NCBI GenBank assembly: GCA_963842845.1
Contig: CAWJHZ010000007.1
Coordinates: forward strand, 8,342 to 72,341
Direction: 5' to 3'
Length of the DNA stretch: 64,000 nucleotides
From: an uncultured Chloroflexia bacterium
GTDB lineage: Bacteria > Chloroflexota > Dehalococcoidia > DSTF01 > JALHUB01
Under the pieces are notes generated by a model, which saw only the letters and a list, made by a program, of their open reading frames with translations, did not search any database and was not told the origin of the DNA. Numbering within the stretch: the first letter of the stretch is position 1; every line of letters starts with the position of its first letter. Both the position numbers and the translations under genes were made by a program. Positions 1 to 64,000 of the stretch are shown piece after piece.

Positions 1-174
1 AACTGCATGAGAATGTGCAACTTCGGCGCTATCGGCTACTCTGCCTACGCCAACAAGTGCACGGTAAACCAACTGCAGTGCTACGGCTGCGGCGTATGCA
101 GAGCGATTTGCCACAAGAAATCGATTGTCCTCGGGGACCGAACTGCCAGCCCGATGCTCGTCAACGAATGGTGA
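1..174 (+). CDS. 4Fe-4S ferredoxin-domain protein, C-terminal part (5' truncated by window edge)
   Basis: Frame 1 is open from position 1 and reads CNFGAIGYSAYANKC...CYGCGVCRAIC, i.e. CxxCxxCxxxC-type cluster motifs. It stops at TGA 172-174, overlapping the next start (ATGGTGA). Confidence 0.45.
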   Translation, partial: NCMRMCNFGAIGYSAYANKCTVNQLQCYGCGVCRAICHKKSIVLGDRTASPMLVNEW

Positions 175-494
175 TGCCGGTGATCGATTTGCAGGTCGAC
201 TCCCACAAGTGCGCCTCGCCCGACGAATGCCGCGTCTGCCTCGATCGCTGTCCCCAAAGCGTGTTCCAGATATATCCCGCCAATGGCCGAAGACCCGGCC
301 TCGCCACGACGGAATGGGCTATCCAACCGCTCTTCCTCAGCCTCTGCACCGCCTGCGGGATATGCCGCGACACCTGCCCTCAGCACGCCATCTCCATTGT
401 AGTCACGCAGGGCAGCGTCTCCCGGCCACCCGCCTCTAGAGGGTCGCTGCCCTCGGTGAGGCCGGCACATGGCAGGTCACCAGCTTCAGCCTAG
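168..494 (+). CDS. small dicluster 4Fe-4S ferredoxin-like protein
   Basis: ATG at 168 inside the ORF 15..494. Two Cys motifs, CRVCLDRCP and CTACGICRDTCP. The start overlaps the upstream stop, suggesting translational coupling. Confidence 0.5.
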   Translation: MVMPVIDLQVDSHKCASPDECRVCLDRCPQSVFQIYPANGRRPGLATTEWAIQPLFLSLCTACGICRDTCPQHAISIVVTQGSVSRPPASRGSLPSVRPAHGRSPASA

Positions 495-600
495 TAGACG
501 CGGCATCTGGTCACATGATTCTCAGTAACGCTGGCCTCTTGAGTCTCGCATTCGACCTTGATGTGTTCAAAGGGGCTTGCCCTGCTGAGGCACGGGTGAA

Positions 601-644
601 GGTCAATGCAGCACGCATACGACTAACGCCGAAACTGCTTGACA
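601..644. promoter_or_regulatory. 44-bp palindromic element, copy 1 (GGTCAATGCAG..N23..CTGCTTGACA), putative operator/promoter element upstream of the TSP3-dockerin gene
   Basis: The reverse complement matches copies at 7912-7955 and 11562-11605 with about 4 mismatches. Arms GTCAA(T)GCAG / CTGCTTGAC are inverted repeats. It contains a TTGACA hexamer. Confidence 0.5.
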
Positions 645-907
645 AAACCTTCTGAGAGTGCTAGAAAAACGACGACTGGTGGCCTTTCCCCGCTCAATGA
701 GCTGCGCAAATCGGCTGGCATTGATTGCCAAAGAACCAGCGAGGAGCGCTGTGCGTTTGTGTTTAGGTTCGTGTTCGGTCTGCCGATGGTTATGCGAAGG
801 ATTCTCCTCGTCACCAGTCCCCTTCGTCGGCCCGGCAGATCCCCCAGGCCGTGACCTTGTGGACGGGTCAGGCTGGTGTTGTTTTTCTCTCTGGTAGGAG
901 GAATGTG

Positions 908-3541
908 ATGATAAAGAGAGCCGTTTTCGTGACCGCCATCGGGCTGGTAGCGGTATTGGCAGCCCTCGGCCTGGGTTCGCTGAGTCGCGGCGCGACCCCG
1001 AGCCAAGCAGGCATCGGCATACCGATTCAGCCTTTCGCCCCGGACTGGTCCAACAGCGGAGAGTCCAGCGCTGCACTCGGAGACACCAACACCGGGGGGA
1101 ATGCCATAATAAACCTGGTTGCGCAGGATATCCCCCGCGGTCAGCGTATCGCCGGACCTTTGTTCTTCTCTGACCCAGCTTACCGCGTGCCTCTCGACAT
1201 GGACGGCACCGAGGGGGCGACTGTGGGCGACATCTTCGCCACACTGGACGTCATGTGTGACTCCACGGGTTCAGGCGCTGAGGACACGATGGGCAATGCG
1301 ACCCCGACCGACCCCTGGCCGTGGGTACAAAACACAACGGCAGCGCAAGGAACGATAGACTCCTTCCTCTACGCTGTGGTGCCGCCCTATCCTTGGCTTT
1401 TCCGTGACACTGTCACCGTCACGAAGTTCTGGATCGCCGGTGCCCCGGTCGGCACTAAGGTCGTGCTGAACAGCATTTGGACTTCGGTCCCCTGGTCAGC
1501 CAACGGCGCCGGCGACATCGTATCGACAAGGAACGGCGGCGACGCCCGCGTCTGGAGCGCGGCCACTGACGGTCTCTGCATCGACTCGCCGCAGAGCAGC
1601 GTATCTCACACTTCCACCAACTACGCGCCGCCTCTCTTGGGCGACACGGGCGGGGCTTGCACTGGCGGAAACTGCTCCGACGCGGCCGTCTACGGGCCAA
1701 TCGGCAAGTACACCCAGACCGGTGCTGGAACAGTCTCGGTCAAGGGCGTCTACGTGAATAGAGGACCCGACGCGGGCAACTTCACCGCCCACTGGGACAT
1801 TGAGGCGACAAACCCCAGCGTCGCCGACGCCAACTTCGTCACCGGCGGAACGAAGACCCTGGACCATGCTCAGGCCCTTCCGCTAGCCGTGTCTACCGAT
1901 GACCCGCAGAGCATCGCGATCACCTGTAGCGGCTCCGGCGAAGGGCTCCTCGTGGTCAAGGACGTCCTCTGGCCGGTTGCCCCGACTCAGGACTACTACC
2001 CGGCGGATAACGCCGACACCCTGGTAATCAAGGTCGTCTGCACGGCGGACGCGCCCACGCTCGTCGACCTGTCGGTCACGCAGCTTATCCAGAAGATGGG
2101 AGTTCCCGTGGTTTCGCCTGAGCCGTCCCAGCCCGAGCAGATCAACCTGCTGCAAGGCCAGGCGGCGACAGTTACCCTTCGTGACGTGACTACCAACAAT
2201 GCCACGAGCGTCCAGACCGCCACCGAGTGGCTCGACGCCCAGACATCCGGCGTTCTGACCTCGAGTTGGGGCTCAGCGACGTTGCCCAACGGCGGAAGCC
2301 AGACCAACGCCGGCGCTGGCACTCCCGATGCCAGTACTACAATCGCCGGCATCACCGAGCCTGTAGGCCAGAGCGACCTTACCGCACCTCTGACCGTCAC
2401 CTGCCCAGTTGCGGCGTTGGTGGGCCGCTACTCCGTCGTCGTGAAGGCTATCGTTGCCCCGAGCGCCAACGGAGAGCTGAAGCCCCAGGACAACGCCAAC
2501 CGCCTGGTTATCATGGTCAACTGCTGGACCACCATGCCGGCAGGCGACGGGTACGACGATGGCATGGGCCTGTACCCGCGCTGGACCATCGCTTTCAGCA
2601 ACCCGGACTCCCGTCAGTCGGGCAACCTCTCGTCGGGCACGCCTGAGACCTTGCTCCCGCCTAGCTTCCCGCAGGATGGCAATGGTGACACCAAATTGCA
2701 GCAGCCGATCGGCACCTACGTCGAGCGTTTCTTGCAGAACGGCTGCTACTGGGACGCGCCCGGTGGATGCCAGTTGACGCCCGGTGGCCCGACCACCGGA
2801 CCAGGGTCCTGCGACACCAACCTTGACGGCTACCTGACGCAGGCCGAGACGCAGCAGGACTACCGCCTGGTGGCTCTGGGTGGTATGGCCACCATCGACC
2901 CGAGCGGGGCCTGCCTCGAGCTGCCCCAGTACGCTCAGCCTGGACACCCGGTTGCGCTCCCGCAGACCAGCGCGGGCATGTGCCCGCAGGTACCGTGGGC
3001 AATGGCCGGCGGACCGCTCGCATCCCAGACCACGTACCCTGTGAACGCGGACCACGACTGCGACGGTATTCCGGACGGAGTCGAGGTTTCCTGGGGCTCC
3101 AACCCCTTGGTTGCCGACACGGACGGTGACGGCGCCAGCGACTACGTGGAGATGTTCGACCTCACGAACCCATTGAACCAGGACACCGACGCCGACGGCT
3201 TCCTCGACAAGCCATCCAACGTCTTTGGCGACAACACCGACAAGTCCATGGACAACTGCCCGACCGTCCCGAACGCAGACGGCCTCGGCGGCAACAGCCA
3301 GAAGAACACCGATGGCAAGCACCGCGCTGTCGGCAGCACAATCCCGGCGGGCAAGGCCAGCAACCCGAACAAGGACAAGATCGGCGACGCCTGTGACCCC
3401 GACAACGACAACGATGGGCTCCCGGACGCCGTCGAAGGTGTGATGGGCACGACATCCATAGGCACGGTAGGCGGCTGCAACCCGGCGACAGAATCCGAAC
3501 TGCCTGCCCGCCTACGACACCAACGGCAACCACTGCGTTGA
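908..3541 (+). CDS. large secreted protein with thrombospondin type-3-like Ca-binding repeats (N-terminal segment; likely continues into 3471..4124 after a frameshift)
   Basis: RBS AGGAGG then ATG at 908 (MIKRAVFVTAIGLVAVLAALGLG signal peptide). Repeats of the DTDGDGxxDxxE / DxDADG type near the C-terminal third. The frame ends at 3541 while an adjacent frame is open from 3471 and continues the same repeat style. Confidence 0.6.
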   Translation: MIKRAVFVTAIGLVAVLAALGLGSLSRGATPSQAGIGIPIQPFAPDWSNSGESSAALGDTNTGGNAIINLVAQDIPRGQRIAGPLFFSDPAYRVPLDMDGTEGATVGDIFATLDVMCDSTGSGAEDTMGNATPTDPWPWVQNTTAAQGTIDSFLYAVVPPYPWLFRDTVTVTKFWIAGAPVGTKVVLNSIWTSVPWSANGAGDIVSTRNGGDARVWSAATDGLCIDSPQSSVSHTSTNYAPPLLGDTGGACTGGNCSDAAVYGPIGKYTQTGAGTVSVKGVYVNRGPDAGNFTAHWDIEATNPSVADANFVTGGTKTLDHAQALPLAVSTDDPQSIAITCSGSGEGLLVVKDVLWPVAPTQDYYPADNADTLVIKVVCTADAPTLVDLSVTQLIQKMGVPVVSPEPSQPEQINLLQGQAATVTLRDVTTNNATSVQTATEWLDAQTSGVLTSSWGSATLPNGGSQTNAGAGTPDASTTIAGITEPVGQSDLTAPLTVTCPVAALVGRYSVVVKAIVAPSANGELKPQDNANRLVIMVNCWTTMPAGDGYDDGMGLYPRWTIAFSNPDSRQSGNLSSGTPETLLPPSFPQDGNGDTKLQQPIGTYVERFLQNGCYWDAPGGCQLTPGGPTTGPGSCDTNLDGYLTQAETQQDYRLVALGGMATIDPSGACLELPQYAQPGHPVALPQTSAGMCPQVPWAMAGGPLASQTTYPVNADHDCDGIPDGVEVSWGSNPLVADTDGDGASDYVEMFDLTNPLNQDTDADGFLDKPSNVFGDNTDKSMDNCPTVPNADGLGGNSQKNTDGKHRAVGSTIPAGKASNPNKDKIGDACDPDNDNDGLPDAVEGVMGTTSIGTVGGCNPATESELPARLRHQRQPLR

Positions 3542-3554
3542 TGGGTCCGAAGTC

Positions 3555-4124
3555 TTGCTCGGTGGCAACCCGCTGGGCACGGCCAAGTGCCCCGGTTCGC
3601 TTACCCTGGCCCAGGAGAAGTTCTTCCGTGCCTGTCACTGGAACCTCCCGGCCCTGGGCGCCTATGGTGGCCTATGGGACGCCAAGTACAGCACCAACAC
3701 CGACCGTACGGAGCTTGACCCTGACGACGACGGCGTCGCTTGCCAGACCCCTACCGGCGCTGTTGGAGACAAGGACAACGACAGCGGGCCGAGCGCCCTG
3801 CCCGACGTCCCGGACATCACTGAGATCGAGGGCTACAACACCAACCCGGCCAACAAGGACACGGACGGTGACGGGTGCGAAGACTACGTCCAGATCAACG
3901 ACGTGAACGGAAGCGGCGCTGTCGACACGACTGACCTGCTGATCGTTGCCAAGCGTCTCGGCGGAGCGACTCCGGCGAACAAGATGTCCGACGAGATAAT
4001 CGACGTCAACAAGGACGACACGATCAGCTCGAGCGACCTGCTTCAGGTTGCCAAGAACACCTGCACTGCCAAGGGTAATGCGGGTGGCTGTGGTGCGGCG
4101 GTCTGCAAGAACGCCGTCTACTAG
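3555..4124 (+). CDS. C-terminal segment of the same secreted protein: TSP3-like repeats plus a dockerin-like duplicated Ca-binding segment
   Basis: This frame is open from 3471 (NPNCLPAYDTNGNHCVDG...) without an ATG, so it is probably a continuation. Dockerin-like pair DVNGSGAVDTTDLLIVAKRLGG ... DVNKDDTISSSDLLQVAKN. Ends 4124. Confidence 0.55.
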   Translation: MLGGNPLGTAKCPGSLTLAQEKFFRACHWNLPALGAYGGLWDAKYSTNTDRTELDPDDDGVACQTPTGAVGDKDNDSGPSALPDVPDITEIEGYNTNPANKDTDGDGCEDYVQINDVNGSGAVDTTDLLIVAKRLGGATPANKMSDEIIDVNKDDTISSSDLLQVAKNTCTAKGNAGGCGAAVCKNAVY

Positions 4125-4184
4125 TTTACGGAAAGGCCGTTTCTGAAACGGAGCGGTGGAGCAACGGAATAGACGAGAATCAGT

Positions 4185-4223
4185 ACCGTCCGGGCCAACC
4201 CCCGAAAGGACGGCCCGGACGGT
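4185..4223 (+). terminator. GC-rich hairpin (12-bp stem ACCGTCCGGGCC / GGCCCGGACGGT) followed by a U-rich tract; likely rho-independent terminator
   Basis: Perfect inverted repeat read directly from the sequence, about 60 bp after the stop at 4124, followed by ATGTTGGTGTT. Confidence 0.5.
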
Positions 4224-4931
4224 ATGTTGGTGTTCAGCGCGGTTGTATTGAGTAGGATGAGTAGAAGCCTTCAGAGCGCTAACGGCTGAGCGACGGGCTC
4301 ACGACATCATCATGAGACGCTCTTATGTACAAGGGCCAGGCAATATCCCTCACCAGCGGTAATAGTACTGGTCTCACACCTGCCAGAGCCGCCAGATAGC
4401 TCGAATCAGGATTCGCTTGAGTGCACGTGGCCAGGACACAGTCGGGTCGGCCCAGTCCGCCTGCGCCTGTCCGCCGCGTGGCGTCCCAAAGCGGACGGTG
4501 GCTACCCCTCCCCAAGCATCGGTCGATAAGGGCTTGAGGAGGCCCCTGCCGAGTGCGCAGGCCTCCTCCGAACCCCCGGGGGCTGGACCTCTCCGAACAG
4601 GCGACATCAGCTCTTGACGCTCTCCCGCGGCCAGCTCAGAAGGAAGGCGCGATACGTCCGCACGACGAGGGGGATGGTCACGCCAGCTTCGGGCTTGGGC
4701 CCACGCTGCTGGAGCTGGCGTGAGCGATCTCACTGCTGCTCAAGCCTTGCCTCAATAGGTCCAAGATCTCCATCCTTCCGTCTGACAATCGGCCCTGATC
4801 GCATTGTCTGCGGGAGGGGCCCTCCGCCCAAACGGAAACTCCTGAGATAGCGCGATCCTGGGAATCTTTACATGGCGTGTGACAGTTAGCTCAAGGCGAC
4901 AGAGGTAAGCCCGCTTGAACCCCAGAGTCGG

Positions 4932-6482
4932 CTAGTAGCAGCCTATTTCTTCTTCCGTTACGTCAAGCTGCGCACCTGGAGTTCGCTCGAAGCAGAGCCC
5001 TAGCTGCTGGATGAACTGGTACGGCTCGAGGACGTCCGCAGGCACGTCCTTGACGCTAACGAGCACCCCCTGCCGACGAAGGGCTTCCTGCAGCTTCGCC
5101 ACGTCGAGCTTCTTCGGGCTTACGTTGTTTTGCGCCGCGAGCGCAGCCGCGGTGCCCGCGGCTTGCCCCGTGCAGATGCTGGGTGTGCAGTACCTCAGTC
5201 CGGCCATGGCGAAGGCGCCGCTCGACATCGTCGTTCCGGCCGCCATCAGATTGTCGATCCCCCTCGACAGCAGAGCGCGGTAGGGGACGTCGTGTGGTAC
5301 GATTTCGTACCTGAACCTGCCGGTCGCCTCATAGATGTCCGGCGGCATGTTGTTGATGGCAACGGAGTCCTCGAAGACCTTCCCCTCGCGCATCTCGCTC
5401 ACCGTCATCACGTGCTCACCGACGATCCTGTGACCTATCAGGGTGGGCGACTGCGGCAGCTTCTCGATATAGGAGTTCTCGAAACCAGGCACCTTCTCCT
5501 TGAGGAGTTGGTGCATCGCGAGGGTCTGCTTCCGGAGGTCTATCTCGCAGTCGGTCATCTCCTCCGCCATCCAGCCCGTGCGACCCAGCGGTACGGCGTG
5601 AACTGGATTCATGCAGTACACCTTGCCGGTGCCGTAGAAGTCCCATTCGGGCGAAAGGATGACGGAGCCGCTCTTGATGTCAGACCCCTTGGCCTGCGCT
5701 TCGCCGATAATCTTCCGCCCGCCGTACATTCCACCCCACTCGACCGGGTTCGCCTTCCGGAACTCGCGGAACTTTGCCAGGTCCACACCGTTCATGTAGA
5801 AGGCGTCGAGCATGCCGCCCGGATGTCCTTTGCGAGGCCCGACGGGGAAACCTTCGTCACCGAGGACGGGGGCGCCCGATCTCCACGCAATATCGCCCGT
5901 GCCCGTTACGTCGATGACCACTTTCCCCAGTATGGCTTGCCTGCCTTCCTTCGTCTCGACGATCACACCCTTGAGGGAATCGCCTTCCCGAATCGCGCCA
6001 GCCGCCAGCGTGTGGTAGAGCAGGTTAACTCCCGCTTCCGCCATCATCTGGTCGAGCATGCACTTGTAGTATTCGCCGTCGAAGGTGCGTCCCCAGCGTC
6101 CCCAATAGCCGACGCTCGTCTCTAGCAGGCGCTTCGGCAGCTGGTCAGGACTCTTGCCGTTCATGAAGGGCATCCTGCGGATGGCCTGTTCGGCGGTCGG
6201 TACATTCTCCTCGCTTCGCGAAGCGCCGGCCTTCACGAGACGGTCCAGGATCTCCATGACGATCCCGCCGTGCAAGCCGGGATCAACGAATGCGAAGATG
6301 GAGTTGTTGCCCTGCGTCTGAAGCCCGCCCAGGTTGCCAAATCGGTCTATTAGAATGGTCTGAGCTCCAGTTCGTGCCGAAGCTAATGCTGCTCCAATGC
6401 CCGCCGGCCCCCCGCCGACAACGATCACTTCGGTCTCGGCTAGTACGGGAACCTCTCTCTGCGGTTCTACGATTGTCTTCAA
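4932..6482 (-). CDS. FAD-dependent oxidoreductase
   Basis: N-terminal dinucleotide-binding motif VIVVGGGPAGIGAALASARTGAQTILIDRFGNLGG. 516 aa ORF. Confidence 0.7.
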   Translation of the reverse strand: MKTIVEPQREVPVLAETEVIVVGGGPAGIGAALASARTGAQTILIDRFGNLGGLQTQGNNSIFAFVDPGLHGGIVMEILDRLVKAGASRSEENVPTAEQAIRRMPFMNGKSPDQLPKRLLETSVGYWGRWGRTFDGEYYKCMLDQMMAEAGVNLLYHTLAAGAIREGDSLKGVIVETKEGRQAILGKVVIDVTGTGDIAWRSGAPVLGDEGFPVGPRKGHPGGMLDAFYMNGVDLAKFREFRKANPVEWGGMYGGRKIIGEAQAKGSDIKSGSVILSPEWDFYGTGKVYCMNPVHAVPLGRTGWMAEEMTDCEIDLRKQTLAMHQLLKEKVPGFENSYIEKLPQSPTLIGHRIVGEHVMTVSEMREGKVFEDSVAINNMPPDIYEATGRFRYEIVPHDVPYRALLSRGIDNLMAAGTTMSSGAFAMAGLRYCTPSICTGQAAGTAAALAAQNNVSPKKLDVAKLQEALRRQGVLVSVKDVPADVLEPYQFIQQLGLCFERTPGAQLDVTEEEIGCY

Positions 6483-6500
6483 GGTCCTTCTCCCGTTCGT

Positions 6501-7859
6501 CTATTGCGTCTCACCGGGCAGAGGAGCACCGGGTTGACCTTTTGCCTCTGCGGGGGGCGTCGGAACCGTACAGTTCTTGGTCGACTCAAAGCCGATCGGG
6601 TCGCCGAAGATCTGCCACCGGAAGACAGGCGACGCGCCGGTGCGGTCGACGGTTGCCTTCACGAAAACCTCTGACTCGAGAAAGCGGTGGTCGGTCGGAC
6701 TGGTGCTCGCCGGCAGGAGCGATAGGTCCGTGCCAAAATTACAGACGGACTCGGCCGCCGCAATCAAAGACTGACGGGTGAGATTCTTGCCTGCCTGCTT
6801 GAGGAGGCCCACCATACTTTCTCCCAGCTCGTAGCCCACGAGCGTGCTGTTGTCGAACGGTAGGTCCGGCGCGACCTGGGCCATGATGGCCTTCCGGCTG
6901 GCGACGCCGGGGATGTTCGTCTCCCACGCCTGGTGACCGACAGTGGTGCTAATCACGCCCTCGATATTGTCGAAGCCGGCAAGTTGCGCGGTAATGTCCA
7001 GGGCATTGGCTTCGTTGACCAGCATGGGGACGTTCCAGCTCAGAGTCTGCCGGACCGTCTTCATCATGTTCGCGGCCTGGACCGGGGAGCCCCAGAACAT
7101 GATTACTTCGACGCCGTCGGACTTCAGGCGCTCGACCTGAGCGGTGACGTCCGGCTGCGACACGTCATACCACTCAGTGGTGACATCCATGTTGGCTCCG
7201 AGGTCTTTGAGTCCTTGTCTTGTGCCCTGCTCGCCCTCTTTTCCGAAGTCGTCGTTCTGGGCGAGGATGCCCAGCTTCTTCCCATCGTAGTTCTGGTATA
7301 GATACGTCGCGAAGATGTGGCCTTCTGTCCCGTAGTCGACCATGGTCGTGAAGCGGTTCTTGCCCACCGGGTTGGTCAATTCGCTGGAGCCGCTCAGCGC
7401 GAACATGTCAGGGACACCCTTGTCTTCCAAGTACTTGTAGACAGCGTCTTCGGGCTCGGTACCGAGATTGCCGATGAGGGCAAAGACGCCGTCCTGCTCC
7501 ACCAGCGTCCGGACCACTTCAATGGCGACAGGTCCGGAGTATTGGCTATCACCGACGACAAGATTAATCTTCCGACCGTACATGCCGCCCTGCGTGTTTA
7601 TGTAGTCGAAGTACGCCTGCATGCCTTTGCTGATTTCGATTCCCCAGGCAGCCGTTGGGCTACCGCTCAGGGGCATGAGGGTTCCTAGCGTAATCGCCGT
7701 ATCGGTGACTCCCGTCGTGTCGCCACCGCCTCCCGTGGCGTTGCCGGAGTTGCTCGCATCATCATTGCTCGACCCACAAGAGCCCATGAAGATAGCGAAC
7801 ACCATGAGTGCCGCGGTCAAAAGGACGAGTATGCGCCTGAGTTGTTGTGCTTTCATCAC
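6501..7859 (-). CDS. ABC transporter substrate-binding lipoprotein (branched-chain amino acid / LivK-like periplasmic binding fold)
   Basis: Signal peptide plus lipobox (LMVFAIFMGSCGSS), Gly/Thr-rich linker, and a type-I periplasmic binding protein-like sequence. 452 aa. Confidence 0.6.
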   Translation of the reverse strand: MMKAQQLRRILVLLTAALMVFAIFMGSCGSSNDDASNSGNATGGGGDTTGVTDTAITLGTLMPLSGSPTAAWGIEISKGMQAYFDYINTQGGMYGRKINLVVGDSQYSGPVAIEVVRTLVEQDGVFALIGNLGTEPEDAVYKYLEDKGVPDMFALSGSSELTNPVGKNRFTTMVDYGTEGHIFATYLYQNYDGKKLGILAQNDDFGKEGEQGTRQGLKDLGANMDVTTEWYDVSQPDVTAQVERLKSDGVEVIMFWGSPVQAANMMKTVRQTLSWNVPMLVNEANALDITAQLAGFDNIEGVISTTVGHQAWETNIPGVASRKAIMAQVAPDLPFDNSTLVGYELGESMVGLLKQAGKNLTRQSLIAAAESVCNFGTDLSLLPASTSPTDHRFLESEVFVKATVDRTGASPVFRWQIFGDPIGFESTKNCTVPTPPAEAKGQPGAPLPGETQ

Positions 7860-7911
7860 TACCTCTCGTGGCTCCGGGATCGGAGTCCAGTGTGAATCTG
7901 GCGTCCGCGCC

Positions 7912-7955
7912 TGTCAAGCAGTTTCGGAGTTAGGCGTATGCGTACTGCATTGACC
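7912..7955. promoter_or_regulatory. 44-bp palindromic element, copy 2, 53 bp upstream of the ABC binding-protein gene
   Basis: TGTCAAGCAGTTTCGGAGTTAGGCGTATGCGTACTGCATTGACC. Inverted arms GTCAAGCAG / CTGCATTGAC. Confidence 0.5.
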
Positions 7956-8030
7956 TCTGCAGATCGTAGGGCCACGCTGCCGCGAGGACCTGGTCCTTCA
8001 GGCGGCAGGGTAGCATGCCATCGCATCGGT

Positions 8031-8987
8031 TCAATTTGATGGGTTGCTGCGCGTAAGGCCGGACCAGCGCACGATGTCCAAGCCCTCGTCGCGAGCGGCC
8101 TCGGCCAGTTTCTCCATCTCGCCCTCAGACATCAGATGATCTTGCGCGAGAGCGTAGGGACGGTCGAGGCGATGATACTTGGCGGAGCACGTGTTGTTGA
8201 AAGCGAGAAGGTCATATCGGTCAACCGTGGGCAGGTTGTCGCGGATAAAGGCAGCGACCCGGCGCACGGTTGCTTCGTCGGCAGTATAGCCGGGTATGAT
8301 CGGGGTTCGTATCCACATCGGCTTGCCAGACCGGGACACGCGCCGCGCGTTCTCCAGCACGATGTCCAGCGGCACGCCTGTGTGCGCCCGATGGCGCTCC
8401 TCGTCGAGCACCTTCAGGTCGAACAGAACAAGGTCCGCGAGATCGACGAGCGGCTGAAGACGTCGCCAGCTCGTGCCACCACAGGTGTCTAGCGCCAGGT
8501 GCACCCCCGCCTGCCGCACGACGCTCATTAGACTGTGGCAGAACTCTGTCTGCATCGATGGCTCGCCGCCGGAGAGGGTTACACCGCCGCCAGACGTCTC
8601 GAAGAACACGCGATCGCGCAGGACGATTTCGGCCACGTCCTCGACGCTTCTGCGCTTGCCCAGCACTTCGAGGGCGGCCGACGGGCATGCCTCAACGCAA
8701 TCGCCACAGGCATCGCACAGACCCCTGTCAATAGTCATCCCCTCTCTGGTCAGTGTAAGGGCGTGCGAGGGGCACGCATCGAGGCATTTCCTTGCACCGA
8801 CGCAGTGTGGCCCATACCACACAAGTTGGGGCCGTGTCCCAATTCCCTCGGGGTTATGACACCAGGGACAGCGCATGGGGCAGCCTTTGAGGAAGACCGT
8901 CGTGCGAACGCCGGGGCCATCCTCAGTGGAGTGGCGTTGAATATTGAAGATGTCACCGGTAGGGCCGGCACTCTCGCGGAGCATCAA
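8031..8987 (-). CDS. glycyl-radical enzyme activating enzyme (radical SAM, with extra ferredoxin-like 4Fe-4S clusters)
   Basis: CPMRCPWCHNPE radical-SAM cluster motif near the N-terminus. Additional motifs CxxCxxCxxxCP (CLDACPSHAL, CDACGDCVEACP). Immediately downstream of the GRE gene. Confidence 0.8.
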   Translation of the reverse strand: MMLRESAGPTGDIFNIQRHSTEDGPGVRTTVFLKGCPMRCPWCHNPEGIGTRPQLVWYGPHCVGARKCLDACPSHALTLTREGMTIDRGLCDACGDCVEACPSAALEVLGKRRSVEDVAEIVLRDRVFFETSGGGVTLSGGEPSMQTEFCHSLMSVVRQAGVHLALDTCGGTSWRRLQPLVDLADLVLFDLKVLDEERHRAHTGVPLDIVLENARRVSRSGKPMWIRTPIIPGYTADEATVRRVAAFIRDNLPTVDRYDLLAFNNTCSAKYHRLDRPYALAQDHLMSEGEMEKLAEAARDEGLDIVRWSGLTRSNPSN

Positions 8988-9016
8988 ATCAAAGCCTGCG
9001 CCTGAGTCTCGAGATC

Positions 9017-11431
9017 CTAAGAAACGCCGAACTCCGTTCTTTCGATGATGTCGTTCTGAAGGGACCTCGATAGATCGATGAACCGGTATGAATAGCCGCT
9101 GACTTTGACCATCAAATCAGGGTAGTCTCCCGGATTCTTCTGTGCATCCTTGAGCGTCTCCCTGCCCATCGGGTTGAACTGGACTTGTCTGCCGCCCAGT
9201 TTGAAGTAAGCCTCGAGCAGCGAGGCGAGTTTGTCCGCTCCCTCATCCGTCCTGATGGTGAGCGGATTAAGGGTCATGTTGACAGCGGTCCCAGAAGACA
9301 AGGAAGCGGACGACGCGGTCGCGGTTGAGTGGAGCGCAGCCGTCATCCCATTGAGTTCGGTCCCGTTTGCGGGAGACATACCGTTCGAAACAGGTCGTCC
9401 CTGCAACCTACCGTCCGGCGTGGCCCCCAGCACGCGACCCTCGGAAACCTGTGACCCGAGGGCAGAGATCAAGAGGGCCCGGTAGGGGCCGCCATCTATC
9501 ACGCGCCTGTGCTTTCGAGCTTCCTTGTCCAGCGTGTCAGTCACCCAAGCAGCGATTTCGTCCGCCTCTGGGTCGTCGTTGCCGTATTTGGGCGCTTTGC
9601 GAAGCAGTTGCTGCTTCAGCTCCTCGGCACTCTCGAAATTGTTGCGCAGGTGCTTGACGAGCTCTTCCATCGTGACGAGCTTCTTCTCGAACACAGCCCA
9701 ACGAATTGCGGCGAGCGAGTTGACGACTGTTCCCAGCCCCTGACAGGAAACCGAGGCATGATTGTACCGAGCCCCACCCCGGGTGATATCGCGACCTGAC
9801 TCTACGCATCCTTCGATGGTCGATGACAGGAGCGGGGTCGGGAAGGATTCGGCGAAGACCCGGTCCTTAGCGTCCGTCAGCTTGACCATGACGTCTATCG
9901 AATTGGCCAGTTGATCGGCGAAGGCCTTCTTCACGTCTGCGAACGTCTTGAGAGCGGCGGCCGGTGGAGTCCTCACGCCTATGCGTTCCCACTTGCTGGT
10001 GAGTGCGCAACCCTCGTTCAGCGCCATTTCCAGAGCAAGCACGAAGTGAGCGATGCTGCCCGATGTGTAGCCGTTGTTGTTCCCCGTCGACGTCAACTCG
10101 ACGCATCCGACAATGGCGTAGTCCCGCGCATCTTCCAGCGCGTAGCCGTCCTTCATCAGGTCCCTTATCACCACAGCGTCATTGTAGAAAGCTACGCCGG
10201 CGGTGTTTCTGTAGGTTTCGCAGGCCTTCACGAGAAAGTCACGAGGCGATTTCTCAGAGATCCTCACCGCCAAGCCGTTCCGAAGGCCTTTCAGCCGGTT
10301 GTAGGACTCAAGCATGAGATAGGATATCTCGTTCGTCGCGTCCTCACCGCTTCGGCCCAACCCACCGATTGTGATGTTGTTGGGGCCGAAGACGGTAAAG
10401 GTGGACACTTTGATAAAGTACTCATCGAGCGCCTCGAGAGCCTCCTCGCGCGTCAGCCTCCCGGCCTCTGTGTCCCTCTTGTAGTACGGGCAAAGATATT
10501 GGTCGACACGCCCCGGCGCAAAAATGGCGTCTTCACCGTAGCTTATCGCGGTGACGACCTGGGTCATCCAGACGGCCTGCACGGCATCCATGAAGGTAGT
10601 CGGCGGCTCCGCCGGCACGCGCCGGCAGCGATCAGCGATTTCGAGCAGCTCTGCTTTCCTTCGACCATCTGCCTCCTGAGCCATTTCTTCCGCGAGACGA
10701 GCGTAGCGCTCAGAGTGGTCGCAGACAGCCATAGCTGCCACCTGCACGGATTCGAGGAAGTCCTTACGCTGATCGTACTGTGCATCTCCCTCTTTGAGCC
10801 TGGCAAGTTGTTGCGCCGCTTGCCTCGCTATGCCGTTGAACCCCATATCGAGGACCTTCTTGACTCCTACCGTGACATGACCCTGCATATCCGCCACAAA
10901 GGCAACCCGCGGGGACGGACTGCTCTCGGAGACCAAGCCCTCTCTCTTCCACCGGTCAAGCATCAAGCTGTGCGCGTCCTTGCCTATCCAGTAGGGGAGG
11001 ATCTCCTCGGTCAATTCCTTGAGCATCTCATCAGGCATATTGAGGAGTTCCCTGATCCATTCCGGACCGACGGCCTCGATATCGTCCACAAAGCGGATAT
11101 CATCTGTGGTCTTCCCATGAAAGGGTATCCCGATGAATATGGCCCGGCTCAGGGATGACCTTTCGATGCCAATGGGAGCGGCAACCGTCTTGAAGGATTT
11201 TGCTCCAACCAGAAGGTCATCGTCGTCAATCTTGATGGACATGTGGCGCAGGGTCTCTTCCAGCCCCTTGGCCGCACGCATGCACGGAGGAACACCTTCT
11301 GTCCGCTTGTATGCCCTTGTATAATACTTGGCGCGTTCGATATCTGCCTCAAAGGGACTCGACAGCAGATTCTCTCGCAGCCTGCCCACCCTCTCTGAGT
11401 AGGCAGCTTCGCTCTTCGTAGTCGCGATCAT
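9017..11431 (-). CDS. glycyl radical enzyme (PFL-family, eliminase/dehydratase-type active site)
   Basis: 804 aa. C-terminal glycine radical motif RVSGYSYRF. Active-site loop IVGCVEL typical of GRE eliminases (glycerol dehydratase/CutC/HypD-like) rather than PFL. Confidence 0.8.
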   Translation of the reverse strand: MIATTKSEAAYSERVGRLRENLLSSPFEADIERAKYYTRAYKRTEGVPPCMRAAKGLEETLRHMSIKIDDDDLLVGAKSFKTVAAPIGIERSSLSRAIFIGIPFHGKTTDDIRFVDDIEAVGPEWIRELLNMPDEMLKELTEEILPYWIGKDAHSLMLDRWKREGLVSESSPSPRVAFVADMQGHVTVGVKKVLDMGFNGIARQAAQQLARLKEGDAQYDQRKDFLESVQVAAMAVCDHSERYARLAEEMAQEADGRRKAELLEIADRCRRVPAEPPTTFMDAVQAVWMTQVVTAISYGEDAIFAPGRVDQYLCPYYKRDTEAGRLTREEALEALDEYFIKVSTFTVFGPNNITIGGLGRSGEDATNEISYLMLESYNRLKGLRNGLAVRISEKSPRDFLVKACETYRNTAGVAFYNDAVVIRDLMKDGYALEDARDYAIVGCVELTSTGNNNGYTSGSIAHFVLALEMALNEGCALTSKWERIGVRTPPAAALKTFADVKKAFADQLANSIDVMVKLTDAKDRVFAESFPTPLLSSTIEGCVESGRDITRGGARYNHASVSCQGLGTVVNSLAAIRWAVFEKKLVTMEELVKHLRNNFESAEELKQQLLRKAPKYGNDDPEADEIAAWVTDTLDKEARKHRRVIDGGPYRALLISALGSQVSEGRVLGATPDGRLQGRPVSNGMSPANGTELNGMTAALHSTATASSASLSSGTAVNMTLNPLTIRTDEGADKLASLLEAYFKLGGRQVQFNPMGRETLKDAQKNPGDYPDLMVKVSGYSYRFIDLSRSLQNDIIERTEFGVS

Positions 11432-11561
11432 CGCAGTCTCCTTCAGCGCGCAAACAAAAGCCTCGCGCCGGCCAATCCCTCAAAACAACGGCGCACTTAA
11501 TCCCGGAATTGCAGTCGACGCACGGGCGCCGACCATTCAGTTTGAATCTGACATCGGCGCC

Positions 11562-11605
11562 TGTCAAGCAGTTTCGGAGTTAGGCGTGTGCGCCGCGTAC
11601 TTGCC
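11562..11605. promoter_or_regulatory. palindromic element, copy 3 (right arm partly degenerate), in the divergent GRE / MarR intergenic region
   Basis: TGTCAAGCAGTTTCGGAGTTAGGCGTGTGCG... is identical to copy 2 over about 30 nt. The preceding TGAATCTG context is also shared with copy 2. Confidence 0.45.
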
Positions 11606-11721
11606 TTCGCAGGCCGTTTAGAGGAACATGCCAACGCTTCGGACAACGTGTCACACCCTCAGCCTTATACGGTACCAGCCTGAAGTGTGATATCCTCTCT
11701 AGCATCAAGCCACGCGGGTGT

Positions 11722-12159
11722 GTGGAAGCTATGCCTATCGAAGAGTGGTGGAGCCTGTACGCGGCCTACGCCTGGATGCATAAGGAATGCGACCGCGCGT
11801 TGTCGCCCCGGGACCTCACGGTCTCGCAAGCTGCAGTGGTCGGGTTTCTAGGCATGGCCGGACGGCCGCTGAGGGTGACGACGCTGGCCCGGCTGCTGAT
11901 CCAGGAGAGTCAGAGCGCAACCAGTCTCGTTGACCGCATGTGCGCCGGCGGGCTCGTGGAGCGAGTAAAAGACCCCGACGATCGGCGTGTGGTCCGGGTC
12001 CGGCTAACTGATAAGGGCGAGCAATTGTACGATATCCTCCAGACGACGGCGCCCCAATTCAACGACGAGATGTTCAGCGTCCTGTCGTTCGAAGAGCGGG
12101 AGACCCTTAAAGACCTGCTTCAGAAGTTCACCCGACGCAACGTGCAGCGCTTTCGTTGA
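11722..12159 (+). CDS. MarR family transcriptional regulator
   Basis: 145 aa. Winged-helix region ...SQAAVVGFLGMAGRPLRVTTLARLLIQESQSATSLVDRMCAGGLVERVKDPDDRRVVRVRLTDKG. Divergent from the GRE operon. Confidence 0.75.
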   Translation: MEAMPIEEWWSLYAAYAWMHKECDRALSPRDLTVSQAAVVGFLGMAGRPLRVTTLARLLIQESQSATSLVDRMCAGGLVERVKDPDDRRVVRVRLTDKGEQLYDILQTTAPQFNDEMFSVLSFEERETLKDLLQKFTRRNVQRFR

Positions 12160-12207
12160 TGCCCATGTGATTTGTCTGAGCTAACCGTCGATAGGGGAAC
12201 AACGGCG

Positions 12208-12295
12208 CTGGCCTGCCCCCGAAAACGAGTCCACGCTCTATGTTACTCGTACAGGCACCATCTGGTATGACGGAGCCATGATTCCTGCCCACGGC
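12208..12295. mobile_element. solo remnant (about 90 bp) of an IS3-family terminal inverted repeat end
   Basis: CTGGCCTGCCCCCGAAAACGAGTCCACGCTCTATGTTACTCGTACAGG... is about 85% identical to the right end of the complete IS at 23145-23235. No transposase follows. Confidence 0.55.
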
Positions 12296-12403
12296 ATTAC
12301 TGCCCCCAAGCGCGCGTGGCCTGCACTCCAAGGCGTGGTGGGGACGCAAAACATGTGTGGTTGGTGTCGGCGATTCGGACTTCGACGAGCGTTGGACCGG
12401 GCG

Positions 12404-12434
12404 TTGACGGCGCTGCCTATTCTTTGCGTATAAT
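12404..12434 (+). promoter_or_regulatory. putative promoter of MmeI-like gene 1: TTGACG ... TATAAT with the -10 box only 7 bp from the ATG (leaderless or near-leaderless mRNA)
   Basis: TATAAT at 12429-12434, ATG at 12442. TTGACG about 19 bp upstream. The same TATAAT-7bp-ATG arrangement occurs upstream of the paralog at 33515. Confidence 0.35.
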
Positions 12435-12441
12435 CCGTCCG

Positions 12442-15228
12442 ATGAACCCCAACGAATTCGTACGCAAATGGGCTGCCTCCACCCAGAGCGAAAGTGCGGC
12501 TGCACAAGCGCATTTCATCAACCTGTGTCAGATGCTGGGCGAGGGAACGCCCAACGAAGACCCCAGCGGCGATTACTTCGCCTTCGAGAAAGGCGCGAAA
12601 AAGCCCGACGGCGACGGGTTTGCCGACGTGTGGCTCAGGAACCACTTTGCCTGGGAGTACAAGGGCAAACACAAAGACCTCGGGATTGCTTACAAGCAGG
12701 TTCAGACGTATCGCGAGGCGCTGGGTAACCCGCCGCTGCTCGTTGTCTGCGACATAGAACGATTCGAAGTCCACACCAACTGGACCAACACAGAGACCTG
12801 GATCTACCGCTTCCGCAACGCCGACATCGCGCTGGACGAGCCGGTCGAAGTCACCACTTACGGCGGGCCCGCTGCCGACGCCCCGAAGCTCACAGCCCTC
12901 CAAGTCCTGAAGGCGCTCTTCGAGGAGCCCGAGCGCCTGAAGCCTCTCCGGACTACCGAGCAGATCACACAGGAGGCCGCCAAGCTCTTCGGCCGCATCA
13001 CCGATGACCTGCGCAAATGGAAGGTAGAGGACATGCGCATCGCTCGCTTCGTGACGCGGGTCATGTTCTGCATGTTCGCGACAGACGTGGGCCTGTTGCC
13101 GCGCGAGACCTTTAGCGAGGTCATCAACGTCAACAAGGACGACCCCGCCGCATTCCGCGAGAACCTGTCGGCGCTCTTCGGCGTCATGGCGGAAGGCGGC
13201 AAGTTCCTCATGCACCCCGTCCCTTACTTTAACGGCCGCTTGTTCGAGGACAGCGACGTGCCCGACGAGATCCACGGCGAGCACGTGCGGCTTTTGGAAG
13301 ACCTGAACGACCTCAACTGGGCGGACGTGGAACCGGTCATCTTCGGCACGCTGTTCGAGCGCGTCATCGACCCCGCCCACCGCAAGCAACTGGGCGCGCA
13401 TTACACCTCTCGAGCCGACATCGAGCTGATCGTTGAGCCGGTGCTGATGGCGCCCCTGAGGCGGGAGTGGGACCAGATCAAGGCAGCGGCGGAGGACCTG
13501 CCGGAGAACGCGGCTTCGCGGCGGCGCATCGCCGGCGCGCTGCAGACGTTCCAGAACCGGCTGGCAACTATCCGTGTTCTTGACCCCGCCTGCGGCTCCG
13601 GCAATTTCCTCTACGTCTCCCTGGCTCTTCTCAAGGCCCTCGAAAAAGAGGTTATCGCCTTCGGGTCGTTGCATGACGTTGCGCTCTCCCCGCGCGTTCA
13701 CCCGCGCCAACTGATGGGCCTGGAGATCAGCGAGTACGCGCGGGAGCTGGCATCCATAGTCATATGGATAGGCTACCTGCAGTGGAAGCATAGAAACGTC
13801 ATCCCGTTTGCCGATGAGGTGCCCATTCTGCAGCCACTGGACCAAATCGAACTTCGCGATGCGATATTGGACCTTTCTAGCCCGTCGGGTCCCAGGGAAC
13901 CGGATTGGCCTGAGGTCGATATCATTATTGGGAATCCTCCGTTCCTTGGCACCAAGAAAATGCGGGAGGCTCTTGGCGATGATCTCACCCGCGCACTGAG
14001 ATCGGTCTACGCCGGACGCGTCCCCGGCTTTGCTGATTTGTGCTGCTACTGGTTTGAGAAGGCGCGGCGGGCCATCCAGGAGGGCAAGGCGAAGAGGGCC
14101 GGGCTCTTGGCCACGCAAGCGATTAGAGGCGGCCTCAACCGTGAAATCCTGAAGTCGATCAAGCGCACGGGCGATATCTTCTTTGCAGAATCCGATAGGC
14201 CGTGGATACTCGATGGCGCTGCTGTTCATGTTTCAATGATCGGGTTCGATGATGGGAGTGAACGGTGCCGATTTCTGGATGGCCGGCCCGTCGACAACAT
14301 CAATCCTGACCTCACGAGCCAGTCTAACGTGACGGCCGCAAGGCGACTCGCCGAGAACGCGGGCATTGGGTTCATCGGCGACGTGAAGGTAGGTTCGTTC
14401 GACATTGAACAGTCGCTGGCCGTTTCCTTCTTGGCGCTGAGCGGCAACCCCAACGGCAAGCCGAACGGTGATGTGATTCGGCCTTGGGTGAATGGCGCAG
14501 ATTTCACGGGGCGTTGTCGCTCCAGGTGGATCATCGACTTTCCTCCGGGTATGTCAGCCGAAGAGGCTGCCAAGTACGAGAAGCCATTTGAGTACGTAAG
14601 GGCTCACGTCAAGCCCCTGCGGGATACAAGCAAACGTAAGCCCTACCGAGAAAAGTGGTGGATCCATGCGGAAGCATGCGTGGCGATGCGAGACGCTATC
14701 AAGGGCCTCTTGGTTAGTCCGACCCTTACAAAGCATCGTCTCTTCGTATGGTGCGAGCCCCCAGCACTGCCAGATCATCAACTGGTCGTGTTCGCGCGGG
14801 ACGACGACTATTTCTTCGGCGTTCTCCACTCCCGCGCTCATGAGGTGTGGGCACGCGCCACAGGCACCCAGTTGCGAGAAGTGGAGAGCGGTTTCCGTTA
14901 TACCCCGACAACCTGTTTCGAGACGTTCCCGTTCCCAAGACAATCGCCAGAGCAGCCGGGCGCAATCGCAGAGGCGGCGCGGGAACTCGATGGTCTGCGG
15001 CAGACCTGGCTTGACCCGCCGGAAGACAGCATCGCTCCGAGTGAACTCAAGAAGCGCACTCTAACCAACCTCTACAACCAGCGCCCCACCTGGCTGGCAA
15101 ACGCGCATCGCAAGCTGGACGAGGCGGTGTTCGCGGCATACGGCTGGCTGGAGTCGCCGGACGCGCTGTCGGACGCGGACATCGTCAAGCGGCTGTTGGA
15201 GTTGAACCTCGCGAGAGAGCCCGCCTAG
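12442..15228 (+). CDS. MmeI-family Type IIL (IIG) restriction-modification enzyme: fused PD-(D/E)xK nuclease, N6-adenine methyltransferase and target-recognition domains; intact
   Basis: The N-terminus aligns with the MmeI pattern (FVRKWAAS...PDGDGFADVWLRNHFAWEYKGK...QVQTYREALGNPPLLVVCDIERFEV) with the D...EYK nuclease motif. SAM motif VLDPACGSGNFL. Motif IV GNPPF. The long C-terminal region is the TRD. Single ORF of 928 aa from the second Met. Confidence 0.8.
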   Translation: MNPNEFVRKWAASTQSESAAAQAHFINLCQMLGEGTPNEDPSGDYFAFEKGAKKPDGDGFADVWLRNHFAWEYKGKHKDLGIAYKQVQTYREALGNPPLLVVCDIERFEVHTNWTNTETWIYRFRNADIALDEPVEVTTYGGPAADAPKLTALQVLKALFEEPERLKPLRTTEQITQEAAKLFGRITDDLRKWKVEDMRIARFVTRVMFCMFATDVGLLPRETFSEVINVNKDDPAAFRENLSALFGVMAEGGKFLMHPVPYFNGRLFEDSDVPDEIHGEHVRLLEDLNDLNWADVEPVIFGTLFERVIDPAHRKQLGAHYTSRADIELIVEPVLMAPLRREWDQIKAAAEDLPENAASRRRIAGALQTFQNRLATIRVLDPACGSGNFLYVSLALLKALEKEVIAFGSLHDVALSPRVHPRQLMGLEISEYARELASIVIWIGYLQWKHRNVIPFADEVPILQPLDQIELRDAILDLSSPSGPREPDWPEVDIIIGNPPFLGTKKMREALGDDLTRALRSVYAGRVPGFADLCCYWFEKARRAIQEGKAKRAGLLATQAIRGGLNREILKSIKRTGDIFFAESDRPWILDGAAVHVSMIGFDDGSERCRFLDGRPVDNINPDLTSQSNVTAARRLAENAGIGFIGDVKVGSFDIEQSLAVSFLALSGNPNGKPNGDVIRPWVNGADFTGRCRSRWIIDFPPGMSAEEAAKYEKPFEYVRAHVKPLRDTSKRKPYREKWWIHAEACVAMRDAIKGLLVSPTLTKHRLFVWCEPPALPDHQLVVFARDDDYFFGVLHSRAHEVWARATGTQLREVESGFRYTPTTCFETFPFPRQSPEQPGAIAEAARELDGLRQTWLDPPEDSIAPSELKKRTLTNLYNQRPTWLANAHRKLDEAVFAAYGWLESPDALSDADIVKRLLELNLAREPA

Positions 15229-16806
15229 ACTTGCGAACCCTTTCGCTGATCCGGGTTGGGGCGGCGTCCCATGCGGCGCGCCATGTCGGCGGCGAAATTG
15301 GCGGCTGTTCCCACAACGCCGCGCTGGTGCGGGATGGGGCGCATCGCGTTCGACAGCTCCGGGTGCTTCTCGGCGTAAGCCCGCACCTCCTCCAGCGTCA
15401 CGCCGTAGGTGTCGAGCACGCGCTGCAGCTCCCCACGGGCCTTGTCTTTCGCTTCCTGCAGCTTCATCTGCACCCGGCTCTTGACCAGCACCTCGCCGTC
15501 TCCTGTCGTCTCGATAGAGACAAAGACTGTGTCGCCCAGGTCGCTCACCACCTTCGCCTGGACGCCGTCGCTGATCGTGCTGGGCATGCAGCCGAAAGGC
15601 TTGATGGAGATCATCATGTGGGCCTTGGCGTGTCGCACCATGTAGATGTGCTTGGTGACCTCCAAGTGGCCCTCGCCGGCGATGAGTCGCTTCTCATAGT
15701 AACCTTCGGAGTAGCGGTCGAGCATGCCCATCGCCGGGAAGCCCTGCGGCTTCATGTTCATGATGGCGCGGTAGAAAGTGTACAGGATCTCCCCGAAGTG
15801 CTTACCTACGCGGAGTCCGAACCAGACGAGCCAGGGGTTGGCCGTGCCCATCCCCTGCGGGTCTGATTTGACGAAGAGGCGGTCCCGCACCTTGAGCTCG
15901 TTGAGCCAGATCATGTACTCGAACCAGGCCCCGACCGTGTCGACCATCACCTCGGCGCCCTCGTCTTCCAGCCAGTGCAGGAGACGGTGGTTCGACTCGT
16001 CCTCCGCGTGCTTGAGGAAGAACTCCCCGGTGACCTTCACCCGCGGCTTGACCCTCAGGTAATCGACCTGGATGCGGCCGAGCTTGACCCTGATAGCCGC
16101 CATCGTCCTTGAGATGGAGAGCCCCTCTCTTGCTGCCACCCGCACCATCTCACGGGCCGCCGCCAGCGCCTTGTCGGTTGCGCCGGGGACGACCTCGTAG
16201 GGCCGTATCTGGCAGGCGAGATCGCCCAGGAGGTCGGCGGCGATCGCCGCCTTGGCGAGACGCCAGAACACCTTGGGCGTCATCCGCACCCCCGCCGACT
16301 CCTGATTAATGTCGAGACCGTGGGCGATGTCCAGCATCGCGATCCGGAAGTTGGGGAAGCCGGCCGCCTTGAGCGCCTTGCGCATGTCCGCCTCGTACAT
16401 CCCCATCCGGCAGGGCCCGCAGTCGCTCGCCCAGAGGAGGGCAAAGCGCTCTTCGATCTCGCTGGCTAAGAGCCCTTCCCGCCGTCGCTCGAATAGGAAC
16501 TTGAGCAGGGTGCCGATCGTGTAGTAAGTGGGGTTGCACTGCCCTCGGTTACAGAACTCCTTGCCGATGGCGAGCGACTCCTGGTTAGGGGTGGGAAGTC
16601 GCTGCGCTTTGTAGCCAAGCCCCTCCAGCACTCCCAGGAGCACCTCCTGGAGAGTCGCGGGAAGCGCGCAAAAGACGATGGTCGTCTCGGCCTTGTTTAT
16701 CGGCGTGGTGGGGTCGGCGGGCCGCTTGAAATGGCGTACCTCCGGTCCCTCGACGCCCATCTCCTGGACTAGGGCGCGTCGGAAGGCCTCAACCTTCGCC
16801 TCGATC

Positions 16807-16832
<26 letters not shown>
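15225..16832 (-). CDS. 2-hydroxyacyl-CoA dehydratase-related protein (HgdB/BcrC-like partner of CoA-enzyme activase)
   Basis: About 535 aa from a GTG at 16832 (VSTIESAAEIEAKVEAF...). Cys-containing segments CNRGQCNPTYY and DCGPCRMGMY. Located immediately downstream of the activase fusion gene. Assignment by family resemblance only. Confidence 0.4.
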
Positions 16833-20289
<3,457 letters not shown>

Positions 20290-20655
20290 GATCTACCCGC
20301 GATGCCATCCCCTGAAAAGGGCGAGCCCCGCCGGCGATAAGATGCCCTGTACAGTGTAAGCCCAGACCCTGCGTTCTCCAATAATACCAGTTGATATGCC
20401 CTCAATCCCGCGACCCTCTGCGAACGCTACCACAGTCCATGCTACTGCGGCCACCGCCCCCAGCCATAACGAGTCGGAGCACCTGCTCGGGAATCAGAAG
20501 TCCGGTATTAAGCCATCTCGTCTTGACCATGAGGTCATCGTGTGCGGCCCAGCCCCCTTGGCCGTCATCGGTCAATGCCTTGATGACCCGTCGCGCTAAC
20601 GTCGGCACCAGGCGGCTCCGAAGGTGTTAGAGCCTAGATTCGAGCTGAGCGGGGA

Positions 20656-21354
20656 TTAACGCAGCCCTTTGGCGAAGCGCCGCAAGCGGGTAGACCCCGC
20701 CTTCATCAGAACCGAGCCGTGTCCGAAGCACACGATGTCGCACTCCAGAGCGGCCAGCTTGCGGATGGATTCCCTGGCCTGGGCCTTGTCCTGGGTGAAC
20801 ATGCCGGGCGGAGGGCGCAAGCCAAAGACGTTCACGACGGCGTCCCCCACGTAGAGCACACCCCTGGAAGGCATGTGCAGGGCGATCTGCCCAGGGGTAT
20901 GGCCAGGGGCATGTACGACTCGTAGGCCGGCAACCCCAAGCTCGTCACCATCCTGGAGTTCCCGGTCCACCCGTGACGGTTTCGGCGGTCGCGCCAGGCG
21001 GACTAGGAGAGGACCGAGAAGGCCACTCAAGAGCCGTGGCATCTTCGGCGACGGCATGGACTCCTCACCCCGCACAACCGGGGCATCCAGTGCGTGCACA
21101 CACACTTGAGCGCCCGTAGCCTCGGCGAGTTCGGCCAGGCTGCCGGTGTGATCCCCGTGATAGTGAGTCACGACGATTTCTTTGAGGTCCTCGGGCTTGT
21201 GACCGATAGCAGCGATGGTCTGGAGCACCTTCTTTGTGGCACCGGCCATACCCGTGTCGACGAGAGTCAGATGGTCTTCTCCCTCGACGAGGTAGACCCC
21301 GCACCCCTTTATTCCCTCTACCTTGTACACGCCCTCGACAATCTTCATGAGCAT
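20656..21354 (-). CDS. MBL-fold metallo-hydrolase
   Basis: HYHGDHTG (HxHxDH) motif plus downstream His/Asp ligands (VHAPGHTPGQ, CFGHG). 232 aa. Confidence 0.75.
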   Translation of the reverse strand: MLMKIVEGVYKVEGIKGCGVYLVEGEDHLTLVDTGMAGATKKVLQTIAAIGHKPEDLKEIVVTHYHGDHTGSLAELAEATGAQVCVHALDAPVVRGEESMPSPKMPRLLSGLLGPLLVRLARPPKPSRVDRELQDGDELGVAGLRVVHAPGHTPGQIALHMPSRGVLYVGDAVVNVFGLRPPPGMFTQDKAQARESIRKLAALECDIVCFGHGSVLMKAGSTRLRRFAKGLR

Positions 21355-21490
21355 CTCCCTCCTCGAGGTTGTCGTCGCCGCTGGCGGCTGGATTATACGA
21401 CAACGTTCTTCGCCTTCGCAGCATCGCCTTGACTTTCGCGCACACTAATGCATCATGGTCATGATTCCACGTTTGCGAAGGAGAACGACC

Positions 21491-21715
21491 ATGACAGCGA
21501 CCATCATCCCCATCGGCGAGGAGGCAGCAGGCTGGGAACGCGCTCTCTACGCATTTCTTGCCGAAAAGGAGAGGCGGAGCGGCTCAAGACGCATAGTCGA
21601 AGGCTACTCGCGCACTCTCCAGCACTTCTTCGGGGCCGTTGGCAAGCCGCCGGACAGAATCACAAGCCAGGAGGTCTTCACCTGGGCTTACGGCAGAGGA
21701 CTCTCGGGCAACTGA
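21491..21715 (+). pseudogene. N-terminal fragment (about 75 aa) of a tyrosine integrase, near-identical to the N-terminus of the intact integrase at 37926
   Basis: MTATIIPIGEEAAGWERALYAFLAEKERRSGSRR(I/T)VEGYSRTLQHFFGA... matches 37926..38150 at both protein and nucleotide level, including about 60 bp of upstream sequence. It terminates after SGN, with no catalytic domain. Confidence 0.7.
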
Positions 21716-21759
21716 GTCAAGTATATTGTTGCCCAAGGAAGCGCAGGACTACAGCGGCC

Positions 21760-22060
21760 TATTTGAACGGGGCGCTGCCAGAGGAGGAGTGGCGGCGCGA
21801 GGTGCAAACAGTCGATGATCGCCTCGCTCGTCTTCCGCCTGGGTCTCCCGATGCCATCCGCTTTGCCGGCAAGCGGCTCGAGAGCATAGGCCAGCTATGG
21901 GACGGAATGACGATGGCGGAACGACGCGAAGCGTGCCGGATCTTGTTCGAGAGGGTGGGGATAGACACGAGAAGAAAGCGGTTGTGGGTCCATCCCTGGC
22001 CGGAGTTCCAGCCGCTGTTTGAGATGCGACGGAAGATGTGCAAGCGGTCTATCTGTGTAG
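21760..22060 (+). pseudogene. C-terminal fragment of a large serine recombinase (remnant)
   Basis: ...RLPPGSPDAIRFAGKRLESIGQLWDGMTMAERREACRILFERVGIDTRRKRLWVHPWPEF resembles the C-terminal tails of large serine recombinases. It lacks the resolvase and recombinase domains and abuts the tRNA 3' end. Confidence 0.45.
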
Positions 22061-22063
22061 GTA

Positions 22064-22139
<76 letters not shown>

Positions 22140-22210
22140 ACGCAGCCATCTTACCGCCTGTTTTGCCGACCTGACAAGGCCCCGCGTCCAGCGACGCCGG
22201 GCGCAGTCGC

Positions 22211-22453
22211 CTAATGGCACTGCCGGTCAAAGGTGCGGCGCGGCGGGTTCGCCAGTTCCCTGCTTATCGCCTGCTCGTAGACCTGCGCGATCACAGCGTG
22301 GCCGGCGTCGTTGGGGTGGATGTTGTCGCCGAAGCCGCTGCCGAGGAACGTCTTGTCCTGAGGCGTCGAAATCAGGCCAAGCTGCAGCTTCGTCGCGGTC
22401 CAGAGGTCGGCAACCGCGACGTCTCGCTTGGCCGCCGGCCCCATCCGCGACAT
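22211..22453 (-). pseudogene. possible C-terminal fragment of an SGNH/GDSL hydrolase
   Basis: 80-aa ORF containing GDNIHPNDAGHAVIAQ, which resembles the DxxH catalytic block at the C-terminus of SGNH hydrolases. No N-terminal GDS block present. Confidence 0.25.
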
Positions 22454-22513
22454 CCCGCATTCTAGCGCGGCGCGTGATAGCAGCGTAGAATCGGCGGTAA
22501 AGGAGGTCCTGGG

Positions 22514-23134
22514 ATGGACTCACTCGCCGGAATCGTGCGCCTCGAATCAGGACAGGTCGAAGACGCCGGAAAGATGCTCGGCCGCGCCTTCTTCGACAAC
22601 CCGATGGCGCTCTTCCTCCTGCCCGACGCCGATACCCGCAGCCGCCCGCTGACCTGGATGTTCGACCGAACTGCCCGCTACGGCCTGCTCTTCGGCGAGG
22701 TCTACACCACTGTCGATGCCGTCGACGGTGCCGCGATCTGGCTCGTGCCGGACGGTCCTCCCATGACCCGCGAGAACATCGCGGCCGCCGGAATGATGGA
22801 GATGCCCCAGCAGATGGGCGCGGAGCCGTTTCAGCGGTTGATGCTCATGAAGGGCCACTTCGATGAGCTGCGTCAGCGCGACGCTCCAGAGCGACACTGG
22901 TACCTGTGGACGCTCGGCGTGGACCCGCCGCGACAAGGCCAGGGCGTCGGCGGCGCGCTCATGCAGCCGGTATTTGCGCTGGCCGACCGCGAGGGCCTGC
23001 CGTGCTACCTGGAGGCGGACAAAGCGAAGAACGTCCCCTTCTACCAGCGACACGGCTTCGAGGTGGTGGAGGAGAGCGATCTGCCCGGCGGCGGCATGCA
23101 CTACTGGACAATGAAGCGCCCACCACAACGCTAA
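22514..23134 (+). CDS. GNAT family N-acetyltransferase
   Basis: 206 aa with the acetyl-CoA binding motif RQGQGVGGALM and a typical GNAT fold arrangement. Confidence 0.7.
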   Translation: MDSLAGIVRLESGQVEDAGKMLGRAFFDNPMALFLLPDADTRSRPLTWMFDRTARYGLLFGEVYTTVDAVDGAAIWLVPDGPPMTRENIAAAGMMEMPQQMGAEPFQRLMLMKGHFDELRQRDAPERHWYLWTLGVDPPRQGQGVGGALMQPVFALADREGLPCYLEADKAKNVPFYQRHGFEVVEESDLPGGGMHYWTMKRPPQR

Positions 23135-23173
23135 AGTGCGCAAGTGGCCTGCCCCCGAAAACGAGTCCACCCT

Positions 23174-24025
23174 CTATGTTACTCGTACAGGTAGCATCTG
23201 GTGTGACAGAGCTATACTTCCCGTCCACGGCAGCACCGTCTCCGGCGCCGGTGGCCGGTAACCCAGTGAGCTGTGGGGACGCACCGCATTGTAGTGCCGT
23301 CGCCAGCGCTCCACAAGCACCTGCGCCTCAAGAAGCGTGTCGAAGATCTCCGGGTTCAACAGCTCGTCCCTGAGCTTGCCATTGAACGACTCGACGTAGC
23401 CGTTCTCCCAGGGACTCCCGGGCTCTATGTACAGGGTCTTTACTCCTACCCTGGTCAGCCACTCCCGTACTACCTTCGCCGTGAACTCCGTGCCGTTGTC
23501 GGAGCGCAGGTGGCAGGGAGCGCCCTTCTCCACAAAGAGCTGAGCGAGCACCCCCAGAACGTCATCGCTGGTGATCCTCCTCGCCACGTATATGGCTAGG
23601 CACTCCCTGCTGAACTCGTCGATAATGACCAAGAGCCTGAAGGTGCGCCCGTCCCTCGTCCGCGCCGCCACGAAGTCGTAGCTCCAGACGTGTCCCTTGA
23701 AGGCGGGTCGCAGCCTCACGCAGGAGCCGTCGGTGAGCCAGAGACGCCCCCTCTTGGGCTGTCTCCTTGGCACCTTCAGACCCTCAAGCCGCCACAGCCT
23801 CTCCACCCGCTTGTGGTTGACTCGCCAGCCCTCACTGTTCAACATCGCCGTCACCCTACGATATCCGTATCTCCCGTACTCCGCCGCCAGCTCTACCATC
23901 CGCCGCACCAGAAGGGGCTCGTCAGATGGCGGCGCTCGTCCTCTCCTCTGGGTCGAACGTATCTGATTCAACACCAAGCAGGCCCGGCGCTCCGATACCG
24001 CCTCCCGGCCGAGCGCGTCCCTCAC
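23174..24025 (-). CDS. IS3-family transposase OrfB (DDE / rve integrase core)
   Basis: 283 aa. rve-type core ...[43 protein letters not shown]...[10 protein letters not shown]...[25 protein letters not shown] (the D, D, E catalytic context). Confidence 0.8.
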
Positions 24026-24057
24026 GTGCTCGACCGCAAGACCCCTCTTGGCCGGGC

Positions 24058-24336
24058 TCAGAAGTTTCCCTGGGCCGCCTCACGCAGAATGGCGTTGTCC
24101 AAGGAGAGGTCCGCCACCAGCTTCTTCAGCCGGGAGTTCTCCCGCTCTAGGTCCTTAAGCCTCCTCGCCTGATCCCTGCCCAAGCCCCCGTACTCCTTGC
24201 GCCAGCGGTAGTAGGTCTGCTCCGCCACCCCCAGCCTCCGGCATACGTCGGACACGGCAACGCCCTGCGCTAGAGCGACCTCAGCCTGTCTCAGCTTGCC
24301 GATGATTTCCTCGGCCGTGTGCTTCTTGCTGCCCAA
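24058..24336 (-). CDS. IS3-family transposase OrfA (HTH)
   Basis: 92 aa. [48 protein letters not shown] helix-turn-helix. Directly upstream of orfB in a different frame. Confidence 0.75.
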
Positions 24337-24677
24337 TTCAGATGCCCCCTTTCTTCGGCCCAGTATCCGATATTCCCTCGCTGAAGAGTAACATTGGATC
24401 TGGACTCGTTTTCGGGGGGCAGGTCAAAGACAGCGCCAGCAGTCCTCGCGGCTGTGGACGGTGAGGTCAAAGTACACCCACCCGCCGCAGTGGGGACAGC
24501 GCCGGCAGCCGATACTAGCCACACTCGGCAATGTCATTGTCCGAGTTTAGGAGGTGCCCACTCTTCGTGCAAGGCTGCGGCATGCCTCACAGCCCTCCAG
24601 GTTGACAGCCGTGCTATGATCCGCGTGATTCACTTTCTGCATTCCCAACCTGTTCACCTCTGCCAAGGAAGTGTGCG

Positions 24678-25247
24678 ATGAGACGACTAATAGGCCTGAC
24701 GCTCGTGCTCGCGGCCTTCTTTGGCCTTACCTGCAGCAATGGGAACAAGAACGGCGGCCCGTCCTTCGCGCAATTGGTTATGTCTTTCAGGACTGCGACG
24801 TTCCACGGAAAGTATGACGTTCGGGTCAACAACACTCTGGCAGGCAGTATTGAATGGTTCCAACTGCCGCCTCGCACTCGACTGGACGTGTCGATTCTGG
24901 GGAGTACCGAGACGACCCTCCTCACGCCTGACGGCAACTTCAAATGTGATGCGGGCCAATGTCAGAACACTTCGGGCAGCGAGGAGACTCTCGCTAAGGG
25001 GTTCGACGAGCTTCTCACAGGGACGCGAGTAGTCAGCGACAGTCGGAGAATCATCGCCGAAAGGGATGGATTCTGCTTCGACGTGGAGGCCACACAGGAA
25101 ATCAACTTCAAGACGGGCGAAGTCTGTTTCGACGCCAACGGTTTCCCCCTCTTGCTTACAGGAAACGACGGAACTGGCGAAACCAGCATGGAAGCAATGG
25201 AGCTCAGCGACCGCGTCTCTTCAGATGCTTTCGCACTGCCCAACTGA
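24678..25247 (+). CDS. lipoprotein, cassette A of the secreted-protein array (no C-terminal sorting tail)
   Basis: MRRLIGLTLVLAAFFGLTCSNG signal peptide with lipobox. Preceded by the shared promoter-leader cassette and followed by the shared 3' element at 25284. Confidence 0.55.
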   Translation: MRRLIGLTLVLAAFFGLTCSNGNKNGGPSFAQLVMSFRTATFHGKYDVRVNNTLAGSIEWFQLPPRTRLDVSILGSTETTLLTPDGNFKCDAGQCQNTSGSEETLAKGFDELLTGTRVVSDSRRIIAERDGFCFDVEATQEINFKTGEVCFDANGFPLLLTGNDGTGETSMEAMELSDRVSSDAFALPN

Positions 25248-25417
25248 CCGCCCGTTCATGATCCAGCTAGACCGCCACGGCAATGTGTGAAACTGTCCAT
25301 GTGAGAACCGCCTCCGCTCAGGGGGAATTGGCCTAACCGACGGTTGACATCAGTGCTATAATCCTCTTGGTTCACTTCTGATTATCCCCGCCGACCCGCC
25401 AACAGGGAGGTTGTGCG

Positions 25418-26173
25418 ATGCGTGTTGCCGTTCCCCACAAAGGCCAGAGGGCACCTCTTCTGTTGTTCCTGCTAATACTTGGGCTTATGGCCACGTTGGC
25501 CGCAGCCATCCTCTGTTCATGGGTTTCGTCGCCCGGGGCGGTCGCTTCGGGCCCCCTCCACGGCATCAGCTTCCTCAAGGGCTGCGCCGGTCCTACGAAC
25601 GTGGGTGACCCGTACAGCTGCACGTTCCGCGTTTCAAACACTGTCGACCAGGCCAGTGACACCCTGACGATCACATCAGTTGTTGATGTCGTACATGCTG
25701 GCTCAGGCGACGTCTCTTCGGGCAATTTGCTGCCGGGCGCAACGTTCACTTTCACCGGAGGAGCATTCTGCAACGTCGGCCAAACGCTCTGCACGCTCCC
25801 GTTCGGCGCGTCTATCACCTTCACGACAAGCCATTACACCGTTCAGCCCACTGATCCGAACCCATTGACCGACAATGCTTCATTGACGTGGCAGGACACC
25901 TGTTCGAGCGGCTCTGGAAACTGCCCCGCGGGAGACCAAAGTGGCTCCAGTGGGTCTTGGTCGGCGGTGCAGACGCTCACGCCGACGCCGACGCCGACGC
26001 CGACAAGCACGCCTACACCGGTCCCTTACGGCTGGGTCGGCGGCATAGCGGAACCGCCCGATGTCGCCGAATCAGCGGGCGGATCATCTTCGCTACCATT
26101 CGCTGGCATCGCTGCAGGCGTCATTGCACTAGGAGCGGGCGGCTGGTATGCCAGGAGGCGCTGGCTCCACTAG
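25418..26173 (+). CDS. secreted protein, cassette B: N-terminal Cys-containing domain, PT linker, C-terminal sorting-signal-like tail
   Basis: Signal peptide. The domain is shared with the paralog at 33880..35247. The TPTPTPTPTSTPTP linker is followed by VGGIAEPPDVAESAGGSSSLPFAGIAAGVIALGAGGWYARRRWLH (motif, hydrophobic helix, basic cluster). Confidence 0.65.
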   Translation: MRVAVPHKGQRAPLLLFLLILGLMATLAAAILCSWVSSPGAVASGPLHGISFLKGCAGPTNVGDPYSCTFRVSNTVDQASDTLTITSVVDVVHAGSGDVSSGNLLPGATFTFTGGAFCNVGQTLCTLPFGASITFTTSHYTVQPTDPNPLTDNASLTWQDTCSSGSGNCPAGDQSGSSGSWSAVQTLTPTPTPTPTSTPTPVPYGWVGGIAEPPDVAESAGGSSSLPFAGIAAGVIALGAGGWYARRRWLH

Positions 26174-26200
26174 CAATCCGCAGCGAAGACCGGCATCGCC

Positions 26201-26226
26201 GTGTGTGAAACTGTCCACGTGAGAAC
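26201..26226 (+). repeat. conserved 3' cassette element GTGTGTGAAACTGTCCACGTGAGAAC (one of five copies; others at about 25284, 27521, 29130 and an orphan at 39856)
   Basis: Exact or near-exact 24-26 nt repeat found 25-35 bp after the stop codon of each cassette gene. It is co-conserved with the last codons (CGCTGGCTCCACTAG) and a CAACCCGCAGC spacer. Confidence 0.7.
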
Positions 26227-26414
26227 AGGGTCATGGCAGGGAGAAGAGGGATGACTAACCGCTGATTGACATCCTCGCCCAACTCAGAGTACCTTGCGGG
26301 AGCCTGGGCAGGAGCAGTCCTCTGTCATGATGGCACAAGCGACTTGCGCTAGGCATCAGGTTACGATCTGCCGAAGTCGTCCCCGCCCTTGCTTCTCAAG
26401 AAAGGGATTTCAAC

Positions 26415-27494
26415 ATGCCACTCAAATCGCCCCCCACAAGTGTACGTCTTCGATTACTGGCAGGTCTCATGGCAGTCGCCGTGCTATCGTTGGTCGCAGG
26501 TGTCACGCCCTCCTGGCCACAGCCCGTACACGCCGCATTTCCCGGGATCAACGGCAAGATCGCTTTTCAGAGCGACCGCAACGGCGCCTATCAGATCTAT
26601 AAAATGAATGCTGACGGTAGCGGTCAGACTCGTTTGACGAACAATGCGGCCAACGATACAACGCCCGCATGGTCTGCTGATGGTTCCCAAATCGTCTTCG
26701 GCAGCACGCGTGACGGCAACCCCGAGATCTACAAGATGAACGCTGACGGTACGGGGCAGGTACGCCTCACTAACAACACAGCCAACGATCTTTGGCCATC
26801 GTGGTCCCCCGACGGCTCCAAGATCGTCTTCACCAGCGACAGGGACGGCCAGTTCCACACCTACGTCATGAACGCCGATGGCAGCAGTCAGGCTCTTCTC
26901 GGCCCGGGTAACACCGACGACGAGTGGCCGGCCTGGTCGCCAGACGGGTCGAAGATAGCGTTTGTCAATGGGAACGGGGTCATTTACGAGCTCTATACGA
27001 TGAACGCCAACGGCACGGGTCGTACCCAACTGACCTTTGACGGCGCCATCAACACATCGCCTGACTGGTCTCCAAACGGATTGAAGATAGCGTTTGGCAC
27101 CGATCGTGGGGGGAACCGCGACATCTACCTGATCAGTGCCAGTGGCGGTGCCGAGACACGCCTTACCAACAACGGCGCTGTCAACGGCAACCCGGCCTGG
27201 TCTCCCGACGGCCAGCGCGTCGTCTTTTCCTCCAACAACCAGGTCTATGTCATGAACGCGGATGGTAGCAGCCAGACGCGTCTGACCAACGACTCAGCAG
27301 ATGATCTGTCGCCTGACTGGCAGCCGATCAAGCTGGCGGCCGTCGGTGGTATCGCAGAGCCTCCTGACATCACCCAATCAACGAGGGGATCATCGTCACT
27401 GTCGTTCGGTGCTCTTGCTGGCATCGCTGCAGCAGGAGTCGTGGTAGTCACTGTAGGTGGGTGGTGGTACGCACGGAGGCGTTGGCTCCGATAG
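26415..27494 (+). CDS. secreted TolB-like (PD40/WD40-like) beta-propeller protein, cassette C, with the same C-terminal sorting tail
   Basis: Repeats of the form ...DG..IVF.S.RDGN.EIYKMNADGSGQ.RLTNN.A.D..P.WSPDG... (at least six blades). Tail VGGIAEPPDITQSTRGSSSLSFGALAGIAAAGVVVVTVGGWWYARRRWLR. Confidence 0.65.
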   Translation: MPLKSPPTSVRLRLLAGLMAVAVLSLVAGVTPSWPQPVHAAFPGINGKIAFQSDRNGAYQIYKMNADGSGQTRLTNNAANDTTPAWSADGSQIVFGSTRDGNPEIYKMNADGTGQVRLTNNTANDLWPSWSPDGSKIVFTSDRDGQFHTYVMNADGSSQALLGPGNTDDEWPAWSPDGSKIAFVNGNGVIYELYTMNANGTGRTQLTFDGAINTSPDWSPNGLKIAFGTDRGGNRDIYLISASGGAETRLTNNGAVNGNPAWSPDGQRVVFSSNNQVYVMNADGSSQTRLTNDSADDLSPDWQPIKLAAVGGIAEPPDITQSTRGSSSLSFGALAGIAAAGVVVVTVGGWWYARRRWLR

Positions 27495-27668
27495 CAACCC
27501 ACGGCTAGACCGCTACAGCAGTGTGTGAAACTGTCCACGTGAGAACGCCTACAGGACAGGGTGAATTAGGCGCATTGACAAGGGTTCAAACGGTGCTATA
27601 ATCTCCGCATTGGTGGCTCGTTACTGATTATCCCCCGTCATGGATTCCCGCCCGATAAGGAGAGTTGA

Positions 27669-29108
27669 ATGCGCACTGTGACTCCTTCAGTGGGGTTGCG
27701 GGTTTTTCTGGCTACGATGACCTTGGGCGTACTTCTGATCCTGTTGACGACGGCGTCGGAGAGCCGCGCCACCGGACCCTGGACAGTACTCCAGCCTGCA
27801 CCCGTCGCTCGTATGGGATTGCATACCGTAGCCTACGACAATAACGGACATCTCTTTGTTACCACAGGGCTGCTCGACTGGACCACCCCCACGGACGGCT
27901 TCTATCGTTACGATATCGCCACAGATTCCTGGACTCAGTTAGCATCTACACCCCAGCGGATGTTTGACAGCAAATCGGCCTACGATGGCGCAGGGCACAT
28001 ATACCTCATTCAAGGAGGGAATTACTCTTTTACTGCCGTACACAACTTCTATCGGTATGATATTGCCTCGAACACTTGGTCCCAACTCCCGCCGGTTCCA
28101 CTGGACTACGTGGCTGAGGCAGCGTCCTGCTCTGATGGGCGGCACATGTTCGTTACCGGCGGGAATCTGTACGATGTCCAGCACTTCTACTCCTTTGATA
28201 TGACGACGCTCGTTTGGACTGAATTGGCTTCGCCTCCGGGGATCATGTCTGGAGACTCCTTGAGATACGCCTGGCAGAACGCGTGCGCAACCGATGGGCA
28301 GGGCGTGTATCTGTTCGGCGGGGATACCGTTAACGGCGATGGGGACCATCCCATTGTCTACACGAATCGGCTGGTTCGATATGACATAGCAACTAACCAA
28401 TGGTTCCGCCTGGCTGACGGCCCAGAGATTATGATAGACAACGTGGCGGTCTATGATGGTCATCATCGCATACTCGTTTCAAGAGGCTTCCAGCCCCTTG
28501 AGAGCGGCGATTGGGTACCAACAGCCCAGTTGTACTCGTACGACATCAGCTCTGACGAGTGGACACAAATGCCGGATGCGCCCGGCCCTATGAGCGGGAA
28601 CAGTGGTGCCTACGATACCAACGCTGACGCTTTCTTTATCACTGCCGGCCTTGGCGATTCCGACGCAGCTTCCCTCTACGAGTTCGAGGAGAATCTCGTT
28701 CCACCGACCAATACGCCGACTCCCTGCCCTGGATCAGGGTGCCCAACTTCAACGGCTACGAGCTCACCCACGTCGATGCCTAGTCCATTACCTACGTCGA
28801 CGCCCAGTCCTTCGCCCACGTCGACGCCTAGCCCATCACCCACGTCTACGCCTAATCCATCACCTACGTCCACCCGCAGCCCATCCGCCACGCCAACACC
28901 TCCGCCTTCGGCAACCGCCAAACCCTCACAAGGCGTCGGAGGCACGGTGATGCTCCCGCCAGCCGCTGTGGTTGCTGCCTCCGATACCACGGCTGAGGAC
29001 TCCGGCTGGTCAGGTGGCGCGTATGCGGCGCTGGCTGTCGGCCTAAGTGCGGCGTTTGCGGCGCTTGGCGTCGGCGGCTGGTACGCAAAGAAGCGCTGGC
29101 TCCACTAG
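27669..29108 (+). CDS. secreted Kelch-repeat beta-propeller protein, cassette D, with P/S/T-rich linker and the same sorting tail
   Basis: Kelch-like blades (YRYDIATDSWTQLASTP, YRYDIASNTWSQLPP, YSFDMTTLVWTELASPP, VRYDIATNQWFRLADGP, YSYDISSDEWTQMPDAP). Linker SPTSTPSPSPTST... Tail ...GGAYAALAVGLSAAFAALGVGGWYAKKRWLH. Confidence 0.65.
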   Translation: MRTVTPSVGLRVFLATMTLGVLLILLTTASESRATGPWTVLQPAPVARMGLHTVAYDNNGHLFVTTGLLDWTTPTDGFYRYDIATDSWTQLASTPQRMFDSKSAYDGAGHIYLIQGGNYSFTAVHNFYRYDIASNTWSQLPPVPLDYVAEAASCSDGRHMFVTGGNLYDVQHFYSFDMTTLVWTELASPPGIMSGDSLRYAWQNACATDGQGVYLFGGDTVNGDGDHPIVYTNRLVRYDIATNQWFRLADGPEIMIDNVAVYDGHHRILVSRGFQPLESGDWVPTAQLYSYDISSDEWTQMPDAPGPMSGNSGAYDTNADAFFITAGLGDSDAASLYEFEENLVPPTNTPTPCPGSGCPTSTATSSPTSMPSPLPTSTPSPSPTSTPSPSPTSTPNPSPTSTRSPSATPTPPPSATAKPSQGVGGTVMLPPAAVVAASDTTAEDSGWSGGAYAALAVGLSAAFAALGVGGWYAKKRWLH

Positions 29109-29465
29109 CAACCCGCAGCCAACACGGGAGTGTGTGAAACTGTCCACGTGGGCACCCACACCAAGGGAAGATGTTGTCACCGCCAGACGGTCTGCGGAAC
29201 AGGTGATCTGCCCCACAAGCCGCGCCTGTCCGCCGGCCACGCCCTGCGTGTTCAAGGACTTCTGGCAGGGCTGGCGGGCCCGAGATGTGAAAATGGATCT
29301 ATTCGCCACTTGACAAGCGCCTACAAGATGTTATACTCCGCTTTGCTGGTGGAAATTCCCTGAATCCCCGCCGAACTCGAAGTCCTCGCCAACAGAGAAT
29401 TTGTGTGGCGGCGAGTTCTTATTGCTTGAATGCCGCTTGCGCGGTTCCTATTCGGAGGTGGCGAA

Positions 29466-30530
29466 ATGACAAAGAGACTTCTCGTCGCGGCTATCATCTT
29501 CGGGTCTTTCATGGTATCGGCGGCCGGAACCACGGCCAGCCCAGCTTATGGTTTTGTCCAAGTCAGCGGAGGTCTGGACTACACATGTGCTATGGAGGCG
29601 AATGGCAGCCTCATTTGTTGGGGGGGAATCTACGGGGCGTCTTATCCCTTTGCGGATATGTTCAGCCAAATCAACGCCGGTGATGACCATGGTTGTGGAG
29701 TCAGAGTTGACGGTACCTTGGAGTGTTGGGGTGATAATTCCGTCGGGCAATCAACACCTCCCTCCGGCACCTTCACTCAAGTTAGCGCTGGCTTCCGGTT
29801 CACTTGCGGGGTAAGGACGAATGGTGTCATAGCCTGCTGGGGAGCCAATGATGAAGGTCAGTTGAACACTCCATCTGGCACGTTCGGCCAGGTAAGCGCT
29901 GGCGGCTACCATGCCTGTGGCTTGCGAACGGACGGGACTCTGACCTGCTGGGGTTGGGACAACTTTGGGCAAGCGTCACCTCCGAGCGGCACTTTCGGGC
30001 AAATTGATGCAGGATATGAGCAAACATGCGGAGTGAAGACTGACGGCACTATGGTTTGTTGGGGCAATAATCAATACGGACAGTCCACTCCGCCGGCGGG
30101 GACATTCACGCATGTCGCCTCAGGTTATATTCACACTTGCGGAATAAAGACCAACGGCACTATCGCTTGTTGGGGATACAATGGCTTTGGACAATCAACG
30201 CCTCCGTCTGGCGTCTTTGCTCAAATCGGGGCCGGGTACGACCATACCTGCGCCATAAACTTGAGCGGAGCAATTGCCTGCTGGGGAGACAATGAATCGG
30301 GGCAGGCAACGCCACCAGTACTGCCACCTCCCCCATCTCCGACACCCGGCAGCGTCGGCGGCAAGATACTGCTTCCTGTGGCGTTGGACCCTCAGCAAGA
30401 TTTCGATGGGGCAAGAGGAGCTTCTGGAGGGTCGGGTATCCCGCTGGCTGCGTGGCCTGTGCTGGCCAGTGCCCTGGGAGGCGTTTTGGCGGCGGCTGGC
30501 TGGCGTGCACGGAGGCGCTGGCTGAGGTAG
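29466..30530 (+). CDS. secreted RCC1-repeat (BLIP-II-like) beta-propeller protein, cassette E, with the same sorting tail
   Basis: RBS GGAGGTGG then ATG (MTKRLLVAAIIFGSFMVSAAG). Seven repeats of the form ..CG...DGT..CWG.N..GQ..PPSGTF.Q..AG. Tail VGGKILLPVALDPQQDFDGARGASGGSGIPLAAWPVLASALGGVLAAAGWRARRRWLR. Confidence 0.65.
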   Translation: MTKRLLVAAIIFGSFMVSAAGTTASPAYGFVQVSGGLDYTCAMEANGSLICWGGIYGASYPFADMFSQINAGDDHGCGVRVDGTLECWGDNSVGQSTPPSGTFTQVSAGFRFTCGVRTNGVIACWGANDEGQLNTPSGTFGQVSAGGYHACGLRTDGTLTCWGWDNFGQASPPSGTFGQIDAGYEQTCGVKTDGTMVCWGNNQYGQSTPPAGTFTHVASGYIHTCGIKTNGTIACWGYNGFGQSTPPSGVFAQIGAGYDHTCAINLSGAIACWGDNESGQATPPVLPPPPSPTPGSVGGKILLPVALDPQQDFDGARGASGGSGIPLAAWPVLASALGGVLAAAGWRARRRWLR

Positions 30531-30691
30531 CCCGATTCCAGCGCCTCGCGAAGACCGCTGTTGGGTCGCTCAAAAAAGCCATCGCGACCCCATATGACAC
30601 TAAGTGTGGATGTTGATGGCTAGGTTCGCCATTCCAGCCCAAGGCCGGGCCGCCCGACGAATGCCCCCTCGAGCGCCAGACCCGGCCTCAG

Positions 30692-33515
30692 CTACTGCGC
30701 CGGTTCCCGCTCAAGGTTGAGGCGCAGCAAGCGGGTGACGATCTCAGAATCCGACAGCGCGTCAGACGGCTCCTGCCACCCGTAAGCGGCGAACACCGCC
30801 TCGTCCAGCTTGCGATGCGCGTTTACCAGCCACATGGGGCGCTGGTTGTAGAGCTTCGTAAGCGTGCGGCGTTCTGACTTCTTCACGCCCGGCTTTTCCT
30901 CCGGCGCCTTCAGCCAGTTCTGGCGGGGCTCTTCCAACTCCCGCGCCGCCTCTGCGATTGCGCGCTGCTGCTCTGGCGATGGTCTTGGGAACGAGAACGT
31001 CTCGAAACAGGTTGTCGGGGTATAACGGAAACCGCTCTCCACTTCTCGCAACTGGGTGCCGGTGGCGCGCGCCCACACCTCATGAGCGCGGGAGTGCACC
31101 ACGCCGAAGAAGTAGTCATCATCGCGAGCGAAGACTATGGTGGCCTGGTTGCAGAGGACCTCGGGAGCCACCCAGACGAAAAGACGGTGCTTCGAGTGGC
31201 AGGGCGTGGCTATGAATCTCCACATGCCCTGCAACGCCCTTCTCATGTTTACCCTCGGCTCCCCGTAGATCCACCACCGGTCGGCGTATGCCTTACGTCT
31301 GTTTCTCTCGCGGATTGGCTTCACAACAGAGCGCAGGTGCTCGAAAGGCATTTCGTACTGGGCCGCTTGTTCCTCTCTTGTCCCAGGAGGGAAGTCGATT
31401 GTCCACAAGCCCCGTGGGCGCTGGACCAGATCGACGGCGCTCATCAAAGGTCTTACGATGTCGCTGTTTGGGCGCCCGTTAGGATTCCTAGACCTCAACA
31501 TGCGCCTGGCAAGTTCCGCCGAGATGTCAAACCCCGCCTTCGGTGACGGCCCTTGGAAGCAAATCCTCAGGTTCTCTCTAAGAGGTCGAGCCATCGTCAG
31601 AATCGACACCCGCCGTCAAGTTGGCGTTGATAACTGCAACTTGGTGCCCGTCGAGCGTCCGCTCTAGCTCTGAACCCTTGTCGAAGCCGAGCATCGAGAC
31701 GTGGACCGCCGCCCCGTCCAGAATCCAAGGCCTGTCCGAATAGGCCAAGAACATCTCGCCCGTCTCTTTTATCCGCTCAAGAACGCGCCTATTTGCGCCG
31801 CCCCGAATGCCCTGTGTTGCCAAGAGTCCTGCTCTGGTTGATCGTTCGTCGGCAATCATCTCACGTGCTTGTTCAAACCAATAACAGCAGAGGTCGCTGA
31901 AATGGGGAAGCCGGTCACCATACAGCGAGAACAACGCTTCGACGTATTCGCCGCCAAGATGTTTGCGCAACAAGCTTCCCCCCAAGAACGGAGGATTTCC
32001 GACGATTACGTCCGCTTCCGGCCACTCAGGGATACGCGGCTGGCTGGGGTCCGAGAGGTCAACGATTGCGTCCCTCATCTCTATCTGGTCGAGCGGTTGA
32101 AGGATGGGAGTCTCGTCCGTGAACGGGATCACGTTGCGGTGCTTCCATTGCAGGTAGCCTATCCAGATGACTATAGACGCCAGCTCGCGGGCGTACTCGT
32201 TGATCTCGATGCCCATCAGCTGGCGCGGGTGAACGCGCGGGGAGAGTGGAACGTCGTATGACGCCGCGAAGGCGATAACCTCCTTCTCCAGAGCCTTGAG
32301 GAGAGCCAGGGAGACGTAGAGGAAGTTGCCGGAGCCGCAAGCGGGGTCAAGGACACGGATGGTCGCCAGCCGCTCATGAAACGTCTTTAGAGCGCCGGCG
32401 ATGCGGCTGTGCAGCGTCTCCGGCTTGAACCGCCGGGAGGCCGCGTTCTCCGATAGGTCCTCCGCCGCCACCTTGATCTGGTTCCATTCCCGTCTGAGAG
32501 GGGCCATCAGCACCGGCTCCACTATTAGCTCGATGTCGACACGAGACGTATAGTGCGCGCCGACCTGTCGCCGCTTCTCACGGTCAATAACGCGCTCAAA
32601 AAGAGTGCCGAAGATTGACGGCTCGACATCGGCCCAGTTGAGGCTGTCCAGGTCCTCCAGCAGGCGGACATGCTCGCCGTGGATCTCGTCGGGAACGTCG
32701 CTGTCCTCGAACAAGCGGCCGTCGAAGTAAGGGACGGAGTGCATGAGGAACTTGCCGCCCTTCCGCATGACCTCGAAGAGCTCCGACAGGTTCTCGCGGA
32801 ATGCGGCGGGGTCGTCCTTGTTGACGTTGATGACCTCGCTAAAGGTCTCGCGCGGCAACAGGCCCACGTCTGTCGCGAACATGCAGAACATGACCCGCGT
32901 CACGAAGCGAGCGATGCGCATGTCCTCTACCTTCCATTTGCGCAGGTCATCGGTGATGCGGCCGAAGAGCTTGGCGGCCTCCTGTGTGATCTGCTCGGTA
33001 GTCCGGAGAGGCTTCAGGCGCTCGGGCTCCTCGAAGAGCGCCTTCAGGACTTGGAGGGCTGTGAGCTTCGGGGCGTCGGCAGCGGGCCCGCCGTAAGTGG
33101 TGACTTCGACCGGCTCGTCCAGCGCGATGTCGGCGTTGCGGAAGCGGTAGATCCAGGTCTCTGTGTTGGTCCAGTTGGTGTGGACTTCGAATCGTTCTAT
33201 GTCGCAGACAACGAGCAGCGGCGGGTTACCCAGCGCCTCGCGATACGTCTGAACCTGCTTGTAAGCAATCCCGAGGTCTTTGTGTTTGCCCTTGTACTCC
33301 CAGGCGAAATGGTTCTTGAGCCATACGTCCGCGAACCCGTCGCCGTCAGGTTTCTTCGCGCCTTTCTCAAACGCGAAGAAAGCGCCGCTGGGGTCGGCCT
33401 CGTTCGGGGTCTGCTCGTTGAGCAACCGGCACAGGTCAATGAAGTGCTCCTGCGCAGCCGCATTTTCGCTCTGGGTGGAGGCGGCCCACTTCTTGACGAA
33501 TCCAAGGGAGTCCAT
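30692..33515 (-). pseudogene. second MmeI-family Type IIL RM gene (paralog of 12442..15228), interrupted by a +1/-1 frameshift near 31580-31610 in the TRD; possibly inactive or a sequencing artefact
   Basis: Two overlapping ORFs (31578..33569 and 30692..31609) together reproduce the full architecture: nuclease block, VLDPACGSGNFL, GNPPF, TRD, conserved C-terminus. ATG at 33515 is preceded by TATAAT 7 bp upstream. The frame switches at ACGGCGGGTGTCG (GGG run). Both frames align with copy 1 on either side of the switch. Confidence 0.7.
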
Positions 33516-33879
33516 GAATGCGATTATAGCGAAGGATCGTGGAACCGCCAATGTGGGCTTTTGCCGCAAGGAGTTATTTCAGGACCGACACGATCAGGTC
33601 ATCGTGTGCGGTCCCGCGCACAACGGCTCGGGATGTCGTCAGGCGACGCCCGCCTCGACAGACAGCGCATGAACGGTTCGCGAGTCGAGCGCGCTGACCG
33701 CGTCACGCCGCGCACGCCAGTTGGGGGTTCTTGCGCTCGCCCGACTACGATCTCTTCGATGTCGCCCCTCACCCTCGGCTGGGATAATCGCCATGCGAAA
33801 CCAAGCAAACAGTTGGGGAAGGCGTCTGTCGCCTTCCCCAGCTAGTGTCTTTGGTTTAGATGTGGCTTCTACCGGTTGA

Positions 33880-35247
33880 TTACCACCACCACCAGAAGTG
33901 ACGGTCAGGCCCGTAGCACTGCCTGTCGTGCGACCATTGAATCACGAAGCCAGTGCAAACCTTCGGTCGCGACGGCGTGGCCGTAGGCGTCTTGGTCGGT
34001 TTCGGCGTCGCCGTTTGACATTGACATGGCGGCTTTGTTGTCGGCGTGGCCGTGTGTGTCGGGCTCGGCCCTCCAGATGGAGTCGGTGTGGCCGTAGGCG
34101 TCTTGGTCGGTTTCGGCGTCGCCGTTTGACACGGCGGCTTTGTTGTTGGCGTCGCCGTGACCGTGTTTGTAGCCGTCGGCGTCGCAGTATCGGTCGGCGT
34201 GGCCGTGTCCGTGGCCGTCGGCGTCGCAGTATCGGTCGGCGTGGCGGTGTCCGTGGCCGTCGGCGTCGCAGTATCGGTCGGCGTGGCCGTGTCTGTGGCC
34301 GTCGGCGTGGCCGTGTCTGTCGGCGTGGCCGTGTTCGTAGCCGTCGGCGTGGCCGTGTCTGTCGGCGTGGCCGTGTCCGTGGCCGTCGGCGTGGCCGTGT
34401 CTGTCGGCGTGGCCGTGTCCGTGGCCGTCGGCGTCGCAGTATCGGTCGGCGTGGCCGTGTCCGTCGGCGTGGGCGTGGGCGTGTTCGTAGCCGTCGGCGT
34501 GGCCGTGTCCGTCGGCGTCGGCGTGGCAGTATCGGTCGGCGTGGCCGTGTCCGTAGGCGTCGGCGTGGCTGTATCCGTGGCCGTCGGCGTGGCTGTGTTC
34601 GTGGCCGTCGGCGTGGCTGTATCCGTGGCCGTCGGCGTGAACGTACTCGTCGGCGTCGGCGTGAGCGTCTGCACCGCCGACTGAGACCCACTGGAGCCAC
34701 CTTGGTCTCCCACGGGGCAGTTTCCAGAGCCGCTCGAACAGGTGTCCTGCCACGTCAATGTTGCATTGTCGGTCAATGGGTTCGGATCATTGGCCTGAAC
34801 GGTGTAATGGCTTGTCGTGAAGGTGATAGATGCGCCGAACGGGAGCGTACATAGCGTCTGCCCACCGTTGCAGGATGCTCCGCCAGTGAAAGTGATGCTT
34901 GCGCCCGGCAGCAGGTTGCCCGAAGCTACGTCGCCTGAGCCAGCATGTACGACATCCACCACTGATGTGATCGTCAAGGTGTCACTGGCCTGGTCAACCG
35001 CGTTCGAAACGGAGAACGTGCAGCTGTACGGGTCACCCACATTCGTAGGACTGGCGCAGCCCTTGAGGAAGCTGATGCCGTGGAGGGGTCCCGAACCGGT
35101 GTTCGCCTGAGCCCAGGGGGACCAAATGGCCGTCGCGGCGATCATGGCTAAGCCCACCGCCAGGACCAAGGCGGCTCCTCCCCGTCTTCCGATCACCCGG
35201 GCAGCGCGCCTTGTGCTGTGGTCGTCGCTCGTATACCTCATTTCCAC
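33880..35247 (-). CDS. secreted protein, paralog of cassette B domain, with a long ([14 protein letters not shown])n linker; lacks the sorting tail and ends ...HFWWWW
   Basis: The N-terminal 200 aa are about 85% identical to 25418..26000 ([10 protein letters not shown]...[16 protein letters not shown]). Then about 180 aa of perfect PT-type repeats. Two KPPCQ segments at the C-terminus. Confidence 0.55.
34150..34690. repeat. tandem DNA repeat (about 42-bp unit, roughly 12 copies) encoding the [14 protein letters not shown] linker
   Basis: Periodic GCCGTCGGCGTGGCCGTGTCCGTGGCCGTCGGCGTCGCAGTATCGGTCGGCGTG... read directly. It produces mirror-image artefactual ORFs on both strands (VAVGVAVS..., [10 protein letters not shown]...). 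Confidence 0.7.
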
Positions 35248-35691
35248 CTCTTCTACGATGTGGCGCGGCGTTCCAATGCCGCGGAGTCCGACTGTTGCTG
35301 GACGCCGTCATCACCAGCCTCCGCCCTTCCACCGATCATAAGCACCAGATCGTTTCGGGTATATCGGTATTTTCCCTTATTTGCTGCGGTCGTCTTTGAC
35401 CAAAGCAAAGCCGGGACGACGCGGTCCTGGCGTCCGCTTCTGGCTACGCATCGATAGCGTATCGCCTTGACTTCCCCGCACACTAATGCATCATGGTGGG
35501 CGCCTTAGACCGGCTTCAATGGCGCGATCAGTGGCGCGCCTCCCGCGAACCCGGCGCTTGAGACATCCATGGCGACGGGCGGAGACGCGACTTTGGCGTG
35601 AAGCTTGAAAGATGGACAAGGGGCTGACAGCGAACTGAGCTCACGGTTACCTAGGCAGCAACTGGGTCGGCGAATGGCCCGCAGCGGATAG

Positions 35692-37671
35692 TCAACCAGT
35701 CGGCGCCCCGGGCCCGTAGATCACGACGTCATAGAATGCGCCGTAGGTGAGACCTAGCTTGCCACCGCTTGGGCCATCCGGGTCGACAATGCTGTAGGAG
35801 TCGCCTGATTTGCCTGAAAGTACGATCCAATGCGGTATGCCTAGCTTGCCCTTCACTTCAACGATCGGCGGTCTCCCCTGAGACAGCGCGTTGTCGATGG
35901 CCTGTTCCCTTGCCGCCAGATCATATTGGCTTGTCCGCAGGATCGTCGGCTCGCCGACATATCCACCAGTTGAGTTGGCGGCGACCTCCCAAGAGATTTT
36001 GCAGCCTCCGTAGCCACCGTGGGCCGTGAGCCATCTGTTGAGATTGTCCGGGCTGACCGGTCCGTATCCCTGAGTCAGCTGAGGCGTTCCGTAGTAGGCG
36101 AGCACATCTGCAACGGATGTCAGCGCGCACCCCGCGACTGCAACAGTAGGGCACCCGGACTTGCCAGCGAGATGATCATTGCCCCATCCCAGATCCCTTT
36201 GCTTGAAATCGGGTACCCCTGTGTACTTGATGGTGGCATAGTCGTACCCAGTGCCCAGGCCAAAGGAGTCACCTGTCACGTAGACATTGCCCGCGCCGTC
36301 CACGGCTATGGCCCGGGGTTCGTCAATTCCCTTGCCGGGGCCGTTGTAGCGTTGTGCCCACTGCTCGCTCCCTTTTGGCCCGTATTTGATAGTCGCGAAC
36401 TCGTCCTCGCCGCTAGACACAAACGAGGAGCCGGTCACGTATGCGTTGCCTAGTGCATCCACAGCGATGGCCGAGGCCACGTCATCGCCGTTGGCCGGGC
36501 CGTCATAGCGGGCCACCCACTGCCTGTCGCCGTCCGGCCCGTACTTGATGGTGGCGTAGTCGTCGTGACCACCAGAACCTCCAGAGCCACCTGTGACGTA
36601 GACATTGCCCGAACCGTCCACGGCAATGTCGTTGCCTGAATTCCATGCGTGACGTGCATCCGGACCATGGTAGTAGCGCTCCCACACCATATGCCCGTCT
36701 GCCGCTCCGAACTTGACGGTTACACAGTTGACGGCGGCACCTTCGACCCAGCCTGTCACGTACGCGTTCCCCAGAGCGTCGACAGCAAGAGCCTGGACGC
36801 CCCCCTGGAAACCCAGGGGTGGATAGTAACCCACCCACAGCAGGCTCCCGTCCGGCCCGTACTTCACGATGGCGAAGTCGTAGCCATAGTTCGCGGAGGG
36901 ATCAATATCATAGCCCTGACCCGCCACGTACACGTTGCCAGCGCTGTCTATTGCGATGTCCCGGGCGTGGTAATCGTAGCCGTCCGGGAGCCTGAAGCGA
37001 CGTGCCCACAACTCGCTCCCGTCCGGTCCGTATTTGACGGTGGCGTAGTCGTACAAGTTGTCGGGGCCCTGAGATGACCCCGTCACATATGCGTTCCCTT
37101 GACGGTCCACGACCAGGCCAACAGGCCGATCGGACCCAGCACCTCCACTGCTGCACGGGCCGGAGCCGTTACCAGGGCCGTTGCATCGTCGCGTCCACAG
37201 CTCCCTCCCGTCCGGTCCGTACTTTATGGTGAGGTAGTCATTCCCCGTATCGACGCCCTCTGACAAGCCTGTGACGTACACGTTTCCCTGGTTGTCGACT
37301 GCCACAGCGACGGCCTCGTCAGAGCCGTTGGCCGAGCCGTTGTATGACTTTGTCCACAGAACCGTCCCGTCTGATGCGTACTTCGCTGTGGCGTAGTCCG
37401 TTCCGCTGACAGAGCCTGTGGAGTAGCCTGTGACGTATACGTTGCCTGAGTTGTCCACAGCAACCGCCGCGCTACGATCGTCGCCACTGGCAGAACCGTC
37501 GTAGCGGGCCACCCAATCTCGCGTAACCACGCCGCTGCCGTTCGCGACGAGGCTCTCGCCAGGGACTGGACCGGCACGGGCACGCGAAGGGCCCAATAGC
37601 AGCCCGCCGACAACCGCCAGCACAGAGAAGAGGTATTGTAGGGTGGTTCGCCCAATTGGAGCGTGCATCAT
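35692..37671 (-). CDS. secreted SBBP-type beta-propeller repeat protein with a C-terminal putative papain-like/C39-like cysteine peptidase domain
   Basis: Signal peptide. At least eight repeats YDG...DD.A.AIAVD..GNVYVTG.S.G. The C-terminal region has CPTVAVAGCALTSVADVLAYYG ... GIPHWIVLSG (candidate Cys and His). Domain call is tentative. Confidence 0.45.
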   Translation of the reverse strand: MMHAPIGRTTLQYLFSVLAVVGGLLLGPSRARAGPVPGESLVANGSGVVTRDWVARYDGSASGDDRSAAVAVDNSGNVYVTGYSTGSVSGTDYATAKYASDGTVLWTKSYNGSANGSDEAVAVAVDNQGNVYVTGLSEGVDTGNDYLTIKYGPDGRELWTRRCNGPGNGSGPCSSGGAGSDRPVGLVVDRQGNAYVTGSSQGPDNLYDYATVKYGPDGSELWARRFRLPDGYDYHARDIAIDSAGNVYVAGQGYDIDPSANYGYDFAIVKYGPDGSLLWVGYYPPLGFQGGVQALAVDALGNAYVTGWVEGAAVNCVTVKFGAADGHMVWERYYHGPDARHAWNSGNDIAVDGSGNVYVTGGSGGSGGHDDYATIKYGPDGDRQWVARYDGPANGDDVASAIAVDALGNAYVTGSSFVSSGEDEFATIKYGPKGSEQWAQRYNGPGKGIDEPRAIAVDGAGNVYVTGDSFGLGTGYDYATIKYTGVPDFKQRDLGWGNDHLAGKSGCPTVAVAGCALTSVADVLAYYGTPQLTQGYGPVSPDNLNRWLTAHGGYGGCKISWEVAANSTGGYVGEPTILRTSQYDLAAREQAIDNALSQGRPPIVEVKGKLGIPHWIVLSGKSGDSYSIVDPDGPSGGKLGLTYGAFYDVVIYGPGAPTG

Positions 37672-37925
37672 GCTGCTCCCGCGGCTTTTGAGAGTGTCCC
37701 GATCCTAGATGATGTCCTTTCGATCCCCTTATCGGAAGAAAGGGCCGAATCTAGAGCGGGTGTAACCCTGTAGACCTGCTCAGCGATGCCGGTAGGTGGA
37801 GAGTGGAGCGATCATTGACTAGCAGAGTCTCTCGCTGCGAGCATCTGCTCTTGAGGACTGGCTTGACTTCCGCGCACACTAATGCAATATGGTCGTGATT
37901 CTACGTTTGCGAAGGAGAAACGACC

Positions 37926-38858
37926 ATGACAGCAACCATCATCCCCATCGGCGAGGAAGCCGCTGGCTGGGAACGTGCTCTGTACGCATTCCTTGCCGAA
38001 AAGGAGCGACGCAGCGGCTCAAGACGAACAGTCGAGGGTTATTCCAGAACCCTCCAGCACTTCTTCGGGGCCATCGGCAAGCCGCCCGACCGGATCACGA
38101 GTCAGGAGGTCTTCGCCTGGGCCTACGGCAAGGGGTTGTCTGGCAAGGAGCCCTCGGCAATCACGATCGGGGCCAGGCTTGCCTGCCTCAGTTCCTTCTA
38201 CCGCTTCCTGATCCGCATGGAGATCGTCTCCGCCAACCCCTGCGACCAGATCGAGCGACCCAAGCCCTCGCCCAGCCCACCGCGGGGGATCAGCGCCGAG
38301 GGGATCAGAAAGCTGCTCACCGTCATCCCCGAGACGCCGGCCGGTCTGCGGGACCGAGCCATCATCCTCACACTTGTCTTGACGGGTCGGCGCCGCGCAG
38401 AGGTCTTCAACCTGAAGGTCGGCGACCTCATTCGAACCGATGGCCTCTTCTACACCTACCGCGGCAAGGGAGGCAAGCAGGGGAAGCGGGAACTGCCTTT
38501 ACCCGCATTCGAGGCGATTAAGGTGGCGCTGGCCGCATTCGCCAAGGACCTCGACACGATGAAGCCCGGGGAGTCACTCTGGCCATCGCCCGGTCGGAGC
38601 GGCACTGGCATCACCAGCGGCACCTTCTATGGCAACCTGCAGCGCTACCTGCGCAAGGCGGGGCTGCCGCCCGCCGGCGTCCACATCTTCCGCCACAGTG
38701 CCGCCAAGCTACGGCGAGACGTCGGAGAGTCGGTGGAAGATGTCAGCCTTTTCCTCGACCACAGCTCGCTGGCGGTCACGACGGTCTACCTGCGGAGGCT
38801 CGAGGGGCAAGAGGACAGGAATTGGCAGAAGGTGGCGATGGCACTGGGTATCTGTTGA
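37926..38858 (+). CDS. tyrosine-type site-specific recombinase / phage integrase family
   Basis: 310 aa. Catalytic region ...GLRDRAIILTLVLTGRRRAEV...HIFRHSAAKLRR (HxxR)...LAVTTVYLRRL (Tyr). Its N-terminus and 5' flank are duplicated at 21426-21715. Confidence 0.8.
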   Translation: MTATIIPIGEEAAGWERALYAFLAEKERRSGSRRTVEGYSRTLQHFFGAIGKPPDRITSQEVFAWAYGKGLSGKEPSAITIGARLACLSSFYRFLIRMEIVSANPCDQIERPKPSPSPPRGISAEGIRKLLTVIPETPAGLRDRAIILTLVLTGRRRAEVFNLKVGDLIRTDGLFYTYRGKGGKQGKRELPLPAFEAIKVALAAFAKDLDTMKPGESLWPSPGRSGTGITSGTFYGNLQRYLRKAGLPPAGVHIFRHSAAKLRRDVGESVEDVSLFLDHSSLAVTTVYLRRLEGQEDRNWQKVAMALGIC

Positions 38859-38965
38859 ATACAGCGACTGAGCAGTCACAGAGACGAATCGCACAGGGCC
38901 GGCCGCGAGGCCGGTCTTCTCGTTCTAAGCGCGCGGTCGATAATGCCAGTAGGAAGGAGCTAGAG

Positions 38966-39322
38966 ATGACGAACGCCGCCAGGGATGAAAAGGACATCGA
39001 GCCGCTCTCGGACGCTGGACAAGTCCGCAACGACATGGTTTCTTGGGTCGCGGACTTGGCGCAACAGCATAAAGAGGACGCGGCCAATCCGGACTCAAGA
39101 CTCTCTCTCCTACACCTAGACGAGGGGCATCTGCGTCATGCCTCTCCCTCCCACGTCAACGAGTGGCATCTGATCCAGGCCTCCCGATTGGGGAAATTGG
39201 CGGACTTTCTCGAAGCCCTGCCAGACGACGACCCGCTCATCCAGTCAGAGACACGGCAGGCCATGCGAAAGTGGCACGACCAACGGATCGAGGAGTGGTT
39301 CGACTATATGGCCAAGTTTTGA
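38966..39322 (+). CDS. hypothetical protein
   Basis: RBS AGGAAGGAG, 8 bp, ATG. 118 aa, acidic. No recognisable motif. Confidence 0.35.
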   Translation: MTNAARDEKDIEPLSDAGQVRNDMVSWVADLAQQHKEDAANPDSRLSLLHLDEGHLRHASPSHVNEWHLIQASRLGKLADFLEALPDDDPLIQSETRQAMRKWHDQRIEEWFDYMAKF

Positions 39323-40100
39323 GCGGGGGAGAGCGGCGACGACGCTCAACCAGTACCGTGCCTATCATCGAGGCCAAAACGTCGATTATCTCACTGAGAG
39401 GCGAGAAAGGTGTCAGGTGTGCGTAGACTCGGAGTGCTGGCAATAGGTACAGCTATTCTTGGCTGGGTGGTTAACAACCTGCTGAGAACGGATGAGGACA
39501 AGGCTGTTTCATCAGTGATGGGGCCGCCACGCCACGAAGATGCGAATTCTAACGGGGCGACTTTCCCGCGAGAAGCGGAACCAGCCTCTCTAGCAGCTGA
39601 CCTCCCTCCTGGACAAGCAGACCCTCTCGACGAACCTGCGAATGTCATTCCCCTGGAAGCCATGCGCGCGCATCCCCCCCGGAATCGTCCGCCTTCGCCG
39701 CCGAACGAAAACGGAAATGCGAGAATGAGACGCGCTCGAAATGCCGTCGATAAACGCTTCCGGCAATTGCCGGAAAAGGGTGATCGACGCAAGAGAGGCG
39801 CAGCTTAGCCATCGCGGGTCTGGCTCCACTGGCAGCCCGCAGCTAAGACGCGACCGTGTGAAACTGTCCACGTGCGAACACCTACGGTAACCCCTGCAAT
39901 GAGACCGCTCACTAATAGGCGGCCTCCCTTGAAGACGTTGGCGGACGCTTGGAGTGTGACGCTGGCGTCCTCATTGCGAGCGAGTATTCAGATAAGCTTG
40001 GTTTCTATTCGAGATGCGCTACCAGTTTCTATCTGCGTCGTGGTAGAATCGAGCGCAGGATGAGGCGGGGCATCCGAATCTATCCTCGGAGGTCAACGAT

Positions 40101-41312
40101 ATGCCTCGCCACTACTCGCCTCGCGACTTTCTTCGGCTAGCTCCGAATGCGCTGCTCGCCCGCTACTTTCACGAACGCAACCTTCTGACTGATCTCGATA
40201 TCGATTCTCTTGCGGAAACCGATGTGCAGCCCATCTTTGAGGCCTTGACGGCACTCGCGCCTGAGCTGTCCGCTCCGGTCAACAGCGACTTTGAGCTCGT
40301 CACAGCTCTGGCAGACGAGCAAGGCATTCAGGCTATTCTCGACGAAGCCCAGTATCACGAATTCGACTTTACCGACGCCTTCGATTCCATGCCGGGCTTC
40401 TTCGACAAGGCGCTGTGGACGTTCCTCGAGCACCCAAGAATTGCGGCGGTTGCGCGCCTGCTGTCTGAAGTCGAGCGCTATCCGACCGCCTCCTGGGTCC
40501 GCCGACGCGACGAGGCATTCGGGGCTGAGCCACGTGACGATGACGGCGCGCGAGCCGAACTTTCAGGAGCGCTCGGTTCATACTTCCATATGAAGGAAGG
40601 ACGAGGAAGCGAGTGTTTCGTCGACGTGTACCGCCGCGGGACGAAACTATACTACTTCGCCTTCCCTGAGGACTATGCCCAGACAAGCTTGGAATACCTG
40701 GCGGGCAAACTCGAACGCCGAGCGCATCGGCCCGTCTTCCAGGTGGTCTTCGTCTGCGATCCGGCAACGGGAACGCTCGATACCTACTTCCGTGGCCAGA
40801 AGAAGACACGCCTAGAGATCGAGACGAAATTCTCCCGCGTGATCCTCGGCAGGGAACTCGACCCCTGGAAGGACGACCGCGTCTACGATCTGAACGCCTT
40901 TAAGGGACGCGGTGTGACGTTCGTGTACGACCCCACCTCGGGAATCCACGACATCCGCGTGAAGCAGCTCCGCCTCACACTGATCGGGGGCGGCTCGCGG
41001 CGCATTACTCTAGAGGCTGATCCGAGCGCAGCCAAAGAGGCAGTCCACGACATGCTGGCCACGCTCTTCGCGTCTGATAGCGGTCACGCTCATGGTGGAT
41101 GGTCGCCTGCGTTCGCCAACGTTACCCGGGTCGGGCTACAAGTGTATTTCTCGTCCGGCAGCCGCAGGGGCCGGAACACCAAGACCTTCTACCTGACTTA
41201 TCCCAACGGTTGCACGCTCGGACACCACGGGCGGGACGCCATTCTCCGACAGATGCTGATCGACTCTAAGATAGAGACAATCAGCCACGCGCCCGCACGC
41301 GAGAAAGCATGA
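40101..41312 (+). CDS. hypothetical protein (403 aa), first gene of a coupled two-gene module inside the integrated element
   Basis: Long ORF with good coding periodicity. Its stop overlaps the start of the next ORF (ATGA). I cannot assign it to any family. Confidence 0.5.
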   Translation: MPRHYSPRDFLRLAPNALLARYFHERNLLTDLDIDSLAETDVQPIFEALTALAPELSAPVNSDFELVTALADEQGIQAILDEAQYHEFDFTDAFDSMPGFFDKALWTFLEHPRIAAVARLLSEVERYPTASWVRRRDEAFGAEPRDDDGARAELSGALGSYFHMKEGRGSECFVDVYRRGTKLYYFAFPEDYAQTSLEYLAGKLERRAHRPVFQVVFVCDPATGTLDTYFRGQKKTRLEIETKFSRVILGRELDPWKDDRVYDLNAFKGRGVTFVYDPTSGIHDIRVKQLRLTLIGGGSRRITLEADPSAAKEAVHDMLATLFASDSGHAHGGWSPAFANVTRVGLQVYFSSGSRRGRNTKTFYLTYPNGCTLGHHGRDAILRQMLIDSKIETISHAPAREKA

Positions 41313-41947
41313 TCGCCGAACTGGCCGACCAACTCCTTCAACGCGCTCGGTCCAACGTCCCGAACGACCGAATTGTGACTGCCGACGAGGTGACGCGGTG
41401 GCCCGAAGGAATGCTCGACGCGCTTCTGCGCGACGGTATTGTGAAGGAAATCCAGCCCGCCACATCCGTCGAGTGCGATGCCTGCTATGAAGGGCATGCC
41501 GAGGTCGTGGAGTTCATCGAAGAACCGCCGGGCTCACCATTGCGAGCGTATATCGCGTGTCCCGAGTTCGGTCGAGTGAAGGTGGACCCGCAGAGGATGC
41601 GGCGCTGGGAACTCGTAGCAAACGAACCAGAGACCGCCGTGTTCTTGAGTTCTGACGCGGTCATCGACGACGGTCCGAAGAGCATCTCTCGCTTCCGCCA
41701 TTCACCTGACTTCCGGTCGGTGAACCTCGATGACCACGAGTATTCTTTGACAGGCCGACAAGCCCAAGTCGTCGAGTTCCTCTACCAGATGTACCAGAAC
41801 AAAACACCAGAGGTGAGCCAGAGCCTTGTCCTTGAGCACCTCGAGTCCAAATACACCGAGCTCCGGTACGTCTTCAAGAACAACCCCGCCTGGGGGACAC
41901 TGGTCGTTTCCGGAAAAACGAAGGGGACTGTCCGCCTCAACCTCTAG
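41309..41947 (+). CDS. hypothetical protein (212 aa) with CxxC...H...C putative zinc-binding segment
   Basis: Translationally coupled to the upstream ORF. SVECDACYEGHAEVVEF...YIACPEF suggests a small zinc finger. No family recognised. Confidence 0.45.
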   Translation: MIAELADQLLQRARSNVPNDRIVTADEVTRWPEGMLDALLRDGIVKEIQPATSVECDACYEGHAEVVEFIEEPPGSPLRAYIACPEFGRVKVDPQRMRRWELVANEPETAVFLSSDAVIDDGPKSISRFRHSPDFRSVNLDDHEYSLTGRQAQVVEFLYQMYQNKTPEVSQSLVLEHLESKYTELRYVFKNNPAWGTLVVSGKTKGTVRLNL

Positions 41948-42155
41948 TTCCCGCGAAACTCCCGTCTACGGTGCGGGGTAGTTTGAAACCAACCTCCTAG
42001 ACTGGTCTCGTGGACAAACACGAGAGGCCGCTGCGACTTGCTATTGTCCCGCAGGTAGAGCGTGTATACACACCTGACCGCGAGGCGATGCGGGAAGCCC
42101 TGCGAGTGGTGCTGGGACTCCCCAAGCGACCGTCCTTCGGTCAGGAGGTACCGGC

Positions 42156-43751
42156 GTGACAGAAGAGCAAACCCCTGTGGCGGTCTACATGCGGGTCTCA
42201 AGCGACGACCAGCGGGACCGCGAGACGATCAAGACGCAGCGTGAGGCTATCGACCGCTTCCTCGCGCAGAACCCTCAGTACGTCGTCTACCGCTACTACG
42301 AGGACGACGGCGTCTCCGGCACTGTCCCCATGGCCGTGCGACCCGGCGGCGCTCAAATGGTCGCCGGCGCCAAGGCCGGCAAGTTCTCCAAGATCATCGT
42401 CCTGCGCGCCAGCCGACTTGGCCGAGAGGAGATCGACCTGCTCACAACCTACAACCTGTTCGTGGACGCGCTGGACATCGAGATCATCGGCGTCGCTGAG
42501 CCGCTTGGCGACCGGACGATGTTCGGCTTCCAGTCCATCATGGCCGGCTATGCCCGTCGTCAGTTCCTCGCTGACTCGGCTCGGGGGATGGACAGGGCGG
42601 TGCGCGAAGGTCGCTTCACCGGCGGGATCGTGCCGACTGGCTACAGAGTTGAGGGCCGTAGGCAGACGGCCAGGCTTATCCCCGATGACACGATCGTCTG
42701 GGGCGATTGGACCGCGGTAGACCTGATCCGCCGCATCTATCACTGGCTGGGCGTTGAAGGGAAGAGCTGCCGCTGGATCTCCCGCGAACTAAACTCGCTC
42801 GGCGTCCCCACCGCGTACCAGCGAGACGGTCGCGGCGTGCGCGGCAAGCGTACGCAGGAACTGTGGCGGCCGGGACGGATCCGGCAGTTGGTCGTCAACC
42901 CGGTGTACATGGGAACGCTCCTCTATGGGCGCCGCAGAAGTCGTTACTCGAAGAGGACCGAACTAATCCCCGGCGCCGTGCCGGCGCTGGTGTCCAGCGA
43001 GCTCTGGGAGGCTGCGCAGCGAACCCTGGCCGCCAACCGTATCTGCGCCAAGAACACGCAAAGAGTCTACCTTCTCCGCTCGGTGATGGTCTGCGGAGTC
43101 TGTGGCCTGCACTACGGCGGAACTCCCGGAAGGGACGGTATCTCTTGGTACCGCTGCAACGGCCAGCTCGTCGAGCGGGGCAGGATCGATGGCAAGTGCC
43201 CGGGCAAGTCCATTCGCTCGGACTGGCTAGAACCTATCGTCTGGGATGACATCGAGCGATGGCTGCGCAACCCCGGCGATCTCCTCGACGAGATCAACGT
43301 CGACGAGGAGCAGGAGAACCAGCGGGCGATTATCGAAGCGGAGCAAATCACTCTTCAGAAAGCACTAGGGGGATTAGCTGAGCGACGCAAGAGGGCAATC
43401 GACCTCCACGTCCGAGGACGCATCCAGGAAGCCGAACTGGATGAGATTCTGGAAAACCTACACAAGGAGAGAAGCGCCCTGGAAGAGCGTCTCGCCCGCA
43501 TCGCTCTCCCCGTCGAGGAGGAAATCGAAACGCTGGACCCGGACCTGCTCGCCAAGCTACGGCGACGCCTGAATGCGGGCCTCGACGATGCCACCCGTCA
43601 CGAGGTCGTCAGATTGCTCGTCCGCCAGATTCTGGTAGACACGGTTTTCGTCGAGAATGGACGGAAGATGCTCAGAATCCGGATTGAGTACCGATTCCCT
43701 GCTGTACCACCGTCTAGCAGGGGCACGGGTTCATCGCCGCGACGAGCATGA
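42156..43751 (+). CDS. large serine recombinase (resolvase/invertase N-domain, recombinase domain, zinc ribbon, coiled coil)
   Basis: [12 protein letters not shown] catalytic Ser motif. ...RLGRE... Zinc ribbon [10 protein letters not shown]...YRCNG...C. C-terminal coiled-coil region. 531 aa. Confidence 0.8.
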
Positions 43752-44778
43752 AGTTGCTGGGGAACGTGGTCGTGCCGTGGGCGCGGCTGATGGTCACCAT
43801 GCGGTCCTCCATCGGCTGGCGCAGCACCTCGAGGACGGTCTGTCCGAACTCCGGCAGCTCGTCGAGAAACAGCACGCCGCGATGGCTCAGCGTTATCTCG
43901 CCCGGGCGCACCTGCCGTCCGCCGCCGACAAGCCCCGCGTGTGACACGGTGTGGTGCGGCGAGCGGAAGGGCCGTCGTCGGATCAGCGGCGTGTCAGCCG
44001 GCAGCAGCCCGCCGACGCTGTAGATCTTCGTCACCTCCAGCGCCTCCTCCGGGCTCATCGGCGGCAGTATCGACGGCATCGCGCGGGCAAGCAGCGTCTT
44101 GCCGCTTCCCGGCGGGCCCGTCATCAGCAGGTTGTGGCCGCCCGCCGCGGCGACCTCCAGCGCGCGCTTGACGTGCTCCTGTCCCTTGATGTCGGCGAAG
44201 TCCGCGCCGTCCCAGACCGGCTCCTCGACCGCGACGTCGAGCGGCCCGGCGACGAACGGCGCGATAGGCTCGATGCCGGCCAGATGCGCCGCAAGCTGCG
44301 CCAGCGACTTCACAGGCAGCACCGTCACGCCTTCGATGAGCGCGGCTTCCGCGGCGTCGGCCTCCGGCACGTAGACCGTCTCGAGACCGCGTTCTTTCGC
44401 CAGCGCCACCATCGACAGGATGCCGTGGGCGTGGCGCACCTGCCCGTCCAGCGCCAGCTCGCCGAGAAAGAGCGCGTTCGAGAGGTCGGCGACGACCTGC
44501 TGCGACGCGAGCATGATGCCGACGGCAATCGGCAAATCGTAGGCCGGGCCTTCCTTCCGAACGTCGGCGGGCGCCAGGTTGACGGTGATGCGCCGCGACG
44601 GGAACTGGAGGCCGGAGTTGCGCACCGCCGAGCGCACGCGCTCCTTCGCCTCCTGGACGGCGGTGTCGGGCAGCCCGACGATATAGAAAGCGGACAGTCC
44701 GGAGGCAATGTCGACCTCGACTTCGACGACGGCGCCTTCGAGGCCGACAACGGCGCAGGATAGTACTTTGGCGAGCAT
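43714..44778 (-). pseudogene. comM: yifB/comM-family Mg-chelatase-like AAA+ ATPase, 3'-truncated: the reading frame ends right after the NPCPC motif where the serine-recombinase element begins
   Basis: N-terminal Lon-like domain plus AAA+ core ([21 protein letters not shown], Walker [10 protein letters not shown]). Stops at ...AAMNPCPC*, whereas family members continue for about 150 more residues. The 3' end overlaps the recombinase gene end by about 38 bp. Confidence 0.65.
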
Positions 44779-44861
44779 GCGCCCATTTATCGCACATTCA
44801 TGCTACGTGGGACAAGGGGCTTGGGCACCGGAGGGACCGTGTTTCTCCCGCCGTTCCCCGT

Positions 44862-44885
44862 AGCCGAGGCTTTCCAGCCTCGGCT
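44862..44885. repeat. REP-like hairpin (GCCGAGGCTTTCCAGCCTCGGC) flanking the RAYT; inverted partner at about 45371-45393 (CCGAGGCTGGAAAGCCTCGG)
   Basis: The two palindromes are reverse complements of each other and sit on either side of the RAYT gene (REPtron-like arrangement). Confidence 0.6.
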
Positions 44886-44896
44886 ATAATCCGCGC

Positions 44897-45361
44897 GTGA
44901 GCAAACTCCATCGATTCCCGATTGAGGACGCCTGCTATCACGTCGTCACTAGAACGCGAGGAGGCCTCCCCCGCTTTAGCGACTCGACAGAAGCCCTTGT
45001 GGTGGTCGCCGCACTCCAATTCGTGCGCGGGAGAAGGGCCTACCTCCTCGGCTACGCCGTGCTGCCAGATCATTTCCATGCTCTTCTCGTGCCAATAGGC
45101 GACATGACGATCTCTGCCCTGATGCATGGCATCAAGGGGTACTCGTCTCGCGTCCTCAACGCTCGGCAAGGTCGACGCGGCCCGATCTGGCAACGGAGCT
45201 TCTACGACCGTGTGATAAGAAGCGAGCCTCAGTTGATTAGCACTTTGGAGTACATCCACAACAACCCGGTCATAGCGGGTTTAGCGGAGGTGCCGGAGGA
45301 GTATCGATTCTCTTCGGCGCCCCCAGAGGCAGGGACGGACTTGGAGCTGTTTCTCGGTTGA
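44897..45361 (+). CDS. REP-associated tyrosine transposase (RAYT) / IS200-like Y1 transposase
   Basis: GTG start. HUH motif LPDHFHALLVP and a downstream Tyr region (...RSFYDRVIR). 154 aa. Flanked by inverted hairpins. Confidence 0.7.
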   Translation: MSKLHRFPIEDACYHVVTRTRGGLPRFSDSTEALVVVAALQFVRGRRAYLLGYAVLPDHFHALLVPIGDMTISALMHGIKGYSSRVLNARQGRRGPIWQRSFYDRVIRSEPQLISTLEYIHNNPVIAGLAEVPEEYRFSSAPPEAGTDLELFLG

Positions 45362-45621
45362 TAGAGGGGCACCGAGGCTGGAAAGCCTCGGCTACCTGGC
45401 GTAAACCGTGGGTCTGGAGTATTCGGCTAGCGATGCTTGTGCGGACGCGCGTAAATCCCCTCATTCACCATCAGCGAAAACAGCGCCAGCCCGAACATTG
45501 TCGCCGTCCACTTCATCTCCGCATGAATCGCGCCGCTCCACAACAGCCCCACCAGCACGACAAGCGCAACCAGGAAGATGTTCCTCATTCCGACCTCTTT
45601 CTCGCCTGAACGTCGATTCCG

Positions 45622-46431
45622 CTACGTCGTTCGCTGGTAGCGCCACACGGACAGCGGCGCGAATACCGCGAGTATGCCCGCCATCCAGGCCAGCGTCTTC
45701 AGCACGTCGGGCCACGCCGAGCCGCCCAACAGCAGCGTCCGCACTGCTGATATCGTGACCGACACCGGCTGATGATCCGCGTACACCCGCAACCAGCCCG
45801 GCATGGTCGATGTCGGCACGAACGCCGACGACGCGAACACGAGTATCGCCAGCACCGGGAATGACGCCGCCTGCGCCGACTCCGGATCGCGCGTCAACAG
45901 CCCAACGCCGGCGAATATCCACGAGAACACGTAGCCGAACAGCAGCACGAGGGCCATCGCGACGATGAATGACTGCGCATCGGTGTGCGGCCGCCAGCCG
46001 ACCGCAAACCCCACGATAAGCATCAGCGCCAGCACAACCGCATTTCGGCCCAATTCGGCCATCGTCCGGCCCGCCAGTACCGCCGCGCGCGACATCGGCA
46101 GCGAGCGGAATCGCTCCAGCAGGCCGCTCTGCAGGTCGGTGGCCAGACCGACCGCCGTGCCTATGGCGCCGAACACCGTCGTCTGGACAAAGATGCCCGG
46201 CATCAAGAAGTCGACGTAGTTGCCGGTCGGAACTCGAACGGCGCCGCCGAACACGTAGCGGAACAGCAGCACGAAGATCACTGGCTGAATGCTGGAGAAG
46301 ATGAGCAACTGCGGCACTCGGAAATAGGTGATCAGGTTCCGGCCGGCCACCGCCTCGATGTCGGATAGCGCATTGGCGATGGCCCGCATGCCGCCTGGTT
46401 GCCTGAAAACAACGCGGCCGCTTGCGCTCAT
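45622..46431 (-). CDS. ABC-2 type transporter permease
   Basis: 269 aa with six predicted hydrophobic spans. Its stop overlaps the upstream ATPase gene. Confidence 0.65.
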   Translation of the reverse strand: MSASGRVVFRQPGGMRAIANALSDIEAVAGRNLITYFRVPQLLIFSSIQPVIFVLLFRYVFGGAVRVPTGNYVDFLMPGIFVQTTVFGAIGTAVGLATDLQSGLLERFRSLPMSRAAVLAGRTMAELGRNAVVLALMLIVGFAVGWRPHTDAQSFIVAMALVLLFGYVFSWIFAGVGLLTRDPESAQAASFPVLAILVFASSAFVPTSTMPGWLRVYADHQPVSVTISAVRTLLLGGSAWPDVLKTLAWMAGILAVFAPLSVWRYQRTT

Positions 46432-47405
46432 GTCATCCTCGCTCCTCTTGGCCGTCCTTCGAGTCGGGTTGCTCGTCGACGTGCTCGCCGGTCAGCGCCA
46501 GGAACGCGTCGTCGAGGCTCGGCTCGCGTACCGTCAGGTTGGCGAGCTTCGAGCCCGGCGTCTTCCAGCGAGCAGAGCTTCTCGACCAGAGAGCGAGCGC
46601 CATCGCTGGTCCTGAAGCGGACCGATTTGCCCTCGCTTTCGGCGTTGACGTGCGCGAGCATCTCCCGCGCCTGCGCTACCTGACTCTCGTCGGCGAGTTC
46701 CACCTCGACCACCGTGCTGCCGAGCCGCGCCTTGAGCTCTTCCGACGTCCCTTCCGCGATAATCCTACCGTGGTCCACCACCACCAGACACTGTGCCAGG
46801 CGGTCGGCCTCCTCCAGATACTGCGTCGTCAGGAGCACAGTCGTCCCGTCGGCGACGAGCTGGCGAATGACGGCCCACATCTGCAGGCGCCCCTGCGGGT
46901 CCAGCCCCGTCGTCGGCTCGTCCAGAAAGACGACCTCCGGCCGGTGTACCAGCGCCGCCGCCAGGTCGAGGCGACGCCGCATGCCGCCGGAATAGGTACG
47001 CACCAGCCGGTCCGCGGCGTCCGCCAGCCCAAATGCCGTCAGGAGCTCGTTCGCGCGGGCCGCAATGTCCTTCCGGGGAATATGCGTCAGCCGGCCGATA
47101 AGGCGCAGGTTCTCGCGACCCGTCAGGTTGCCGTCCACCGCCGCGTACTGCCCCGCCAGGCCGATAAGGGAGCGCACGGTTCCTGCCTCGCGAACGACGT
47201 CGTGGCCGAGAACGCTCGCTTGGCCGCCGTCTGGCCGAAGGATCGTGGTGAGGATGCGGACAGCGGTCGTCTTGCCGGCGCCGTTGGGGCCGAGCAGCCC
47301 AAACACGGTGCCGCGCGTCACTTCGAGGTCGATGTTGTCGAGAGCGACGACGTCGCCGTACCGCTTGCTCAGCCCTTCGATGGTGATGGCTGCCTGATCC
47401 CTCAT
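46428..47405 (-). CDS. ABC transporter ATP-binding protein (DrrA-like)
   Basis: Walker A GLLGPNGAGKTT, signature YSGGMRRRL, Walker B VVFLDEPTTGLD. Confidence 0.8.
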   Translation of the reverse strand: MRDQAAITIEGLSKRYGDVVALDNIDLEVTRGTVFGLLGPNGAGKTTAVRILTTILRPDGGQASVLGHDVVREAGTVRSLIGLAGQYAAVDGNLTGRENLRLIGRLTHIPRKDIAARANELLTAFGLADAADRLVRTYSGGMRRRLDLAAALVHRPEVVFLDEPTTGLDPQGRLQMWAVIRQLVADGTTVLLTTQYLEEADRLAQCLVVVDHGRIIAEGTSEELKARLGSTVVEVELADESQVAQAREMLAHVNAESEGKSVRFRTSDGARSLVEKLCSLEDAGLEARQPDGTRAEPRRRVPGADRRARRRATRLEGRPRGARMT

Positions 47406-47491
47406 AACACCAAACTACCATCTTCGCGGGAGCTTCTCAAGTGCCGCCGCACCGCATGCGAGTGGATAGGGCTGCTGTGAGCCTGATACTG

Positions 47492-49693
47492 CTAGGGCTT
47501 GGTTGCGCCGTCGTGGCTCTTTGCCAGGCCGCCCTCGAAGTGCCGGTCCACGGAAAAGACGCCGCGCGCTACCTCCAGCTTGCTCATCAGCCGCGTGATC
47601 TGGTCCACGCCGGCGGTCAACAGCGTAAGGAAAACGCTGACAGTGTGGTCGTTGTGCTCCTGAGTGCGCACCGCCGCCATGTTCACCTTTTCCTCGGCGA
47701 CGATGCTGCCGATGTCCCGCAGCAGCCCGACGCGGTCCCATGCTTCGATGCGCACCGCAACCGGATAGAGCTGCCCACCGCGCCCCCATTCCACCTCGAC
47801 GAGGCGCTCCTTCTCGTCCTCGCGCAGCACGTTGCCGCAGTCGCTCCGGTGCACCGTCACGCCGCGGCTCCGCGTCACGTAGCCGACGATAAGGTCGCCG
47901 GGGACCGGGTTGCAACAGCGCGCAAGCTGCGTCAGCAGGTCGCCCGTGCCCAGCACCTCGACGTTCGCGGTATATACCGGCTTCAGCGGCGCCTCTACGA
48001 GCGCCTCCGCCTCTCCTGCTCGCTGCACCAGTGGCGCCAGCTTGGAAGCTATCTGCTGCAGGCTGATGCCGCCGTAGCCCAGCGCCGCCAGTAGCTCATC
48101 CATCTCGTCGATCTTCAAGGACCGCAGCAGCAGCTCTTGCGTCTCCGTCAGGGTCAGCCCCAGCCGCCGCAGCTCCTTATGCAGCAGGTCGCGACCGCGC
48201 TCCACGTTCGCCGCCCGTTCCTGCAGCTTGAACCAGCCGCGGATCTTCTCCCGCGCATGACTCGTCATCGCGTAGCCGAGGTCGGGGTTCAGCCAGTCGC
48301 GGGAAGGCCCACGCGGTGCCTTGCTCGTCAGGATCTCGACTATGTCGCCGTTCTGAAGCTGGTAGTTCAGCGGGACCAGCCGTCCGTTGACCCGCGCGCC
48401 GATGCAGCGGTGGCCGATATCCGTGTGGATGCGGTAAGCGAAGTCGATCGGCGTCGAGCTTACAGGCAGGTCCTTCACCTCGCCCTTCGGCGTGTACACG
48501 AAGACCTGGTCCTGGAAGAGATCGGTCTTGACCAGTTCCACGAAGTCGTCGGCTGCGGCCATGTCGCGCTGCCACTCCAGCAGTTGCCGAAGCCACGAAA
48601 CGCGCTCCTCGAAGCGATGGTCGCGCTTGCCGCCCTCTTTGTAGCGCCAGTGCGCCGCGACGCCGTACTCCGCCAGCCGGTGCATGTCATGCGTGCGTAT
48701 CTGCACCTCCAGCGCCCGTGCGTTGAGACACAGCACAGTCGTGTGCAGCGACCGGTAGACGCCTTCCTTGGGATTGGCGATGTAGTCGTCGAACTGGCCG
48801 GGAATCGGTCGCCAGAGGTTGTGAACGACGCCCAGCGTTCGATAGCAGTCCGCTTCGGTCTCGACCAGCACGCGCAGGGCCAGCAGGTCATATATCTCGT
48901 GGAACGTCTTTCCCTGCGTAGCGTACTTCGCCATCTTCTGGCTGATGCTGTACAGGTGCTTGGCGCGCCCCTGCACCTCGGCGTGAATGCCGTTCTTTTC
49001 CAGCTCCTTGCGCAGGATGGTCTCGACTTGCGATATGTACTTCTCCCGCGCCGCCCGGCTCGATGCCAGCAGGTTCGCGATCTGACGGTATCGCTCCTCA
49101 TCGAGGTAACGGAACGACAGGTCCTCCAACTCGCGGCTGATCTGCCAGATGCCGAGCCGGCTGGCGAGCGGCGCGTAGATCTCCATCGTCTCTTGCGCCA
49201 CCAGCCGCTGCTTCTCCGGCGACAGCGCGTACAGCGTGCGCATGTTGTGCAGCCGGTCCGCCAGCTTGATGATGACGACCCGTACGTCGCGCGCCATAGC
49301 CAGGAACATCTTGCGAAGGTTCTCGGCCTGGGCGGCCCTGTCGCCGACGGCCCCCTCCGGCGCTTTCCAGGCGATCTTCTCCAGCTTCGTCGCGCCGTCG
49401 ACGAGATGGGCCACCTCGCGCCCGAAGCGCTTCGCCACCTCGGCGTTGGAGACGCCGCAGTCCTCCTGCACATCGTGGATAAGCGCCGCCGCGACCGCCG
49501 ATGCGTCGAGCTGCAGCTCAGCGACGGTGGCAGCGGTGTCAAGCGGATGCGTTATGTAGGGGTCGCCGGTCTTTCGCAGTTGGCCGCGGTGACATTCCTC
49601 CGCGAAGCGGTACGCCTCCTCCACGAGCTGCGGCCTGTCGCCCGGCAGGTACGACTCCGTCTTTTCGAGCAGCTCATCGATTGTCGCGACCAT
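47492..49693 (-). CDS. rel: bifunctional (p)ppGpp synthetase/hydrolase RelA/SpoT family
   Basis: HD hydrolase region near the N-terminus, RelA/SpoT synthetase block (...YRSLHTTVL...), TGS and C-terminal ACT-like region. About 733 aa from MVATIDELL. Confidence 0.85.
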   Translation of the reverse strand: MVATIDELLEKTESYLPGDRPQLVEEAYRFAEECHRGQLRKTGDPYITHPLDTAATVAELQLDASAVAAALIHDVQEDCGVSNAEVAKRFGREVAHLVDGATKLEKIAWKAPEGAVGDRAAQAENLRKMFLAMARDVRVVIIKLADRLHNMRTLYALSPEKQRLVAQETMEIYAPLASRLGIWQISRELEDLSFRYLDEERYRQIANLLASSRAAREKYISQVETILRKELEKNGIHAEVQGRAKHLYSISQKMAKYATQGKTFHEIYDLLALRVLVETEADCYRTLGVVHNLWRPIPGQFDDYIANPKEGVYRSLHTTVLCLNARALEVQIRTHDMHRLAEYGVAAHWRYKEGGKRDHRFEERVSWLRQLLEWQRDMAAADDFVELVKTDLFQDQVFVYTPKGEVKDLPVSSTPIDFAYRIHTDIGHRCIGARVNGRLVPLNYQLQNGDIVEILTSKAPRGPSRDWLNPDLGYAMTSHAREKIRGWFKLQERAANVERGRDLLHKELRRLGLTLTETQELLLRSLKIDEMDELLAALGYGGISLQQIASKLAPLVQRAGEAEALVEAPLKPVYTANVEVLGTGDLLTQLARCCNPVPGDLIVGYVTRSRGVTVHRSDCGNVLREDEKERLVEVEWGRGGQLYPVAVRIEAWDRVGLLRDIGSIVAEEKVNMAAVRTQEHNDHTVSVFLTLLTAGVDQITRLMSKLEVARGVFSVDRHFEGGLAKSHDGATKP

Positions 49694-49864
49694 CGGAATC
49701 TCCCACAATCCACTGTAGCATACCGGCGCAAGCGCTTCTAATCGAGCGCCGCCTTTACAACGTCGCTGCCCCTTCGCTATGCTTGGCCTGACCTTTCGAC
49801 CCTACGGGCCGTCTGGCTTGCCCGCCGGTTCCTAGCGAAGTACGTCGAAAGACAGGAGCAGCCC

Positions 49865-51133
49865 TTGATCTCCGCGCCACGCGGCACCGCCGACGTCCTT
49901 CCCGCCGACCAGCCTTACTGGCGCAAGGCCTTCGACGCGTCAGAGCGCCTCTGCCGCCTCTTCGGCTACGCACGCATCGACACGCCGGTTTTCGAGGAGG
50001 CCGCCCTCTTCGAACGCGGCGCCGGCGAGGGCTCCGACGTCGTGCGCAAAGAGATGTACGTCTTCGAAGATCGCAGCGGCGACCGCCTCGCCCTCAAGCC
50101 GGAGGGCACCGCCAGCGTCTGTCGCGCCTACCTCCAGCACGGCATGAAGAACCTGCCCCAGCCCGTCCGCCTGTACTGCCTGTCGCCGGCCTTCCGCTAC
50201 GAGCGCCCTCAGGCCGGGCGACGCCGCCAGCACACCCAGTTCGACATCGAGGCCATCGGCGATGCTGACCCGGCTATCGACGCCGAGGTCATCGAGCTGC
50301 TCTGGCGCCTCTTCGCCGACCTCGGCCTGACCGACCTCGTGCTCATGCTAAACAGCATCGGCGACCGCAACTGCCGCCCGCGCTATCTCGAGGCGCTGAA
50401 AGCGTACTACCAGCCGCACTTGACCTCCGTCTGCCGCGACTGCCGCGAGCGCTACGAGCGCAATCCCCTGCGACTGCTCGACTGCAAGCAGGAGAGCTGC
50501 CAGCCGGTCATCGCCGGCGCGCCGTCAATCGTCGACTACCTCTGCGACGACTGCGCGCAGCACTTCGCCGACGTCCGCCGCTTCCTCGATGCCCTCGCCG
50601 TCCCGTACGAGCTAACGCCCCACCTCGTGCGCGGCCTCGACTACTACACCCGCACCGTCTTCGAAATCCAGCCGCGCCGCGGCGGCGCGCAGAGCACCAT
50701 CGGCGCGGGTGGCCGCTACGACGGCCTCATCGAAGAGTTAGGTGGCCCGCCGACCCCCGCCATGGGCTTCGCAACGGGAATTGAGCGCATCATCCTGAAT
50801 ATGAAGCAGAGCAACGCGCCTGCTCCACCGCCGGACACACCCGACGCCTACGTCGCGCACCAGGGAGCCGCCGCACGAATCGAAGCGCTGAAGCTGGCGA
50901 GCCTGTTGCGTCGCGACGGCATCCCGAGCGTGACGGCGACCGGCGAGCGCAGCCTGAAGTCGCAGATGCGACAGGCGAACGCCCTCGGCGCGAAGTGGGT
51001 GCTCATCCTGGGCGAGCGCGAGCTTACGGCCGGTACCGTCGTCCTGCGCAACATGGCCGACGCCGGCCAGCGCGAGTTGCCGCAATCCGACGCCATCGAC
51101 TTCCTCAAGAAGGCATCGAGCCGGCCCCAGTGA
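49865..51133 (+). CDS. hisS: histidine--tRNA ligase
   Basis: Class II aaRS motifs and a HisRS-typical N-terminus (...RGTADVLPADQPYWRKAF...KEMYVFEDRSGDRLALKPEGTASVCRAY...). 422 aa. Confidence 0.85.
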   Translation: MISAPRGTADVLPADQPYWRKAFDASERLCRLFGYARIDTPVFEEAALFERGAGEGSDVVRKEMYVFEDRSGDRLALKPEGTASVCRAYLQHGMKNLPQPVRLYCLSPAFRYERPQAGRRRQHTQFDIEAIGDADPAIDAEVIELLWRLFADLGLTDLVLMLNSIGDRNCRPRYLEALKAYYQPHLTSVCRDCRERYERNPLRLLDCKQESCQPVIAGAPSIVDYLCDDCAQHFADVRRFLDALAVPYELTPHLVRGLDYYTRTVFEIQPRRGGAQSTIGAGGRYDGLIEELGGPPTPAMGFATGIERIILNMKQSNAPAPPPDTPDAYVAHQGAAARIEALKLASLLRRDGIPSVTATGERSLKSQMRQANALGAKWVLILGERELTAGTVVLRNMADAGQRELPQSDAIDFLKKASSRPQ

Positions 51134-51206
51134 CCGCGTATTCGACGCGTGGTATCATTGACTCGGCCCGGAAGCCCCGACGCGTTCGGGGTTTCTCTGC
51201 GAATGG

Positions 51207-52283
51207 ATGACTATGCTTAACCGATTGCAATCCCTCGTCGACCGCTACGAAGAGCTCTCCGCCGAAATGGCGCGCCCTGACCTCACCGCCGACTACGAGA
51301 GGCTGCAGGCGCTCGCCAAAGAGCGCGCGTCGCTGGAGGAGATCGTCTCCCTCTACCGTCACTACCGCGAGACGCAGCAGGGCATCGCCGAAGCCCGCGC
51401 CCTCCTCGACGAGACGCACGACGCCGATATGGAAGCCCTGGCCCGCGAGGAGCTGGACCGCCTGACGCAGCGACAGCAGTCTCTCGACATCGACATTCGC
51501 CGCGCCCTCCTTCCGCCTGATCCGCGCGACGAGAAGAGCGTCATCGTCGAAATCCGCGCCGGCACCGGCGGCGACGAGGCCGCCCTCTTCGCGGCCGACC
51601 TTTTCCGCATGTACACGCGCTACGCGGAGACGCGCGGCTGGCAGGCCGAAGTTATGTCGCACAGCGAGAGCGGCATGGGCGGCATGAAGGAGATCGTCTT
51701 CGAAGTCAAAGGCAAAGGCGCCTACTCGCGACTGAAGTACGAGAGCGGCGTCCACCGCGTCCAGCGCGTGCCGCTCACCGAGGCGCAGGGCCGCATCCAC
51801 ACCTCGACCGCGACGGTCGCGGTGCTGCCGGAAGCGGAGGAGGTCGACGTCGCAATCAACGAAGAAGACCTCCGCATCGACATCTTCCACAGCAGCGGCC
51901 ACGGCGGACAGAACGTCCAGAAGGTCGCCACCGCCGTCCGCATCACGCACGTCCCCACCGGCCTCGTCGTCGTCTGCCAGGACGAGCGCTCGCAGTGGAA
52001 GAACCGCGTTCGCGCCATGGCCGTCCTCCGCGCCCGCCTCTTCGACCACGAGCAGCAGCGCCAGGCGGCGGAGGTCTCCGAGACACGGCGCTCTCAGGTC
52101 GGCAGCGGCGAGCGCGCGGAGAAGATACGCACCTACAACTTCCCCCAGGACCGCGTCACCGACCACCGCATCGGCCTGACGCTGCACAACCTGCCCGGCA
52201 TCCTCAGCGGCGACCTCGACGCCCTGATCGACGCCGTCTCCTCCAGCGAGCAGGCGCGCCTGCTGGAAGAGCAGCTCGTGTGA
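51207..52283 (+). CDS. prfA: peptide chain release factor 1
   Basis: GGQ motif ([11 protein letters not shown]), PxT-type tripeptide region ([14 protein letters not shown]). Followed by prmC in the conserved operon order. Confidence 0.85.
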
Positions 52284-53122
52284 CAGCGTCCGAGGCGCTC
52301 CACGCCGCCCGGTGCCGCCTCGAAGACGCCGGCATCGACGACGCCGCGCTGGAGGCGGAAGTCCTCCTCCGGCACGTCCTCGGCCTCGACCGCGCCCGTC
52401 TCTTCGCCCGCCTCGACGACGCCATCGACGAAAACGCCCTCCTCGCCTTTCAGCGCCTCGTCGACCGAAGGCTCGCCCACGAGCCAACCGCCTACATCAT
52501 CGGCCACCGCGAGTTGTACGGACTCGACCTCGAGACGACGCCGGATGCCCTCATCCCGCGTCCCGAGACCGAGCTTCTGGTCGAGGAGGCGCTCCGCCTC
52601 GCTCCCGACAGTCCCTTCACGATAGCCGACGTCGGCACCGGCTGCGGCGCCATCGCTGTCGCGCTGGCAACGCGGCTGCCGCAAGCAGACGTCTACGCCG
52701 TGGACGACTCGGCGTCCGCCCTCGCCCTCGCCGCCCGCAACGTCGCGCGACATGGCCTGACGGAACGCATCCGCGTCCTTCCCGGCGACCTGCTGAGCCC
52801 CCTGCCGGAGCCCGTCGACCTCATCGTCGCCAACCTTCCTTATGTAAAGACCGCCGACTGGGAGGCGCTGCCGCCGGAGATACGCGACTACGAGCCGCGC
52901 GCCGCCCTCGACGCCGGGCCGAACGGCACGGAAGTGCTGGAGCGGCTGCTGCGTGCGGCGCCGTCTCACATGCGGCCGGCCGGACGCCTGCTGGCGGAGC
53001 TCGCCTGGGACGAAGGGGAACGATTGCTGGAAGTTGCGCGGGAGTGCTTCCCCGCAGCGCAGGCTGCAATCATCACAGATTTGGGCGGATTGGACCGCGT
53101 CATCCGCGTCGAGGTGCCTTAG
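52280..53122 (+). CDS. prmC: release factor glutamine N5-methyltransferase
   Basis: GTG start overlapping the prfA stop. SAM motif [12 protein letters not shown] and NPPY-type motif (VANLPY). Confidence 0.8.
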
Positions 53123-53324
53123 GTCCAACGCTCTGCTGGCTTCAAACCGATTCGGCAACGCAAACCGGCGACAATGGGGAGGAATACGATTCGCAGGAGC
53201 GAGTACCGTCCTTTGCGTTGTCACAGGTTGGCGGAACTTCCGGAAGGCTGAGGGTTTCAACGGTAACTATCCCTTGACTGTAGAGGACTCTTGTGTTAGA
53301 GTTAGGGCATGGAGGACAAAAGCC

Positions 53325-54251
53325 ATGCCGCCAGTAAATAGAAACCAGCCGATCCGAGCCCTGTCTTCGGACTCGCGTTACTCCCTTATGGAGTTCATGC
53401 GCGAGTTTCCGGACGATGCTACCTGCCTTGAGTGGCTGTGGCGCAACCGCTACTCTTCGGACGGCGTTCACGCCGATTGTCCGGAGTGTGGCGTTGAGCG
53501 AACGTTCAAGCGTTACCACACCGCGCAGACGCGGCAGTCTTGGACGTGTACGGCTTGCGGAGAACACCTTCACCCCACGGCTGGCACGATCTTCCATAAG
53601 TCCTCCACTTCGCTTCATCTATGGTTTTACGCCATGTACCTCATGACCAGCACCCGATGCGGCGTTTCCGCTAAGCAGTTGGAGCGCGAACTTGGCGTTA
53701 CCTACAAGACGGCGTGGCGCATGGCCCACGAAATCAGACACAAGCTGATGACTGAGGACGGGGAGCCGCTGTCCGGCGCAGTCGAGATTGACCACACCTA
53801 CATCGGCGGGCGACGACGCGGCATGGGGCGCGGGTACATCGACAACAAAGAGGCCGTCTTCGGAGCCGTTGAGCGCAAGGGACGCGTCAAGGTCGAGCAC
53901 GTCGGCACGGTTCGCTCTAACGTCAACTCTCGCCTCATTCGCAAGCACGTCATGCCGAGCACCCTCATTTACACCGATGAGGGGCGAGAGTTCGCTAAAC
54001 TCGGCAAGCGCGGTTGGGAGCATCGGCGCATCCGGCATGAAGCGAGTGTCTACGTGAGTGGAGATATCCACACCAACACCGTTGAGGGCTTTTGGTCCAT
54101 CGTGAAGCGCGGCATCAGCGGGGTATATCATGCCGTCTCTGCTAAGCATCTTCAGGACTACCTAAACGAGTATGCGTGGCGCTACAATCACCGGAAGTCG
54201 GCTCGCGCCCAGTTTGAGGAGTTACTTCTTCGGGGGACTCTTCCGAGTTGA
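53325..54251 (+). CDS. IS1595-family (ISXO2-like) transposase with N-terminal zinc ribbon
   Basis: RBS GGAGGA then ATG. CPECG...CTACG zinc ribbon, then a DDE-type region (...VEIDHTYIGG...IYTDEGREF...NTVEGFWSIVKRG). Confidence 0.7.
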   Translation: MPPVNRNQPIRALSSDSRYSLMEFMREFPDDATCLEWLWRNRYSSDGVHADCPECGVERTFKRYHTAQTRQSWTCTACGEHLHPTAGTIFHKSSTSLHLWFYAMYLMTSTRCGVSAKQLERELGVTYKTAWRMAHEIRHKLMTEDGEPLSGAVEIDHTYIGGRRRGMGRGYIDNKEAVFGAVERKGRVKVEHVGTVRSNVNSRLIRKHVMPSTLIYTDEGREFAKLGKRGWEHRRIRHEASVYVSGDIHTNTVEGFWSIVKRGISGVYHAVSAKHLQDYLNEYAWRYNHRKSARAQFEELLLRGTLPS

Positions 54252-54375
54252 GGGCTTCGCTGCCTTTTTCAGGTCGCGCATAAAATCCTTGCGCTTGGGT
54301 ACAGGGATTTCGAGGCCCTTTGGGGTTTTCTGGGTAGGTCGCCTGTTGTCCTCTGTCATATAACGAGGGTACTCC

Positions 54376-55170
54376 TTGGGTGAAATAAATCCAACCTGCG
54401 CTCTTACTCTCAGGCTCAAGCGTGCATGGTTCCACATCTCTGAGTTCGAAGAGCGGGTCAAGAATTGGACAGATCAGAAGCCCTGCACGAGTTACACCGA
54501 ACACTATGATCGGGAGGATCACGTCCTCTGGTTGGAGCGCATCCACGTCAACCAACCGTTGCCGGCCCATCTTGGCGTCGTTGTCGGCGATGCGGTTCAC
54601 AACATGCGAGCCACCCTTGATAATCTCTTCTGGTCGCTCGTTCCTGTCATCGCCAGAAGCAATGCCCTCAAGTTCCCCATCGTCTTCTCTGGCGATGACC
54701 TCCTCCTTGCAGCTGGTGTCGATACCCTGTCGCTCAACGTCGTCGCTGCTCTCGACTCGGTACAGCCTTACAAGGCTGGGAATCCGGCGGGCAGACATCT
54801 TCACCTTCTCAATTCCTTGTGGAATGAGGACAAGCATCGACAGGTCGCTGTCTTCGCCTCGATTCCTATGTTCGCAAGACAAAACTCCCAGACGGGATGG
54901 GAAGTCAAGCTGTTCGGCGGGCCGGTGGTAGACGGCAAGATACTGGCTCGAATTATTACCCCGATAACTGACGAACCGGACCACAATCCCTCTCTCTCCC
55001 TGGATGTAGTCTTTGATGGGGGACCGGCTGACGGCCAACTCGCAGTTCTCGTTCTGAAGAATTGCCACAAGGCTGTCCGAGAAATACTCACCAAGGTATT
55101 CCCCGGCTTCGATCCATGGGCGACCATTCAGGGCGATTTCGGCCATTCGTCGCCAGAGGTTAGCAGTTGA
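54376..55170 (+). CDS. hypothetical protein, passenger gene inside the IS1595-like element
   Basis: 264-aa ORF lying between the transposase stop and the right inverted repeat. No recognisable family. Confidence 0.4.
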   Translation: MGEINPTCALTLRLKRAWFHISEFEERVKNWTDQKPCTSYTEHYDREDHVLWLERIHVNQPLPAHLGVVVGDAVHNMRATLDNLFWSLVPVIARSNALKFPIVFSGDDLLLAAGVDTLSLNVVAALDSVQPYKAGNPAGRHLHLLNSLWNEDKHRQVAVFASIPMFARQNSQTGWEVKLFGGPVVDGKILARIITPITDEPDHNPSLSLDVVFDGGPADGQLAVLVLKNCHKAVREILTKVFPGFDPWATIQGDFGHSSPEVSS

Positions 55171-55286
55171 CCTCTTCTGTGTGGCGTTCGCATCGCGTCT
55201 CATTCTAGGCATGAGACGCCTCTACAGTAAAGGGATAGTTGCCGTTTCAACCCTCAGAACGGCTCTCCTATCAGCAAGGAGCGTCG

Positions 55287-56396
55287 CTAGGCCGAGGTAA
55301 TCGTCTTCCCTTCCGTCTTTATCGAAGGCGCAATCACCATCTCCGCCTGGTGGAACTCGCGGACGTTGCTCGCCCCGCAGACGCCCAGCGCGGTCCGCAG
55401 AACGCCGGCAAGGTTCTCCGTGCCGTCGCTGCGAGACGTCGGCCCGTAGAGGATCTTTTCCAGGCTCGCCCGCACGCCAACGTGGACGCGCTTGCCCCGC
55501 GGCAGCTCCGCGTGCGGCGCCGACATCCCCCAGTGGTAGCCGCCTCCCGGCGCCTCCTCCGCAACGGCCAGAAGCGTCCCCAGCATCGCCGCGTCGGCGC
55601 CCGCCGCAAACGCCTTGCACAGGTCGCCGCCGGTGTGGATGCCGCCGTCGGCGATTATCGGCACGTAGCGGCCGCTTTCCCGCTCGAACGCGTCGCGCGC
55701 GGCGGCGCAGTCGATTATCGCCGTCACTTGCGGCACGCCGATGCCCAGCACGTCGCGCGTCGTGCAAATGACACTTGGCCCGACACCGATGAGCACGGCC
55801 GCGATGCCCGTCTCCATCAGGTCCTTGCAAGGACCGAAGCTGACGGTGTTGCCGACTATCACGGGCACCGGCACTTGCTCGCACAGCTTGTCGAAGCGAA
55901 GGCCTTCCAGGCTGCGAGAGCTGTGACGCGCCGTCGTCACGGTCGACTGGACGACGAACACGTCCACGCCTGCTTCCACGGCCACCGGCGCGAATCGCTT
56001 GGCGTTCGCCGGCGTACAGGAGACGGCGCAGAGGGCGCCCTCTCGCTTGACGGCCCGCACGCGCTCGCCGACGAGGTCGAGGCGCACCGGCTGCGAATAG
56101 ATTCGCTGCAGTAGCGCGCCGACGGTCTCCTGCGGCGCCGCGGCTATCTCTCGAAGAACGCTCTCCGGGTCCCCGTACCGCGTCTGCAGGCCGTCGACGT
56201 TGAGAACGGCAAGCCCACCGAGTTGCGAGAAGACGGCGGCCGACCGCGGGTCGACTACCGCGTCCATGCCGGCCGCCAGGAACGGCAGTCGCAGCTTGAC
56301 ATCGCCGAGGGCAAACGAGATATCGACAAGTTCCGGGTTGATGGTAACGTCGCCGGGGACAATCGCGACCTCGTCGAAGCCGTAGGCGCGGCGCAT
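55287..56396 (-). CDS. IMP dehydrogenase/GMP reductase family protein (GuaB-like, no CBS pair)
   Basis: Catalytic loop GVGPSVICTTRDVLGIGVPQVTAI and ...IIADGGIHTGGDLCKAFAAGADAAMLG. Start chosen at MRRAYGFDEVAIVPGD, matching the IMPDH N-terminus. The ORF extends upstream to 56507. Confidence 0.6.
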   Translation of the reverse strand: MRRAYGFDEVAIVPGDVTINPELVDISFALGDVKLRLPFLAAGMDAVVDPRSAAVFSQLGGLAVLNVDGLQTRYGDPESVLREIAAAPQETVGALLQRIYSQPVRLDLVGERVRAVKREGALCAVSCTPANAKRFAPVAVEAGVDVFVVQSTVTTARHSSRSLEGLRFDKLCEQVPVPVIVGNTVSFGPCKDLMETGIAAVLIGVGPSVICTTRDVLGIGVPQVTAIIDCAAARDAFERESGRYVPIIADGGIHTGGDLCKAFAAGADAAMLGTLLAVAEEAPGGGYHWGMSAPHAELPRGKRVHVGVRASLEKILYGPTSRSDGTENLAGVLRTALGVCGASNVREFHQAEMVIAPSIKTEGKTITSA

Positions 56397-56693
56397 CTGC
56401 TTCGCGCCGGGCGGCGCCAGGCGCATCTCTTCCCGTTGCTCGGCGTCGATAACCGCAGAGGATGCAGACGCCCGACCCGGGACGCCCTGCCAGCCAACGT
56501 CCCTCATTGCGCTACCCTCCCTTCGGACGGTGGAACTACGAGGAGTATAGTGAAACTAGGTTTCGGGAAACGCTGTCCGTCTCCGCTTTTCGAACCTATG
56601 ACTGAAAACGATTTCGGCTGAACTACTCGAGGTAAATCGGCTGCTTGAAGAATAGTATAACCGGCTCCGCTGAGGAGGGTCTAGGGATGGCGC

Positions 56694-57372
56694 TCAAAAA
56701 GTCGTCACAATTTGCGCCGCTATTCCACCTAACAACATCAGCGCCCCAGTGCCGAACACGAAAGTGCGTAGGCTAGCACCTCCCGACAACACCTTCTGCG
56801 CAAGTCCGAGGAGCCACAGTGTAATGGCTGGGAGAATCAAAAAGGGAACGACTCCAAGGATATGGAAAGGAATGCCTAGTATCCACAACATCCATTGGAG
56901 AATACTCGTTCTAGCCGTGCCGCCGAATGCGAGCGGATTCAGCAGATCCCAATTGACGCGTGCCATCCGTTTCACTATCTCTATCGCATGACGGCGGCGC
57001 ACCAGCGGCACAGTCTTTGCAACCGCAAGTCGGCAGACCTCATCAGAGATAGCACTTGCAAATATCACAGCGAGCAACGCGCCTTTTGCTGGGTGCGAAA
57101 GCGAGCGACCGAAGATCAAGACGAGCACGACGGGAACGAGCGACAAGACTGCAAGATACGCTGTAAGTAGCAGAATCACTCCCCACACAACGTGGCGACT
57201 CCCCAGTCCCTTTCGAAGCGCCTCTTCAACGCCCCTTAGGCGCTCGGGCCCAAGTATCTCCGGCGCAATGAGGAAGAACGAGAAGAACTCCGCGAGTAGA
57301 CCCGCGCGACCCATCCACGCGCCCGTCCAGATCGAGAGGGGCGGCAAGTCGAGATGACCAAGAATGGCCTGC
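56694..57372 (-). CDS. hypothetical integral membrane protein
   Basis: Multiple hydrophobic spans. Start tentatively at MQAILGHL (the ORF extends to 57536). Confidence 0.4.
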
Positions 57373-57540
57373 ATGGACGGATTATAGCATCGTGGGATAC
57401 CCCTTCTAGCTACGTAGGGCACAAATCCTCGCCCCTTGGATGCTGCTGTCGGCTCTGCCTGTCGGTCTCCTCCTTCTTTTGTCTTGCCTCTTCTTCCGGA
57501 TTGTGTTGACAAGTAGAATGCACACCGGAGGTGCAAGCAG

Positions 57541-58086
57541 ATGAACGTGAGCTATAAATGCACAGACGAAGATTGGCGCAAGTCAACACGGGCAGGCTGG
57601 GAACGCATGCCAGCCCTCAAGCGTGCGCTGTACTTCGAGCGGTTCGTCTTCACTGCCATCGCCTTCCTGCTCGGTCTGTCACTGGGGAGGCATTCAATCC
57701 CTTGGGTCGCTTTCCCCGTGGCTCTTGTGGTGTTCCTGCTCTATCCGTACTTGATAAAGGCGTCTCTGGGTCGTCGCGCGGATCGGTTGATGAGAGAAGC
57801 GCATGGTGTGCCCTCGTGGGAGACGGAGGAATACGTGATTGACGAGTATGGGATGACGAATCGTGACGTTCTCGGCGAGACAACTACGCGGTGGTGGGCG
57901 TGCAAGGGAGCTTCGATGCATCGCGGAGATGTCTATATTGACACAATCCGAGGGGGTTATCGAGTTGCGAGGCGCGGTTTCAGAAGCGAGACGGAGCTCC
58001 GTGCTTTTGTGGATTTCGTCAACAATCACAAGGGGTTCAAGAGCGTCGCGGCGACGGATGCTGCGGAACGAGATAGTGTTGGCTGA
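57541..58086 (+). CDS. hypothetical membrane protein (YcxB-like)
   Basis: 181 aa with two predicted N-terminal TM helices. No motif recognised. Confidence 0.35.
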   Translation: MNVSYKCTDEDWRKSTRAGWERMPALKRALYFERFVFTAIAFLLGLSLGRHSIPWVAFPVALVVFLLYPYLIKASLGRRADRLMREAHGVPSWETEEYVIDEYGMTNRDVLGETTTRWWACKGASMHRGDVYIDTIRGGYRVARRGFRSETELRAFVDFVNNHKGFKSVAATDAAERDSVG

Positions 58087-58231
58087 GGTTGTGGCCGTCG
58101 AGTCGGAGATATAGACACCGACTCGACGCCATCGATAAGGCGACAGCGCCGTCTATCTTCGCCGTTCCCGAACCTGTAACGATCTGATATAATTCCGAAA
58201 AAAGCTAGTCGTTAGGGCAACTCTTGACATA

Positions 58232-59050
58232 ATGGGCACGCTCTACCTCGTCGCGACGCCGATCGGCAACCTGGAAGACGTCACGCTGCGGGCGCTGCGA
58301 ACGCTGAAAGAGGTCGACCTCATCGCCGCCGAGGACACCCGCACGACGCGCAAGCTCCTCTCCCACTACGACGTCCACACGCCCCTGACCAGCTACAACG
58401 ACCGCAACAAGCGCTCGAAGACGTCGGTCATCCTCGCGAAGCTGGCCGACGCCGACGTTGCCCTCGTCTCGGAAGCCGGCATGCCCGCCATCAGCGACCC
58501 CGGGCAGGACCTGGTCCGCGCCGTCTACGCCGCCGGCCTTTCGGTCGTCCCCGTGCCCGGCCCGTCGGCGATTACGACGGCGCTTGCCGCCGCCGGCCTG
58601 CCGACGCGCGCCTTCACGTACCTCGGCTTCCTGCCGCGCCAGGCGATGGAACGTCGGCGCCTCCTGCAGTCGCTGGCGGCGCGCGAAGAGACGCTCGTCG
58701 CTTTCGAGGCGCCGCACCGTCTGCGCCGGACGCTTTCGGACATCGAGCAGGCGCTGGGCAACCGCGACGTCGCCGTCTGCCGCGAGCTGACGAAGCTCTA
58801 CGAGGAGGTGTTTCGCGGCCGCATTTCCGAAGCCCTGCGGCACTTCTCGGAGCCGCGCGGCGAGTTCACGCTCGTCATCGCCGGCGCTCCTGCCCCATCG
58901 GCCGACGAAGCGATCTCACCTGAGGTCATCGCCGAGATGCAGCGGCTGCGCCAAGAGGGCGTCGGCGCGCAGGCCGCGACGGCGCAGCTCTCGCAACGCT
59001 ACGGGCTGCCGCGGCGCCGGCTCTACCGCATCTGGCTCTCCCTCGACTAG
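58232..59050 (+). CDS. rsmI: 16S rRNA (cytidine1402-2'-O)-methyltransferase
   Basis: MGTLYLVATPIGNLEDVTLRALRTLKEVDLIAAEDTR is the typical RsmI/tetrapyrrole-methylase-fold N-terminus. 272 aa. Confidence 0.8.
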   Translation: MGTLYLVATPIGNLEDVTLRALRTLKEVDLIAAEDTRTTRKLLSHYDVHTPLTSYNDRNKRSKTSVILAKLADADVALVSEAGMPAISDPGQDLVRAVYAAGLSVVPVPGPSAITTALAAAGLPTRAFTYLGFLPRQAMERRRLLQSLAAREETLVAFEAPHRLRRTLSDIEQALGNRDVAVCRELTKLYEEVFRGRISEALRHFSEPRGEFTLVIAGAPAPSADEAISPEVIAEMQRLRQEGVGAQAATAQLSQRYGLPRRRLYRIWLSLD

Positions 59051-59095
59051 TCCTCCCTCTCGGTCGAACCGCCGAGTCTGCTACAATACTCTCCC

Positions 59096-61489
59096 ATGGA
59101 CGAAAAGACCCTCGCGACGCTGGAGTTCGAAAAGGTCCTGGCGCGGCTGGCGAAGCATACCGCCTTCTCCGCCGGCCGCGACCTCGCCTTAGCCCTGCGC
59201 CCGTCGAGCGACTACGAGGAGGTGCTGCGCAACCAGCGTCTCACCGCCGAAGCGCGACGCCTGCGCGATGCTGTCCCCCGCAGCGGGCTCGGCGGCGTTC
59301 ACGACGTGCGACAGCTCGCCAACAAGGCGAATCTCGGCGGCATCCTCGAGCCGTCGGAGTTGCTCGATGTCGCCGGCACGCTGGCGGCGGGACGCTCCCT
59401 CAAAGAGACGCTCGTTCGACAGGGCGGACCGCCCGCCGACAAGCTGCCCCTCCTCGTGGAGATAGCCGGCCGCATCACCGACCTCGCCGAAGTCCCCTCC
59501 GAGATCTACCGCTGCATCACGCCGCGCGCCGAGATCGCCGACGCCGCCAGCCCGACGCTCGCGATCGTCCGCCGCGACCTCCACACGGTTCACGACCGCC
59601 TCTACGCTAAGCTCCAGGAGCTCCTGACCGCGCCCGACATGCGCGCCGCCATCCAGGAGCCCATCATTACCCTGCGCGAAGGCCGCTACGTCATCCCTAT
59701 CAAGGTCGAGGCCGGCGGCCAGGTACGCGGCATCATCCACGACGTGTCGGCCAGCGGCGCGACGGTCTTCATCGAGCCTCTCGCGGTCGTCGACCTCGGC
59801 AACGTCTGGCGCGAGACGCAGGCGGAGGAGCAGCGCGAAGTCGAGCGCGTCCTCCGCCGTCTCAGCGCCCTCGTCGGCCGCTCCGCCCACGCTATCGGCG
59901 TGAACATCCAATCGCTCGCGGAGCTCGACCTCGCTTTCGCCAAAGCCGCACTCGCCGAAGAGCTCGGCGCGACCGAGCTGCCCTACGACGGCGAATCGCA
60001 GCCCTGGCTCACTCGCCCGCCCGGCTCCCTTCACCTCGTGAACGCCCGTCATCCGCTGCTCCGCGGCGAAGTCGTCCCAATCTCGCTCTCCGTCGGCGGC
60101 AACTACAGCGTGCTGCTCATCACCGGCCCGAACACCGGCGGCAAGACGGTCGCCCTGAAGACGGTCGGCCTGCTGATCGCAATGGCCCAGGCCGGCCTGC
60201 CCGTGCCCGCCGACGCCGGCAGCCGCCTGCCCGTTTTCGACGCCGTCTTCGCCGACATCGGCGACGAGCAGAGCATCGAGCAATCGCTCTCCACCTTCAG
60301 CAGCCACATGACGAACATCATCGGTATCCTCGCCGGGGCCGGCCCAAACAGCCTCGTCCTCCTCGACGAGCTCGGCGCCGGAACCGACCCCGACGAAGGC
60401 GCCGCGCTTGCCCGCGCCCTCCTCGAGCGCGTCTTGACGATTGGCTGCCTGACGGTCGCGACGACCCACCACGGCGAGCTCAAGGTCTTCGCCCACACGA
60501 CCACCGGCATCATGAACGCCTCCGTCGAGTTCGACACCGAGACCCTCGCGCCGGCCTACCGCATCACCATCGGCCTGCCCGGCAGCAGCAACGCCCTGGC
60601 CATCGCCGAGCGGCTGGGCCTGCCGAAAGACGTCCTCGCCTCTGCCCGCGAGTCCATCGAGCCCGAGCGCGCGCACGCCGAAAGCCTACTGGCGGAGATA
60701 CAGCGCGAGCGCTCCGCCGCCGAAGACGCCCGCCGCGCCGAGTTGGTCGCCCGCAAAGAGGCGGAGCAGATCCGCCTGCGCCTGGAGGACAAGCTCGACG
60801 CCATCGAAGAGGAGCGCGAGCAAATCCTCGCCAACGCCCGCAACGAGGCGGAAGAAGAGCTGACGCGCATTCGACAGCTCCTCGCCCACGCCGGCCGCCG
60901 CATCGAACGACAGAAGCCGGAAGCCGCCGCCGAAAAGGTTGCCGCCGCCGAAGCCGTCGCCGAGACCCTGAAGCCGCCGCCGCCGTCGCCGAGACGCCGC
61001 GCTCGGAAGGGTGGCGACCTCGTGCTGCCGGAAGAGATCCAGGCCGGCGACATCGTCTGGGTGCGCGGGCTCGGCCGCTTCGGCGAAGCGCTGTCGCCGC
61101 CGGACGAGAAAGGCGAGGTGGCCATCCGACTCGGCTCGTTGCACAGCCAGGTGCCGCTGAAGAAGGTCGAAAAGGTGCAGCGCGTCAAGGCCCACGGCCC
61201 CGTTGTCGGTGGGACCGCCGCCGTCACGCCGCCGCCGTCCTCCGTGCCGATGGAGCTTCACATTCGCGGCGCCCGGCCTGAGCAGGTGCTGCCCGACGTC
61301 GACAAGTACCTCGACGACGCCTTCCGCGCCGGCCTGCCCTGGGTACGCATCGTCCACGGCAAAGGGACGGGCGTCCTGGCGCGCGCCGTCCGGCAGATGC
61401 TAGCGTCGCATCCGCTCGTGAAGGACTACGACTTCGCGCCGCGTGAAGAGGGCGGCGAAGGCGTCACCATCGCCCATCTGGCCAGCTAG
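59096..61489 (+). CDS. mutS2: endonuclease MutS2 (MutS domain ATPase plus C-terminal Smr domain)
   Basis: Walker A GPNTGGKTVALKTVGL. Long coiled-coil/KOW-like middle. C-terminal Smr (ELHIRGARPEQVLPDVDKYLDDAFRAGLPWVRIVHGKGTGVLARAVRQML). Confidence 0.85.
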   Translation: MDEKTLATLEFEKVLARLAKHTAFSAGRDLALALRPSSDYEEVLRNQRLTAEARRLRDAVPRSGLGGVHDVRQLANKANLGGILEPSELLDVAGTLAAGRSLKETLVRQGGPPADKLPLLVEIAGRITDLAEVPSEIYRCITPRAEIADAASPTLAIVRRDLHTVHDRLYAKLQELLTAPDMRAAIQEPIITLREGRYVIPIKVEAGGQVRGIIHDVSASGATVFIEPLAVVDLGNVWRETQAEEQREVERVLRRLSALVGRSAHAIGVNIQSLAELDLAFAKAALAEELGATELPYDGESQPWLTRPPGSLHLVNARHPLLRGEVVPISLSVGGNYSVLLITGPNTGGKTVALKTVGLLIAMAQAGLPVPADAGSRLPVFDAVFADIGDEQSIEQSLSTFSSHMTNIIGILAGAGPNSLVLLDELGAGTDPDEGAALARALLERVLTIGCLTVATTHHGELKVFAHTTTGIMNASVEFDTETLAPAYRITIGLPGSSNALAIAERLGLPKDVLASARESIEPERAHAESLLAEIQRERSAAEDARRAELVARKEAEQIRLRLEDKLDAIEEEREQILANARNEAEEELTRIRQLLAHAGRRIERQKPEAAAEKVAAAEAVAETLKPPPPSPRRRARKGGDLVLPEEIQAGDIVWVRGLGRFGEALSPPDEKGEVAIRLGSLHSQVPLKKVEKVQRVKAHGPVVGGTAAVTPPPSSVPMELHIRGARPEQVLPDVDKYLDDAFRAGLPWVRIVHGKGTGVLARAVRQMLASHPLVKDYDFAPREEGGEGVTIAHLAS

Positions 61490-61546
61490 GTTCGCAATGT
61501 AGAGGAGGCCGTGCGTCCCACAGCACCTCCCGCGAGGAACCCGGAC

Positions 61547-62071
61547 ATGGAGTCGGGAAACGAACTCAAATACGGCCAAGGCGCCACTCGCATTAAGCCC
61601 AGCGCTGCTCCCCTTCCGCCGAGAGGCCGACGCCTATTCGCGTTCCTGATCGACCTTACTATCGCCTTCTTTGTGGCGAGTTTCTTGTTCTCCACCTGGA
61701 TGAACGAGACGTTTGCCGAGTCCGACGCGAATCCACTTATAGGCGCATGGGTTTTCCTGCTAGTGCTTCCGGTTGCTTTGCCATACTACACTGTCTGCGA
61801 AATGCTTTGGGGACGCACCATCGGAAAAGCTTTACTTAGCATAAAGGTAGTCCCTCTTTCTGGCGATATGAAGCGCTGGCGAATCCTCATTCGAAACCTT
61901 GTGCGAATGACCTGGTTCATCCCTTACTTGGGTTACCCTTTCATCCTTTTCACTGATGCAATGCTTGTGATCGCGACCGAGAAGCATCAACGCTTGGGAG
62001 ATATGCTCGGCGGAACGACCGTAATACGGGCCAGCATATTCGGCAGTCACAATGAGGAGTCAAGAAGCTAA
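61547..62071 (+). CDS. RDD family membrane protein
   Basis: ...RGRRLFAFLIDLTIAFF...GKALLSIKVVPLSGD... typical RDD-domain layout. About 174 aa. Confidence 0.5.
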   Translation: MESGNELKYGQGATRIKPSAAPLPPRGRRLFAFLIDLTIAFFVASFLFSTWMNETFAESDANPLIGAWVFLLVLPVALPYYTVCEMLWGRTIGKALLSIKVVPLSGDMKRWRILIRNLVRMTWFIPYLGYPFILFTDAMLVIATEKHQRLGDMLGGTTVIRASIFGSHNEESRS

Positions 62072-62774
62072 TCTCGCCGTTGAGATTGACGCCCGCCTCC
62101 GCGCCGTCGCCAGCCCGGAGCGACAGCGTATCGCCGTCACCTACTTCCCCACCGCAATGGAGGTCATCGGCGTCTCCGTGCCCGACCTCCGCGCCATCGT
62201 CCGCGACGTCTCGAAGCGCTTGCGCGACGCGCCCCCCGAAGAAGTCCTGCGACTCGCCGACGCCGTTATCGACGCCGGCGCTTTCGAAGGCCGCCAGGTC
62301 GCCTACGAGCTCATCTACCGCCACCGCGGCGCCATGGCCGCTCTCACCGCCGAGCGCGTCGAAGCGCTGGGACGCGGCATCGACAACTGGGCTTCCGTCG
62401 ACGCCTTCGCCGGGACAATCAGCGGGCCGCTCTGGGCCAGGGGCGGGCTCGACGACGCCACGATTGTCCGCTGGGCCCGTTCGCCCGACCGCTGGTGGCG
62501 ACGCGCCGCCGTCGTCTCAACCGTCGTCCTCAGCCGCGAGTCGAAGGGAGCGGCGAGCGCCCGCACGCTGGCGGTCTGTGAGCTCGTCGCCTCTGACCGC
62601 GACGACATGGTGGCGAAGGCGCTCTCCTGGGCTTTGCGCGCCCTCAGCCAGTTCGACCGCGACGCCGTCATCGCCTTCGTCGAGCGGCACGAGTCGGAAC
62701 TGCCCGCGCGCGTCCGCCGCGAAGTCGCGACGAAACTGGCGACGGGGCTCAAGTCCAAGCGGCGAACCGTCTGA
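62052..62774 (+). CDS. DNA alkylation repair enzyme (AlkD/HEAT-repeat family)
   Basis: 240 aa. A pattern typical of the DNA alkylation repair protein family (...VTYFPTAMEVIGVSVPDLRAI...WASVDAF...WWRRAAVV...). Family-level call. Confidence 0.5.
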   Translation: MRSQEANLAVEIDARLRAVASPERQRIAVTYFPTAMEVIGVSVPDLRAIVRDVSKRLRDAPPEEVLRLADAVIDAGAFEGRQVAYELIYRHRGAMAALTAERVEALGRGIDNWASVDAFAGTISGPLWARGGLDDATIVRWARSPDRWWRRAAVVSTVVLSRESKGAASARTLAVCELVASDRDDMVAKALSWALRALSQFDRDAVIAFVERHESELPARVRREVATKLATGLKSKRRTV

Positions 62775-63010
62775 ACCCTCCCCCAATATTTGTCCAGGTC
62801 CAGACTGCGCCCCCGCTCCGGAGTGAAGTCCGGGGCTCTTCCTGGGTGTCGCTTGCCAGTGCAAGAACTCCCCCTCACCTACCTTGACAAGTGTCGATGA
62901 CAAGACTATAGTTGGTCTCGCCAACGGTTGGGGGATACACCTTCTCTGTGCGGCGCAACTCCATTCGCTGTTGCTCGCATGCTCACGATAGGCCCGAAAG
63001 GCAGGCAACA

Positions 63011-63490
63011 ATGAGACGAACTACGGCGCTTGAGGGGCCGATTCGCCTATCAACGAAAGAATATCTTCAGATCAACCAGGCGCTCTTCAGCCTCGCCCAT
63101 GCATACGAGTCGCGCATGGCCGCGGCGGAGGCGCAGAAGCCGACGGGCCTGACGCTCTCCGATCGGGCCGTCCTGATGGTTGTCGGGCGGTTCGCGCCGA
63201 CGAACGCTGCCGCCCTTTCGACCAAGATGGACATCAACCCCGGCACCATCTCTGTCTACGTGCAGCGCCTGGTCACTGGGGGCTTGCTCCAGCGCGAGCA
63301 GGATACTGATGACCGCCGAAACTGGTGGCTCACGCTCACAGACAAAGGAAAGACGGCTTACGAAGAGACCATCGCCGGCACCGTCGACTATACGCGCGGC
63401 TTCCTGTCCGCCCTCGACAAGAACGAGCAGCGCGCGCTCCGCAACCTGCTGTTGAAGGCGTCGCACAGCCTTGGATTCGACTGGCAGTAG
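63011..63490 (+). CDS. MarR family transcriptional regulator
   Basis: ...LTLSDRAVLMVVGRFAPTNAAALSTKMDINPGTISVYVQRLVTGGLLQREQDTDDRRNWWLTLTDKGK... is a winged HTH. Confidence 0.7.
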   Translation: MRRTTALEGPIRLSTKEYLQINQALFSLAHAYESRMAAAEAQKPTGLTLSDRAVLMVVGRFAPTNAAALSTKMDINPGTISVYVQRLVTGGLLQREQDTDDRRNWWLTLTDKGKTAYEETIAGTVDYTRGFLSALDKNEQRALRNLLLKASHSLGFDWQ

Positions 63491-63503
63491 GAGAGAGCAG
63501 GCA

Positions 63504-64000
63504 ATGCCCGAACGACGCAAACTGCTACTGGTGAACCCCGTGAACCCCGCGCGGACCGGGCTGACGGTTAACCGCAGATCACGTTTCCCTCCAATCGGCC
63601 TGGGCATCGTTGCGGCCCTGACGCCCGCAGACTGGGACGTGGAACTCGTGGACGAGAACTGGAGCGTGGAACGCGTGGATGAGAACTGGGAGGCGTTCTG
63701 CTTCCGAGAGGCAGACCTCGTCGGCATCACCGCCTTCACCGCCTCAGTCAACCGAGCGTACGATATCGCCTCCACCTTCCGGACACGCGGCACGCCTGTC
63801 GTCATGGGCGGCATCCACGCATCGATGAGGCCGGATGAGGCTCTGCGCTTCGTCGACGCCGTTGTCATTGGTGAGGCGGAAGGCGTCTGGCCTCAAGTCG
63901 TGGCTGACTTCGAGGCCGGGCGGCTCCAGAGGACGTACCAGGGCGTGTGGCCGGAACTTGCAGGCATTCGGCCCCCGCGCCGCGACCTCTTCCATCCGGG
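63504..64000 (+). CDS. B12-binding domain radical SAM protein (N-terminal part; continues beyond window)
   Basis: ATG at 63504, frame open to the window end. B12-binding-like N-terminus (LLLVNPVNP...FPPIGLGIVAALTP...VVMGGIHAS...VVIGEAEGVW). Confidence 0.55.
   Translation, partial: MPERRKLLLVNPVNPARTGLTVNRRSRFPPIGLGIVAALTPADWDVELVDENWSVERVDENWEAFCFREADLVGITAFTASVNRAYDIASTFRTRGTPVVMGGIHASMRPDEALRFVDAVVIGEAEGVWPQVVADFEAGRLQRTYQGVWPELAGIRPPRRDLFHP

Follow-up and report, generated by a model that had tools for sequence, protein, structure and literature searches.

A promoter-like repeat with a conserved upstream block, linked to a MarR gene, precedes glycyl radical enzyme and binding-protein genes of an uncultured Chloroflexia bacterium

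Introduction

What is the role of a short sequence that recurs, nearly unchanged, in front of three transcription units of one bacterium? In a 64,000-nucleotide stretch of DNA from an uncultured Chloroflexia bacterium (hereafter the window), a first-pass annotation had noticed a 44-bp inverted repeat upstream of the genes for a glycyl radical enzyme (GRE), a solute-binding protein and a large dockerin protein, and had proposed it to be the operator of a dimeric MarR regulator that joins these genes and an oxidoreductase gene into one regulon. The genes concerned are as follows.

908..4124, + strand: gene for a TSP3-repeat/dockerin surface protein (Pfam), in two ORFs, TSP3 at 908-3541 and dockerin at 3555-4124
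4932-6482, - strand: FAD-dependent oxidoreductase (Pfam FAD_oxidored), downstream of the binding-protein gene
6501-7856, - strand: Peripla_BP_6 solute-binding protein (Pfam), predicted target of the 7912 copy
8031-8987, - strand: GRE-activating radical SAM enzyme (Pfam Radical_SAM, Fer4_12)
9017-11431, - strand: glycyl radical enzyme of the eliminase/dehydratase class (Pfam PFL-like and Gly_radical), predicted target of the 11562 copy
11731-12159, + strand: MarR-family regulator of 142 aa (Pfam MarR_2/HTH_27/MarR), candidate trans-acting factor

Results

Three copies of the element in the window

A sequence check located the three copies at 601-644, 7912-7955 and 11562-11605, as had been claimed. 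The high conservation ascribed to the best pair was also found, with 3 mismatches in 44 positions between 7912-7955 (+ strand) and 601-644 (- strand), and none of 100 dinucleotide-preserving shuffles gave any match for this 44-bp pair. At up to 3 mismatches, the 16-mer TGTCAAGCAGTTTCGG has exactly three occurrences in the window (0.5 expected; no shuffle reached three). No fourth copy was detected in the 64-kb window at E<=1 by two nhmmer profiles made from all known copies. The distance of 53 nt to the binding-protein start holds for GTG 7859 (56 nt to ATG 7856). The spacing of the arms, given as 24/25 nt, is in fact 23 nt (10+23+11). The 601 copy, described as inverse, does lie on the opposite strand (+), but relative to the downstream gene its polarity is the same as that of the others (3/3 copies). 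Between the 7912 and 11562 copies the repeat measures 80 nt (7888-7967 against 11538-11617; 79% identity), running beyond the "left arm" and taking in a -10-like hexamer. The parts of each copy are listed below.

7883..7962, - strand: 7912 copy, full 80-nt block, upstream of the Peripla_BP_6/FAD-oxidoreductase unit (row win7912 of alignment A2)
7945-7955, - strand: its distal arm
about 7918-7942, - strand: its conserved upstream block
7912-7917, - strand: its -35, TTGACA
7895-7911, - strand: its 17-nt spacer
7889-7894, - strand: its -10, CACACT
about 7882, - strand: its predicted transcription start
11533..11612, - strand: 11562 copy, upstream of the GRE-activase genes and divergent from MarR
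11562-11567, - strand: its -35, TTGACA
11545-11561, - strand: its spacer
11539-11544, - strand: its -10, CAAACT
about 11532, - strand: its predicted transcription start
594..673, + strand: 601 copy, chimeric
594-638, + strand: its element upstream block
639-644, + strand: its -35, TTGACA, common with the native TSP3 promoter
645-661, + strand: its spacer
659-667, + strand: its extended -10, TGc-TAGAAA
about 674, + strand: its predicted transcription start

Promoter-like architecture of the element

For phylogenetic footprinting, 16 distinct copies, three from the window and 13 from related metagenomic loci, were aligned over 80 columns (alignment A2), and the alignment is gapless throughout. 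TTGAC is present in 16/16 copies and followed by A in 14; a -10 hexamer of consensus cAcAcT, with A70 and A72 invariant and T74 at least 90% conserved, lies behind a spacer of 17 nt in every copy. From the invariant TTGAC, the constant spacing and this -10 in a gapless alignment, we identify the proximal arm of the inverted repeat as a -35 box. The -10 sequences CACACT and CAAACT match TATAAT at only 3/6 positions, and the putative promoters were not listed by a consensus promoter scan because the scan demands a 4/6 match.

Information content is high at columns 21-52 and 59-74 and falls to background level in both flanks. Toward the regulated gene, the element consists of a weakly conserved distal arm, a near-invariant block CGCATACGC.TAACTCCGAAACTGC directly upstream of the -35, TTGACA, the 17-nt spacer, itself semi-conserved (GGCG...ATGCC.GATT), and CAcACT. 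The best-conserved sequence is thus the former "spacer" between the arms together with the -35, followed by the -10. As GRE orthologues are 70-85% identical across loci and binding proteins 45-65% (57-65% between the window protein and those of most related loci, 45-52% for loci L007 and L017), the invariance of the core in the main group implies purifying selection. All copies, in the window and in the related loci, point toward the downstream gene. Between the -10 and the start codon lie 33-108 nt in the family and 241 nt for the 601 copy; the family range fits 5' UTRs, not a fixed translational element. An ECF-type promoter (GAAAC-N16/17-CGTC) was also considered and was set aside on inspection of A2, its -10 part misfitting most copies.

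The inverted repeat is not conserved as a palindrome

If the 44-bp inverted repeat (GTCAA-T-GCAGT ... ACTGC-TTGAC) were itself the operator, a dimer, a tetramer or two dimers would occupy arms three helical turns apart. The arms are complementary at 10/10 positions in the 7912 copy and 9/10 in the 601 copy; in the MarR-adjacent 11562 copy, whose arm had rightly been called decayed, the number is 3/10. The relatives range from 2 to 8/10: six (L002, L012, L006, L019, L003 and L010) hold 6-8/10, against about 2.5 expected, and six other copies only 2-4/10. Arm cells are paired in 62.5% of cases against 25-47% in slid controls, but the slid control is biased, one of the alignment rows having supplied the structure. 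No compensatory change was found in the arms, and the observed pairing was reached in 383/500 shuffles. Moreover, conservation is higher between the arms than in the distal arm, and the -35 fully accounts for the proximal one. One MarR dimer covers about 20 bp rather than 44 bp, and arm centres about 32 bp apart misfit such a dimer. Rdh2R, a MarR-type regulator of Dehalococcoides, reportedly acts cooperatively as a tetramer (cited in bioRxiv 10.1101/2024.02.28.577416); such binding is the only precedent that could fit two distant arms. We consider an operator of this kind quite unlikely, and the palindrome was abandoned as the functional unit, since its distal arm is poorly conserved and without covariation and its proximal arm is the -35.

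Short palindromes are the binding sites of most MarR proteins characterised so far (bioRxiv 10.1101/2024.02.28.577416). A search of the footprint for a conserved dyad with arms of 5-11 nt and gaps of 0-39 gave nothing convincing: the best had 5-bp arms with a mean complementarity of 0.66, and arms of at least 6 bp never exceeded 0.62. The (pseudo)palindrome of about 16-20 bp expected of a MarR operator was likewise not found in the footprint. No MarR half-sites emerge from a footprint without such a dyad. Four dyads picked by eye are not kept from locus to locus: CGyATrCG, AAnCnGnTT, GGCA-n-TGCC (spacer) and ATTCA-n3-TGAAT (-10). A pair of back-to-back -35 boxes from an ancestral bidirectional promoter between the binding-protein and TSP3 genes was rejected because the 601 and 7912 copies both turn the T-less arm to the gene, and because the corresponding intergenic region of locus L023 is without the element.

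The arms might alternatively act in RNA, as a terminator or attenuator hairpin, a riboswitch or an sRNA, and a hairpin is indeed predicted in silico for the 7912 and 601 copies. Their fold z-scores are, however, only -0.35 and -1.75, those of four other copies are positive, and relatives lack the fold; RNAalifold gave -0.36 kcal/mol with zero covarying pairs, and there are neither Rfam matches nor a U-tract. A function as RNA is thus very improbable.

Distribution in related lineages

About a dozen related lineages, uncultured and of Dehalococcoidia type, have the element beside a MarR gene. The 13 further copies are always upstream of Peripla_BP_6 or GRE genes, on the strand of these genes in every related locus, and in most cases an orthologous 142-aa MarR gene is transcribed in the opposite direction. 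Modules of MarR, element and target are duplicated whole in L007 and L017, and in L007 the GRE and binding-protein genes are each preceded by their own copy. An exact-core scan of 185,579 species genomes gave one locus, in a related MAG, and one of JGI metagenomes gave four contigs; all matches are orthologous, paralogous or MarR-adjacent. A search of the literature on this cluster or on a MarR-GRE link yielded nothing relevant.

These scans, together with that of the 64-kb window, bear on whether the repeat is a dispersed one, and they favour a cis-regulatory element, no random scatter being observed. An extragenic palindrome of a small mobile or a repetitive kind would share with it the inverted-repeat ends, the several intergenic occurrences, and the homology between the 601 and 7912 copies that is roughly bounded by the arms. 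Unlike REP or MITE sequences, the element is of very low copy number (three per 64 kb), has a single polarity upstream of genes, keeps its position in orthologous loci across lineages, and uses one of its arms as a -35 as well; between the 7912 and 11562 copies the homology also extends past the arm. An origin of the REP or MITE type is hardly tenable.

Of the proposed single regulon, the association of the element with the GRE and the binding protein is conserved and stands; its association with the FAD oxidoreductase and the TSP3/dockerin gene is lineage-specific and is missing in L023. The binding-protein and oxidoreductase genes also form a pair without the element in L012 and L023.

The divergent MarR gene

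MarR is a single-copy gene in the window (tblastn), and 48 homologues were found. Its orthologues, 57-98% identical, are divergently encoded beside the element in at least 10 distinct loci, with starts of the adjacent 142-aa genes 96-130 bp from the distal end of the element, and it is the only regulator gene kept beside the element across loci. The early suggestion that this MarR is the obvious candidate regulator is borne out by this synteny, by which its link to the element is well supported. Within the main group, neither the recognition helix QESQSATSLVDRM nor the DNA core varies, and both differ in the L017 paralogues; such joint conservation could simply reflect shared phylogeny. In A2, the conserved block reaches up to the -35 and takes it in, with a semi-conserved spacer behind it; the bases contacted by MarR may lie within this stretch. 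The closest solved MarR proteins are remote (E ~1e-11), so that an operator cannot be transferred from them by homology.

MarR itself has a separate putative promoter:

11688..11696, + strand: extended -10, TG-a-TATCCT, with its end 35 nt upstream of the MarR ATG and some 85 bp between it and the element
about 11703, + strand: predicted transcription start of MarR

The sequence TGnTATCCT is conserved across 14 aligned MarR upstream regions. An operator common to this promoter and the element was sought and dismissed, the two showing merely a trivial GTTAT resemblance and no co-variation.

The upstream block may instead serve another factor, such as a global anaerobic or carbon regulator, or an UP-like contact of RNA polymerase, with MarR bound elsewhere, for example at the -35/-10 spacer or the transcription start. 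The block lacks a dyad and occupies the usual place of activators and alpha-CTD upstream of the -35; for a sigma-70 promoter, the conservation of the spacer GGCG..ATGCC.GATT is unusual, and in some loci it has local GGCA-n-TGCC symmetry. We regard this arrangement as unlikely, because no regulator gene other than MarR is conserved beside the element, because the block contains G+C and is far more sequence-specific than UP elements, and because the 601 copy retains exactly this block and not the spacer.

The chimeric copy before the TSP3/dockerin gene

Homologues of the TSP3/dockerin gene product are single proteins of about 1050 aa. The region of the 601 copy is homologous to the element-less locus L023 over window positions 638-846, with 88.5% identity, and the 230-nt leader is conserved there. 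The copy keeps the upstream block and lacks the -35/-10 spacer of the element, and its -10 is the extended TGc-TAGAAA, unlike the family cAcAcT. It is thus a chimera, in which the upstream block of the element is joined at the -35 to what appears to be the native TSP3 promoter and leader. Homology to the other copies stops at TTGACA and homology to L023 begins 1 nt before it, an independent mark of the -35. No TSP3 homologue was found near the MarR clusters of the related loci examined. The window is also rich in other duplications and inverted repeats.

The 601 copy, and possibly the 7912 copy, could be by-products of rearrangement without shared regulatory meaning, only the MarR-adjacent copy being at work. 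The order of the TSP3, oxidoreductase and binding-protein genes is circularly permuted against L023, where all three are without the element; the junction of the 601 copy coincides with a 7-nt microhomology, CTTGACA, of both parent sequences, at which they may have been joined; and the further duplications of the window point the same way. On the other side, the 601 copy holds 41/44 positions and is kept in the 97%-identical strains L001 and L004, and anything bound to a block directly beside a live -35 would influence that promoter. The 7912 copy is a complete promoter copy, 33 nt before the binding-protein start codon and directly behind a strong hairpin, and L007 likewise has separate GRE and binding-protein copies. 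We consider scars of this sort rather improbable.

7977..8008, - strand: G+C-rich hairpin without U-tract, between the activase stop codon and the 7912 copy

The fold of 7956-8034 (- strand) has -31.9 kcal/mol and a z-score of -2.66, matched by 0/200 shuffles. The hairpin is possibly a terminator-like boundary between two transcription units.

Discussion

We propose, with a probability of about 0.6, that the repeat is a sigma-70-type promoter with a cis-regulatory block of about 30 nt upstream of the -35, and the control region of a MarR-linked cluster for binding protein, GRE and activase that is shared by a family of uncultured bacteria, the window itself coming from a Dehalococcoidia population of peat. 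RNA polymerase would start about 7 nt past the -10. One or more dimers of the divergently encoded MarR would control initiation, most likely as a ligand-released repressor, by binding the invariant block that abuts or overlaps the -35 and perhaps also the semi-conserved spacer; MarR would be transcribed from its own extended -10 promoter, at a distance of about 85 bp. In the lineage of the window, the cluster is split into GRE-activase and binding protein-oxidoreductase units with one full copy each, and a third, partial copy (upstream block and -35) is fused to the native TSP3/dockerin promoter, on which any factor at the block would then act too. Two of the three window copies would act, if at all, in trans to the MarR locus.

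A more far-reaching interpretation, which we hold to be doubtful, makes the block of about 45 nt, CGCATACGC.TAACTCCGAAACTGC plus TTGACA, a portable cassette. The MarR clade would recognise it through a non-palindromic site at or upstream of the -35, possibly as an activator or a cooperative tetramer, and the regulon would have expanded by grafting onto pre-existing promoters, at the -35 for TSP3/dockerin and as a whole promoter before the binding protein-oxidoreductase unit. If so, a Ca-binding dockerin surface protein would be tied to the substrate sensed for an uncharacterised GRE.

Whether as cassette or, as we prefer, as control region of the cluster, the element may be compared with known systems. 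Divergent MarR regulator and operator-promoter regions include marO-marRAB of E. coli and those of PcaV, CouR and HcaR in operons for the catabolism of organic and aromatic acids. As in these regions, a small winged HTH MarR gene (142 aa) is divergent from its presumed target operon, here for uptake and catabolism, and the conserved DNA overlaps or abuts the predicted -35/-10 of the target. In contrast to them, no (pseudo)palindrome of 16-20 bp was found in the element, its best block lies upstream of the -35, and the MarR promoter is separate, about 85 bp off. SCO4122 of Streptomyces coelicolor is a MarR-family activator that binds non-palindromic motifs of about 26 bp (bioRxiv 10.1101/2024.02.28.577416), which shows that MarR proteins can be activators and can do without a dyad in their sites; SCO4122 requires three motifs and its target is an efflux pump, whereas here one contiguous block is known, from sequence alone. 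Rdh2R is described as a MarR-type regulator beside rdhA in Dehalococcoides mccartyi (Krasper et al. 2016, as cited in PMC7755780 and bioRxiv 10.1101/2024.02.28.577416). By that description the two cases are alike in bacterial class and in a MarR-type gene beside catabolic or respiratory genes; the targets differ, being reductive dehalogenases for Rdh2R and a GRE and binding protein here.

The element is best read as an ordinary kind of regulatory region, with nothing unexpected for bacterial gene regulation. The chimeric 601 copy offers a clean natural case of promoter rewiring at the -35 box. The hosts of the GRE are uncultured peat and sediment bacteria, and the enzyme, which among solved structures is closest to B12-independent glycerol dehydratase, hydroxyproline dehydratase and choline TMA-lyase, is known by its class (eliminase/dehydratase) and not by its substrate. 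A near-invariant control region with a dedicated MarR offers a practical way of finding that substrate. Whichever ligand releases or activates MarR on this DNA is probably the substrate of the GRE or an intermediate of its pathway, and a 142-aa protein together with an 80-bp probe would make ligand screening in vitro feasible.

Copies of the element and their surrounding genes

The first-pass annotation placed copies of a 44-bp palindromic element at 601-644, 7912-7955 and 11562-11605, and reading of the sequence confirmed all three. The genes around them, with calls verified by Pfam, are listed below.

Genes around the element copies (coordinates, strand, Pfam assignment)
908-3541, +, TSP3
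3555-4124, +, dockerin
4932-6482, -, FAD oxidoreductase
6501-7856, -, Peripla_BP_6 solute-binding protein (BP)
8031-8987, -, radical-SAM activase
9017-11431, -, PFL-like glycyl radical enzyme (GRE)
11731-12159, +, MarR

The 11562 copy is located between the divergent MarR and GRE-activase genes, and the 7912 copy precedes the BP and oxidoreductase genes. Directly 3' of the activase stop codon, before the 7912 copy, a strong G+C-rich hairpin without U-tract (7977-8008, minus strand; fold of 7956-8034, -31.9 kcal/mol, z -2.66) may form a terminator-like boundary. The GRE falls in the eliminase/dehydratase class; among solved or characterised proteins, no close relative of the window MarR was found. 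In homologues P0050-P0053 the TSP3 and dockerin ORFs are joined in a single protein of about 1050 aa; in the window, a frameshift, a stop or a sequencing error probably interrupts the gene.

Within the window, the 7912 (+) and 601 (-) copies differ at 3 of 44 positions. No match to the 44-bp element was observed in any shuffle of the window sequence, and the 16-mer TGTCAAGCAGTTTCGG occurs three times at up to 3 mismatches (0.5 expected). As judged by repeat finder, the 7912 and 11562 copies share 80 nt (7888-7967 and 11538-11617, 79% identity), and the 601 and 7912 copies an inverted 45 nt (93% identity). All three have identical polarity, in the gene-ward order distal arm, spacer, CTGCTTGACA and gene. 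A search of the 64 kb with profiles of all known copies gave no fourth one.

Promoter-like organization of the element

Sixteen distinct copies, from the window and its relatives, were aligned over 80 columns without a single gap. TTGAC (columns 46-50) is invariant, and is followed by a fixed 17-column spacer with the semi-conserved GGCG...ATGCC.GATT and then by CAcACT (columns 69-74), in which A70 and A72 never vary and conservation of T74 is at least 90%. Columns 21-45, CGCATACGC.TAACTCCGAAACTGC, lie upstream of the -35 and hardly vary across the main group; the information profile drops to background on both flanks. The distance from the -10 end to the start codon is 33-108 nt across the family. 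The element is thus laid out like a sigma-70-type promoter: its -35 matches the consensus, its -10 is weak, and the block next to the -35 is under tight constraint. A simple promoter scan did not list these sites, as the -10 matches at only 3 of 6 positions, and promoter activity is accordingly an inference. A separate conserved extended -10, TGnTATCCT (11688-11696), belongs to MarR; it ends 35 nt short of the ATG, and some 85 bp separate it from the element.

The palindrome itself is confined to two copies. Its gene-side, or proximal, arm consists of the -35 box and four further bases, and conservation is poor in its distal arm (columns 9-19). Arm complementarity is 10/10 at 7912 and 9/10 at 601, 3/10 at the MarR-adjacent 11562 copy and 2-8/10 in relatives. 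Pair counting detected no compensatory change between the arms (383 of 500 shuffles paired at least as well), and a systematic search of the footprint for conserved dyads with arms of at least 6 bp found none above 0.62 mean complementarity. RNA hairpin folds gave z of -0.35 and -1.75, and positive values in four other copies. These results altogether indicate that the 44-bp palindrome is a trait of two copies in this lineage, and not of the element family. A structured RNA was rejected, given the unremarkable folds, no consensus structure by RNAalifold and no Rfam match; a REP/MITE was also rejected, with only three copies in 64 kb, all of one polarity relative to their genes.

Conserved linkage with MarR genes

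When one genome per species was scanned for the exact core, a single locus was detected; it lies in a Dehalococcoidia MAG obtained from SPRUCE peat and is 97% identical to window 1-3943. The same scan of metagenomes detected four contigs, of which two are strain variants of the window (97% identical, same three sites) and two carry diverged copies, each in a divergent intergenic region adjoining a gene for a MarR that begins MPIEEW..., as does the window MarR.

Protein search with the window MarR yielded 48 homologues, and the loci of ten were examined for gene context. The conserved module consists of a 142-aa MarR divergent from Peripla_BP_6 and then GRE, with activase next in many loci; GRE orthologues are 70-85% identical to that of the window, and binding proteins 45-65%. 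By nhmmer, the element was found in essentially all MarR-adjacent intergenic regions of these loci, always on the BP/GRE-gene strand, with the MarR gene starting 96-130 bp from its distal end. BP-GRE(-activase) has a single copy in most relatives; in locus L007, as in the window, the GRE and BP genes are each preceded by a copy. Two to three modules in tandem, with one copy per module, occur in L007 and L017, indicating that the whole control module duplicates as a unit. These tandem regions (L007 9807-15288, L017 1306-14311) include truncated MarR and PFL-like fragments.

Origin of the additional copies

L023, a locus on a relative's 2.28-Mb contig reached via TSP3 homologues, has the oxidoreductase-BP and TSP3 genes as divergent neighbours, and no element was detectable in its BP/TSP3 region. 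Homology between the window and L023 ends at window 7865 upstream of BP; upstream of TSP3 it spans 846 back to 638 (88.5% identity), 1 nt before TTGACA, and the TSP3 coding region is only 72.8% identical. On these homology limits, sequence comparison makes the 601 copy a chimera, in which the upstream block of the element (594-638) and the native TSP3 promoter (TTGACA-N17-TGcTAGAAA), with its conserved leader of about 230 nt, meet at a shared CTTGACA. The junction marks TTGACA independently as a promoter -35. By the same comparison the 601 copy is lineage-specific, and the 7912 copy probably so. Joined at such a short shared sequence, the 601 copy could instead be the scar of a microhomology-mediated rearrangement, a reading that we consider unlikely. 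It keeps exactly the block and the -35, and for this reason a factor bound at the block would act on the TSP3 promoter too.

Window 594-7962 is circularly permuted in gene order relative to L023 6564-13269 (->TSP3 ... FADox<-BP<- versus FADox<-BP<- ->TSP3), and the permuted segment is bracketed by the inverted 601 and 7912 copies, both pointing inward. The TSP3/dockerin leader (about 230 nt within 645-907; 88.5% identical to that of L023) gave no Rfam match and no convincing small ORF, and its fold is not exceptional (z 0.11).

Other repeats in the window

Two paralogous MmeI-family type IIL restriction-modification genes are inverted (12316-15228, +; about 30699-33528, -), with repeat arms of up to 986 nt at 91% identity (12559-13544 and 32410-33395). 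The intergenic family CCCCCGAAAACGAGTCCAC.CTCTATGTTACTC... (12209-12307, 23145-23243, 24386-24418; L023 14682-14763, 92.7% conserved) has one copy just 3' of the MarR stop codon and another inverted. A second promoter-like repeat, CTTGACTT.C.CGCACACTAATGCA.CATGGT (21423-21459, 35461-35497, 37857-37893), has, like the element, a strong TTGAC -35 with a cAnnaT-type -10; two copies lie upstream of paralogous genes (228-nt repeat, 21484-21711 and 37919-38146).

A hydrophobic stretch plus GGWYARRRWL(H/R)* closes several genes (26126-26265, 27447-27585, 29061-29155, 30492-30530, 39820-39879) and resembles a C-terminal anchor or sorting signal; 3' of most of these ends the conserved GTGTGAAACTGTCCACGTG follows. 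Long tandem arrays at 33971-34722 and 28743-28910, with 6/18/24-nt periodicity (GTCGGCGTGGCC...) plus a 24-nt repeat, probably code for repetitive protein segments rich in Asp, His and Gly. Of two inverted repeats, one of 44 nt (86% complementary; 53248-53291/55214-55257) flanks 1.9 kb and a perfect one of 24 nt (44860-44883/45372-45395) flanks 488 nt; both may be mobile-element ends. Rfam gave a single hit at gathering score in the window, a tRNA gene (22067-22139, -).

Possible regulation by MarR

We consider it likely (probability about 0.6) that the element combines a conserved promoter with an operator or upstream activating region alongside it, under the control of the neighbouring MarR. 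MarR would then act on this promoter as a repressor or an activator, probably via the block adjoining the -35. The link to MarR is supported by the conserved divergent synteny, by the module-wise duplication of MarR, element and target, and by the recognition helix QESQSATSLVDRM, which is invariant wherever the DNA core is invariant, both being changed in the L017 paralogues; this last correlation may be purely phylogenetic. The palindrome of the MarR operator class was not found, and the element is a putative operator. MarR-family activators with non-palindromic sites are on record, as is a cooperative tetramer, reported for the MarR-type regulator Rdh2R of Dehalococcoides (bioRxiv 10.1101/2024.02.28.577416; PMC7755780). 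By functional analogy, backed by synteny, the window region would work like classical divergent MarR-operator/promoter regions. Ordinary in kind, it offers clean experimental access to an uncharacterised GRE pathway of uncultured Dehalococcoidia.

Follow-up and report, generated by a model that had tools for sequence, protein, structure and literature searches.

We analyzed a 64-kb stretch of DNA (64,000 nucleotides; hereafter, the window), in which the interval 4932-11431 is filled exactly by four co-directional, minus-strand ORFs. These encode a glycyl radical enzyme (GRE), its activating enzyme, a solute-binding protein, and a FAD-dependent oxidoreductase, referred to below as the flavoprotein (Table 1). 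The activase gene starts 29 nt past the GRE stop codon, and the flavoprotein gene 18 nt past the binding-protein gene.

Table 1. Features of the GRE locus, with positions in the window.
Feature	Position	Strand	Matches and remarks
Promoter/operator block, third copy, 5' of TSP3-repeat protein gene	600..647	+	core TAACGCCGAAACTGCTTGACA, 624-644
Secreted repeat protein, C-terminal TSP3 calcium-binding repeats	908..3541	+	TSP3_bac match
Dockerin ORF, after TSP3-repeat protein gene	3555-4124		Dockerin_1 match
FAD-dependent oxidoreductase, 516 aa	4932..6482	-	PF12831, 245 bits
LivK-like lipoprotein solute-binding protein, 452 aa	6501..7859	-	Peripla_BP_6 (PF13458), 176 bits
Promoter/operator block, second copy, 5' of binding-protein/flavoprotein operon	7888..7967	-	core 7909-7937
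GRE-activating radical-SAM enzyme, 318 aa	8031..8987	-	TIGR02494, 330 bits (cut-off 174); Radical_SAM, Fer4_12, Fer4_7
Glycyl radical enzyme (GRE), 804 aa	9017..11431	-	PF02901, 535 bits; PF01228, 85 bits
Promoter/operator block 5' of GRE-activase operon	11538..11617	-	direct-repeat family D1; core 11559-11587
MarR-family regulator, 145 aa, divergently transcribed	11722..12159	+	MarR_2, 46 bits

The GRE contains the Cys loop G442-C443-V444-E445, the GCVE-type loop read in an earlier note on this DNA, with C443 and E445 forming the CXE motif. The radical glycine, G779, lies in the loop VKVSGYSYRF (V-K-V-S-G-Y-S, residues 775-781); the motif given previously as RVSGY is in fact KVSGY, with Lys at the position where every aligned reference GRE has Arg. 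The activase has a CxxxCxxC motif (C36-C40-C43) and two ferredoxin-like motifs for auxiliary 4Fe-4S clusters, and is thus of the three-cluster type; its TIGR02494 score and its position beside the GRE confirm that it is a dedicated activase. Together, the GRE and its activating partner constitute an intact, real, oxygen-sensitive radical enzyme system.

Assignment of the GRE to the eliminase type, rather than to pyruvate formate-lyase (PFL), was supported by both sequence and fold matches, as well as by the absence of the PFL Cys-Cys pair. The best phmmer matches in the PDB were B12-independent glycerol dehydratase (GD; 1r8w, 423 bits), trans-4-hydroxy-L-proline dehydratase (HypD; 6vxc, 418 bits), choline trimethylamine-lyase (CutC; 407 bits), and 1,2-propanediol dehydratase (PD; 390 bits), with HypD, HpyG, HpzG, and HplG as the second-best group in sequence. 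When the AF2 model of the GRE (pLDDT 90.6) was searched with Foldseek, the top 44 matches (TM 0.85-0.91) were GD, HypD, PD, CutC, HpzG, HplG, PflD, IslA, IseG, HpsG, YbiW, HpyG, and two uncharacterized homologues, 2f3o and 6xs4. No X-succinate synthase or decarboxylase occurred among these 44; BSS, HPAD, and MASS ranked after them. The predicted fold is therefore closest to those of the 1,2-eliminases and isomerases. Nevertheless, the GRE missed every curated NCBIfam equivalog cut-off, scoring about half of the required value for HypD (NF043068, 521 vs. 1100 bits), HpsG (490 vs. 1000), and CutC (TIGR04394, 418 vs. 1050), and it also fell short of the broad TIGR01774 model (555 vs. 678). Identity to seven references (GD, PD, HypD, CutC, PflD, YbiW, and Archaeoglobus PFL2) was only 31.5-34.7%.

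In a phylogenetic tree, the 95 members of the GRE's family formed a monophyletic group of their own, set apart by a long stem (0.33). By these sequence criteria it belongs to a large uncharacterized clade outside the characterized ones, as the earlier note had supposed; that note had also considered grouping with a known clade such as that of CutC, which we did not find. Clade members with at least 50% identity occur in Chloroflexota, Thermodesulfobacteriota, and many Asgard archaea, whose copies are 50-54% identical; Smithella and Syntrophaceae MAGs are among the hosts, and the bacteria come from soil and sediment. Tandem arrays of two to four copies are frequent, forming paralogue sets like those of the Hyp enzymes (HypD, HpyG, HpzG, and HplG) and suggesting related substrates. 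In 53 of 75 family loci, an activase gene lies beside that of the GRE. Archaeoglobus fulgidus PFL2/PflD (2F3O) and the Asgard GREs labeled “Ass/Bss-like” or “pflD” are similar in being uncharacterized environmental or archaeal PFL-like proteins with a single Cys and the CXE motif, and their function is debated in the literature. However, PFL2 is only 33% identical and lies outside the clade, which is marked by a distinct Gly-loop signature, V-K-V-[ST]-G-Y-S-x-R-F. Neighborhoods across the clade are heterogeneous, with Opp, Liv, TRAP, and MFS transporters, esterases, CoA ligases, and acyl-CoA dehydrogenases, and no single substrate class common to them emerged.

Pocket residues were assigned from aligned sequences (about 33% identity) rather than from structural coordinates. 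On this basis, H185, C443, and E445 are invariant in all aligned family sequences and correspond to GD H164, C433, and E435; H185 and E445 likewise match HypD H160 and E436. The His is common to six of the seven references (GD, PD, HypD, PflD, YbiW, and PFL2), whereas CutC has Asp (D216). All characterized eliminases and isomerases retain the CXE motif (PMC13450708, a 2026 review). Arylacetate decarboxylases carry it too (HPAD C503/E505, IAD E502), so that the motif alone is no proof of elimination chemistry. The residues that set specificity in the known enzymes appear to be lost: the diol/triol-binding S282, D447, Y339, and Y640 of GD are replaced by I, S, P, and I, and F333 is deleted; HypD D278, D339, Y450, and T645 are replaced by A, G, I, and A, and S334 is deleted; and CutC D216, Y506, and F395 are replaced by His, Ile, and Pro, and F389 is deleted. 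Thus, several bulky aromatic residues have given way to small ones or to gaps. An extra, family-specific acidic residue, E300 (joined by D301 in the subclade of bacterial sequences), is predicted to lie in the pocket. An acidic residue is found in the strand that holds HypD D278; relative to CutC (5FAU, 5A0U; TM 0.90), an acidic residue would likewise be available near the leaving-group side, and T456 and S457 match CutC T502 and S503. The earlier view that the substrate cannot be read from the sequence was upheld.

Each of the two operons is preceded by an identical 29-nt sequence, GCCTGTCAAGCAGTTTCGGAGTTAGGCGT, which holds a TTGACA -35 box and is embedded in an 80-nt block, 79% identical between the copies and oriented alike with respect to the genes (Table 1). 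None of 100 shuffles reproduced the exact 29-mer match, which supports co-regulation of the operons. The earlier note had described a shared palindromic operator: the sharing is confirmed, but the ends of the element match at only five of eight positions (direct reading), and a scan for palindromes with arms within 40 nt returned nothing at the element. The element is conserved upstream of orthologous genes in three loci (L001, L007, and L008). Related elements with at most four mismatches to the 21-nt core were found only in loci bearing MarR, namely L001 and L008, the latter with three copies; L007 has a weaker copy, and MarR was not detected there. The divergent MarR gene, which the earlier note did not mention, has orthologues adjoining the closest GRE relatives (77% in L001, 68% in L008).

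The binding protein has an MGSC lipobox, and its best PDB match is 4n03 (76 bits). The Peripla_BP_6 match upholds its description as LivK-like, while the label “amino-acid-type” is weakly supported: the protein is 21% identical to LivJ and retains Glu226 but not Tyr202. The earlier note suggested a search for the remaining ABC permease/ATPase genes upstream of position 1; neither a Liv-type (LivH/LivM) nor an Opp-type permease gene was found anywhere in the 64-kb window, making the binding protein an orphan. An unrelated ABC-2 permease/ATPase pair is located at 45.6-47.4 kb of the window. For the flavoprotein, no PDB relatives were found beyond the dinucleotide-binding motif; the best fold match of its AF2 model (pLDDT 88.7) was geranylgeranyl-reductase-like 3oz2, at a TM of only 0.39-0.49.

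Co-location of these two proteins with the GRE, and the element they share, were confirmed, and the association recurs elsewhere. Flavoprotein orthologues (56-63% identity) adjoin family GREs in four loci (L026, L029, L045, and L050; two from Dehalococcoidia, two from Asgard archaea), directly abutting the activase gene in L029 and L050; L096 has an activase-flavoprotein pair; and GRE and binding protein occur together in L001, L005, and L008. Further, DhaR-like sigma-54 regulators that are 63% identical stand divergently beside the GRE operon in L033/L034 and next to the flavoprotein gene in L102/L104/L105/L120. Conversely, only two of 21 metagenome loci (at least 6 kb, at least 54% identity) had a GRE adjoining the flavoprotein, none of three genome contexts placed a GRE beside it, and a close, syntenic relative (L083; 73-88% nucleotide identity) carries the binding-protein/flavoprotein pair without the GRE. 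The pair is thus a module that also exists without the GRE, and its link to the GRE, though recurrent, is facultative.

We weighed four other explanations. Aromatic acids are often handled by MarR regulators and Peripla_BP_6 binding proteins, and genes for CoA ligases and HpaB-family proteins turn up repeatedly around family members and the flavoprotein module; together with the CXE motif of the decarboxylases, this could suggest a GRE that decarboxylates an aryl- or alkyl-acetate, with the Liv-type binding protein importing the acid and MarR sensing it. We consider this unlikely: the decarboxylase scores (IAD HMM, 353 bits; HPAD HMM, 302; PDB AAD, 265; PDB HPAD, 190) lie below the 390-423 bits of the eliminases, Foldseek places HPAD (22-23% identity) after the 44 eliminase, isomerase, and uncharacterized-homologue matches, the invariant H185 is shared with six of the seven references, and an HpdC-like small subunit is absent. 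A divergent but functional B12-independent dehydratase of glycerol or 1,2-propanediol would have in its favor that GD (Clostridium butyricum, 1R8W) is the top match in sequence and in fold (TM 0.89-0.91; 0.88-0.91 with PD, 5I2A and 9RCO, included), that the catalytic residues correspond, and that DhaR-like regulators adjoin family members in Syntrophomonadaceae loci; a neighboring activase that carries auxiliary clusters is another common trait. With only 34% identity to GD/PD, a score below the TIGR01774 cut-off, Lys for Arg in the Gly loop, the hydroxyl-holding residues replaced or deleted, and no gene for a 1,3-propanediol dehydrogenase, an aldehyde dehydrogenase, or a microcompartment shell found in the locus, we regard this as quite improbable.

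Similar Asgard GREs have been named alkyl- or benzyl-succinate synthases (Ass/Bss), enzymes of hydrocarbon activation, at 29-33% identity to AssA/BssA and 33-38% to Archaeoglobus PflD (the Hermodarchaeota study, PMC8163825), and the Smithella and Syntrophaceae hosts, as well as acyl-CoA ligases and dehydrogenases adjoining in some loci, fit such a role. We judge it very improbable here, as the scores of BSS (228 bits) and MASS (221 bits) are roughly half those of the eliminases and both rank lower in the fold search; moreover, small beta/gamma (and delta) subunits accompany the characterized X-succinate synthases (PMC13450708), and an ORF for one does not fit this locus, where only 29 nt separate GRE and activase and the other side holds only the MarR gene. 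Finally, a pyruvate or 2-ketobutyrate formate-lyase, as in the JGI names of family members (“formate C-acetyltransferase”, pflD) and in Asgard metabolic reconstructions that take pflD as the formate-producing step (PMC11291895; a bioRxiv preprint), is scarcely credible given G442-C443 in place of the Cys-Cys pair, a TIGR01255 score of 133 bits (cut-off 994), and E. coli PFL structures that align only with the C-terminal 200 residues (128 bits), and the usual database labels are probably wrong.

We favor, with moderate confidence, a MarR-controlled catabolic locus whose key GRE acts in the manner of the 1,2-eliminases and isomerases, most likely on a hydroxylated substrate new to the family. 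By analogy with GD/PD, a radical 1,2-elimination would be expected: the activase would place the radical on G779, from which it would move to C443 during turnover; E445 would bind or deprotonate a substrate hydroxyl, while H185 may help protonate the leaving group on the neighboring carbon; and heterolytic C-O or C-N cleavage would give a carbonyl product radical that regains hydrogen from C443. Because the anchoring residues are lost from the pocket, the substrate is predicted to be none of glycerol, propanediol, hydroxyprolines, choline, isethionate/DHPS, or anhydro-sugar phosphates; absence of a P5C reductase or proline reductase context distinguishes the locus from that of HypD, and absence of microcompartment genes from that of CutC. 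The shrunken or deleted aromatics and the added E300 (D301) point to a larger, possibly amine-bearing substrate. As both operons share one promoter/operator element, on which the adjoining MarR may act as a repressor, import through the Liv-type lipoprotein and a redox reaction that depends on flavin probably serve one common pathway.

The third copy of the block precedes the gene for the TSP3-repeat protein, in whose translation a signal peptide and repeat modules are visible, and which is possibly an additional, co-regulated member of the regulon. In L083, there are two intergenic matches to the element, one of which abuts the TSP3 promoter and lacks the TAAC-to-CTGC part, and a diverged copy lies on the binding-protein side.

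Four ORFs, all read in one direction on the minus strand, occupy the whole of 4932-11431, and the locus around the glycyl radical enzyme (GRE) is real, intact and well organised within a Chloroflexota-like genome. The GRE gene is followed, 29 nt beyond its stop codon, by a radical-SAM activase with a CxxxCxxC motif and two ferredoxin-like cluster motifs, which upholds the pairing of a GRE with its activase proposed in an earlier, sequence-only note. A binding-protein gene and a flavoprotein gene complete the interval, and a MarR-family gene diverges from the GRE gene. The locus is flanked on one side by an MmeI-type restriction-modification gene and on the other by a secreted TSP3-repeat protein gene and a dockerin ORF.

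Features of the GRE locus and of the surrounding window
Feature	Position	Strand	Length	Annotation
Shared element, third copy	600-647 (core 624-644)	+		upstream of TSP3-repeat protein gene
TSP3-repeat protein	908-3541		896 aa	secreted; Ig-like repeat modules and TSP3 repeats
Dockerin ORF	3555-4124
Flavoprotein	4932-6482	-	516 aa	FAD_oxidored (PF12831); 18 nt past binding-protein gene
Binding protein	6501-7859	-	452 aa	Peripla_BP_6; 171-nt gap from activase
Shared 29-mer	7909-7937		29 nt
Radical-SAM activase	8031-8987	-	318 aa	TIGR02494, 330 bits (cut-off 174)
GRE	9017-11431	-	804 aa	PFL-like (PF02901, 535.6 bits) and Gly_radical (PF01228, 85.2 bits)
Gly-loop signature of GRE	about 9080-9110		residues 775-784
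Shared 29-mer	11559-11587		29 nt
MarR-family gene	11722-12159	+	145 aa	divergent from GRE
MmeI-type restriction-modification gene	12316-15228	+
BcrAD_BadFG protein	16807-20289	-	1160 aa	two BcrAD_BadFG ATPase domains and DUF2229
rve-type transposase	23174-24025
Beta-propeller repeat proteins	26415-37671			PD40, Kelch, RCC1 and SBBP types
MmeI-type restriction-modification gene	30692-33569	-		663-aa and 305-aa parts
Tyrosine integrase	37926-38858
Large serine recombinase	42156-43751

Both the radical glycine (G779) and the catalytic cysteine (C443) of the GRE are present. The Cys loop, which the earlier note gave as GCVE, does read VGCVELTS (G442-C443-V444-E445), while its RVSGY glycine loop must be corrected to VKVSGYS; Lys replaces Arg, making V-K-V-S-G-Y a variant of the superfamily loop RVxG[FWY]. 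We aligned 95 family members (relatives of at least 50% identity) with glycerol dehydratase (GD, 1R8W), trans-4-hydroxy-L-proline dehydratase (HypD), 1,2-propanediol dehydratase (PD), the uncharacterised Archaeoglobus fulgidus PFL2 (2F3O) and a partial choline trimethylamine-lyase (CutC), all rebuilt from printed alignments, and with E. coli PflD and YbiW. The Lys is found in 92 of the 95 family members, and Arg stands at that position in GD, PD, HypD, PFL2, PflD, YbiW and an unrelated GRE (locus L039), the CutC fragment stopping short of the loop. A near-invariant Arg four residues past the Gly (93/95) is new relative to the references, and the clade signature is V-K-V-[ST]-G-Y-S-x-R-F. The Cys-x-Glu motif (C443-V444-E445), taken as a criterion for GRE 1,2-eliminases and isomerases (motif as defined in PMC13450708), is invariant (95/95).

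Clear clustering with a characterised GRE clade was looked for and was not found, because the enzyme scored below the cut-off of every curated-family (NCBIfam) profile, is only 31.5-34.7% identical to each reference against 50-85% to family members, and belongs to a separate clade; neighbour-joining recovers the family as monophyletic, with a long stem (0.33) and every reference outside. The fold ranking agrees: with an AF2 model (pLDDT 90.6), the first 44 Foldseek matches were eliminases, isomerases and the uncharacterised 2f3o and 6xs4 (TM 0.85-0.91, 28-32% identity), with the X-succinate synthases BSS and MASS and the arylacetate decarboxylase HPAD ranked below them.

Scores of the GRE against NCBIfam profiles
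Model	Score (bits)	Cut-off (bits)
TIGR01774 (broad subfamily)	555	678
HypD (NF043068)	521	1100
HpsG (C-S lyase/HpfG set NF048011, NF048009)	490	1000
HpfG (C-S lyase/HpfG set NF048011, NF048009)	458	1000
CutC (TIGR04394)	418	1050
PflD-type	408	1109
IAD	353	1100
HPAD	302	1150
PFL (TIGR01255)	133	994

Among PDB sequences the best matches were GD (423 bits), HypD (418), CutC (407), PD (390) and Archaeoglobus PFL2 (384). HpsG gave 361 bits, IseG 348 and IslA 327, while BSS (228), MASS (221), HPAD and PFL were far lower. The characterised eliminases and isomerases comprise GD, PD, HpfG, HypD, HpyG, HpzG, CutC, IseG/IslA, HpsG, HplG, YbiW and PflD (June 2026 review, PMC13450708); all except HpfG, which was compared through its NCBIfam model instead, have PDB entries, and these score 327-423 bits. 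With eliminases at the top of both the sequence and the fold rankings, and no adjacent Cys-Cys pair, the enzyme groups with the dehydratase/lyase GREs rather than with PFL, as had been proposed. It is a member of an uncharacterised, widespread clade whose Gly-loop signature is distinctive and whose pocket has been remodelled.

The contact positions of GD, HypD and CutC align consistently, with HypD S334 equivalent to GD F333 and CutC F389; this equivalence and the list of HypD residues (H160, D278, S334, D339, F340, Y450, T645) follow PMC7077986, and our pocket assignments are alignment-based, at about 33% identity. H185 (GD H164, HypD H160), C443 and E445 are kept in all aligned family sequences. 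Of the GD contacts the window enzyme keeps H164 only (S282 to I303, D447 to S457, Y339 to P350, Y640 to I655, F333 deleted), and of the HypD contacts H160 only (D278 to A302, S334 deleted, D339 to G349, F340 to P350, Y450 to I460, T645 to A657). In CutC, D216, T502 and Y506 contact the trimethylammonium group; here D216 is replaced by H185 and Y506 by I460, while T502 and S503 correspond to T456 and S457. Microcompartment shell-protein genes, a CutC-type context, are absent from the annotated ORFs of the window. The family has inserted an acidic residue, E300, followed by D301 in the bacterial subclade and by Gly in most Asgard members. At several pocket positions an aromatic residue has given way to Gly, Ala, Ser, Pro, Val or Ile, which suggests a larger cavity. 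Positions 302, 446, 457, 460, 653 and 657 vary across the family, including between some tandem paralogues, the kind of variation that substrate divergence among members would produce.

In the mechanism that these residues would allow, the activase would generate the G779 radical, C443 would be turned into a thiyl radical, E445 and H185 would serve as acid-base catalysts at a hydroxyl and at the leaving group next to it, and the carbonyl product radical would be quenched by C443. We consider this GRE eliminase/isomerase mechanism the best supported, and on balance probable. A decarboxylase is unlikely; the CXE motif alone cannot decide against it, since HPAD and IAD carry CXE too, and it is the similarity ranking that disfavours it. 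One of the known diol dehydratase functions is somewhat less likely still, as the binding residues are lost and the cut-offs failed. X-succinate synthases are multi-subunit enzymes (alpha-beta-gamma, with an additional delta in MASS) whose small subunits are encoded beside alpha. Such a function, proposed earlier for similar Asgard GREs, is very improbable here; sequence similarity is low, and the 29 nt that separate GRE and activase, like the 290-nt promoter region on the MarR side, leave no space for small-subunit ORFs, so that this architecture is missing. PFL, although the customary annotation and the role assumed in Asgard reconstructions, is effectively excluded because the adjacent Cys-Cys pair is missing and G442-C443 stands in its place.

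The protein database holds hundreds of relatives above 55% identity, named only "formate C-acetyltransferase" or "PFL/glycerol dehydratase family". Species-representative genomes were scanned and gave 74 family loci, in Dehalococcoidia and other Chloroflexota (best match 79%), in Thermodesulfobacteriota, including Smithella, Syntrophaceae and Desulfobacteraceae, and in Acidobacteriota, Acidimicrobiales and Syntrophomonadaceae. Many Asgard members, at 50-54% identity, come from Promethearchaeota and from Thor-, Hod-, Hel-, Odin-, Frey- and Jord-archaeal MAGs, and further archaeal members from one Nitrososphaerales and one Nezhaarchaeota MAG. One member, at 54% identity, lies in a published complete Asgard genome (L037, the Freyarchaeia chromosome CP147778.1); the paper on that genome reports, among expressed genes, a "pflD" described as a formate-producing pyruvate formate-lyase, which may or may not be the clade member. 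A paper on a limonene GRE, considered as describing a possible relative, concerns a true X-succinate synthase unrelated to the clade.

We surveyed the neighbourhoods of 75 loci. The activase adjoins the GRE in 53, and in about 25 the GRE gene is repeated in tandem, with two to four copies; arrays of up to four paralogues with one activase were seen in Asgard archaea, Deltaproteobacteria and one Chloroflexia MAG (L043, L080, L017, L010 and others). A MerR-TetR fusion regulator was present in 21 of the 75 and a 369-aa Fe-S protein in 14. Transporters vary by locus (Opp/Dpp in 10-12, Liv permeases in 7, TRAP or MFS in single cases), and the recurrent neighbours include type-B carboxylesterases (7), acyl-CoA ligases (7), acyl-CoA dehydrogenases (6) and HpaB-family proteins (4), from which no single common pathway emerges. 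Of these companions found with the clade elsewhere, the 64-kb window was searched for Liv and Opp permeases, the MerR-TetR regulator, the 369-aa Fe-S protein, esterases and CoA ligases, and has none. We agree with the earlier note that the substrate is not readable from the sequence.

With an N-terminal signal peptide and the lipobox MGSC, the binding protein is probably a lipoprotein. Its description as "amino-acid-type" stands only as a loose label; the Peripla_BP_6 fold and, in the family alignment, LivJ Glu226, which binds the ligand ammonium, are retained, while Tyr202, which binds the carboxylate, is lost, identity to LivJ is 21% (a distant LivJ/K relative), and the LivJ/LivK profile NF011933 gave 48 bits against a cut-off of 477. 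A ligand bearing an amine is possible. A literature search on PDB 4N03 returned no paper, and its presumed binding of a fatty acid was not used as evidence. Neither Liv-type nor Opp-type permease genes occur in the 64-kb window; an unrelated ABC-2 permease/ATPase pair lies 38 kb away.

Against PDB sequences the flavoprotein had no relative past the FAD-binding motif, and a literature search on PF12831 returned nothing useful. Its confident model (pLDDT 88.7) matches only a generic two-domain flavoprotein fold (TM 0.39-0.55); the top hit of the fold search was a geranylgeranyl-reductase-like protein (TM 0.39-0.49), and no function was assignable. The flavoprotein family and the GRE clade have an equal taxonomic range. 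Orthologues (56-63% identity) lie beside family GREs at two Dehalococcoidia and two Asgard loci, the flavoprotein gene directly abuts the activase gene in L029 and L050, and a short metagenome contig (L096) carries an activase-flavoprotein pair. Further, DhaR-like sigma-54 regulators sharing 63% identity across all 646 aa occur beside both genes: in Syntrophomonadaceae MAGs (L033/L034) they are divergent from an adjacent GRE operon, and in bioreactor contigs (L102/L104/L105/L120) they adjoin a lone PF12831 flavoprotein gene, which hints that GRE and flavoprotein answer to the same signal. An obligate pair is ruled out: of 21 informative metagenome loci that encode a close homologue of the flavoprotein, only 2 have a GRE as well, and no partner is conserved across lineages in the flavoprotein-centred metagenome contexts. 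None of three genome contexts carried a GRE. Across the clade, the association of the GRE with flavoprotein and binding protein is facultative.

In this genome, the two operons share a regulatory element. An identical 29-mer, within an 80-nt block that is 79% identical, stands in the same orientation just upstream of the first gene of each operon and includes the TTGACA -35 box. The "shared palindromic operator" of the earlier note is thus shared, while neither an inverted-repeat search (arms within 40 nt) nor direct reading revealed a convincing palindrome at the element. A third copy, with the core TAACGCCGAAACTGCTTGACA, precedes the TSP3-repeat protein gene. Related elements lie 5' of orthologous GRE, binding-protein or activase genes in L001 and, in three copies, in L008, the closest related loci with a MarR gene, and L007 has a weaker copy; at no more than 4 mismatches to the 21-nt core, the element was found only in loci carrying the MarR gene, and two related binding-protein/flavoprotein loci lacking both MarR and GRE (L083 and L084) had no such copy. 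The MarR gene product has a winged-helix MarR domain, and the conserved element overlaps the -35 box; the element reads as a promoter combined with an operator that MarR would bind. A consensus promoter/terminator scan returned no more sites than in shuffled sequence, and an Rfam scan of window positions 1-13000 for a ligand-naming riboswitch gave no credible match.

Comparison with L083, from another assembly, bears on how this arrangement arose. Window positions 638-7865 are syntenic with L083 2846-9551 (73-88% nucleotide identity); L083 has the TSP3 gene, binding protein and flavoprotein without GRE, activase or MarR, and its TSP3 gene is on the opposite side of the pair. It retains only a diverged version of the element upstream of the binding-protein gene, and at its TSP3 gene the TAAC-to-CTGC part next to the -35 box is absent. 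The binding-protein and flavoprotein genes form an independent module, and the comparison points to rearrangement or insertion at the repeated promoter element. We conclude that two operons were brought under one promoter/operator type in this genome, which argues for a shared pathway here; the TSP3 surface protein may also have been recruited into the MarR regulon.

Taken across its range, the clade could represent an undescribed GRE reaction, for example the radical cleavage of a C-O (ether/alcohol) or C-N bond in a larger hydroxylated substrate of amine or lipid origin, joined in some lineages by a novel PF12831 flavoenzyme; we put this forward tentatively, its chances being slightly short of even. 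Were it true, published metabolic models would be in error where they give the clade "pyruvate formate-lyase" and "alkyl/benzyl-succinate synthase" roles. Environmental and Asgard reconstructions currently label the clade as PFL or hydrocarbon-activating, and identifying its substrate would put such models right and probably reveal a new radical reaction. Members of the clade occur in Chloroflexota, Thermodesulfobacteriota, Acidobacteriota, Actinomycetota (Acidimicrobiales), Bacillota and most Asgard lineages; among Asgard archaea it appears to be the principal PFL-like GRE, and it is common in Dehalococcoidia and in syntrophic members of the Thermodesulfobacteriota. No class of anaerobic radical enzymes is growing faster than the GRE eliminases, and a 2026 review (PMC13450708) names unannotated clades, archaeal GREs especially, as the open problem. 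The present locus is a clean, complete example of such a clade, with enzyme, activase, regulator with a recognisable putative operator and candidate binding protein, and offers as handles for substrate finding the binding protein (ligand fishing), the putative MarR operator and the pocket signatures of paralogues.

Next to the GRE locus the DNA resembles a mobile or variable island, with the transposase, integrase and serine recombinase grouped within 20 kb of one another. Of the two MmeI-type genes the one on the minus strand is seemingly split, its 305-aa part containing the target-recognition domain. The 1160-aa protein is, by its domains, a predicted fused activase of the 2-hydroxyacyl-CoA dehydratase/benzoyl-CoA reductase type, for which no partner dehydratase was identified. 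Several of the beta-propeller repeat proteins are probably secreted, and L004, the closest Dehalococcoidia GRE locus, likewise has RCC1 repeat proteins on its flanks.

Follow-up and report, generated by a model that had tools for sequence, protein, structure and literature searches.

The closest described relatives of the enzymes considered here are those of the MmeI family of Type IIL RM enzymes (Morgan et al. 2009, PMC2731913; structure 5HR4, PMC4833311). The family is characterized by the lack of a separate methyltransferase or specificity gene, by cleavage ~20 nt away and by m6A protection of a single strand. Variation of sequence specificity by recombination has been described in other settings. 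Programmed gene-altering inversions occur in Type II RM, BREX PglX and DISARM DrmMI genes (Milman, Yelin and Kishony 2023, PMC9881135), at loci that pair a full gene with short promoterless partial copies spaced by no more than 2.6 kb, usually with an adjacent recombinase, and for which variants have been demonstrated at the read level. In Helicobacter pylori, target-recognition segments (TRDs) move between non-orthologous methyltransferase genes, and Domain Movement is also known (Furuta and Kobayashi, PMC3575425, PMC3983042); in this naturally competent pathogen the exchanges involve Type III mod genes, Type I S genes and one Type IIG S gene. Type I hsdS shufflons such as SpnD39III (surveyed in PMC7394358 and PMC7672463) are compact loci that have a separate S subunit and promoterless hsdS' cassettes and in many cases include a dedicated tyrosine recombinase.

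Here we describe two inverted MmeI-family genes in a 64,000-nt stretch of DNA from an uncultured Chloroflexota lineage, referred to below as the window. Like MmeI, the two genes encode a nuclease, a helical spacer, a gamma-class N6-adenine methyltransferase, a TRD and C-terminal helices in the same order on a single polypeptide; unlike MmeI, to which they are only ~25–30% identical, they have a position-6 loop with a 3-residue insertion (LREVESGFRY) and G at the R808 position, and their activity is predicted from sequence. The locus shares with programmed inversions the presence of inverted repeats in paralogous single-polypeptide methyltransferase/TRD genes, and a swap of the middle part would need two nested exchanges, but it comprises two full, promoter-bearing genes 15.5 kb apart with no adjacent recombinase, and is known from one assembled sequence. 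It resembles the H. pylori TRD movement and Domain Movement in homologous recombination at conserved TRD flanks between different loci of one genome on an evolutionary timescale, and frameshifted copies, such as copy 2 here, are common there; the exchange footprint, however, lies here in the arms and not in the TRD. As in hsdS shufflons, inverted repeats lie in specificity-determining genes and could alter methylation specificity, but none of the other shufflon features listed above applies. The earlier note had considered the arrangement new, a claim weakened by the published inversions in single-polypeptide Type II RM, PglX and DrmMI genes (PMC9881135) and by the published movement of TRDs between paralogues (PMC3575425). 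The account that we favour, and regard as probable in its entirety, is that two independent MmeI-family paralogues have undergone recent gene conversion, that copy 2 has since been inactivated and that no programmed switch operates.

Two convergent MmeI-family genes

Copy 1 (12442..15228, plus strand) is intact, encodes 928 aa and carries the Pfam domains MmeI_N, MmeI_hel, MmeI_Mtase and MmeI_TRD and a PADLOC REase_MTase_IIG assignment. In copy 2 (30692..33515, minus strand), one extra base divides the gene into a 645-aa N-terminal part (P0117) and a 305-aa C-terminal part. Both copies exceed the Pfam threshold for all four domains, and both give the PADLOC match, with an E value of 1.6e-251, which upholds the earlier identification of two inverted MmeI-family paralogues. 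The nuclease motif D62...E72-Y-K74 (D62...E72-x-K74 in copy 1) aligns with the D..E-M-K of MmeI (D70...E80-x-K82), and MmeI_N, for which the cut-off is 27 bits, reaches 39. The helical spacer (MmeI_hel, 50 bits) and methyltransferase (MmeI_Mtase, 103 and 95 bits) are also recognizable: both copies contain VLDPACGSGNFL and GNPPFLG, and copy 1 carries motif I as DPACGSGNF and motif IV as NPPF. In each copy MmeI_TRD reaches 34 bits, above its cut-off of 27. MmeI_C reaches only 17–21 bits, under its cut-off; the HMMER alignment to 5HR4, the sole relative in the PDB (E 8e-55), extends to residue 903. The genes are not assignable to BREX PglX, as NCBIfam PglX models score 14–24 bits against cut-offs of 400–900, and matches to DrmMI span the C-terminal half only (E 1.8e-76). 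Among the scanned neighbours we saw neither a separate methyltransferase or S gene nor the BREX/DISARM partners PglZ, BrxC and DrmA/B/C.

Copy 1 is an exact match to database entry P0001. Its homologues and this entry place the true start at 12442; the list of open reading frames had given 12316, and the sequence upstream of the true start is an IS3 scar, with a 99-nt IS3-family end fragment (12209..12307, plus strand) that is 85% identical to a complete IS end at 23145-23243. The fragment lies between copy 1 and a MarR-family regulator (11722..12159, plus strand) that is 57% identical in amino acids to its counterpart in relative L001, and the MarR–MmeI adjacency is common to both loci. A promoter-like site read from the sequence (12404..12434, plus strand) consists of TTGACG, a 19-nt spacer and TATAAT, 7 nt from the ATG; a promoter scan missed it owing to the spacer length. 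The copy 1 transcript is probably leaderless. Copy 1 matches P0002 and P0004 at 76–77% identity; over its TRD, none of the 120 matches listed exceeds 61%. P0001 and P0117 each have one member, on one contig. A search for the same species elsewhere, and so for alternative isomers, yielded no second assembly: an exact-protein look-up of copy 1 gave no match, and metagenome contigs scanned with an exact 40-nt sequence returned only relatives 83–85% identical.

The frameshift that the earlier note had reported in copy 2 is confirmed (31598..31602, minus strand): the sequence reads GAT-T-CTG where homologues encode ..GVD-LT.., placing one extra base at ~31601, at the methyltransferase/TRD junction. 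Deleting one T yields a 940-aa open reading frame that is otherwise free of defects. Because this repaired protein is 84% identical to P0003, and copy 1 has the identity to P0002 and P0004 given above, sequence comparison assigns the two copies to different sub-lineages. Copy 2 also has its own promoter-like site (33523..33551, minus strand; TTGGCG-17-TATAAT, 7 nt from the ATG), conserved upstream of all relatives examined. Its 5' flank (33516..33612, minus strand) is common to L001, with 87.5% identity over 96 nt, as is its 3' flank (30596..30691, minus strand; 93% over ~100 nt), which contains a GC-rich hairpin.

The genes are convergent (tail-to-tail), with a gap of 15,463 nt between coding sequences (15229-30691). 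The interval holds ~10 genes, housekeeping genes included, together with a complete IS3-family element (23148..24425, minus strand) and a tRNA-Arg(CCG) gene (22064..22139, minus strand). An Rfam scan of the window returned nothing beyond this tRNA, and a search for an att duplicate of its 3' end, as would mark an island boundary, found none with up to 3 mismatches.

Origin of the identical tract

Exact comparison confirms the perfect inverted tract claimed in the earlier note: positions 12649-13171 (left arm, plus strand) are the reverse complement of 32783-33305 (right arm, minus strand) over 523 nt, bounded by mismatches at 12648 and 13172. The tract codes for residues 70–243, comprising the nuclease core, with the E-x-K portion of its motif, and part of the helical spacer. 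Directly outside it, identity between the copies is 76–92% per 50 nt. Even taking the lowest outside divergence (6.1% of nucleotides), the probability of no differences in 523 nt is ~5e-15, a figure that excludes chance as the cause.

Could the tract be identical simply because its protein is invariant? The proteins P0002 and P0004, which come from other genomes, match the encoded segment at 99–100% identity, and nucleotide identity to homologues in other genomes is 89–94%, as purifying selection would predict. Synonymous sites argue decisively otherwise. Between the two copies, 0 of ~122 such sites differ within the tract, whereas homologues from five other assemblies differ from it at 32–50 synonymous sites (pS 0.26–0.42), and the flanks of the tract differ between copies 1 and 2 with pS 0.50–0.59. 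Plain conservation is thereby ruled out, and we regard it as having next to no chance of being the explanation. The earlier note had proposed that equal identity of the tract in other strains would speak for conservation; that comparison, now made, supports its gene-conversion reading. A sharply bounded tract of identity within paralogues that are diverged on either side, extending to synonymous sites that differ in homologues elsewhere, has the form of ectopic (interlocus) gene conversion and indicates that the event was recent and intragenomic. The tract is equidistant from both sub-lineages (92.5%, 92.5% and 93.9%), so either copy may have been the donor. Such homogenization is not universal among co-resident copies, since the paralogues L064 and L067 of another MAG are 82% identical over 1.8 kb without an identical tract.

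A different concern is that paralogues were homogenized in the consensus of the assembly, that the orientation of the segment is arbitrary and that an error in the reads produced the frameshift. The source is indeed a metagenome-assembled contig (617 kb), the two orientations of a segment between 523-nt inverted repeats are indistinguishable without spanning reads, and single-base indels are the commonest long-read error. However, cross-polishing of paralogues ~8% apart would not normally yield a 523-nt block with sharp boundaries, a second block of similarity (see below) shows graded divergence rather than artefactual identity, the extra base of copy 2 lies neither in a homopolymer longer than 2 nor in a simple repeat, and a contig that crosses both repeats implies spanning reads. 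We consider an artefact very unlikely, and the frameshift is probably real.

In the account based on conversion, one Dehalococcoidia-type genome holds two independently diverged, convergent MmeI-family RM genes, of which copy 1 occupies the MarR-linked position also seen in a relative and copy 2, from a different sub-lineage, retains the usual promoter and 3' flank of the family. The N-terminal nuclease/spacer region, ~92% identical in nucleotides between genomes, would be a good substrate for homologous recombination of the RecA type, and a recent non-reciprocal exchange rendered 523 nt identical. The 3' block, in which one of the specificity loops is encoded, was partly homogenized by a probably older exchange. 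Divergence would have persisted in the methyltransferase C-terminal half and the TRD core because these are too dissimilar to recombine, and probably also because two different specificities were favoured. A one-base insertion would later have inactivated copy 2. Occasional inversion of 19.6 kb via the inverted repeat could occur, as a by-product rather than a programmed switch. Although this opens no new mechanism, it provides a clean and statistically strong case of interlocus gene conversion between RM paralogues. It also bears on how the MmeI scaffold evolves, with nuclease, spacer and methyltransferase nearly frozen and homogenized and with TRD segments and a small specificity loop varying as modules, and should be useful for predicting or engineering MmeI-type specificity and for interpreting the methylomes of MAGs.

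The earlier note had also drawn attention to identical 117-aa antisense open reading frames in the two copies. These agree at 114 of 117 positions, with the differences lying outside the tract, and result from the high GC content; lacking a codon-position signal of their own, they were rejected as genes.

The divergent middle and the 3' block

Between the tract and the 3' ends, the copies had been described as unrelated. We find them divergent yet homologous. The first part (13172-13870) is 54–94% identical per 50 nt, mostly 75–94%, and across 13870-14800 nucleotide identity falls to ~50–55%, with the proteins 57% identical over residues 477–626 and 45% over residues 627–786. This stretch covers the C-terminal half of the methyltransferase domain and the TRD. 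Exact runs of at least 20 nt shared by the copies are limited to the tract, 13195-13709 and 14827-15134; there is none within 13710-14826. The residues aligned with MmeI N773/A774 are HQ in one copy and QA in the other (copy 1 from the alignment, copy 2 placed by eye), a difference from which we infer that the two TRDs probably specify different sequences.

The second near-identical block noted earlier is real. It spans 14788..15026 (plus strand) in copy 1 and 30897..31135 (minus strand) in copy 2, at 87% identity over 239 nt with a longest exact run of 66 nt (14863-14928); 14810-15000 and 30920-31113 are 80–98% identical per 50 nt, and the peptide quoted in the earlier note is encoded at 14827-14928. 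The block contains the specificity loop LREVESGFRY, which aligns with the MmeI specificity residues E806/R808/R810 (PMC2731914). Its pS between the copies is 0.24, compared with 0.56–0.76 to other assemblies, and at residues 787–853 it shows a weaker, probably older conversion footprint.

Proposed specificity switching and the mosaic family

Two homogenized blocks flanking a divergent region are the layout expected of arms kept for TRD exchange, and a perfect inverted repeat of 523 nt should recombine efficiently. The locus could thus be a working switch in which the tract and 3' block serve as arms, RecA crossovers or conversions shuffle the middle parts that bear the TRDs or invert 19.6 kb, restriction and methylation specificity is heterogeneous in the population and copy 2 is a silent donor. 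The geometry set out in the earlier note is correct: a single crossover would invert 19.6 kb, and a double crossover would swap the middle parts. Precedents exist in the nested double inversions that swap the middle part of PglX in L. rhamnosus and in the validated inversions of Type II RM and DrmMI-like genes (both PMC9881135), the C-terminal half here being homologous to DrmMI; the HQ/QA difference would moreover give the two TRDs different targets. If reads were to show switching, programmed or semi-programmed specificity variation would extend to MmeI-type enzymes, and over an unusually long range.

Several features, however, set the locus apart from such systems. First, the published inversions are characterized by a repeat of at least 44 bp inside both coding sequences, a distance between coding sequences of at most 2588 bp, an asymmetry of at least 0.87 and an orientation matching of at least 0.58 (PMC9881135). 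The repeat easily has the length, but the distance of 15.5 kb exceeds the limit, housekeeping genes and a tRNA lie within the segment, and asymmetry is ~0, as both copies have ~207–210 nt of coding sequence and a promoter upstream of the tract. In these tail-to-tail genes the arms of the 3' block are near one another and those of the 5' tract 19.6 kb apart; the orientation, which suits one repeat and not the other, points neither way. Second, both copies keep a full 5' end with its own TATAAT promoter, so there is no single expression site served by promoterless cassettes, and a crossover in the tract would exchange only promoters and the first 69 codons. Third, no recombinase adjoins either copy; the nearest, an Xer-like tyrosine recombinase (37926-38858), lies 4.4 kb beyond copy 2, and the window also holds a truncated copy of this gene (21423-21711) and a serine recombinase (42156-43751). 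Fourth, because the middle lacks shared exact runs of at least 20 nt, any homologous TRD exchange must carry the frameshift of copy 2; only one intact specificity is therefore expressible at present in any isomer, and the suggestion that copy 2 is a silent specificity donor is left unsupported. Finally, the recent conversion homogenized a nuclease domain rather than a TRD boundary, and in 79 related loci an inverted second copy was not seen in any case within 10 kb, the sole second full copy there being tandem. The hallmarks of a shufflon are absent, and neither the hsdS analogy nor a built-in specificity switch is supported. We consider a working switch locus unlikely. The form in which RecA alone, independently of any recombinase, drives a Type IIL switch, with arms kept, isomers inverted, TRD-exchanged or repaired, copy 2 as reservoir and specificity or expression varying from cell to cell, strikes us as distinctly improbable.

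Two further leads from the wider comparison were set aside. Recurrent linkage to a recombinase was rejected, the one near copy 2 and one near the P0002 gene being only 30% identical. In relative L001 the two flanks and the first 60 nt are like copy 2, and most of the body is like copy 1; a past reciprocal swap of bodies was rejected as unprovable, the whole clade being mosaic. Across the family, N-terminal halves are 74–93% identical and TRD cores 43–75%, and two alternative forms of the specificity loop are spread independently of N-half similarity.

Two convergent MmeI-family genes

The ORF list contains two long, convergent genes, copy 1 on the forward strand (12316/12442-15228) and copy 2 on the reverse strand, the latter split into 31578-33569 and 30692-31609. 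We place the start of copy 1 at 12442 because homologues open with MNPNEF or MDSLGF and its database entry, P0001, has 928 aa. Both copies exceed the curated Pfam cut-offs for MmeI_N, MmeI_hel, MmeI_Mtase and MmeI_TRD, fall below that for MmeI_C, and contain the nuclease motif D62...E72-x-K74, motif I (DPACGSGNF) and motif IV (NPPF). The PADLOC REase_MTase_IIG match spans the full length (E 1.6e-251); DrmMI models also match the C-terminal half (E 1.8e-76), and scores against NCBIfam PglX models fall well short of the cut-offs. MmeI (5HR4; E 8e-55) is the sole solved relative, with an alignment that begins at the nuclease motif and extends to residue 903.

In a repeat search, a series of inverted-repeat arms connects the two genes. 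Direct comparison bore out the perfect inverted tract described in the earlier note: all 523 nt of 12649-13171 are matched exactly by 32783-33305 in reverse complement, with mismatches directly outside at 12648 and 13172. The antisense 117-aa ORFs reported there as identical both exist, matching at 114/117 residues; having no coding signal of their own, they were rejected as genes. By global alignment, the copies are 76-86% identical per 50 nt at the 5' end, 100% in the tract, 54-94% (mostly 75-94%) over 13172-13870, ~50-55% over 13870-14800, 80-98% over 14810-15000, where the peptide HSRAHEVW...CFETF maps to 14827-14928, and ~85% over 15060-15200, without similarity past both gene ends. The region between the conserved blocks had been called unrelated, which does not hold: identity is 83-84% for residues 244-476, 57% for residues 477-626 (methyltransferase C-terminal half with its NPPF motif) and 45% for the core of the target-recognition region (TRD; residues 627-786).

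Origin of the identical tract

The tract is nearly invariant as protein within the clade (homologue P0002 is identical and P0004 differs by one residue), so conservation had to be assessed at synonymous sites. Over residues 70-243, numbered here and below by copy 1, the two copies differ at 0 of ~122 synonymous sites, whereas comparison with five other assemblies (L001/P0004, L083/P0003, L084/P0002, L081 and L082) gives 32-50 synonymous differences (pS 0.26-0.42, pN at most 0.023). Between the copies, pS is 0.59 in the flanking residues 1-69 and 0.50 in residues 244-476. Equal identity of the tract in other genomes would have pointed to plain conservation; they reach only 88.9-93.9% nucleotide identity, compared with 100% between the copies, and with the lowest outside divergence as the rate, 523 nt free of differences would arise with a probability of ~5e-15. 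Protein constraint accounts for the amino-acid identity of the tract but not for its synonymous identity, and recent intragenomic gene conversion, as the earlier note proposed, is the only economical explanation. A polishing or assembly artefact is unlikely. A paralogue pair in another MAG, 82% identical over 1.8 kb, lacks an identical tract.

In the 3' block (residues 787-853), pS is 0.24 between the copies and 0.56-0.76 against the five assemblies, among them P0003, which has the same loop type; this block bears the mark of a second exchange, older or partial. Two conversion footprints lie on the conserved sides flanking the variable region. The donor copy is not identifiable because the tract is equidistant, in nucleotide comparison, from both sub-lineages.

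By their matches, the copies belong to separate sub-lineages and are diverged paralogues rather than recent duplicates: copy 1 matches P0002 and P0004 at 76-77% identity, repaired copy 2 matches P0003 at 84% over its whole length, and the TRD core of copy 1 reaches at most 61% among the 120 matches listed. Dehalococcoidia and Chloroflexota MAGs supply the nearest database proteins; the contig of the window itself is 617 kb long. P0001 and P0117 (the N-terminal part of copy 2) are each single-member, single-contig entries, and neither an exact-protein look-up of copy 1 nor a metagenome contig scan found a second assembly of the source species. Across 71 clade members, identity is 74-93% in the N-terminal half and 43-75% in the TRD core, and which of two loop forms (LRExESGFRY or LE[SD]RPRY) a member has does not follow its N-half similarity. 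The family evolves by exchange of specificity modules on a conserved scaffold.

A Tepidiformaceae chromosome (L015) carries a tandem MmeI-family pair (10001-12844 and 15121-17958) whose members match at 100% over ~2.5 kb; essentially the sole difference is the position-6 specificity loop (LREKESGFRY versus LESRPRY), and the first copy has a premature stop. Several relatives also have orphan pieces of the C-terminal helical domain of MmeI (residues ~860-928) in direct orientation downstream of the full gene (L031, 15038-15232; L055, 14000-14167 and 15463-15638; L068, 4670-4819; L078, 13687-13809), which may be remnants of displaced 3' ends.

Predicted specificity and consequences of recombination

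In MmeI, E751, N773 and A774 read recognition positions 3 and 4, and E806/R808 and R810 read positions 6 and 4 (PMC2731914). Aligned to 5HR4, both copies share the loop LREVESGFRY, which compared with LESRYRY of MmeI has a three-residue insertion and G at the R808 position. At the 773/774 positions copy 1 has HQ, from its alignment to MmeI, and copy 2 has QA, placed by eye against that alignment; the two recognition sequences therefore likely differ.

Copy 2 has one extra base (GGT GTC GAT T CTG, against ..GVD-LT.. in the homologues P0003, P0010 and P0068) at the methyltransferase/TRD junction, ~14318 in copy 1 coordinates. Removing one T near 31601 restores an ORF of 940 aa otherwise free of defects, so copy 2 appears to bear a single inactivating indel. 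A classical phase-variation tract is ruled out there, as homopolymers do not exceed two bases and simple repeats are absent.

The exchanges between the copies were probably RecA-type homologous recombination, limited to segments already similar enough; exact runs of at least 20 nt occur only in the tract, 13195-13709 and 14827-15134. The crossover geometry drawn earlier is sound: one crossover within the tract would flip the 19.6 kb of 13172-32782, and a second in the 3' block would restore intergenic orientation with the middle parts exchanged. The functional consequences are predicted to be small. A tract crossover would trade only promoters and the first 69 codons, since both genes have them. 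As the stretch from the frameshift position to the 3' block offers no usable homology, a homologous TRD swap would always carry the frameshift, leaving every isomer with one intact enzyme bearing the TRD of copy 1, which speaks against copy 2 as a silent specificity donor.

Milman, Yelin and Kishony (PMC9881135) identified Type II RM genes, PglX and DrmMI-like genes as major targets of programmed inversions that alter genes; they described four predictive attributes (repeat length, CDS distance, asymmetry and orientation matching) and a two-nested-inversion route for middle-part swaps. The 523-nt repeat here exceeds the 44-bp minimum, but CDS distance is 15,463 nt (at most 2588 bp expected) and asymmetry is ~0 (at least 0.87 expected). 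As to orientation, the tail-to-tail layout suits the 3' block, not the 5' tract. Within 10 kb on each side of 79 relatives' loci, a second full copy occurs once, the tandem in L015, and an inverted one never. The CDS distance, the asymmetry and this lack of inverted second copies argue against the suggested hsdS-shufflon-like switch. Furuta and Kobayashi (PMC3575425, PMC3983042) described how recombination in conserved flanking sequence carries TRDs from one methyltransferase gene to a non-orthologous one. We class the present locus as a new case of interlocus gene conversion within an RM gene family rather than a novel type of switch.

Another pair of inverted repeats (451 nt, 92%; 25543-25993 and 34648-35098) has one arm in a forward gene within the MmeI-MmeI interval (25418-26173) and the other in a reverse gene outside it (33880-35247). 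Recombination there would invert the 8.6-kb segment that bears copy 2, leaving the two MmeI genes in direct orientation.

Flanks and neighbouring genes

All relatives, and copy 2, share a promoter-like TTGGCG-17-TATAAT site 7 nt 5' of the ATG; copy 1 keeps TATAAT, but its -35 region differs and its spacer is 19 nt long. With such a site before each, the genes are predicted to be independent expression units, probably leaderless. In L001, a distant relative, MarR lies directly upstream of the MmeI gene, as at copy 1 (11722-12159, followed by a 99-nt IS3 end fragment at 12209-12307), which places copy 1 in the syntenic position. The immediate flanks of L001 (9904-10000 and 12827-12927) nevertheless resemble those of copy 2 (33516-33612 and 30596-30691), matching upstream at 87.5% (96 nt) and downstream at 93% (~100 nt), while similarity of copy 1 to the family is limited to -13 through 19 nt before the stop codon. 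Conservation of these copy 2/L001 flanks exceeds that of much of the coding sequence; the neighbouring genes differ, and the L001 MarR is only 57% identical. This suggests that the gene, together with its promoter and terminator-like hairpin, travels or is substituted as a single unit of ~3.0 kb.

Between the copies lie large CoA-enzyme-activase-type gene(s) (15225-20289), a metallo-beta-lactamase-fold gene, tRNA-Arg (22064-22139), a GNAT gene, a complete IS3 (23148-24425) and five tandem forward genes (24678-30530; two unknown, then PD40, Kelch and RCC1 beta-propellers). The three array endings checked share the C-terminal tail ..GGWYARRRWLH* (26126-26193, 27447-27514, 29061-29128). A conserved element with core GTGTGAAACTGTCCACGTG, without an Rfam match, follows the stop codons of these three by ~25-35 nt, with a further copy at 39.8 kb (25269-25347, 26187-26265, 27507-27585, 29096-29155, 39820-39879); it may be a regulatory or a recombination site.

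Beyond copy 2 are two more repeat or propeller genes, an Xer-like tyrosine recombinase (37926-38858) and a large serine recombinase (42156-43751); none of the scanned neighbours is a recombinase adjoining either copy. The 5' promoter-like region of the tyrosine recombinase gene has three direct copies (21423-21711, 35461-35497, 37857-38146): a truncated gene (~first 75 codons, 85-91% identical) adjoins tRNA-Arg, of whose 3' end no att duplicate was found with up to 3 mismatches, and the copy at 35461 is promoter-only (37 nt). Gene 33880-35247 contains a long, strongly GC-skewed coding repeat (33973-34720; 6/12/18-nt periodicity) that probably encodes a low-complexity surface-protein region. 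Finally, a conserved 45-80-nt intergenic element (..TGTCAAGCAGTTTCGGAGTTAGGCGT..; 600-644, 7888-7967, 11538-11617) occurs in both orientations near glycyl-radical enzyme, activase and binding-protein genes and may be a shared operator or promoter.

Follow-up and report, generated by a model that had tools for sequence, protein, structure and literature searches.

Architecture of the locus

The locus comprises five open reading frames (A to E), all encoded on the plus strand of a 64-kb stretch of DNA (hereafter the window), as a preliminary description of this sequence had proposed. Gene A (24678-25247) encodes a protein of 189 amino acids with a signal-like N-terminus and without the C-terminal tail described below. 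The protein had been called a lipoprotein; the residues preceding the cysteine read G-L-T, a non-canonical lipobox, and the call is therefore doubtful. Gene B (25418-26173) encodes 251 amino acids, and the Cys-rich domain proposed for it is reflected in six cysteines within the ectodomain, followed by a Pro/Thr linker before the tail. Neither A nor B matched a family in Pfam or NCBIfam. Genes C (26415-27494; 359 amino acids), D (27669-29108; 479 amino acids) and E (29466-30530; 354 amino acids) encode beta-propellers of the types anticipated, with Pfam matches to PD40/TolB-like repeats (PF07676, 1.7e-54), Kelch (4e-25) and RCC1_2 (4.7e-56), respectively. In protein D a long PSPTST linker separates the propeller from the tail. 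A hydrophobic signal-like segment was found at the N-terminus of all four proteins B-E.

Proteins B-E terminate in the tripartite tail that had been noted on four of the five genes: VGG, a spacer, a hydrophobic helix and W[YR]A[RK][RK]RWL[HR], with zero residues between this ending and the stop codon in every case. The tails are encoded at 26036-26170 (B, VGGIAEPPD...GGWYARRRWLH), 27342-27491 (C, VGGIAEPPD...GGWWYARRRWLR), 28935-29105 (D, VGGTVMLPP...GGWYAKKRWLH) and 30354-30527 (E, a divergent VGGKILLPV...AGWRARRRWLR). A search of all six reading frames across the window showed that the ending is confined to these four genes. The tails of D and E lack the glutamate conserved in the tail family and may be poor substrates or degenerate.

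Repeated DNA between the genes

The intergenic regions share a 3′ element with a 19-nt core, GTGTGAAACTGTCCACGTG, found in five copies at three or fewer mismatches where none was expected (100 shuffles). Four copies are exact, one carries a single mismatch, and all have the same orientation. The 3′ element had been described as common to the array; it does lie downstream of the tail-less gene A (core 25285-25303) as well as B (26203-26221, exact), C (27523-27541) and D (29132-29150, exact), but none follows E. The remaining copy is an orphan (39811-39874, plus strand), in which a relic of the last tail codons, CTGGCTCCACTGGCAGCCCGCAGC, is joined to an exact core (39856-39874). Here the relic of the final tail codons (CTGGCTCCACTGG...) precedes the core, and no tail gene lies before it.

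The regions between A and B (25266-25389) and between C and D (27504-27635) contain a common continuous block of ~130 nt that runs from the 3′ element through a promoter to a leader and is 77% identical between the two. Within the A-B block the core is followed by TTGACA-7-TATAAT (25344-25362) and a leader box, TTCACTTCTGATTATCCCC (25371-25389); within the C-D block it is followed by a sigma-70-like promoter (27575-27602) and the leader CTGATTATCCCC (27624-27635). The claim that an identical promoter-leader cassette precedes each gene did not hold, as these sequences are only partly common. Canonically spaced sigma-70-like pairs were found only before D (27575-27602; 12/12 matches, TG-extended) and E (29310-29337, plus strand; TTGACA-16-TATACT, 11/12 matches, TG-extended). 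The sequence before gene A can be read as a promoter-like TTGACA-(7 nt)-TATGAT with a TGn extended -10 (24602-24620, plus strand), although its spacing is non-canonical and it was not reported by the consensus scan. The 7-nt spacer singled out before B is thus present there but not unique to it, since A has one too. Upstream of gene C, TTGACA alone is retained from the promoter pair, and exact copies of the leader CTGATTATCCCC occur only ahead of B and D.

The tail ends of B, C and D, together with the DNA downstream, are 60-83% identical to one another. The window contains several other duplications besides the intergenic blocks, and mobile-element genes and duplications are abundant around the array. 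The 19-nt core was absent from 36 other loci compared and was found in the window only; downstream of 19 tail genes at 17 other loci no common sequence was detected. Within the array, the core is conserved above the flanking coding DNA, which at the sequence level suggests some function for the core.

The tail family in related genomes

A profile built from the tails matched proteins in 1,846 clusters (50% identity) at E<=1e-3; at E<=1e-10, 298 clusters remained. Members show the layout VGG[I][A]E[L/P]PD, a Ser/Gly/Ala spacer of 12-25 residues, a transmembrane helix and GGWYARRRWL[R/H] before the stop codon, with the consensus [P/A]VGGIAELPD..S/G-rich..YAALAGG..AGGWYARRRWLR. The hydrophobic segment, identified as transmembrane from its composition and hydropathy, spans ~20 Ala/Gly/Val/Leu-rich residues and is followed by RRR. 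Among the 150 matches listed, the tail ends at, or a few residues from, the C-terminus; a tryptophan lies nine residues from the end in 95 of 120 matches, and the distance from VGG to this Trp has a median of 47 residues. By sequence, the predicted extracellular motif is conserved as strongly as the anchor (V 93%, E 79%, P 69%).

The ectodomains attached to this tail are highly diverse, with 57 Pfam families represented among 113 full-length members, including FG-GAP, beta-helix, NHL, subtilase, M23, M10, TSP3, RCC1, Kelch and dockerin types. Of 97 members with an initial Met, 71 had a hydrophobic N-terminal stretch. All 26 tail-bearing genome loci (26/26) belong to Dehalococcoidia/Chloroflexota metagenome-assembled genomes (MAGs), some with several tail genes: the window has four and one other locus (L003) three. 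Judged from these sequences, the tail behaves like a C-terminal domain of the sorting type that is specific to a lineage of uncultured Dehalococcoidia-class Chloroflexota. The sorting-signal grammar seen earlier in the window (a C-terminal position, a motif with a transmembrane helix and Arg cluster, and unrelated secreted ectodomains) extends to relatives, with a restricted distribution.

Comparison with catalogued sorting domains

The motif had not been recognised as belonging to a named family, and HMM searches of the tails agree: no Pfam or NCBIfam 20.0 model scored above its cut-off, no described domain matched, and no account of the tail was found in the full-text literature searched. 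LPXTG_anchor (TIGR01167) scored at best 15.4 bits against its cut-off of 15.9, over the helix and Arg part only. An LPXTG/sortase system (TIGR01167, PF04203) was rejected, as the score is below cut-off, the tail has no LPXTG and no sortase-family match was found by Pfam and NCBIfam in 33 selected window ORFs, multi-TM ones included. The LAETG, GVDTG_CTERM and MYXO-CTERM models likewise gave sub-threshold matches to the TM-plus-Arg part. The best-scoring library model, GVDTG_CTERM (NF058571), weakly matched 11 of the 113 members at E<=0.01 (best 2.8e-4). It was rejected because window sequences reached 9.8-16.2 bits against a cut-off of 29, and because in window proteins and tails only profile positions 14-44, the helix and Arg cluster, were aligned, leaving the GVDTG motif part unaligned. 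MYXO-CTERM was also rejected (14.5 against a cut-off of 20). PEP-CTERM, GlyGly-CTERM, PGF-CTERM and the other named -CTERM models of NCBIfam 20.0 gave no match even at E<=10, and none was among the top families of the 113 members. The tail itself lacks an LPXTG, PEP, juxtamembrane Gly-Gly or Cys motif.

A candidate processing enzyme

As described previously, no processing enzyme gene was found among the window ORFs examined. The search for an enzyme partner proposed at that time was extended to gene neighbourhoods in other genomes, where it yielded a candidate. At seven loci (L012, L024, L028, L029, L035, L041 and L043) a conserved gene of 260-300 amino acids lies 27-199 nt downstream of a tail gene, while the upstream ectodomains are essentially unrelated. 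This gene is absent from the 64-kb window. All-against-all ORF clustering of the window and 27 tail-gene loci detected no other recurrent neighbour family.

In a test free of tail bias, 80 metagenome loci were retrieved with the enzyme profile alone, of which 67 have at least 250 nt upstream of the enzyme. A tail ORF lies just upstream on the same strand in 58 of these 67 loci; the remainder have divergent tails (four), relics (two) or neither (three). Clustering of the enzymes from the metagenome loci gave 61 groups at 90% identity and 37 at 80%. Many of the 80 loci derive from a small set of related sediment studies, so that the lineages are not fully independent. Forty enzyme-adjacent ectodomains fell into 20 unrelated clusters. 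Adjacency to a tail gene is thus near-obligate in the enzyme's own loci, and the two genes are very strongly linked as neighbours (58-62 of 67 loci, many of them from related sediment studies). Across the 452 kb that these loci comprise, 61 of 81 tail ORFs are the enzyme's neighbour. Most tail genes, including the four in the window, do not adjoin the enzyme, and the pairing may mark a dedicated two-protein partnership instead of general many-to-one sorting.

An AF2 model of the enzyme (pLDDT 87, pTM 0.77) has a caspase-like alpha/beta fold, in agreement with Foldseek, whose top match, the transmembrane protein DdvA, carries a CHAT domain. Two residues are invariant in 40 diverse enzyme sequences: His114, in LIILRVH114[S/A] after strand 108-112, and Cys194, in IIMMGC194 after strand 187-192. 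Their positions, His before Cys, are those we take to be the canonical catalytic positions of clan CD, an assignment made by sequence and secondary-structure position rather than residue-level superposition. The N-terminus is strongly basic and precedes a single TM helix, a topology in which the catalytic domain, like the tail motif, faces the cell exterior. Based on this model, the candidate is likely a membrane-anchored clan CD (caspase-fold) Cys-His peptidase. Pfam CHAT (PF12770) was rejected as its family, since scores of 12.5-13.7 bits fell short of the threshold (24 bits); NCBIfam and PDB gave no sequence match, and none of the MEROPS families C11, C13, C14 and C25 could be assigned. Tail and candidate enzyme are both new to Pfam and NCBIfam, neither having a model there.

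A model for tail processing and its alternatives

These observations are probably best explained by a lineage-specific sorting tail that is cleaved by the clan CD enzyme, with the array-like appearance of the window arising from local duplication. In this model, B-E would be Sec-exported surface proteins, each with a sorting-type C-terminal domain. Once exported, the protein would be held in the cytoplasmic membrane by its hydrophobic helix and the stop-transfer cluster GGWYARRRWL, displaying VGG-I-A-E-(L/P)-P-D outside the cell on a flexible Ser/Gly/Ala spacer of 12-25 residues. The single-pass membrane Cys-His peptidase of clan CD, whose gene would lie elsewhere in the genome, would then recognise and cleave the tail, freeing the ectodomain or handing it on to an acceptor at the surface; many substrates would share one enzyme. 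We infer the cleavage itself, its site and the fate of the product. A more specific version is tentative: the enzyme of Dehalococcoidia-class Chloroflexota might be a single-pass, extracytoplasmic caspase-fold transpeptidase. It would cut off VGGIAELPD...GGWYARRRWLR and link the newly formed C-terminus to an acceptor (lipid, glycan, S-layer or wall), as a bacterial counterpart of GPI transamidase acting on dozens of surface proteins per genome and a further mechanistic class of 'sortase'.

The tail could instead be a permanent C-terminal anchor with a conserved juxtamembrane stalk, making these type I membrane proteins, with the clan CD protein acting only on its own neighbour, as a regulated sheddase or as a non-proteolytic partner. 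A gap of 12-25 residues does separate the motif from the helix, WYARRRWL is conserved beyond what a generic stop-transfer sequence needs (a hint of a retained cytoplasmic function), and most tail genes lie away from the enzyme. We nevertheless regard this as unlikely: the extracellular motif is as well conserved as the anchor, the enzyme's His and Cys are invariant, adjacency tracks the tail rather than any particular ectodomain, and one enzyme with few adjacent and many dispersed substrates is a pattern known from sorting systems (10.1101/2023.06.07.544157). It is less probable still that a known enzyme class encoded elsewhere (sortase, exosortase/archaeosortase, rhombosortase or CPBP/myxosortase) processes the tail and that the clan CD neighbour is coincidental or accessory. 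The sub-threshold LPXTG_anchor, LAETG, GVDTG_CTERM and MYXO-CTERM matches, including the 11 weak GVDTG_CTERM hits, would be compatible with this, but they span the generic helix and basic cluster and not the signature motif, and the motifs of those systems are missing from the tail. Such families are also absent from further loci found through the tail or the enzyme that carry precomputed Pfam annotations, no second neighbour family recurred in the window and 27 tail-gene loci, and the clan CD gene adjoins a tail gene in ~90% of its own loci.

The preliminary description had proposed a cassette system for diversifying surface proteins, which might operate by integron- or shufflon-like recombination with the 3′ element as module-swapping site. 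Like integron gene-cassette arrays, A-E are same-strand genes of unrelated function with a repeated element between them; the core copies are near-identical and share one orientation, the orphan sits beside a tail-end relic, and two recombinases, one of the tyrosine type (37926-38858) and the other a large serine enzyme (42156-43751), are encoded within 14 kb. Unlike such arrays, the locus has no integron integrase: the recombinase is Xer-like and scored 39 bits against a cut-off of 265 with the integron-integrase model TIGR02249. It also has no attC-type structure or attC-like imperfect palindrome, the only hairpin being 5-6 bp (-4.5 kcal/mol) without covariation. Each gene has promoter-like sequence of its own, with promoter-like sites before D and E, and the element follows the tail-less A, is missing after E and is absent beside tail genes of the other genomes checked. 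An integron cassette array was consequently rejected, and recombination-driven cassette exchange of an integron- or shufflon-like kind is very improbable. The proposed diversifying cassette system was not supported: the repeats are partly shared, absent beside tail genes at the other loci checked and devoid of integron features, and they lie among other duplications and mobile-element genes. The cassette-like look probably arose as the intergenic block was duplicated and gene-converted locally, apart from the sorting system. That the tails are themselves by-products of local tandem duplication, without wider conservation, might be read from the similarity among the ends of B, C and D. This is refuted with near certainty by the 1,846 clusters and the 26 loci in other MAGs, where ectodomains and flanks are unrelated.

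Relationship to known systems

C-terminal sorting signals determine bacterial surface display. To our knowledge, each known signal (LPXTG, PEP-CTERM, PGF-CTERM, GlyGly-CTERM, MYXO-CTERM) had its own processing enzyme class. The tail shares its extreme C-terminal position with the signals of LPXTG/sortase, PEP-CTERM/exosortase, PGF-CTERM/archaeosortase, GlyGly-CTERM/rhombosortase and MYXO-CTERM/myxosortase. It also shares the order of signature motif, TM helix and Arg cluster, the presence of signal peptides at the N-terminus, a restricted lineage and numerous paralogues per genome with unrelated ectodomains. The candidate peptidase would add a single conserved gene, sometimes substrate-adjacent, in a many-to-one pairing. 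It differs in its motif, VGGIAELPD, which matches none of them, in an unusually conserved cytoplasmic end (GGWYARRRWLR) and, from the classic tripartite signals, in the 12-25 residue Ser/Gly/Ala spacer between motif and helix. Unlike a sortase (C60), polytopic exosortase, rhomboid or CPBP protease, the candidate enzyme combines a single TM pass with an extracytoplasmic caspase-fold peptidase domain. The class criteria for tripartite signals were those of Haft and co-workers, who describe systems in which one enzyme serves a few adjacent and many dispersed substrates (10.1101/2023.06.07.544157).

Two further systems employ caspase-fold enzymes. The GPI transamidase PIGK/GPI8 (C13, clan CD) and the candidate enzyme both have a single-pass, non-cytoplasmic caspase-fold domain, although no sequence homology between them was detected. 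The GPI signal consists of a cleavage-site motif, a hydrophilic spacer and a C-terminal hydrophobic helix without a basic cluster; the tail follows the same grammar but ends in such a cluster. The type IX secretion CTD signal of Bacteroidota is a folded beta-sandwich of ~80 amino acids without a TM helix, whereas the window tails have one. Its peptidase PorU, a C25 gingipain-family sortase-like enzyme, acts at a diderm outer membrane within a large secretion machine, and no sequence-level relationship between PorU and the candidate was found.

The tail marks at least ~1,800 protein clusters in a lineage that is abundant in soil and sediment, largely uncultured and little charted in its envelope biology. 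A tail HMM would annotate its surface proteome, including proteases, propellers, adhesin-like repeats and dockerin proteins, and the tail/enzyme gene pair offers a directly testable system (soluble ectodomain plus tail peptide). Should the enzyme prove to be a transpeptidase, the caspase fold would have been independently recruited for anchoring in monoderm-type bacteria, Bacteroidota (PorU) and eukaryotes (GPI8), and the enzyme might serve as a peptide-ligation tool beside sortase and legumain-type ligases.

Further copies of two proteins of the array were observed. A public assembly contains a protein identical to D (P0036, L027). A paralogue of gene B lies on the minus strand of the window (33880-35247), with 92% DNA identity over 448 nt; it has no tail, and its Thr/Pro/Asp/Ala repeat is greatly expanded.

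A C-terminal tail common to four genes of the array

The five same-strand open reading frames of the array (genes A to E, 24678-30530) lie where the preliminary description placed them. The extracellular modules that it assigned to them were recovered in part: comparison with Pfam and NCBIfam identified a PD40/TolB-type propeller in gene C, a Kelch propeller in gene D and an RCC1-repeat propeller in gene E, and genes A and B matched no family in either collection. Signal-like hydrophobic segments are present at the N-termini of B to E, and B, D and E contain Pro/Thr/Ser-rich linkers. Four of the genes were said to share one tail, and B to E do: each ends in VGG-x-x-x-x-P followed by a spacer of small residues, a hydrophobic helix and W[YR]A[RK][RK]RWL[HR]-stop. 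Six-frame translation of the whole window restricted this ending to the four reading frames.

The tail had not been recognised as a member of any named family. Consistent with this, searches of NCBIfam and Pfam with whole proteins, isolated tails and 113 full-length members returned only sub-threshold matches, which fall on the helix and Arg part alone; no Pfam family covers the tail in the 113 members. The best match in NCBIfam 20.0, GVDTG_CTERM, was weak (11/113 members, best E 2.8e-4), and on the window sequences its scores of 10-16 bits stayed below the cut-off of 29, with only the helix and Arg part aligned. Full-text literature searches found no account of the tail or of any Chloroflexota sorting enzyme belonging to clan CD. 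In its position, its three-part composition and its occurrence on unrelated secreted proteins, the tail agrees with the published criteria for tripartite sorting signals (10.1101/2023.06.07.544157), as the proposed grammar would have it; unlike in those signals, the motif of the tail is kept off the helix by a spacer.

The tail is a widespread domain

A profile built from the four tails detected 24 short proteins in metagenomes that end in the same way; for one of them a source is named, a Dehalococcoidia MAG. Scoring 1.84 billion representatives with a broader profile (A3) gave 1,846 clusters at E<=1e-3, of which 298 reached E<=1e-10; among the matches listed, the aligned part lies at the extreme C-terminus. 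The consensus reads [P/A]VGGIAELPD[V/L]A, followed by 12-25 Ser/Gly/Ala-rich residues (often GSGWS or GGSSSPP) and then YAALAGGLAAAAVAL.AGGWYARRRWLR; conservation at key motif positions is V 93%, I 67%, A 69%, E 79%, L 59%, P 69% and D 47%. When a single genome of each species was scanned for GWYARRRW, 26 loci were confirmed, every one in a Dehalococcoidia/Chloroflexota MAG, with tail proteins of 160-770 aa; one locus (L003) carries three tail genes. The ectodomains of the 113 full-length members fall into 57 Pfam families, with FG-GAP, beta-helix, NHL, subtilase, M23, M10, TSP3, RCC1, Kelch and dockerin among them. The tail is a genuine domain, widespread yet absent from the catalogues searched.

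Codon usage within the tail was also examined, in the window (e.g. 26147-26164) and 47 further loci (L001-L047). AGG or AGA codons specify the first and the second arginine of WYARRRW in 29/43 and 40/43 distinct tails, respectively, against an AGG+AGA background of ~14% in long reading frames of the same DNA. This preference results in a conserved, Shine-Dalgarno-like AGGAGG string ~15 nt before the tail-gene stop, for which common descent is one possible cause and a signal for translational pausing or coupling another.

A candidate peptidase gene adjoins tail genes in other genomes

In line with the preliminary description, no gene for a processing enzyme was found among the window reading frames examined: no homologue of the candidate described below was detected, and searches of Pfam and NCBIfam with selected reading frames, including multi-TM ones, detected no sortase, exosortase, rhomboid or CPBP-type protein. 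A six-TM reading frame at 56694-57536 was considered as an intramembrane protease and rejected, having no family match and no recognisable motif. This reading frame (280 aa) and a divergent two-TM one (181 aa) occupy 56694-58086; both have low GC3 and lack a Pfam match.

A candidate enzyme was found outside the window. In annotated contexts on long contigs, an unannotated gene of ~275 aa lies immediately 3′ of tail genes, and the same gene follows tail genes in two of the loci from the genome scan (L012 and L024). The ectodomains encoded 5′ of it are essentially unrelated, and the gaps measure 27-199 nt. All-against-all clustering of reading frames from the window and L001-L027 gave no neighbour family in three or more loci, because only two of these loci carry the gene; the annotated contexts alone revealed it. 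Its homologues number at least 1,694, without Pfam matches and, where named, all 'hypothetical'; their few named sources are Dehalococcoidia or Chloroflexota.

For a test unbiased toward the tail, 80 metagenome loci (L048-L127) were retrieved by the enzyme profile alone, and 67 of them had at least 250 nt of upstream sequence. A same-strand tail reading frame ends just 5′ of the enzyme gene in 58/67; the other nine comprise four with divergent tails (..ALYRWRRYLR), two with relics and three with none. Clustered at 90% and 80% identity, these enzymes give 61 and 37 groups, respectively, and the adjacent ectodomains (n = 40) fall into 20 unrelated clusters. Within 452 kb of enzyme-profile loci, 61 of the 81 tail reading frames are the one adjoining the enzyme. 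The central idea of the preliminary description, a sorting-type tail without a name whose enzyme would be encoded elsewhere, holds.

Tails adjacent to the enzyme in L048-L127 tend toward a variant motif, VGG[IT][VT]E[LVF]xVDSS..PSARA.., and the VGGIAELPD form is commoner among dispersed tail genes. The variant may mark a dedicated first substrate or partner. In one homologue (P0260) the gene call begins within the preceding tail (..ASAWYARRRWLKQTARLICYPGSG-MSPREQKK..), such that the tail end is fused to the enzyme, which implies either in-frame read-through from tail gene to enzyme gene or a missing stop codon.

The candidate has a strongly basic N-terminus and a single TM helix, and its outside domain contains the invariant elements LR.H[S/A], MGC.GL, W, H.D and GPDP. 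A hydrophobic core strand immediately precedes both His114 and Cys194, and the His comes before the Cys in the chain, the hallmark of clan CD. Foldseek agrees on the fold; its best match is the CHAT-domain transmembrane protein DdvA. Sequence comparison placed the candidate in no family: CHAT reached 12-14 bits, below its threshold of 24, and NCBIfam and PDB sequence searches were empty.

A model for tail recognition and cleavage

The tail presents an extracytoplasmic conserved motif, a flexible spacer, a TM anchor and a cytoplasmic Arg cluster, and the caspase-fold Cys/His domain of the enzyme is tethered to the membrane on the same side as the tail motif. Linkage of the enzyme gene to a tail gene is near-obligate, and many further tail genes are unlinked. 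These features suggest a model in which the enzyme would recognise the tail, possibly through helix-helix packing, since small residues are abundant in both helices. Cleavage would then occur at or near the tail motif, and the ectodomain would be either released or passed to an acceptor. By analogy to caspase tetrapeptides, the Asp of ELPD was considered as the P1 residue and set aside, as it is only 47% conserved. Clan CD offers two precedents for a job of this kind, GPI8/PIGK and PorU. The signal on which GPI8/PIGK acts likewise has a spacer that sets the hydrophobic helix apart from the cleavage site. PorU, a peptidase of family C25, has been proposed as the type IX secretion sortase (PMC4560394). 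The tail now pairs with a specific candidate, a caspase-fold membrane peptidase, and this pairing can now be tested.

DNA shared between the array genes is specific to this genome

Each array gene had been described as preceded by the same promoter-leader. The upstream sequences are related and form a family, but they are not one cassette: canonically spaced sigma-70-like hexamers occur before D and E only, the promoter spacer is 7 nt in both A and B, C retains TTGACA alone, and CTGATTATCCCC is exact before B and D only. The shared 3′ element stands after B, C, D and the tail-less A but is missing after E. Its 19-nt core, GTGTGAAACTGTCCACGTG, has five copies where none is expected, and is better conserved than the coding DNA alongside. 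The fifth copy, at 39856, is an orphan, preceded by remnants of the final tail codons (CTGGCTCCACTGG...; 39811-39874 together with the element). It lies 3′ of an unrelated small reading frame and ~230 nt 5′ of a 403-aa gene of no family (40101-41312), and looks like the trace of a tail gene that was lost or rearranged.

Several roles for the 3′ element were considered. A structured RNA or terminator is disfavoured by the absence of a T-run and by a hairpin that is weak and lacks covariation, and an RNA family by the absence of any Rfam match at E<=1 in 24000-41000. The distance from the element to the next promoter varies from 33 to ~160 nt, and the reading as a CRP-like half-site was therefore dropped. 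Nor is the element a general feature of tail genes: it was not found within 4 mismatches in the other loci examined, where the DNA 3′ of tail genes is unrelated. Among the loci compared, the shared 5′ and 3′ DNA is specific to this genome. The array has no integron integrase, attC-like structure or Rfam match, and promoter-like sites within it likewise count against an integron; the suggested cassette system does not hold. Self-comparison showed that the A-B and C-D intergenic regions share one continuous homologous block of ~130 nt, which takes in the 3′ element, the promoter and the leader. Local duplication and gene conversion account for the layout of the array.

The surrounding region is a patchwork

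Duplications and mobile elements surround the array. An IS3 transposase gene (23174-24336) and, as a second insertion-sequence type, an IS1595-family (ISXO2-like) transposase gene (52953-54251, + strand) are present. Paralogous N6-adenine methyltransferase/restriction-like genes in inverted orientation (12316-15228, + strand; 30692-33569, - strand; 85-88% DNA identity) bracket the array region, the left copy being a single 970-aa reading frame and the right copy split into 663-aa and 305-aa frames. A direct repeat (21428-21699 and 37862-38133, 87% over 273 nt) comprises the upstream region and 5′ end of a Xer-like recombinase gene; its left copy heads a 226-aa reading frame without a family match. 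A large serine recombinase gene (42156-43751) abuts a truncated comM/YifB-like Mg-chelatase gene (43714-44778, - strand), which breaks at ...AAMNPCPC. The truncation coincides exactly with the end of the recombinase gene, which suggests an integrated element; the missing 3′ part of comM was not found within the window.

An inverted paralogue of gene B (33880-35247, - strand) retains 92% DNA identity over 448 nt. Its Pro/Thr linker has grown to ~250 residues of TATDTATPT-type repeats, and it ends in ...HFWWWW-stop in place of the tail. The same cluster of surface-protein genes encodes a secreted 659-aa protein without a tail (35692-37671, - strand); it has seven SBBP beta-propeller repeats, and its C-terminal region gives a faint match of the peptidase C10 type. 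Two further secreted proteins without a tail are encoded at 851-4124 (+ strand); the first domain type present, TSP3 repeats in one protein, and the second, a dockerin domain in the other, are also common among tail-bearing proteins elsewhere.
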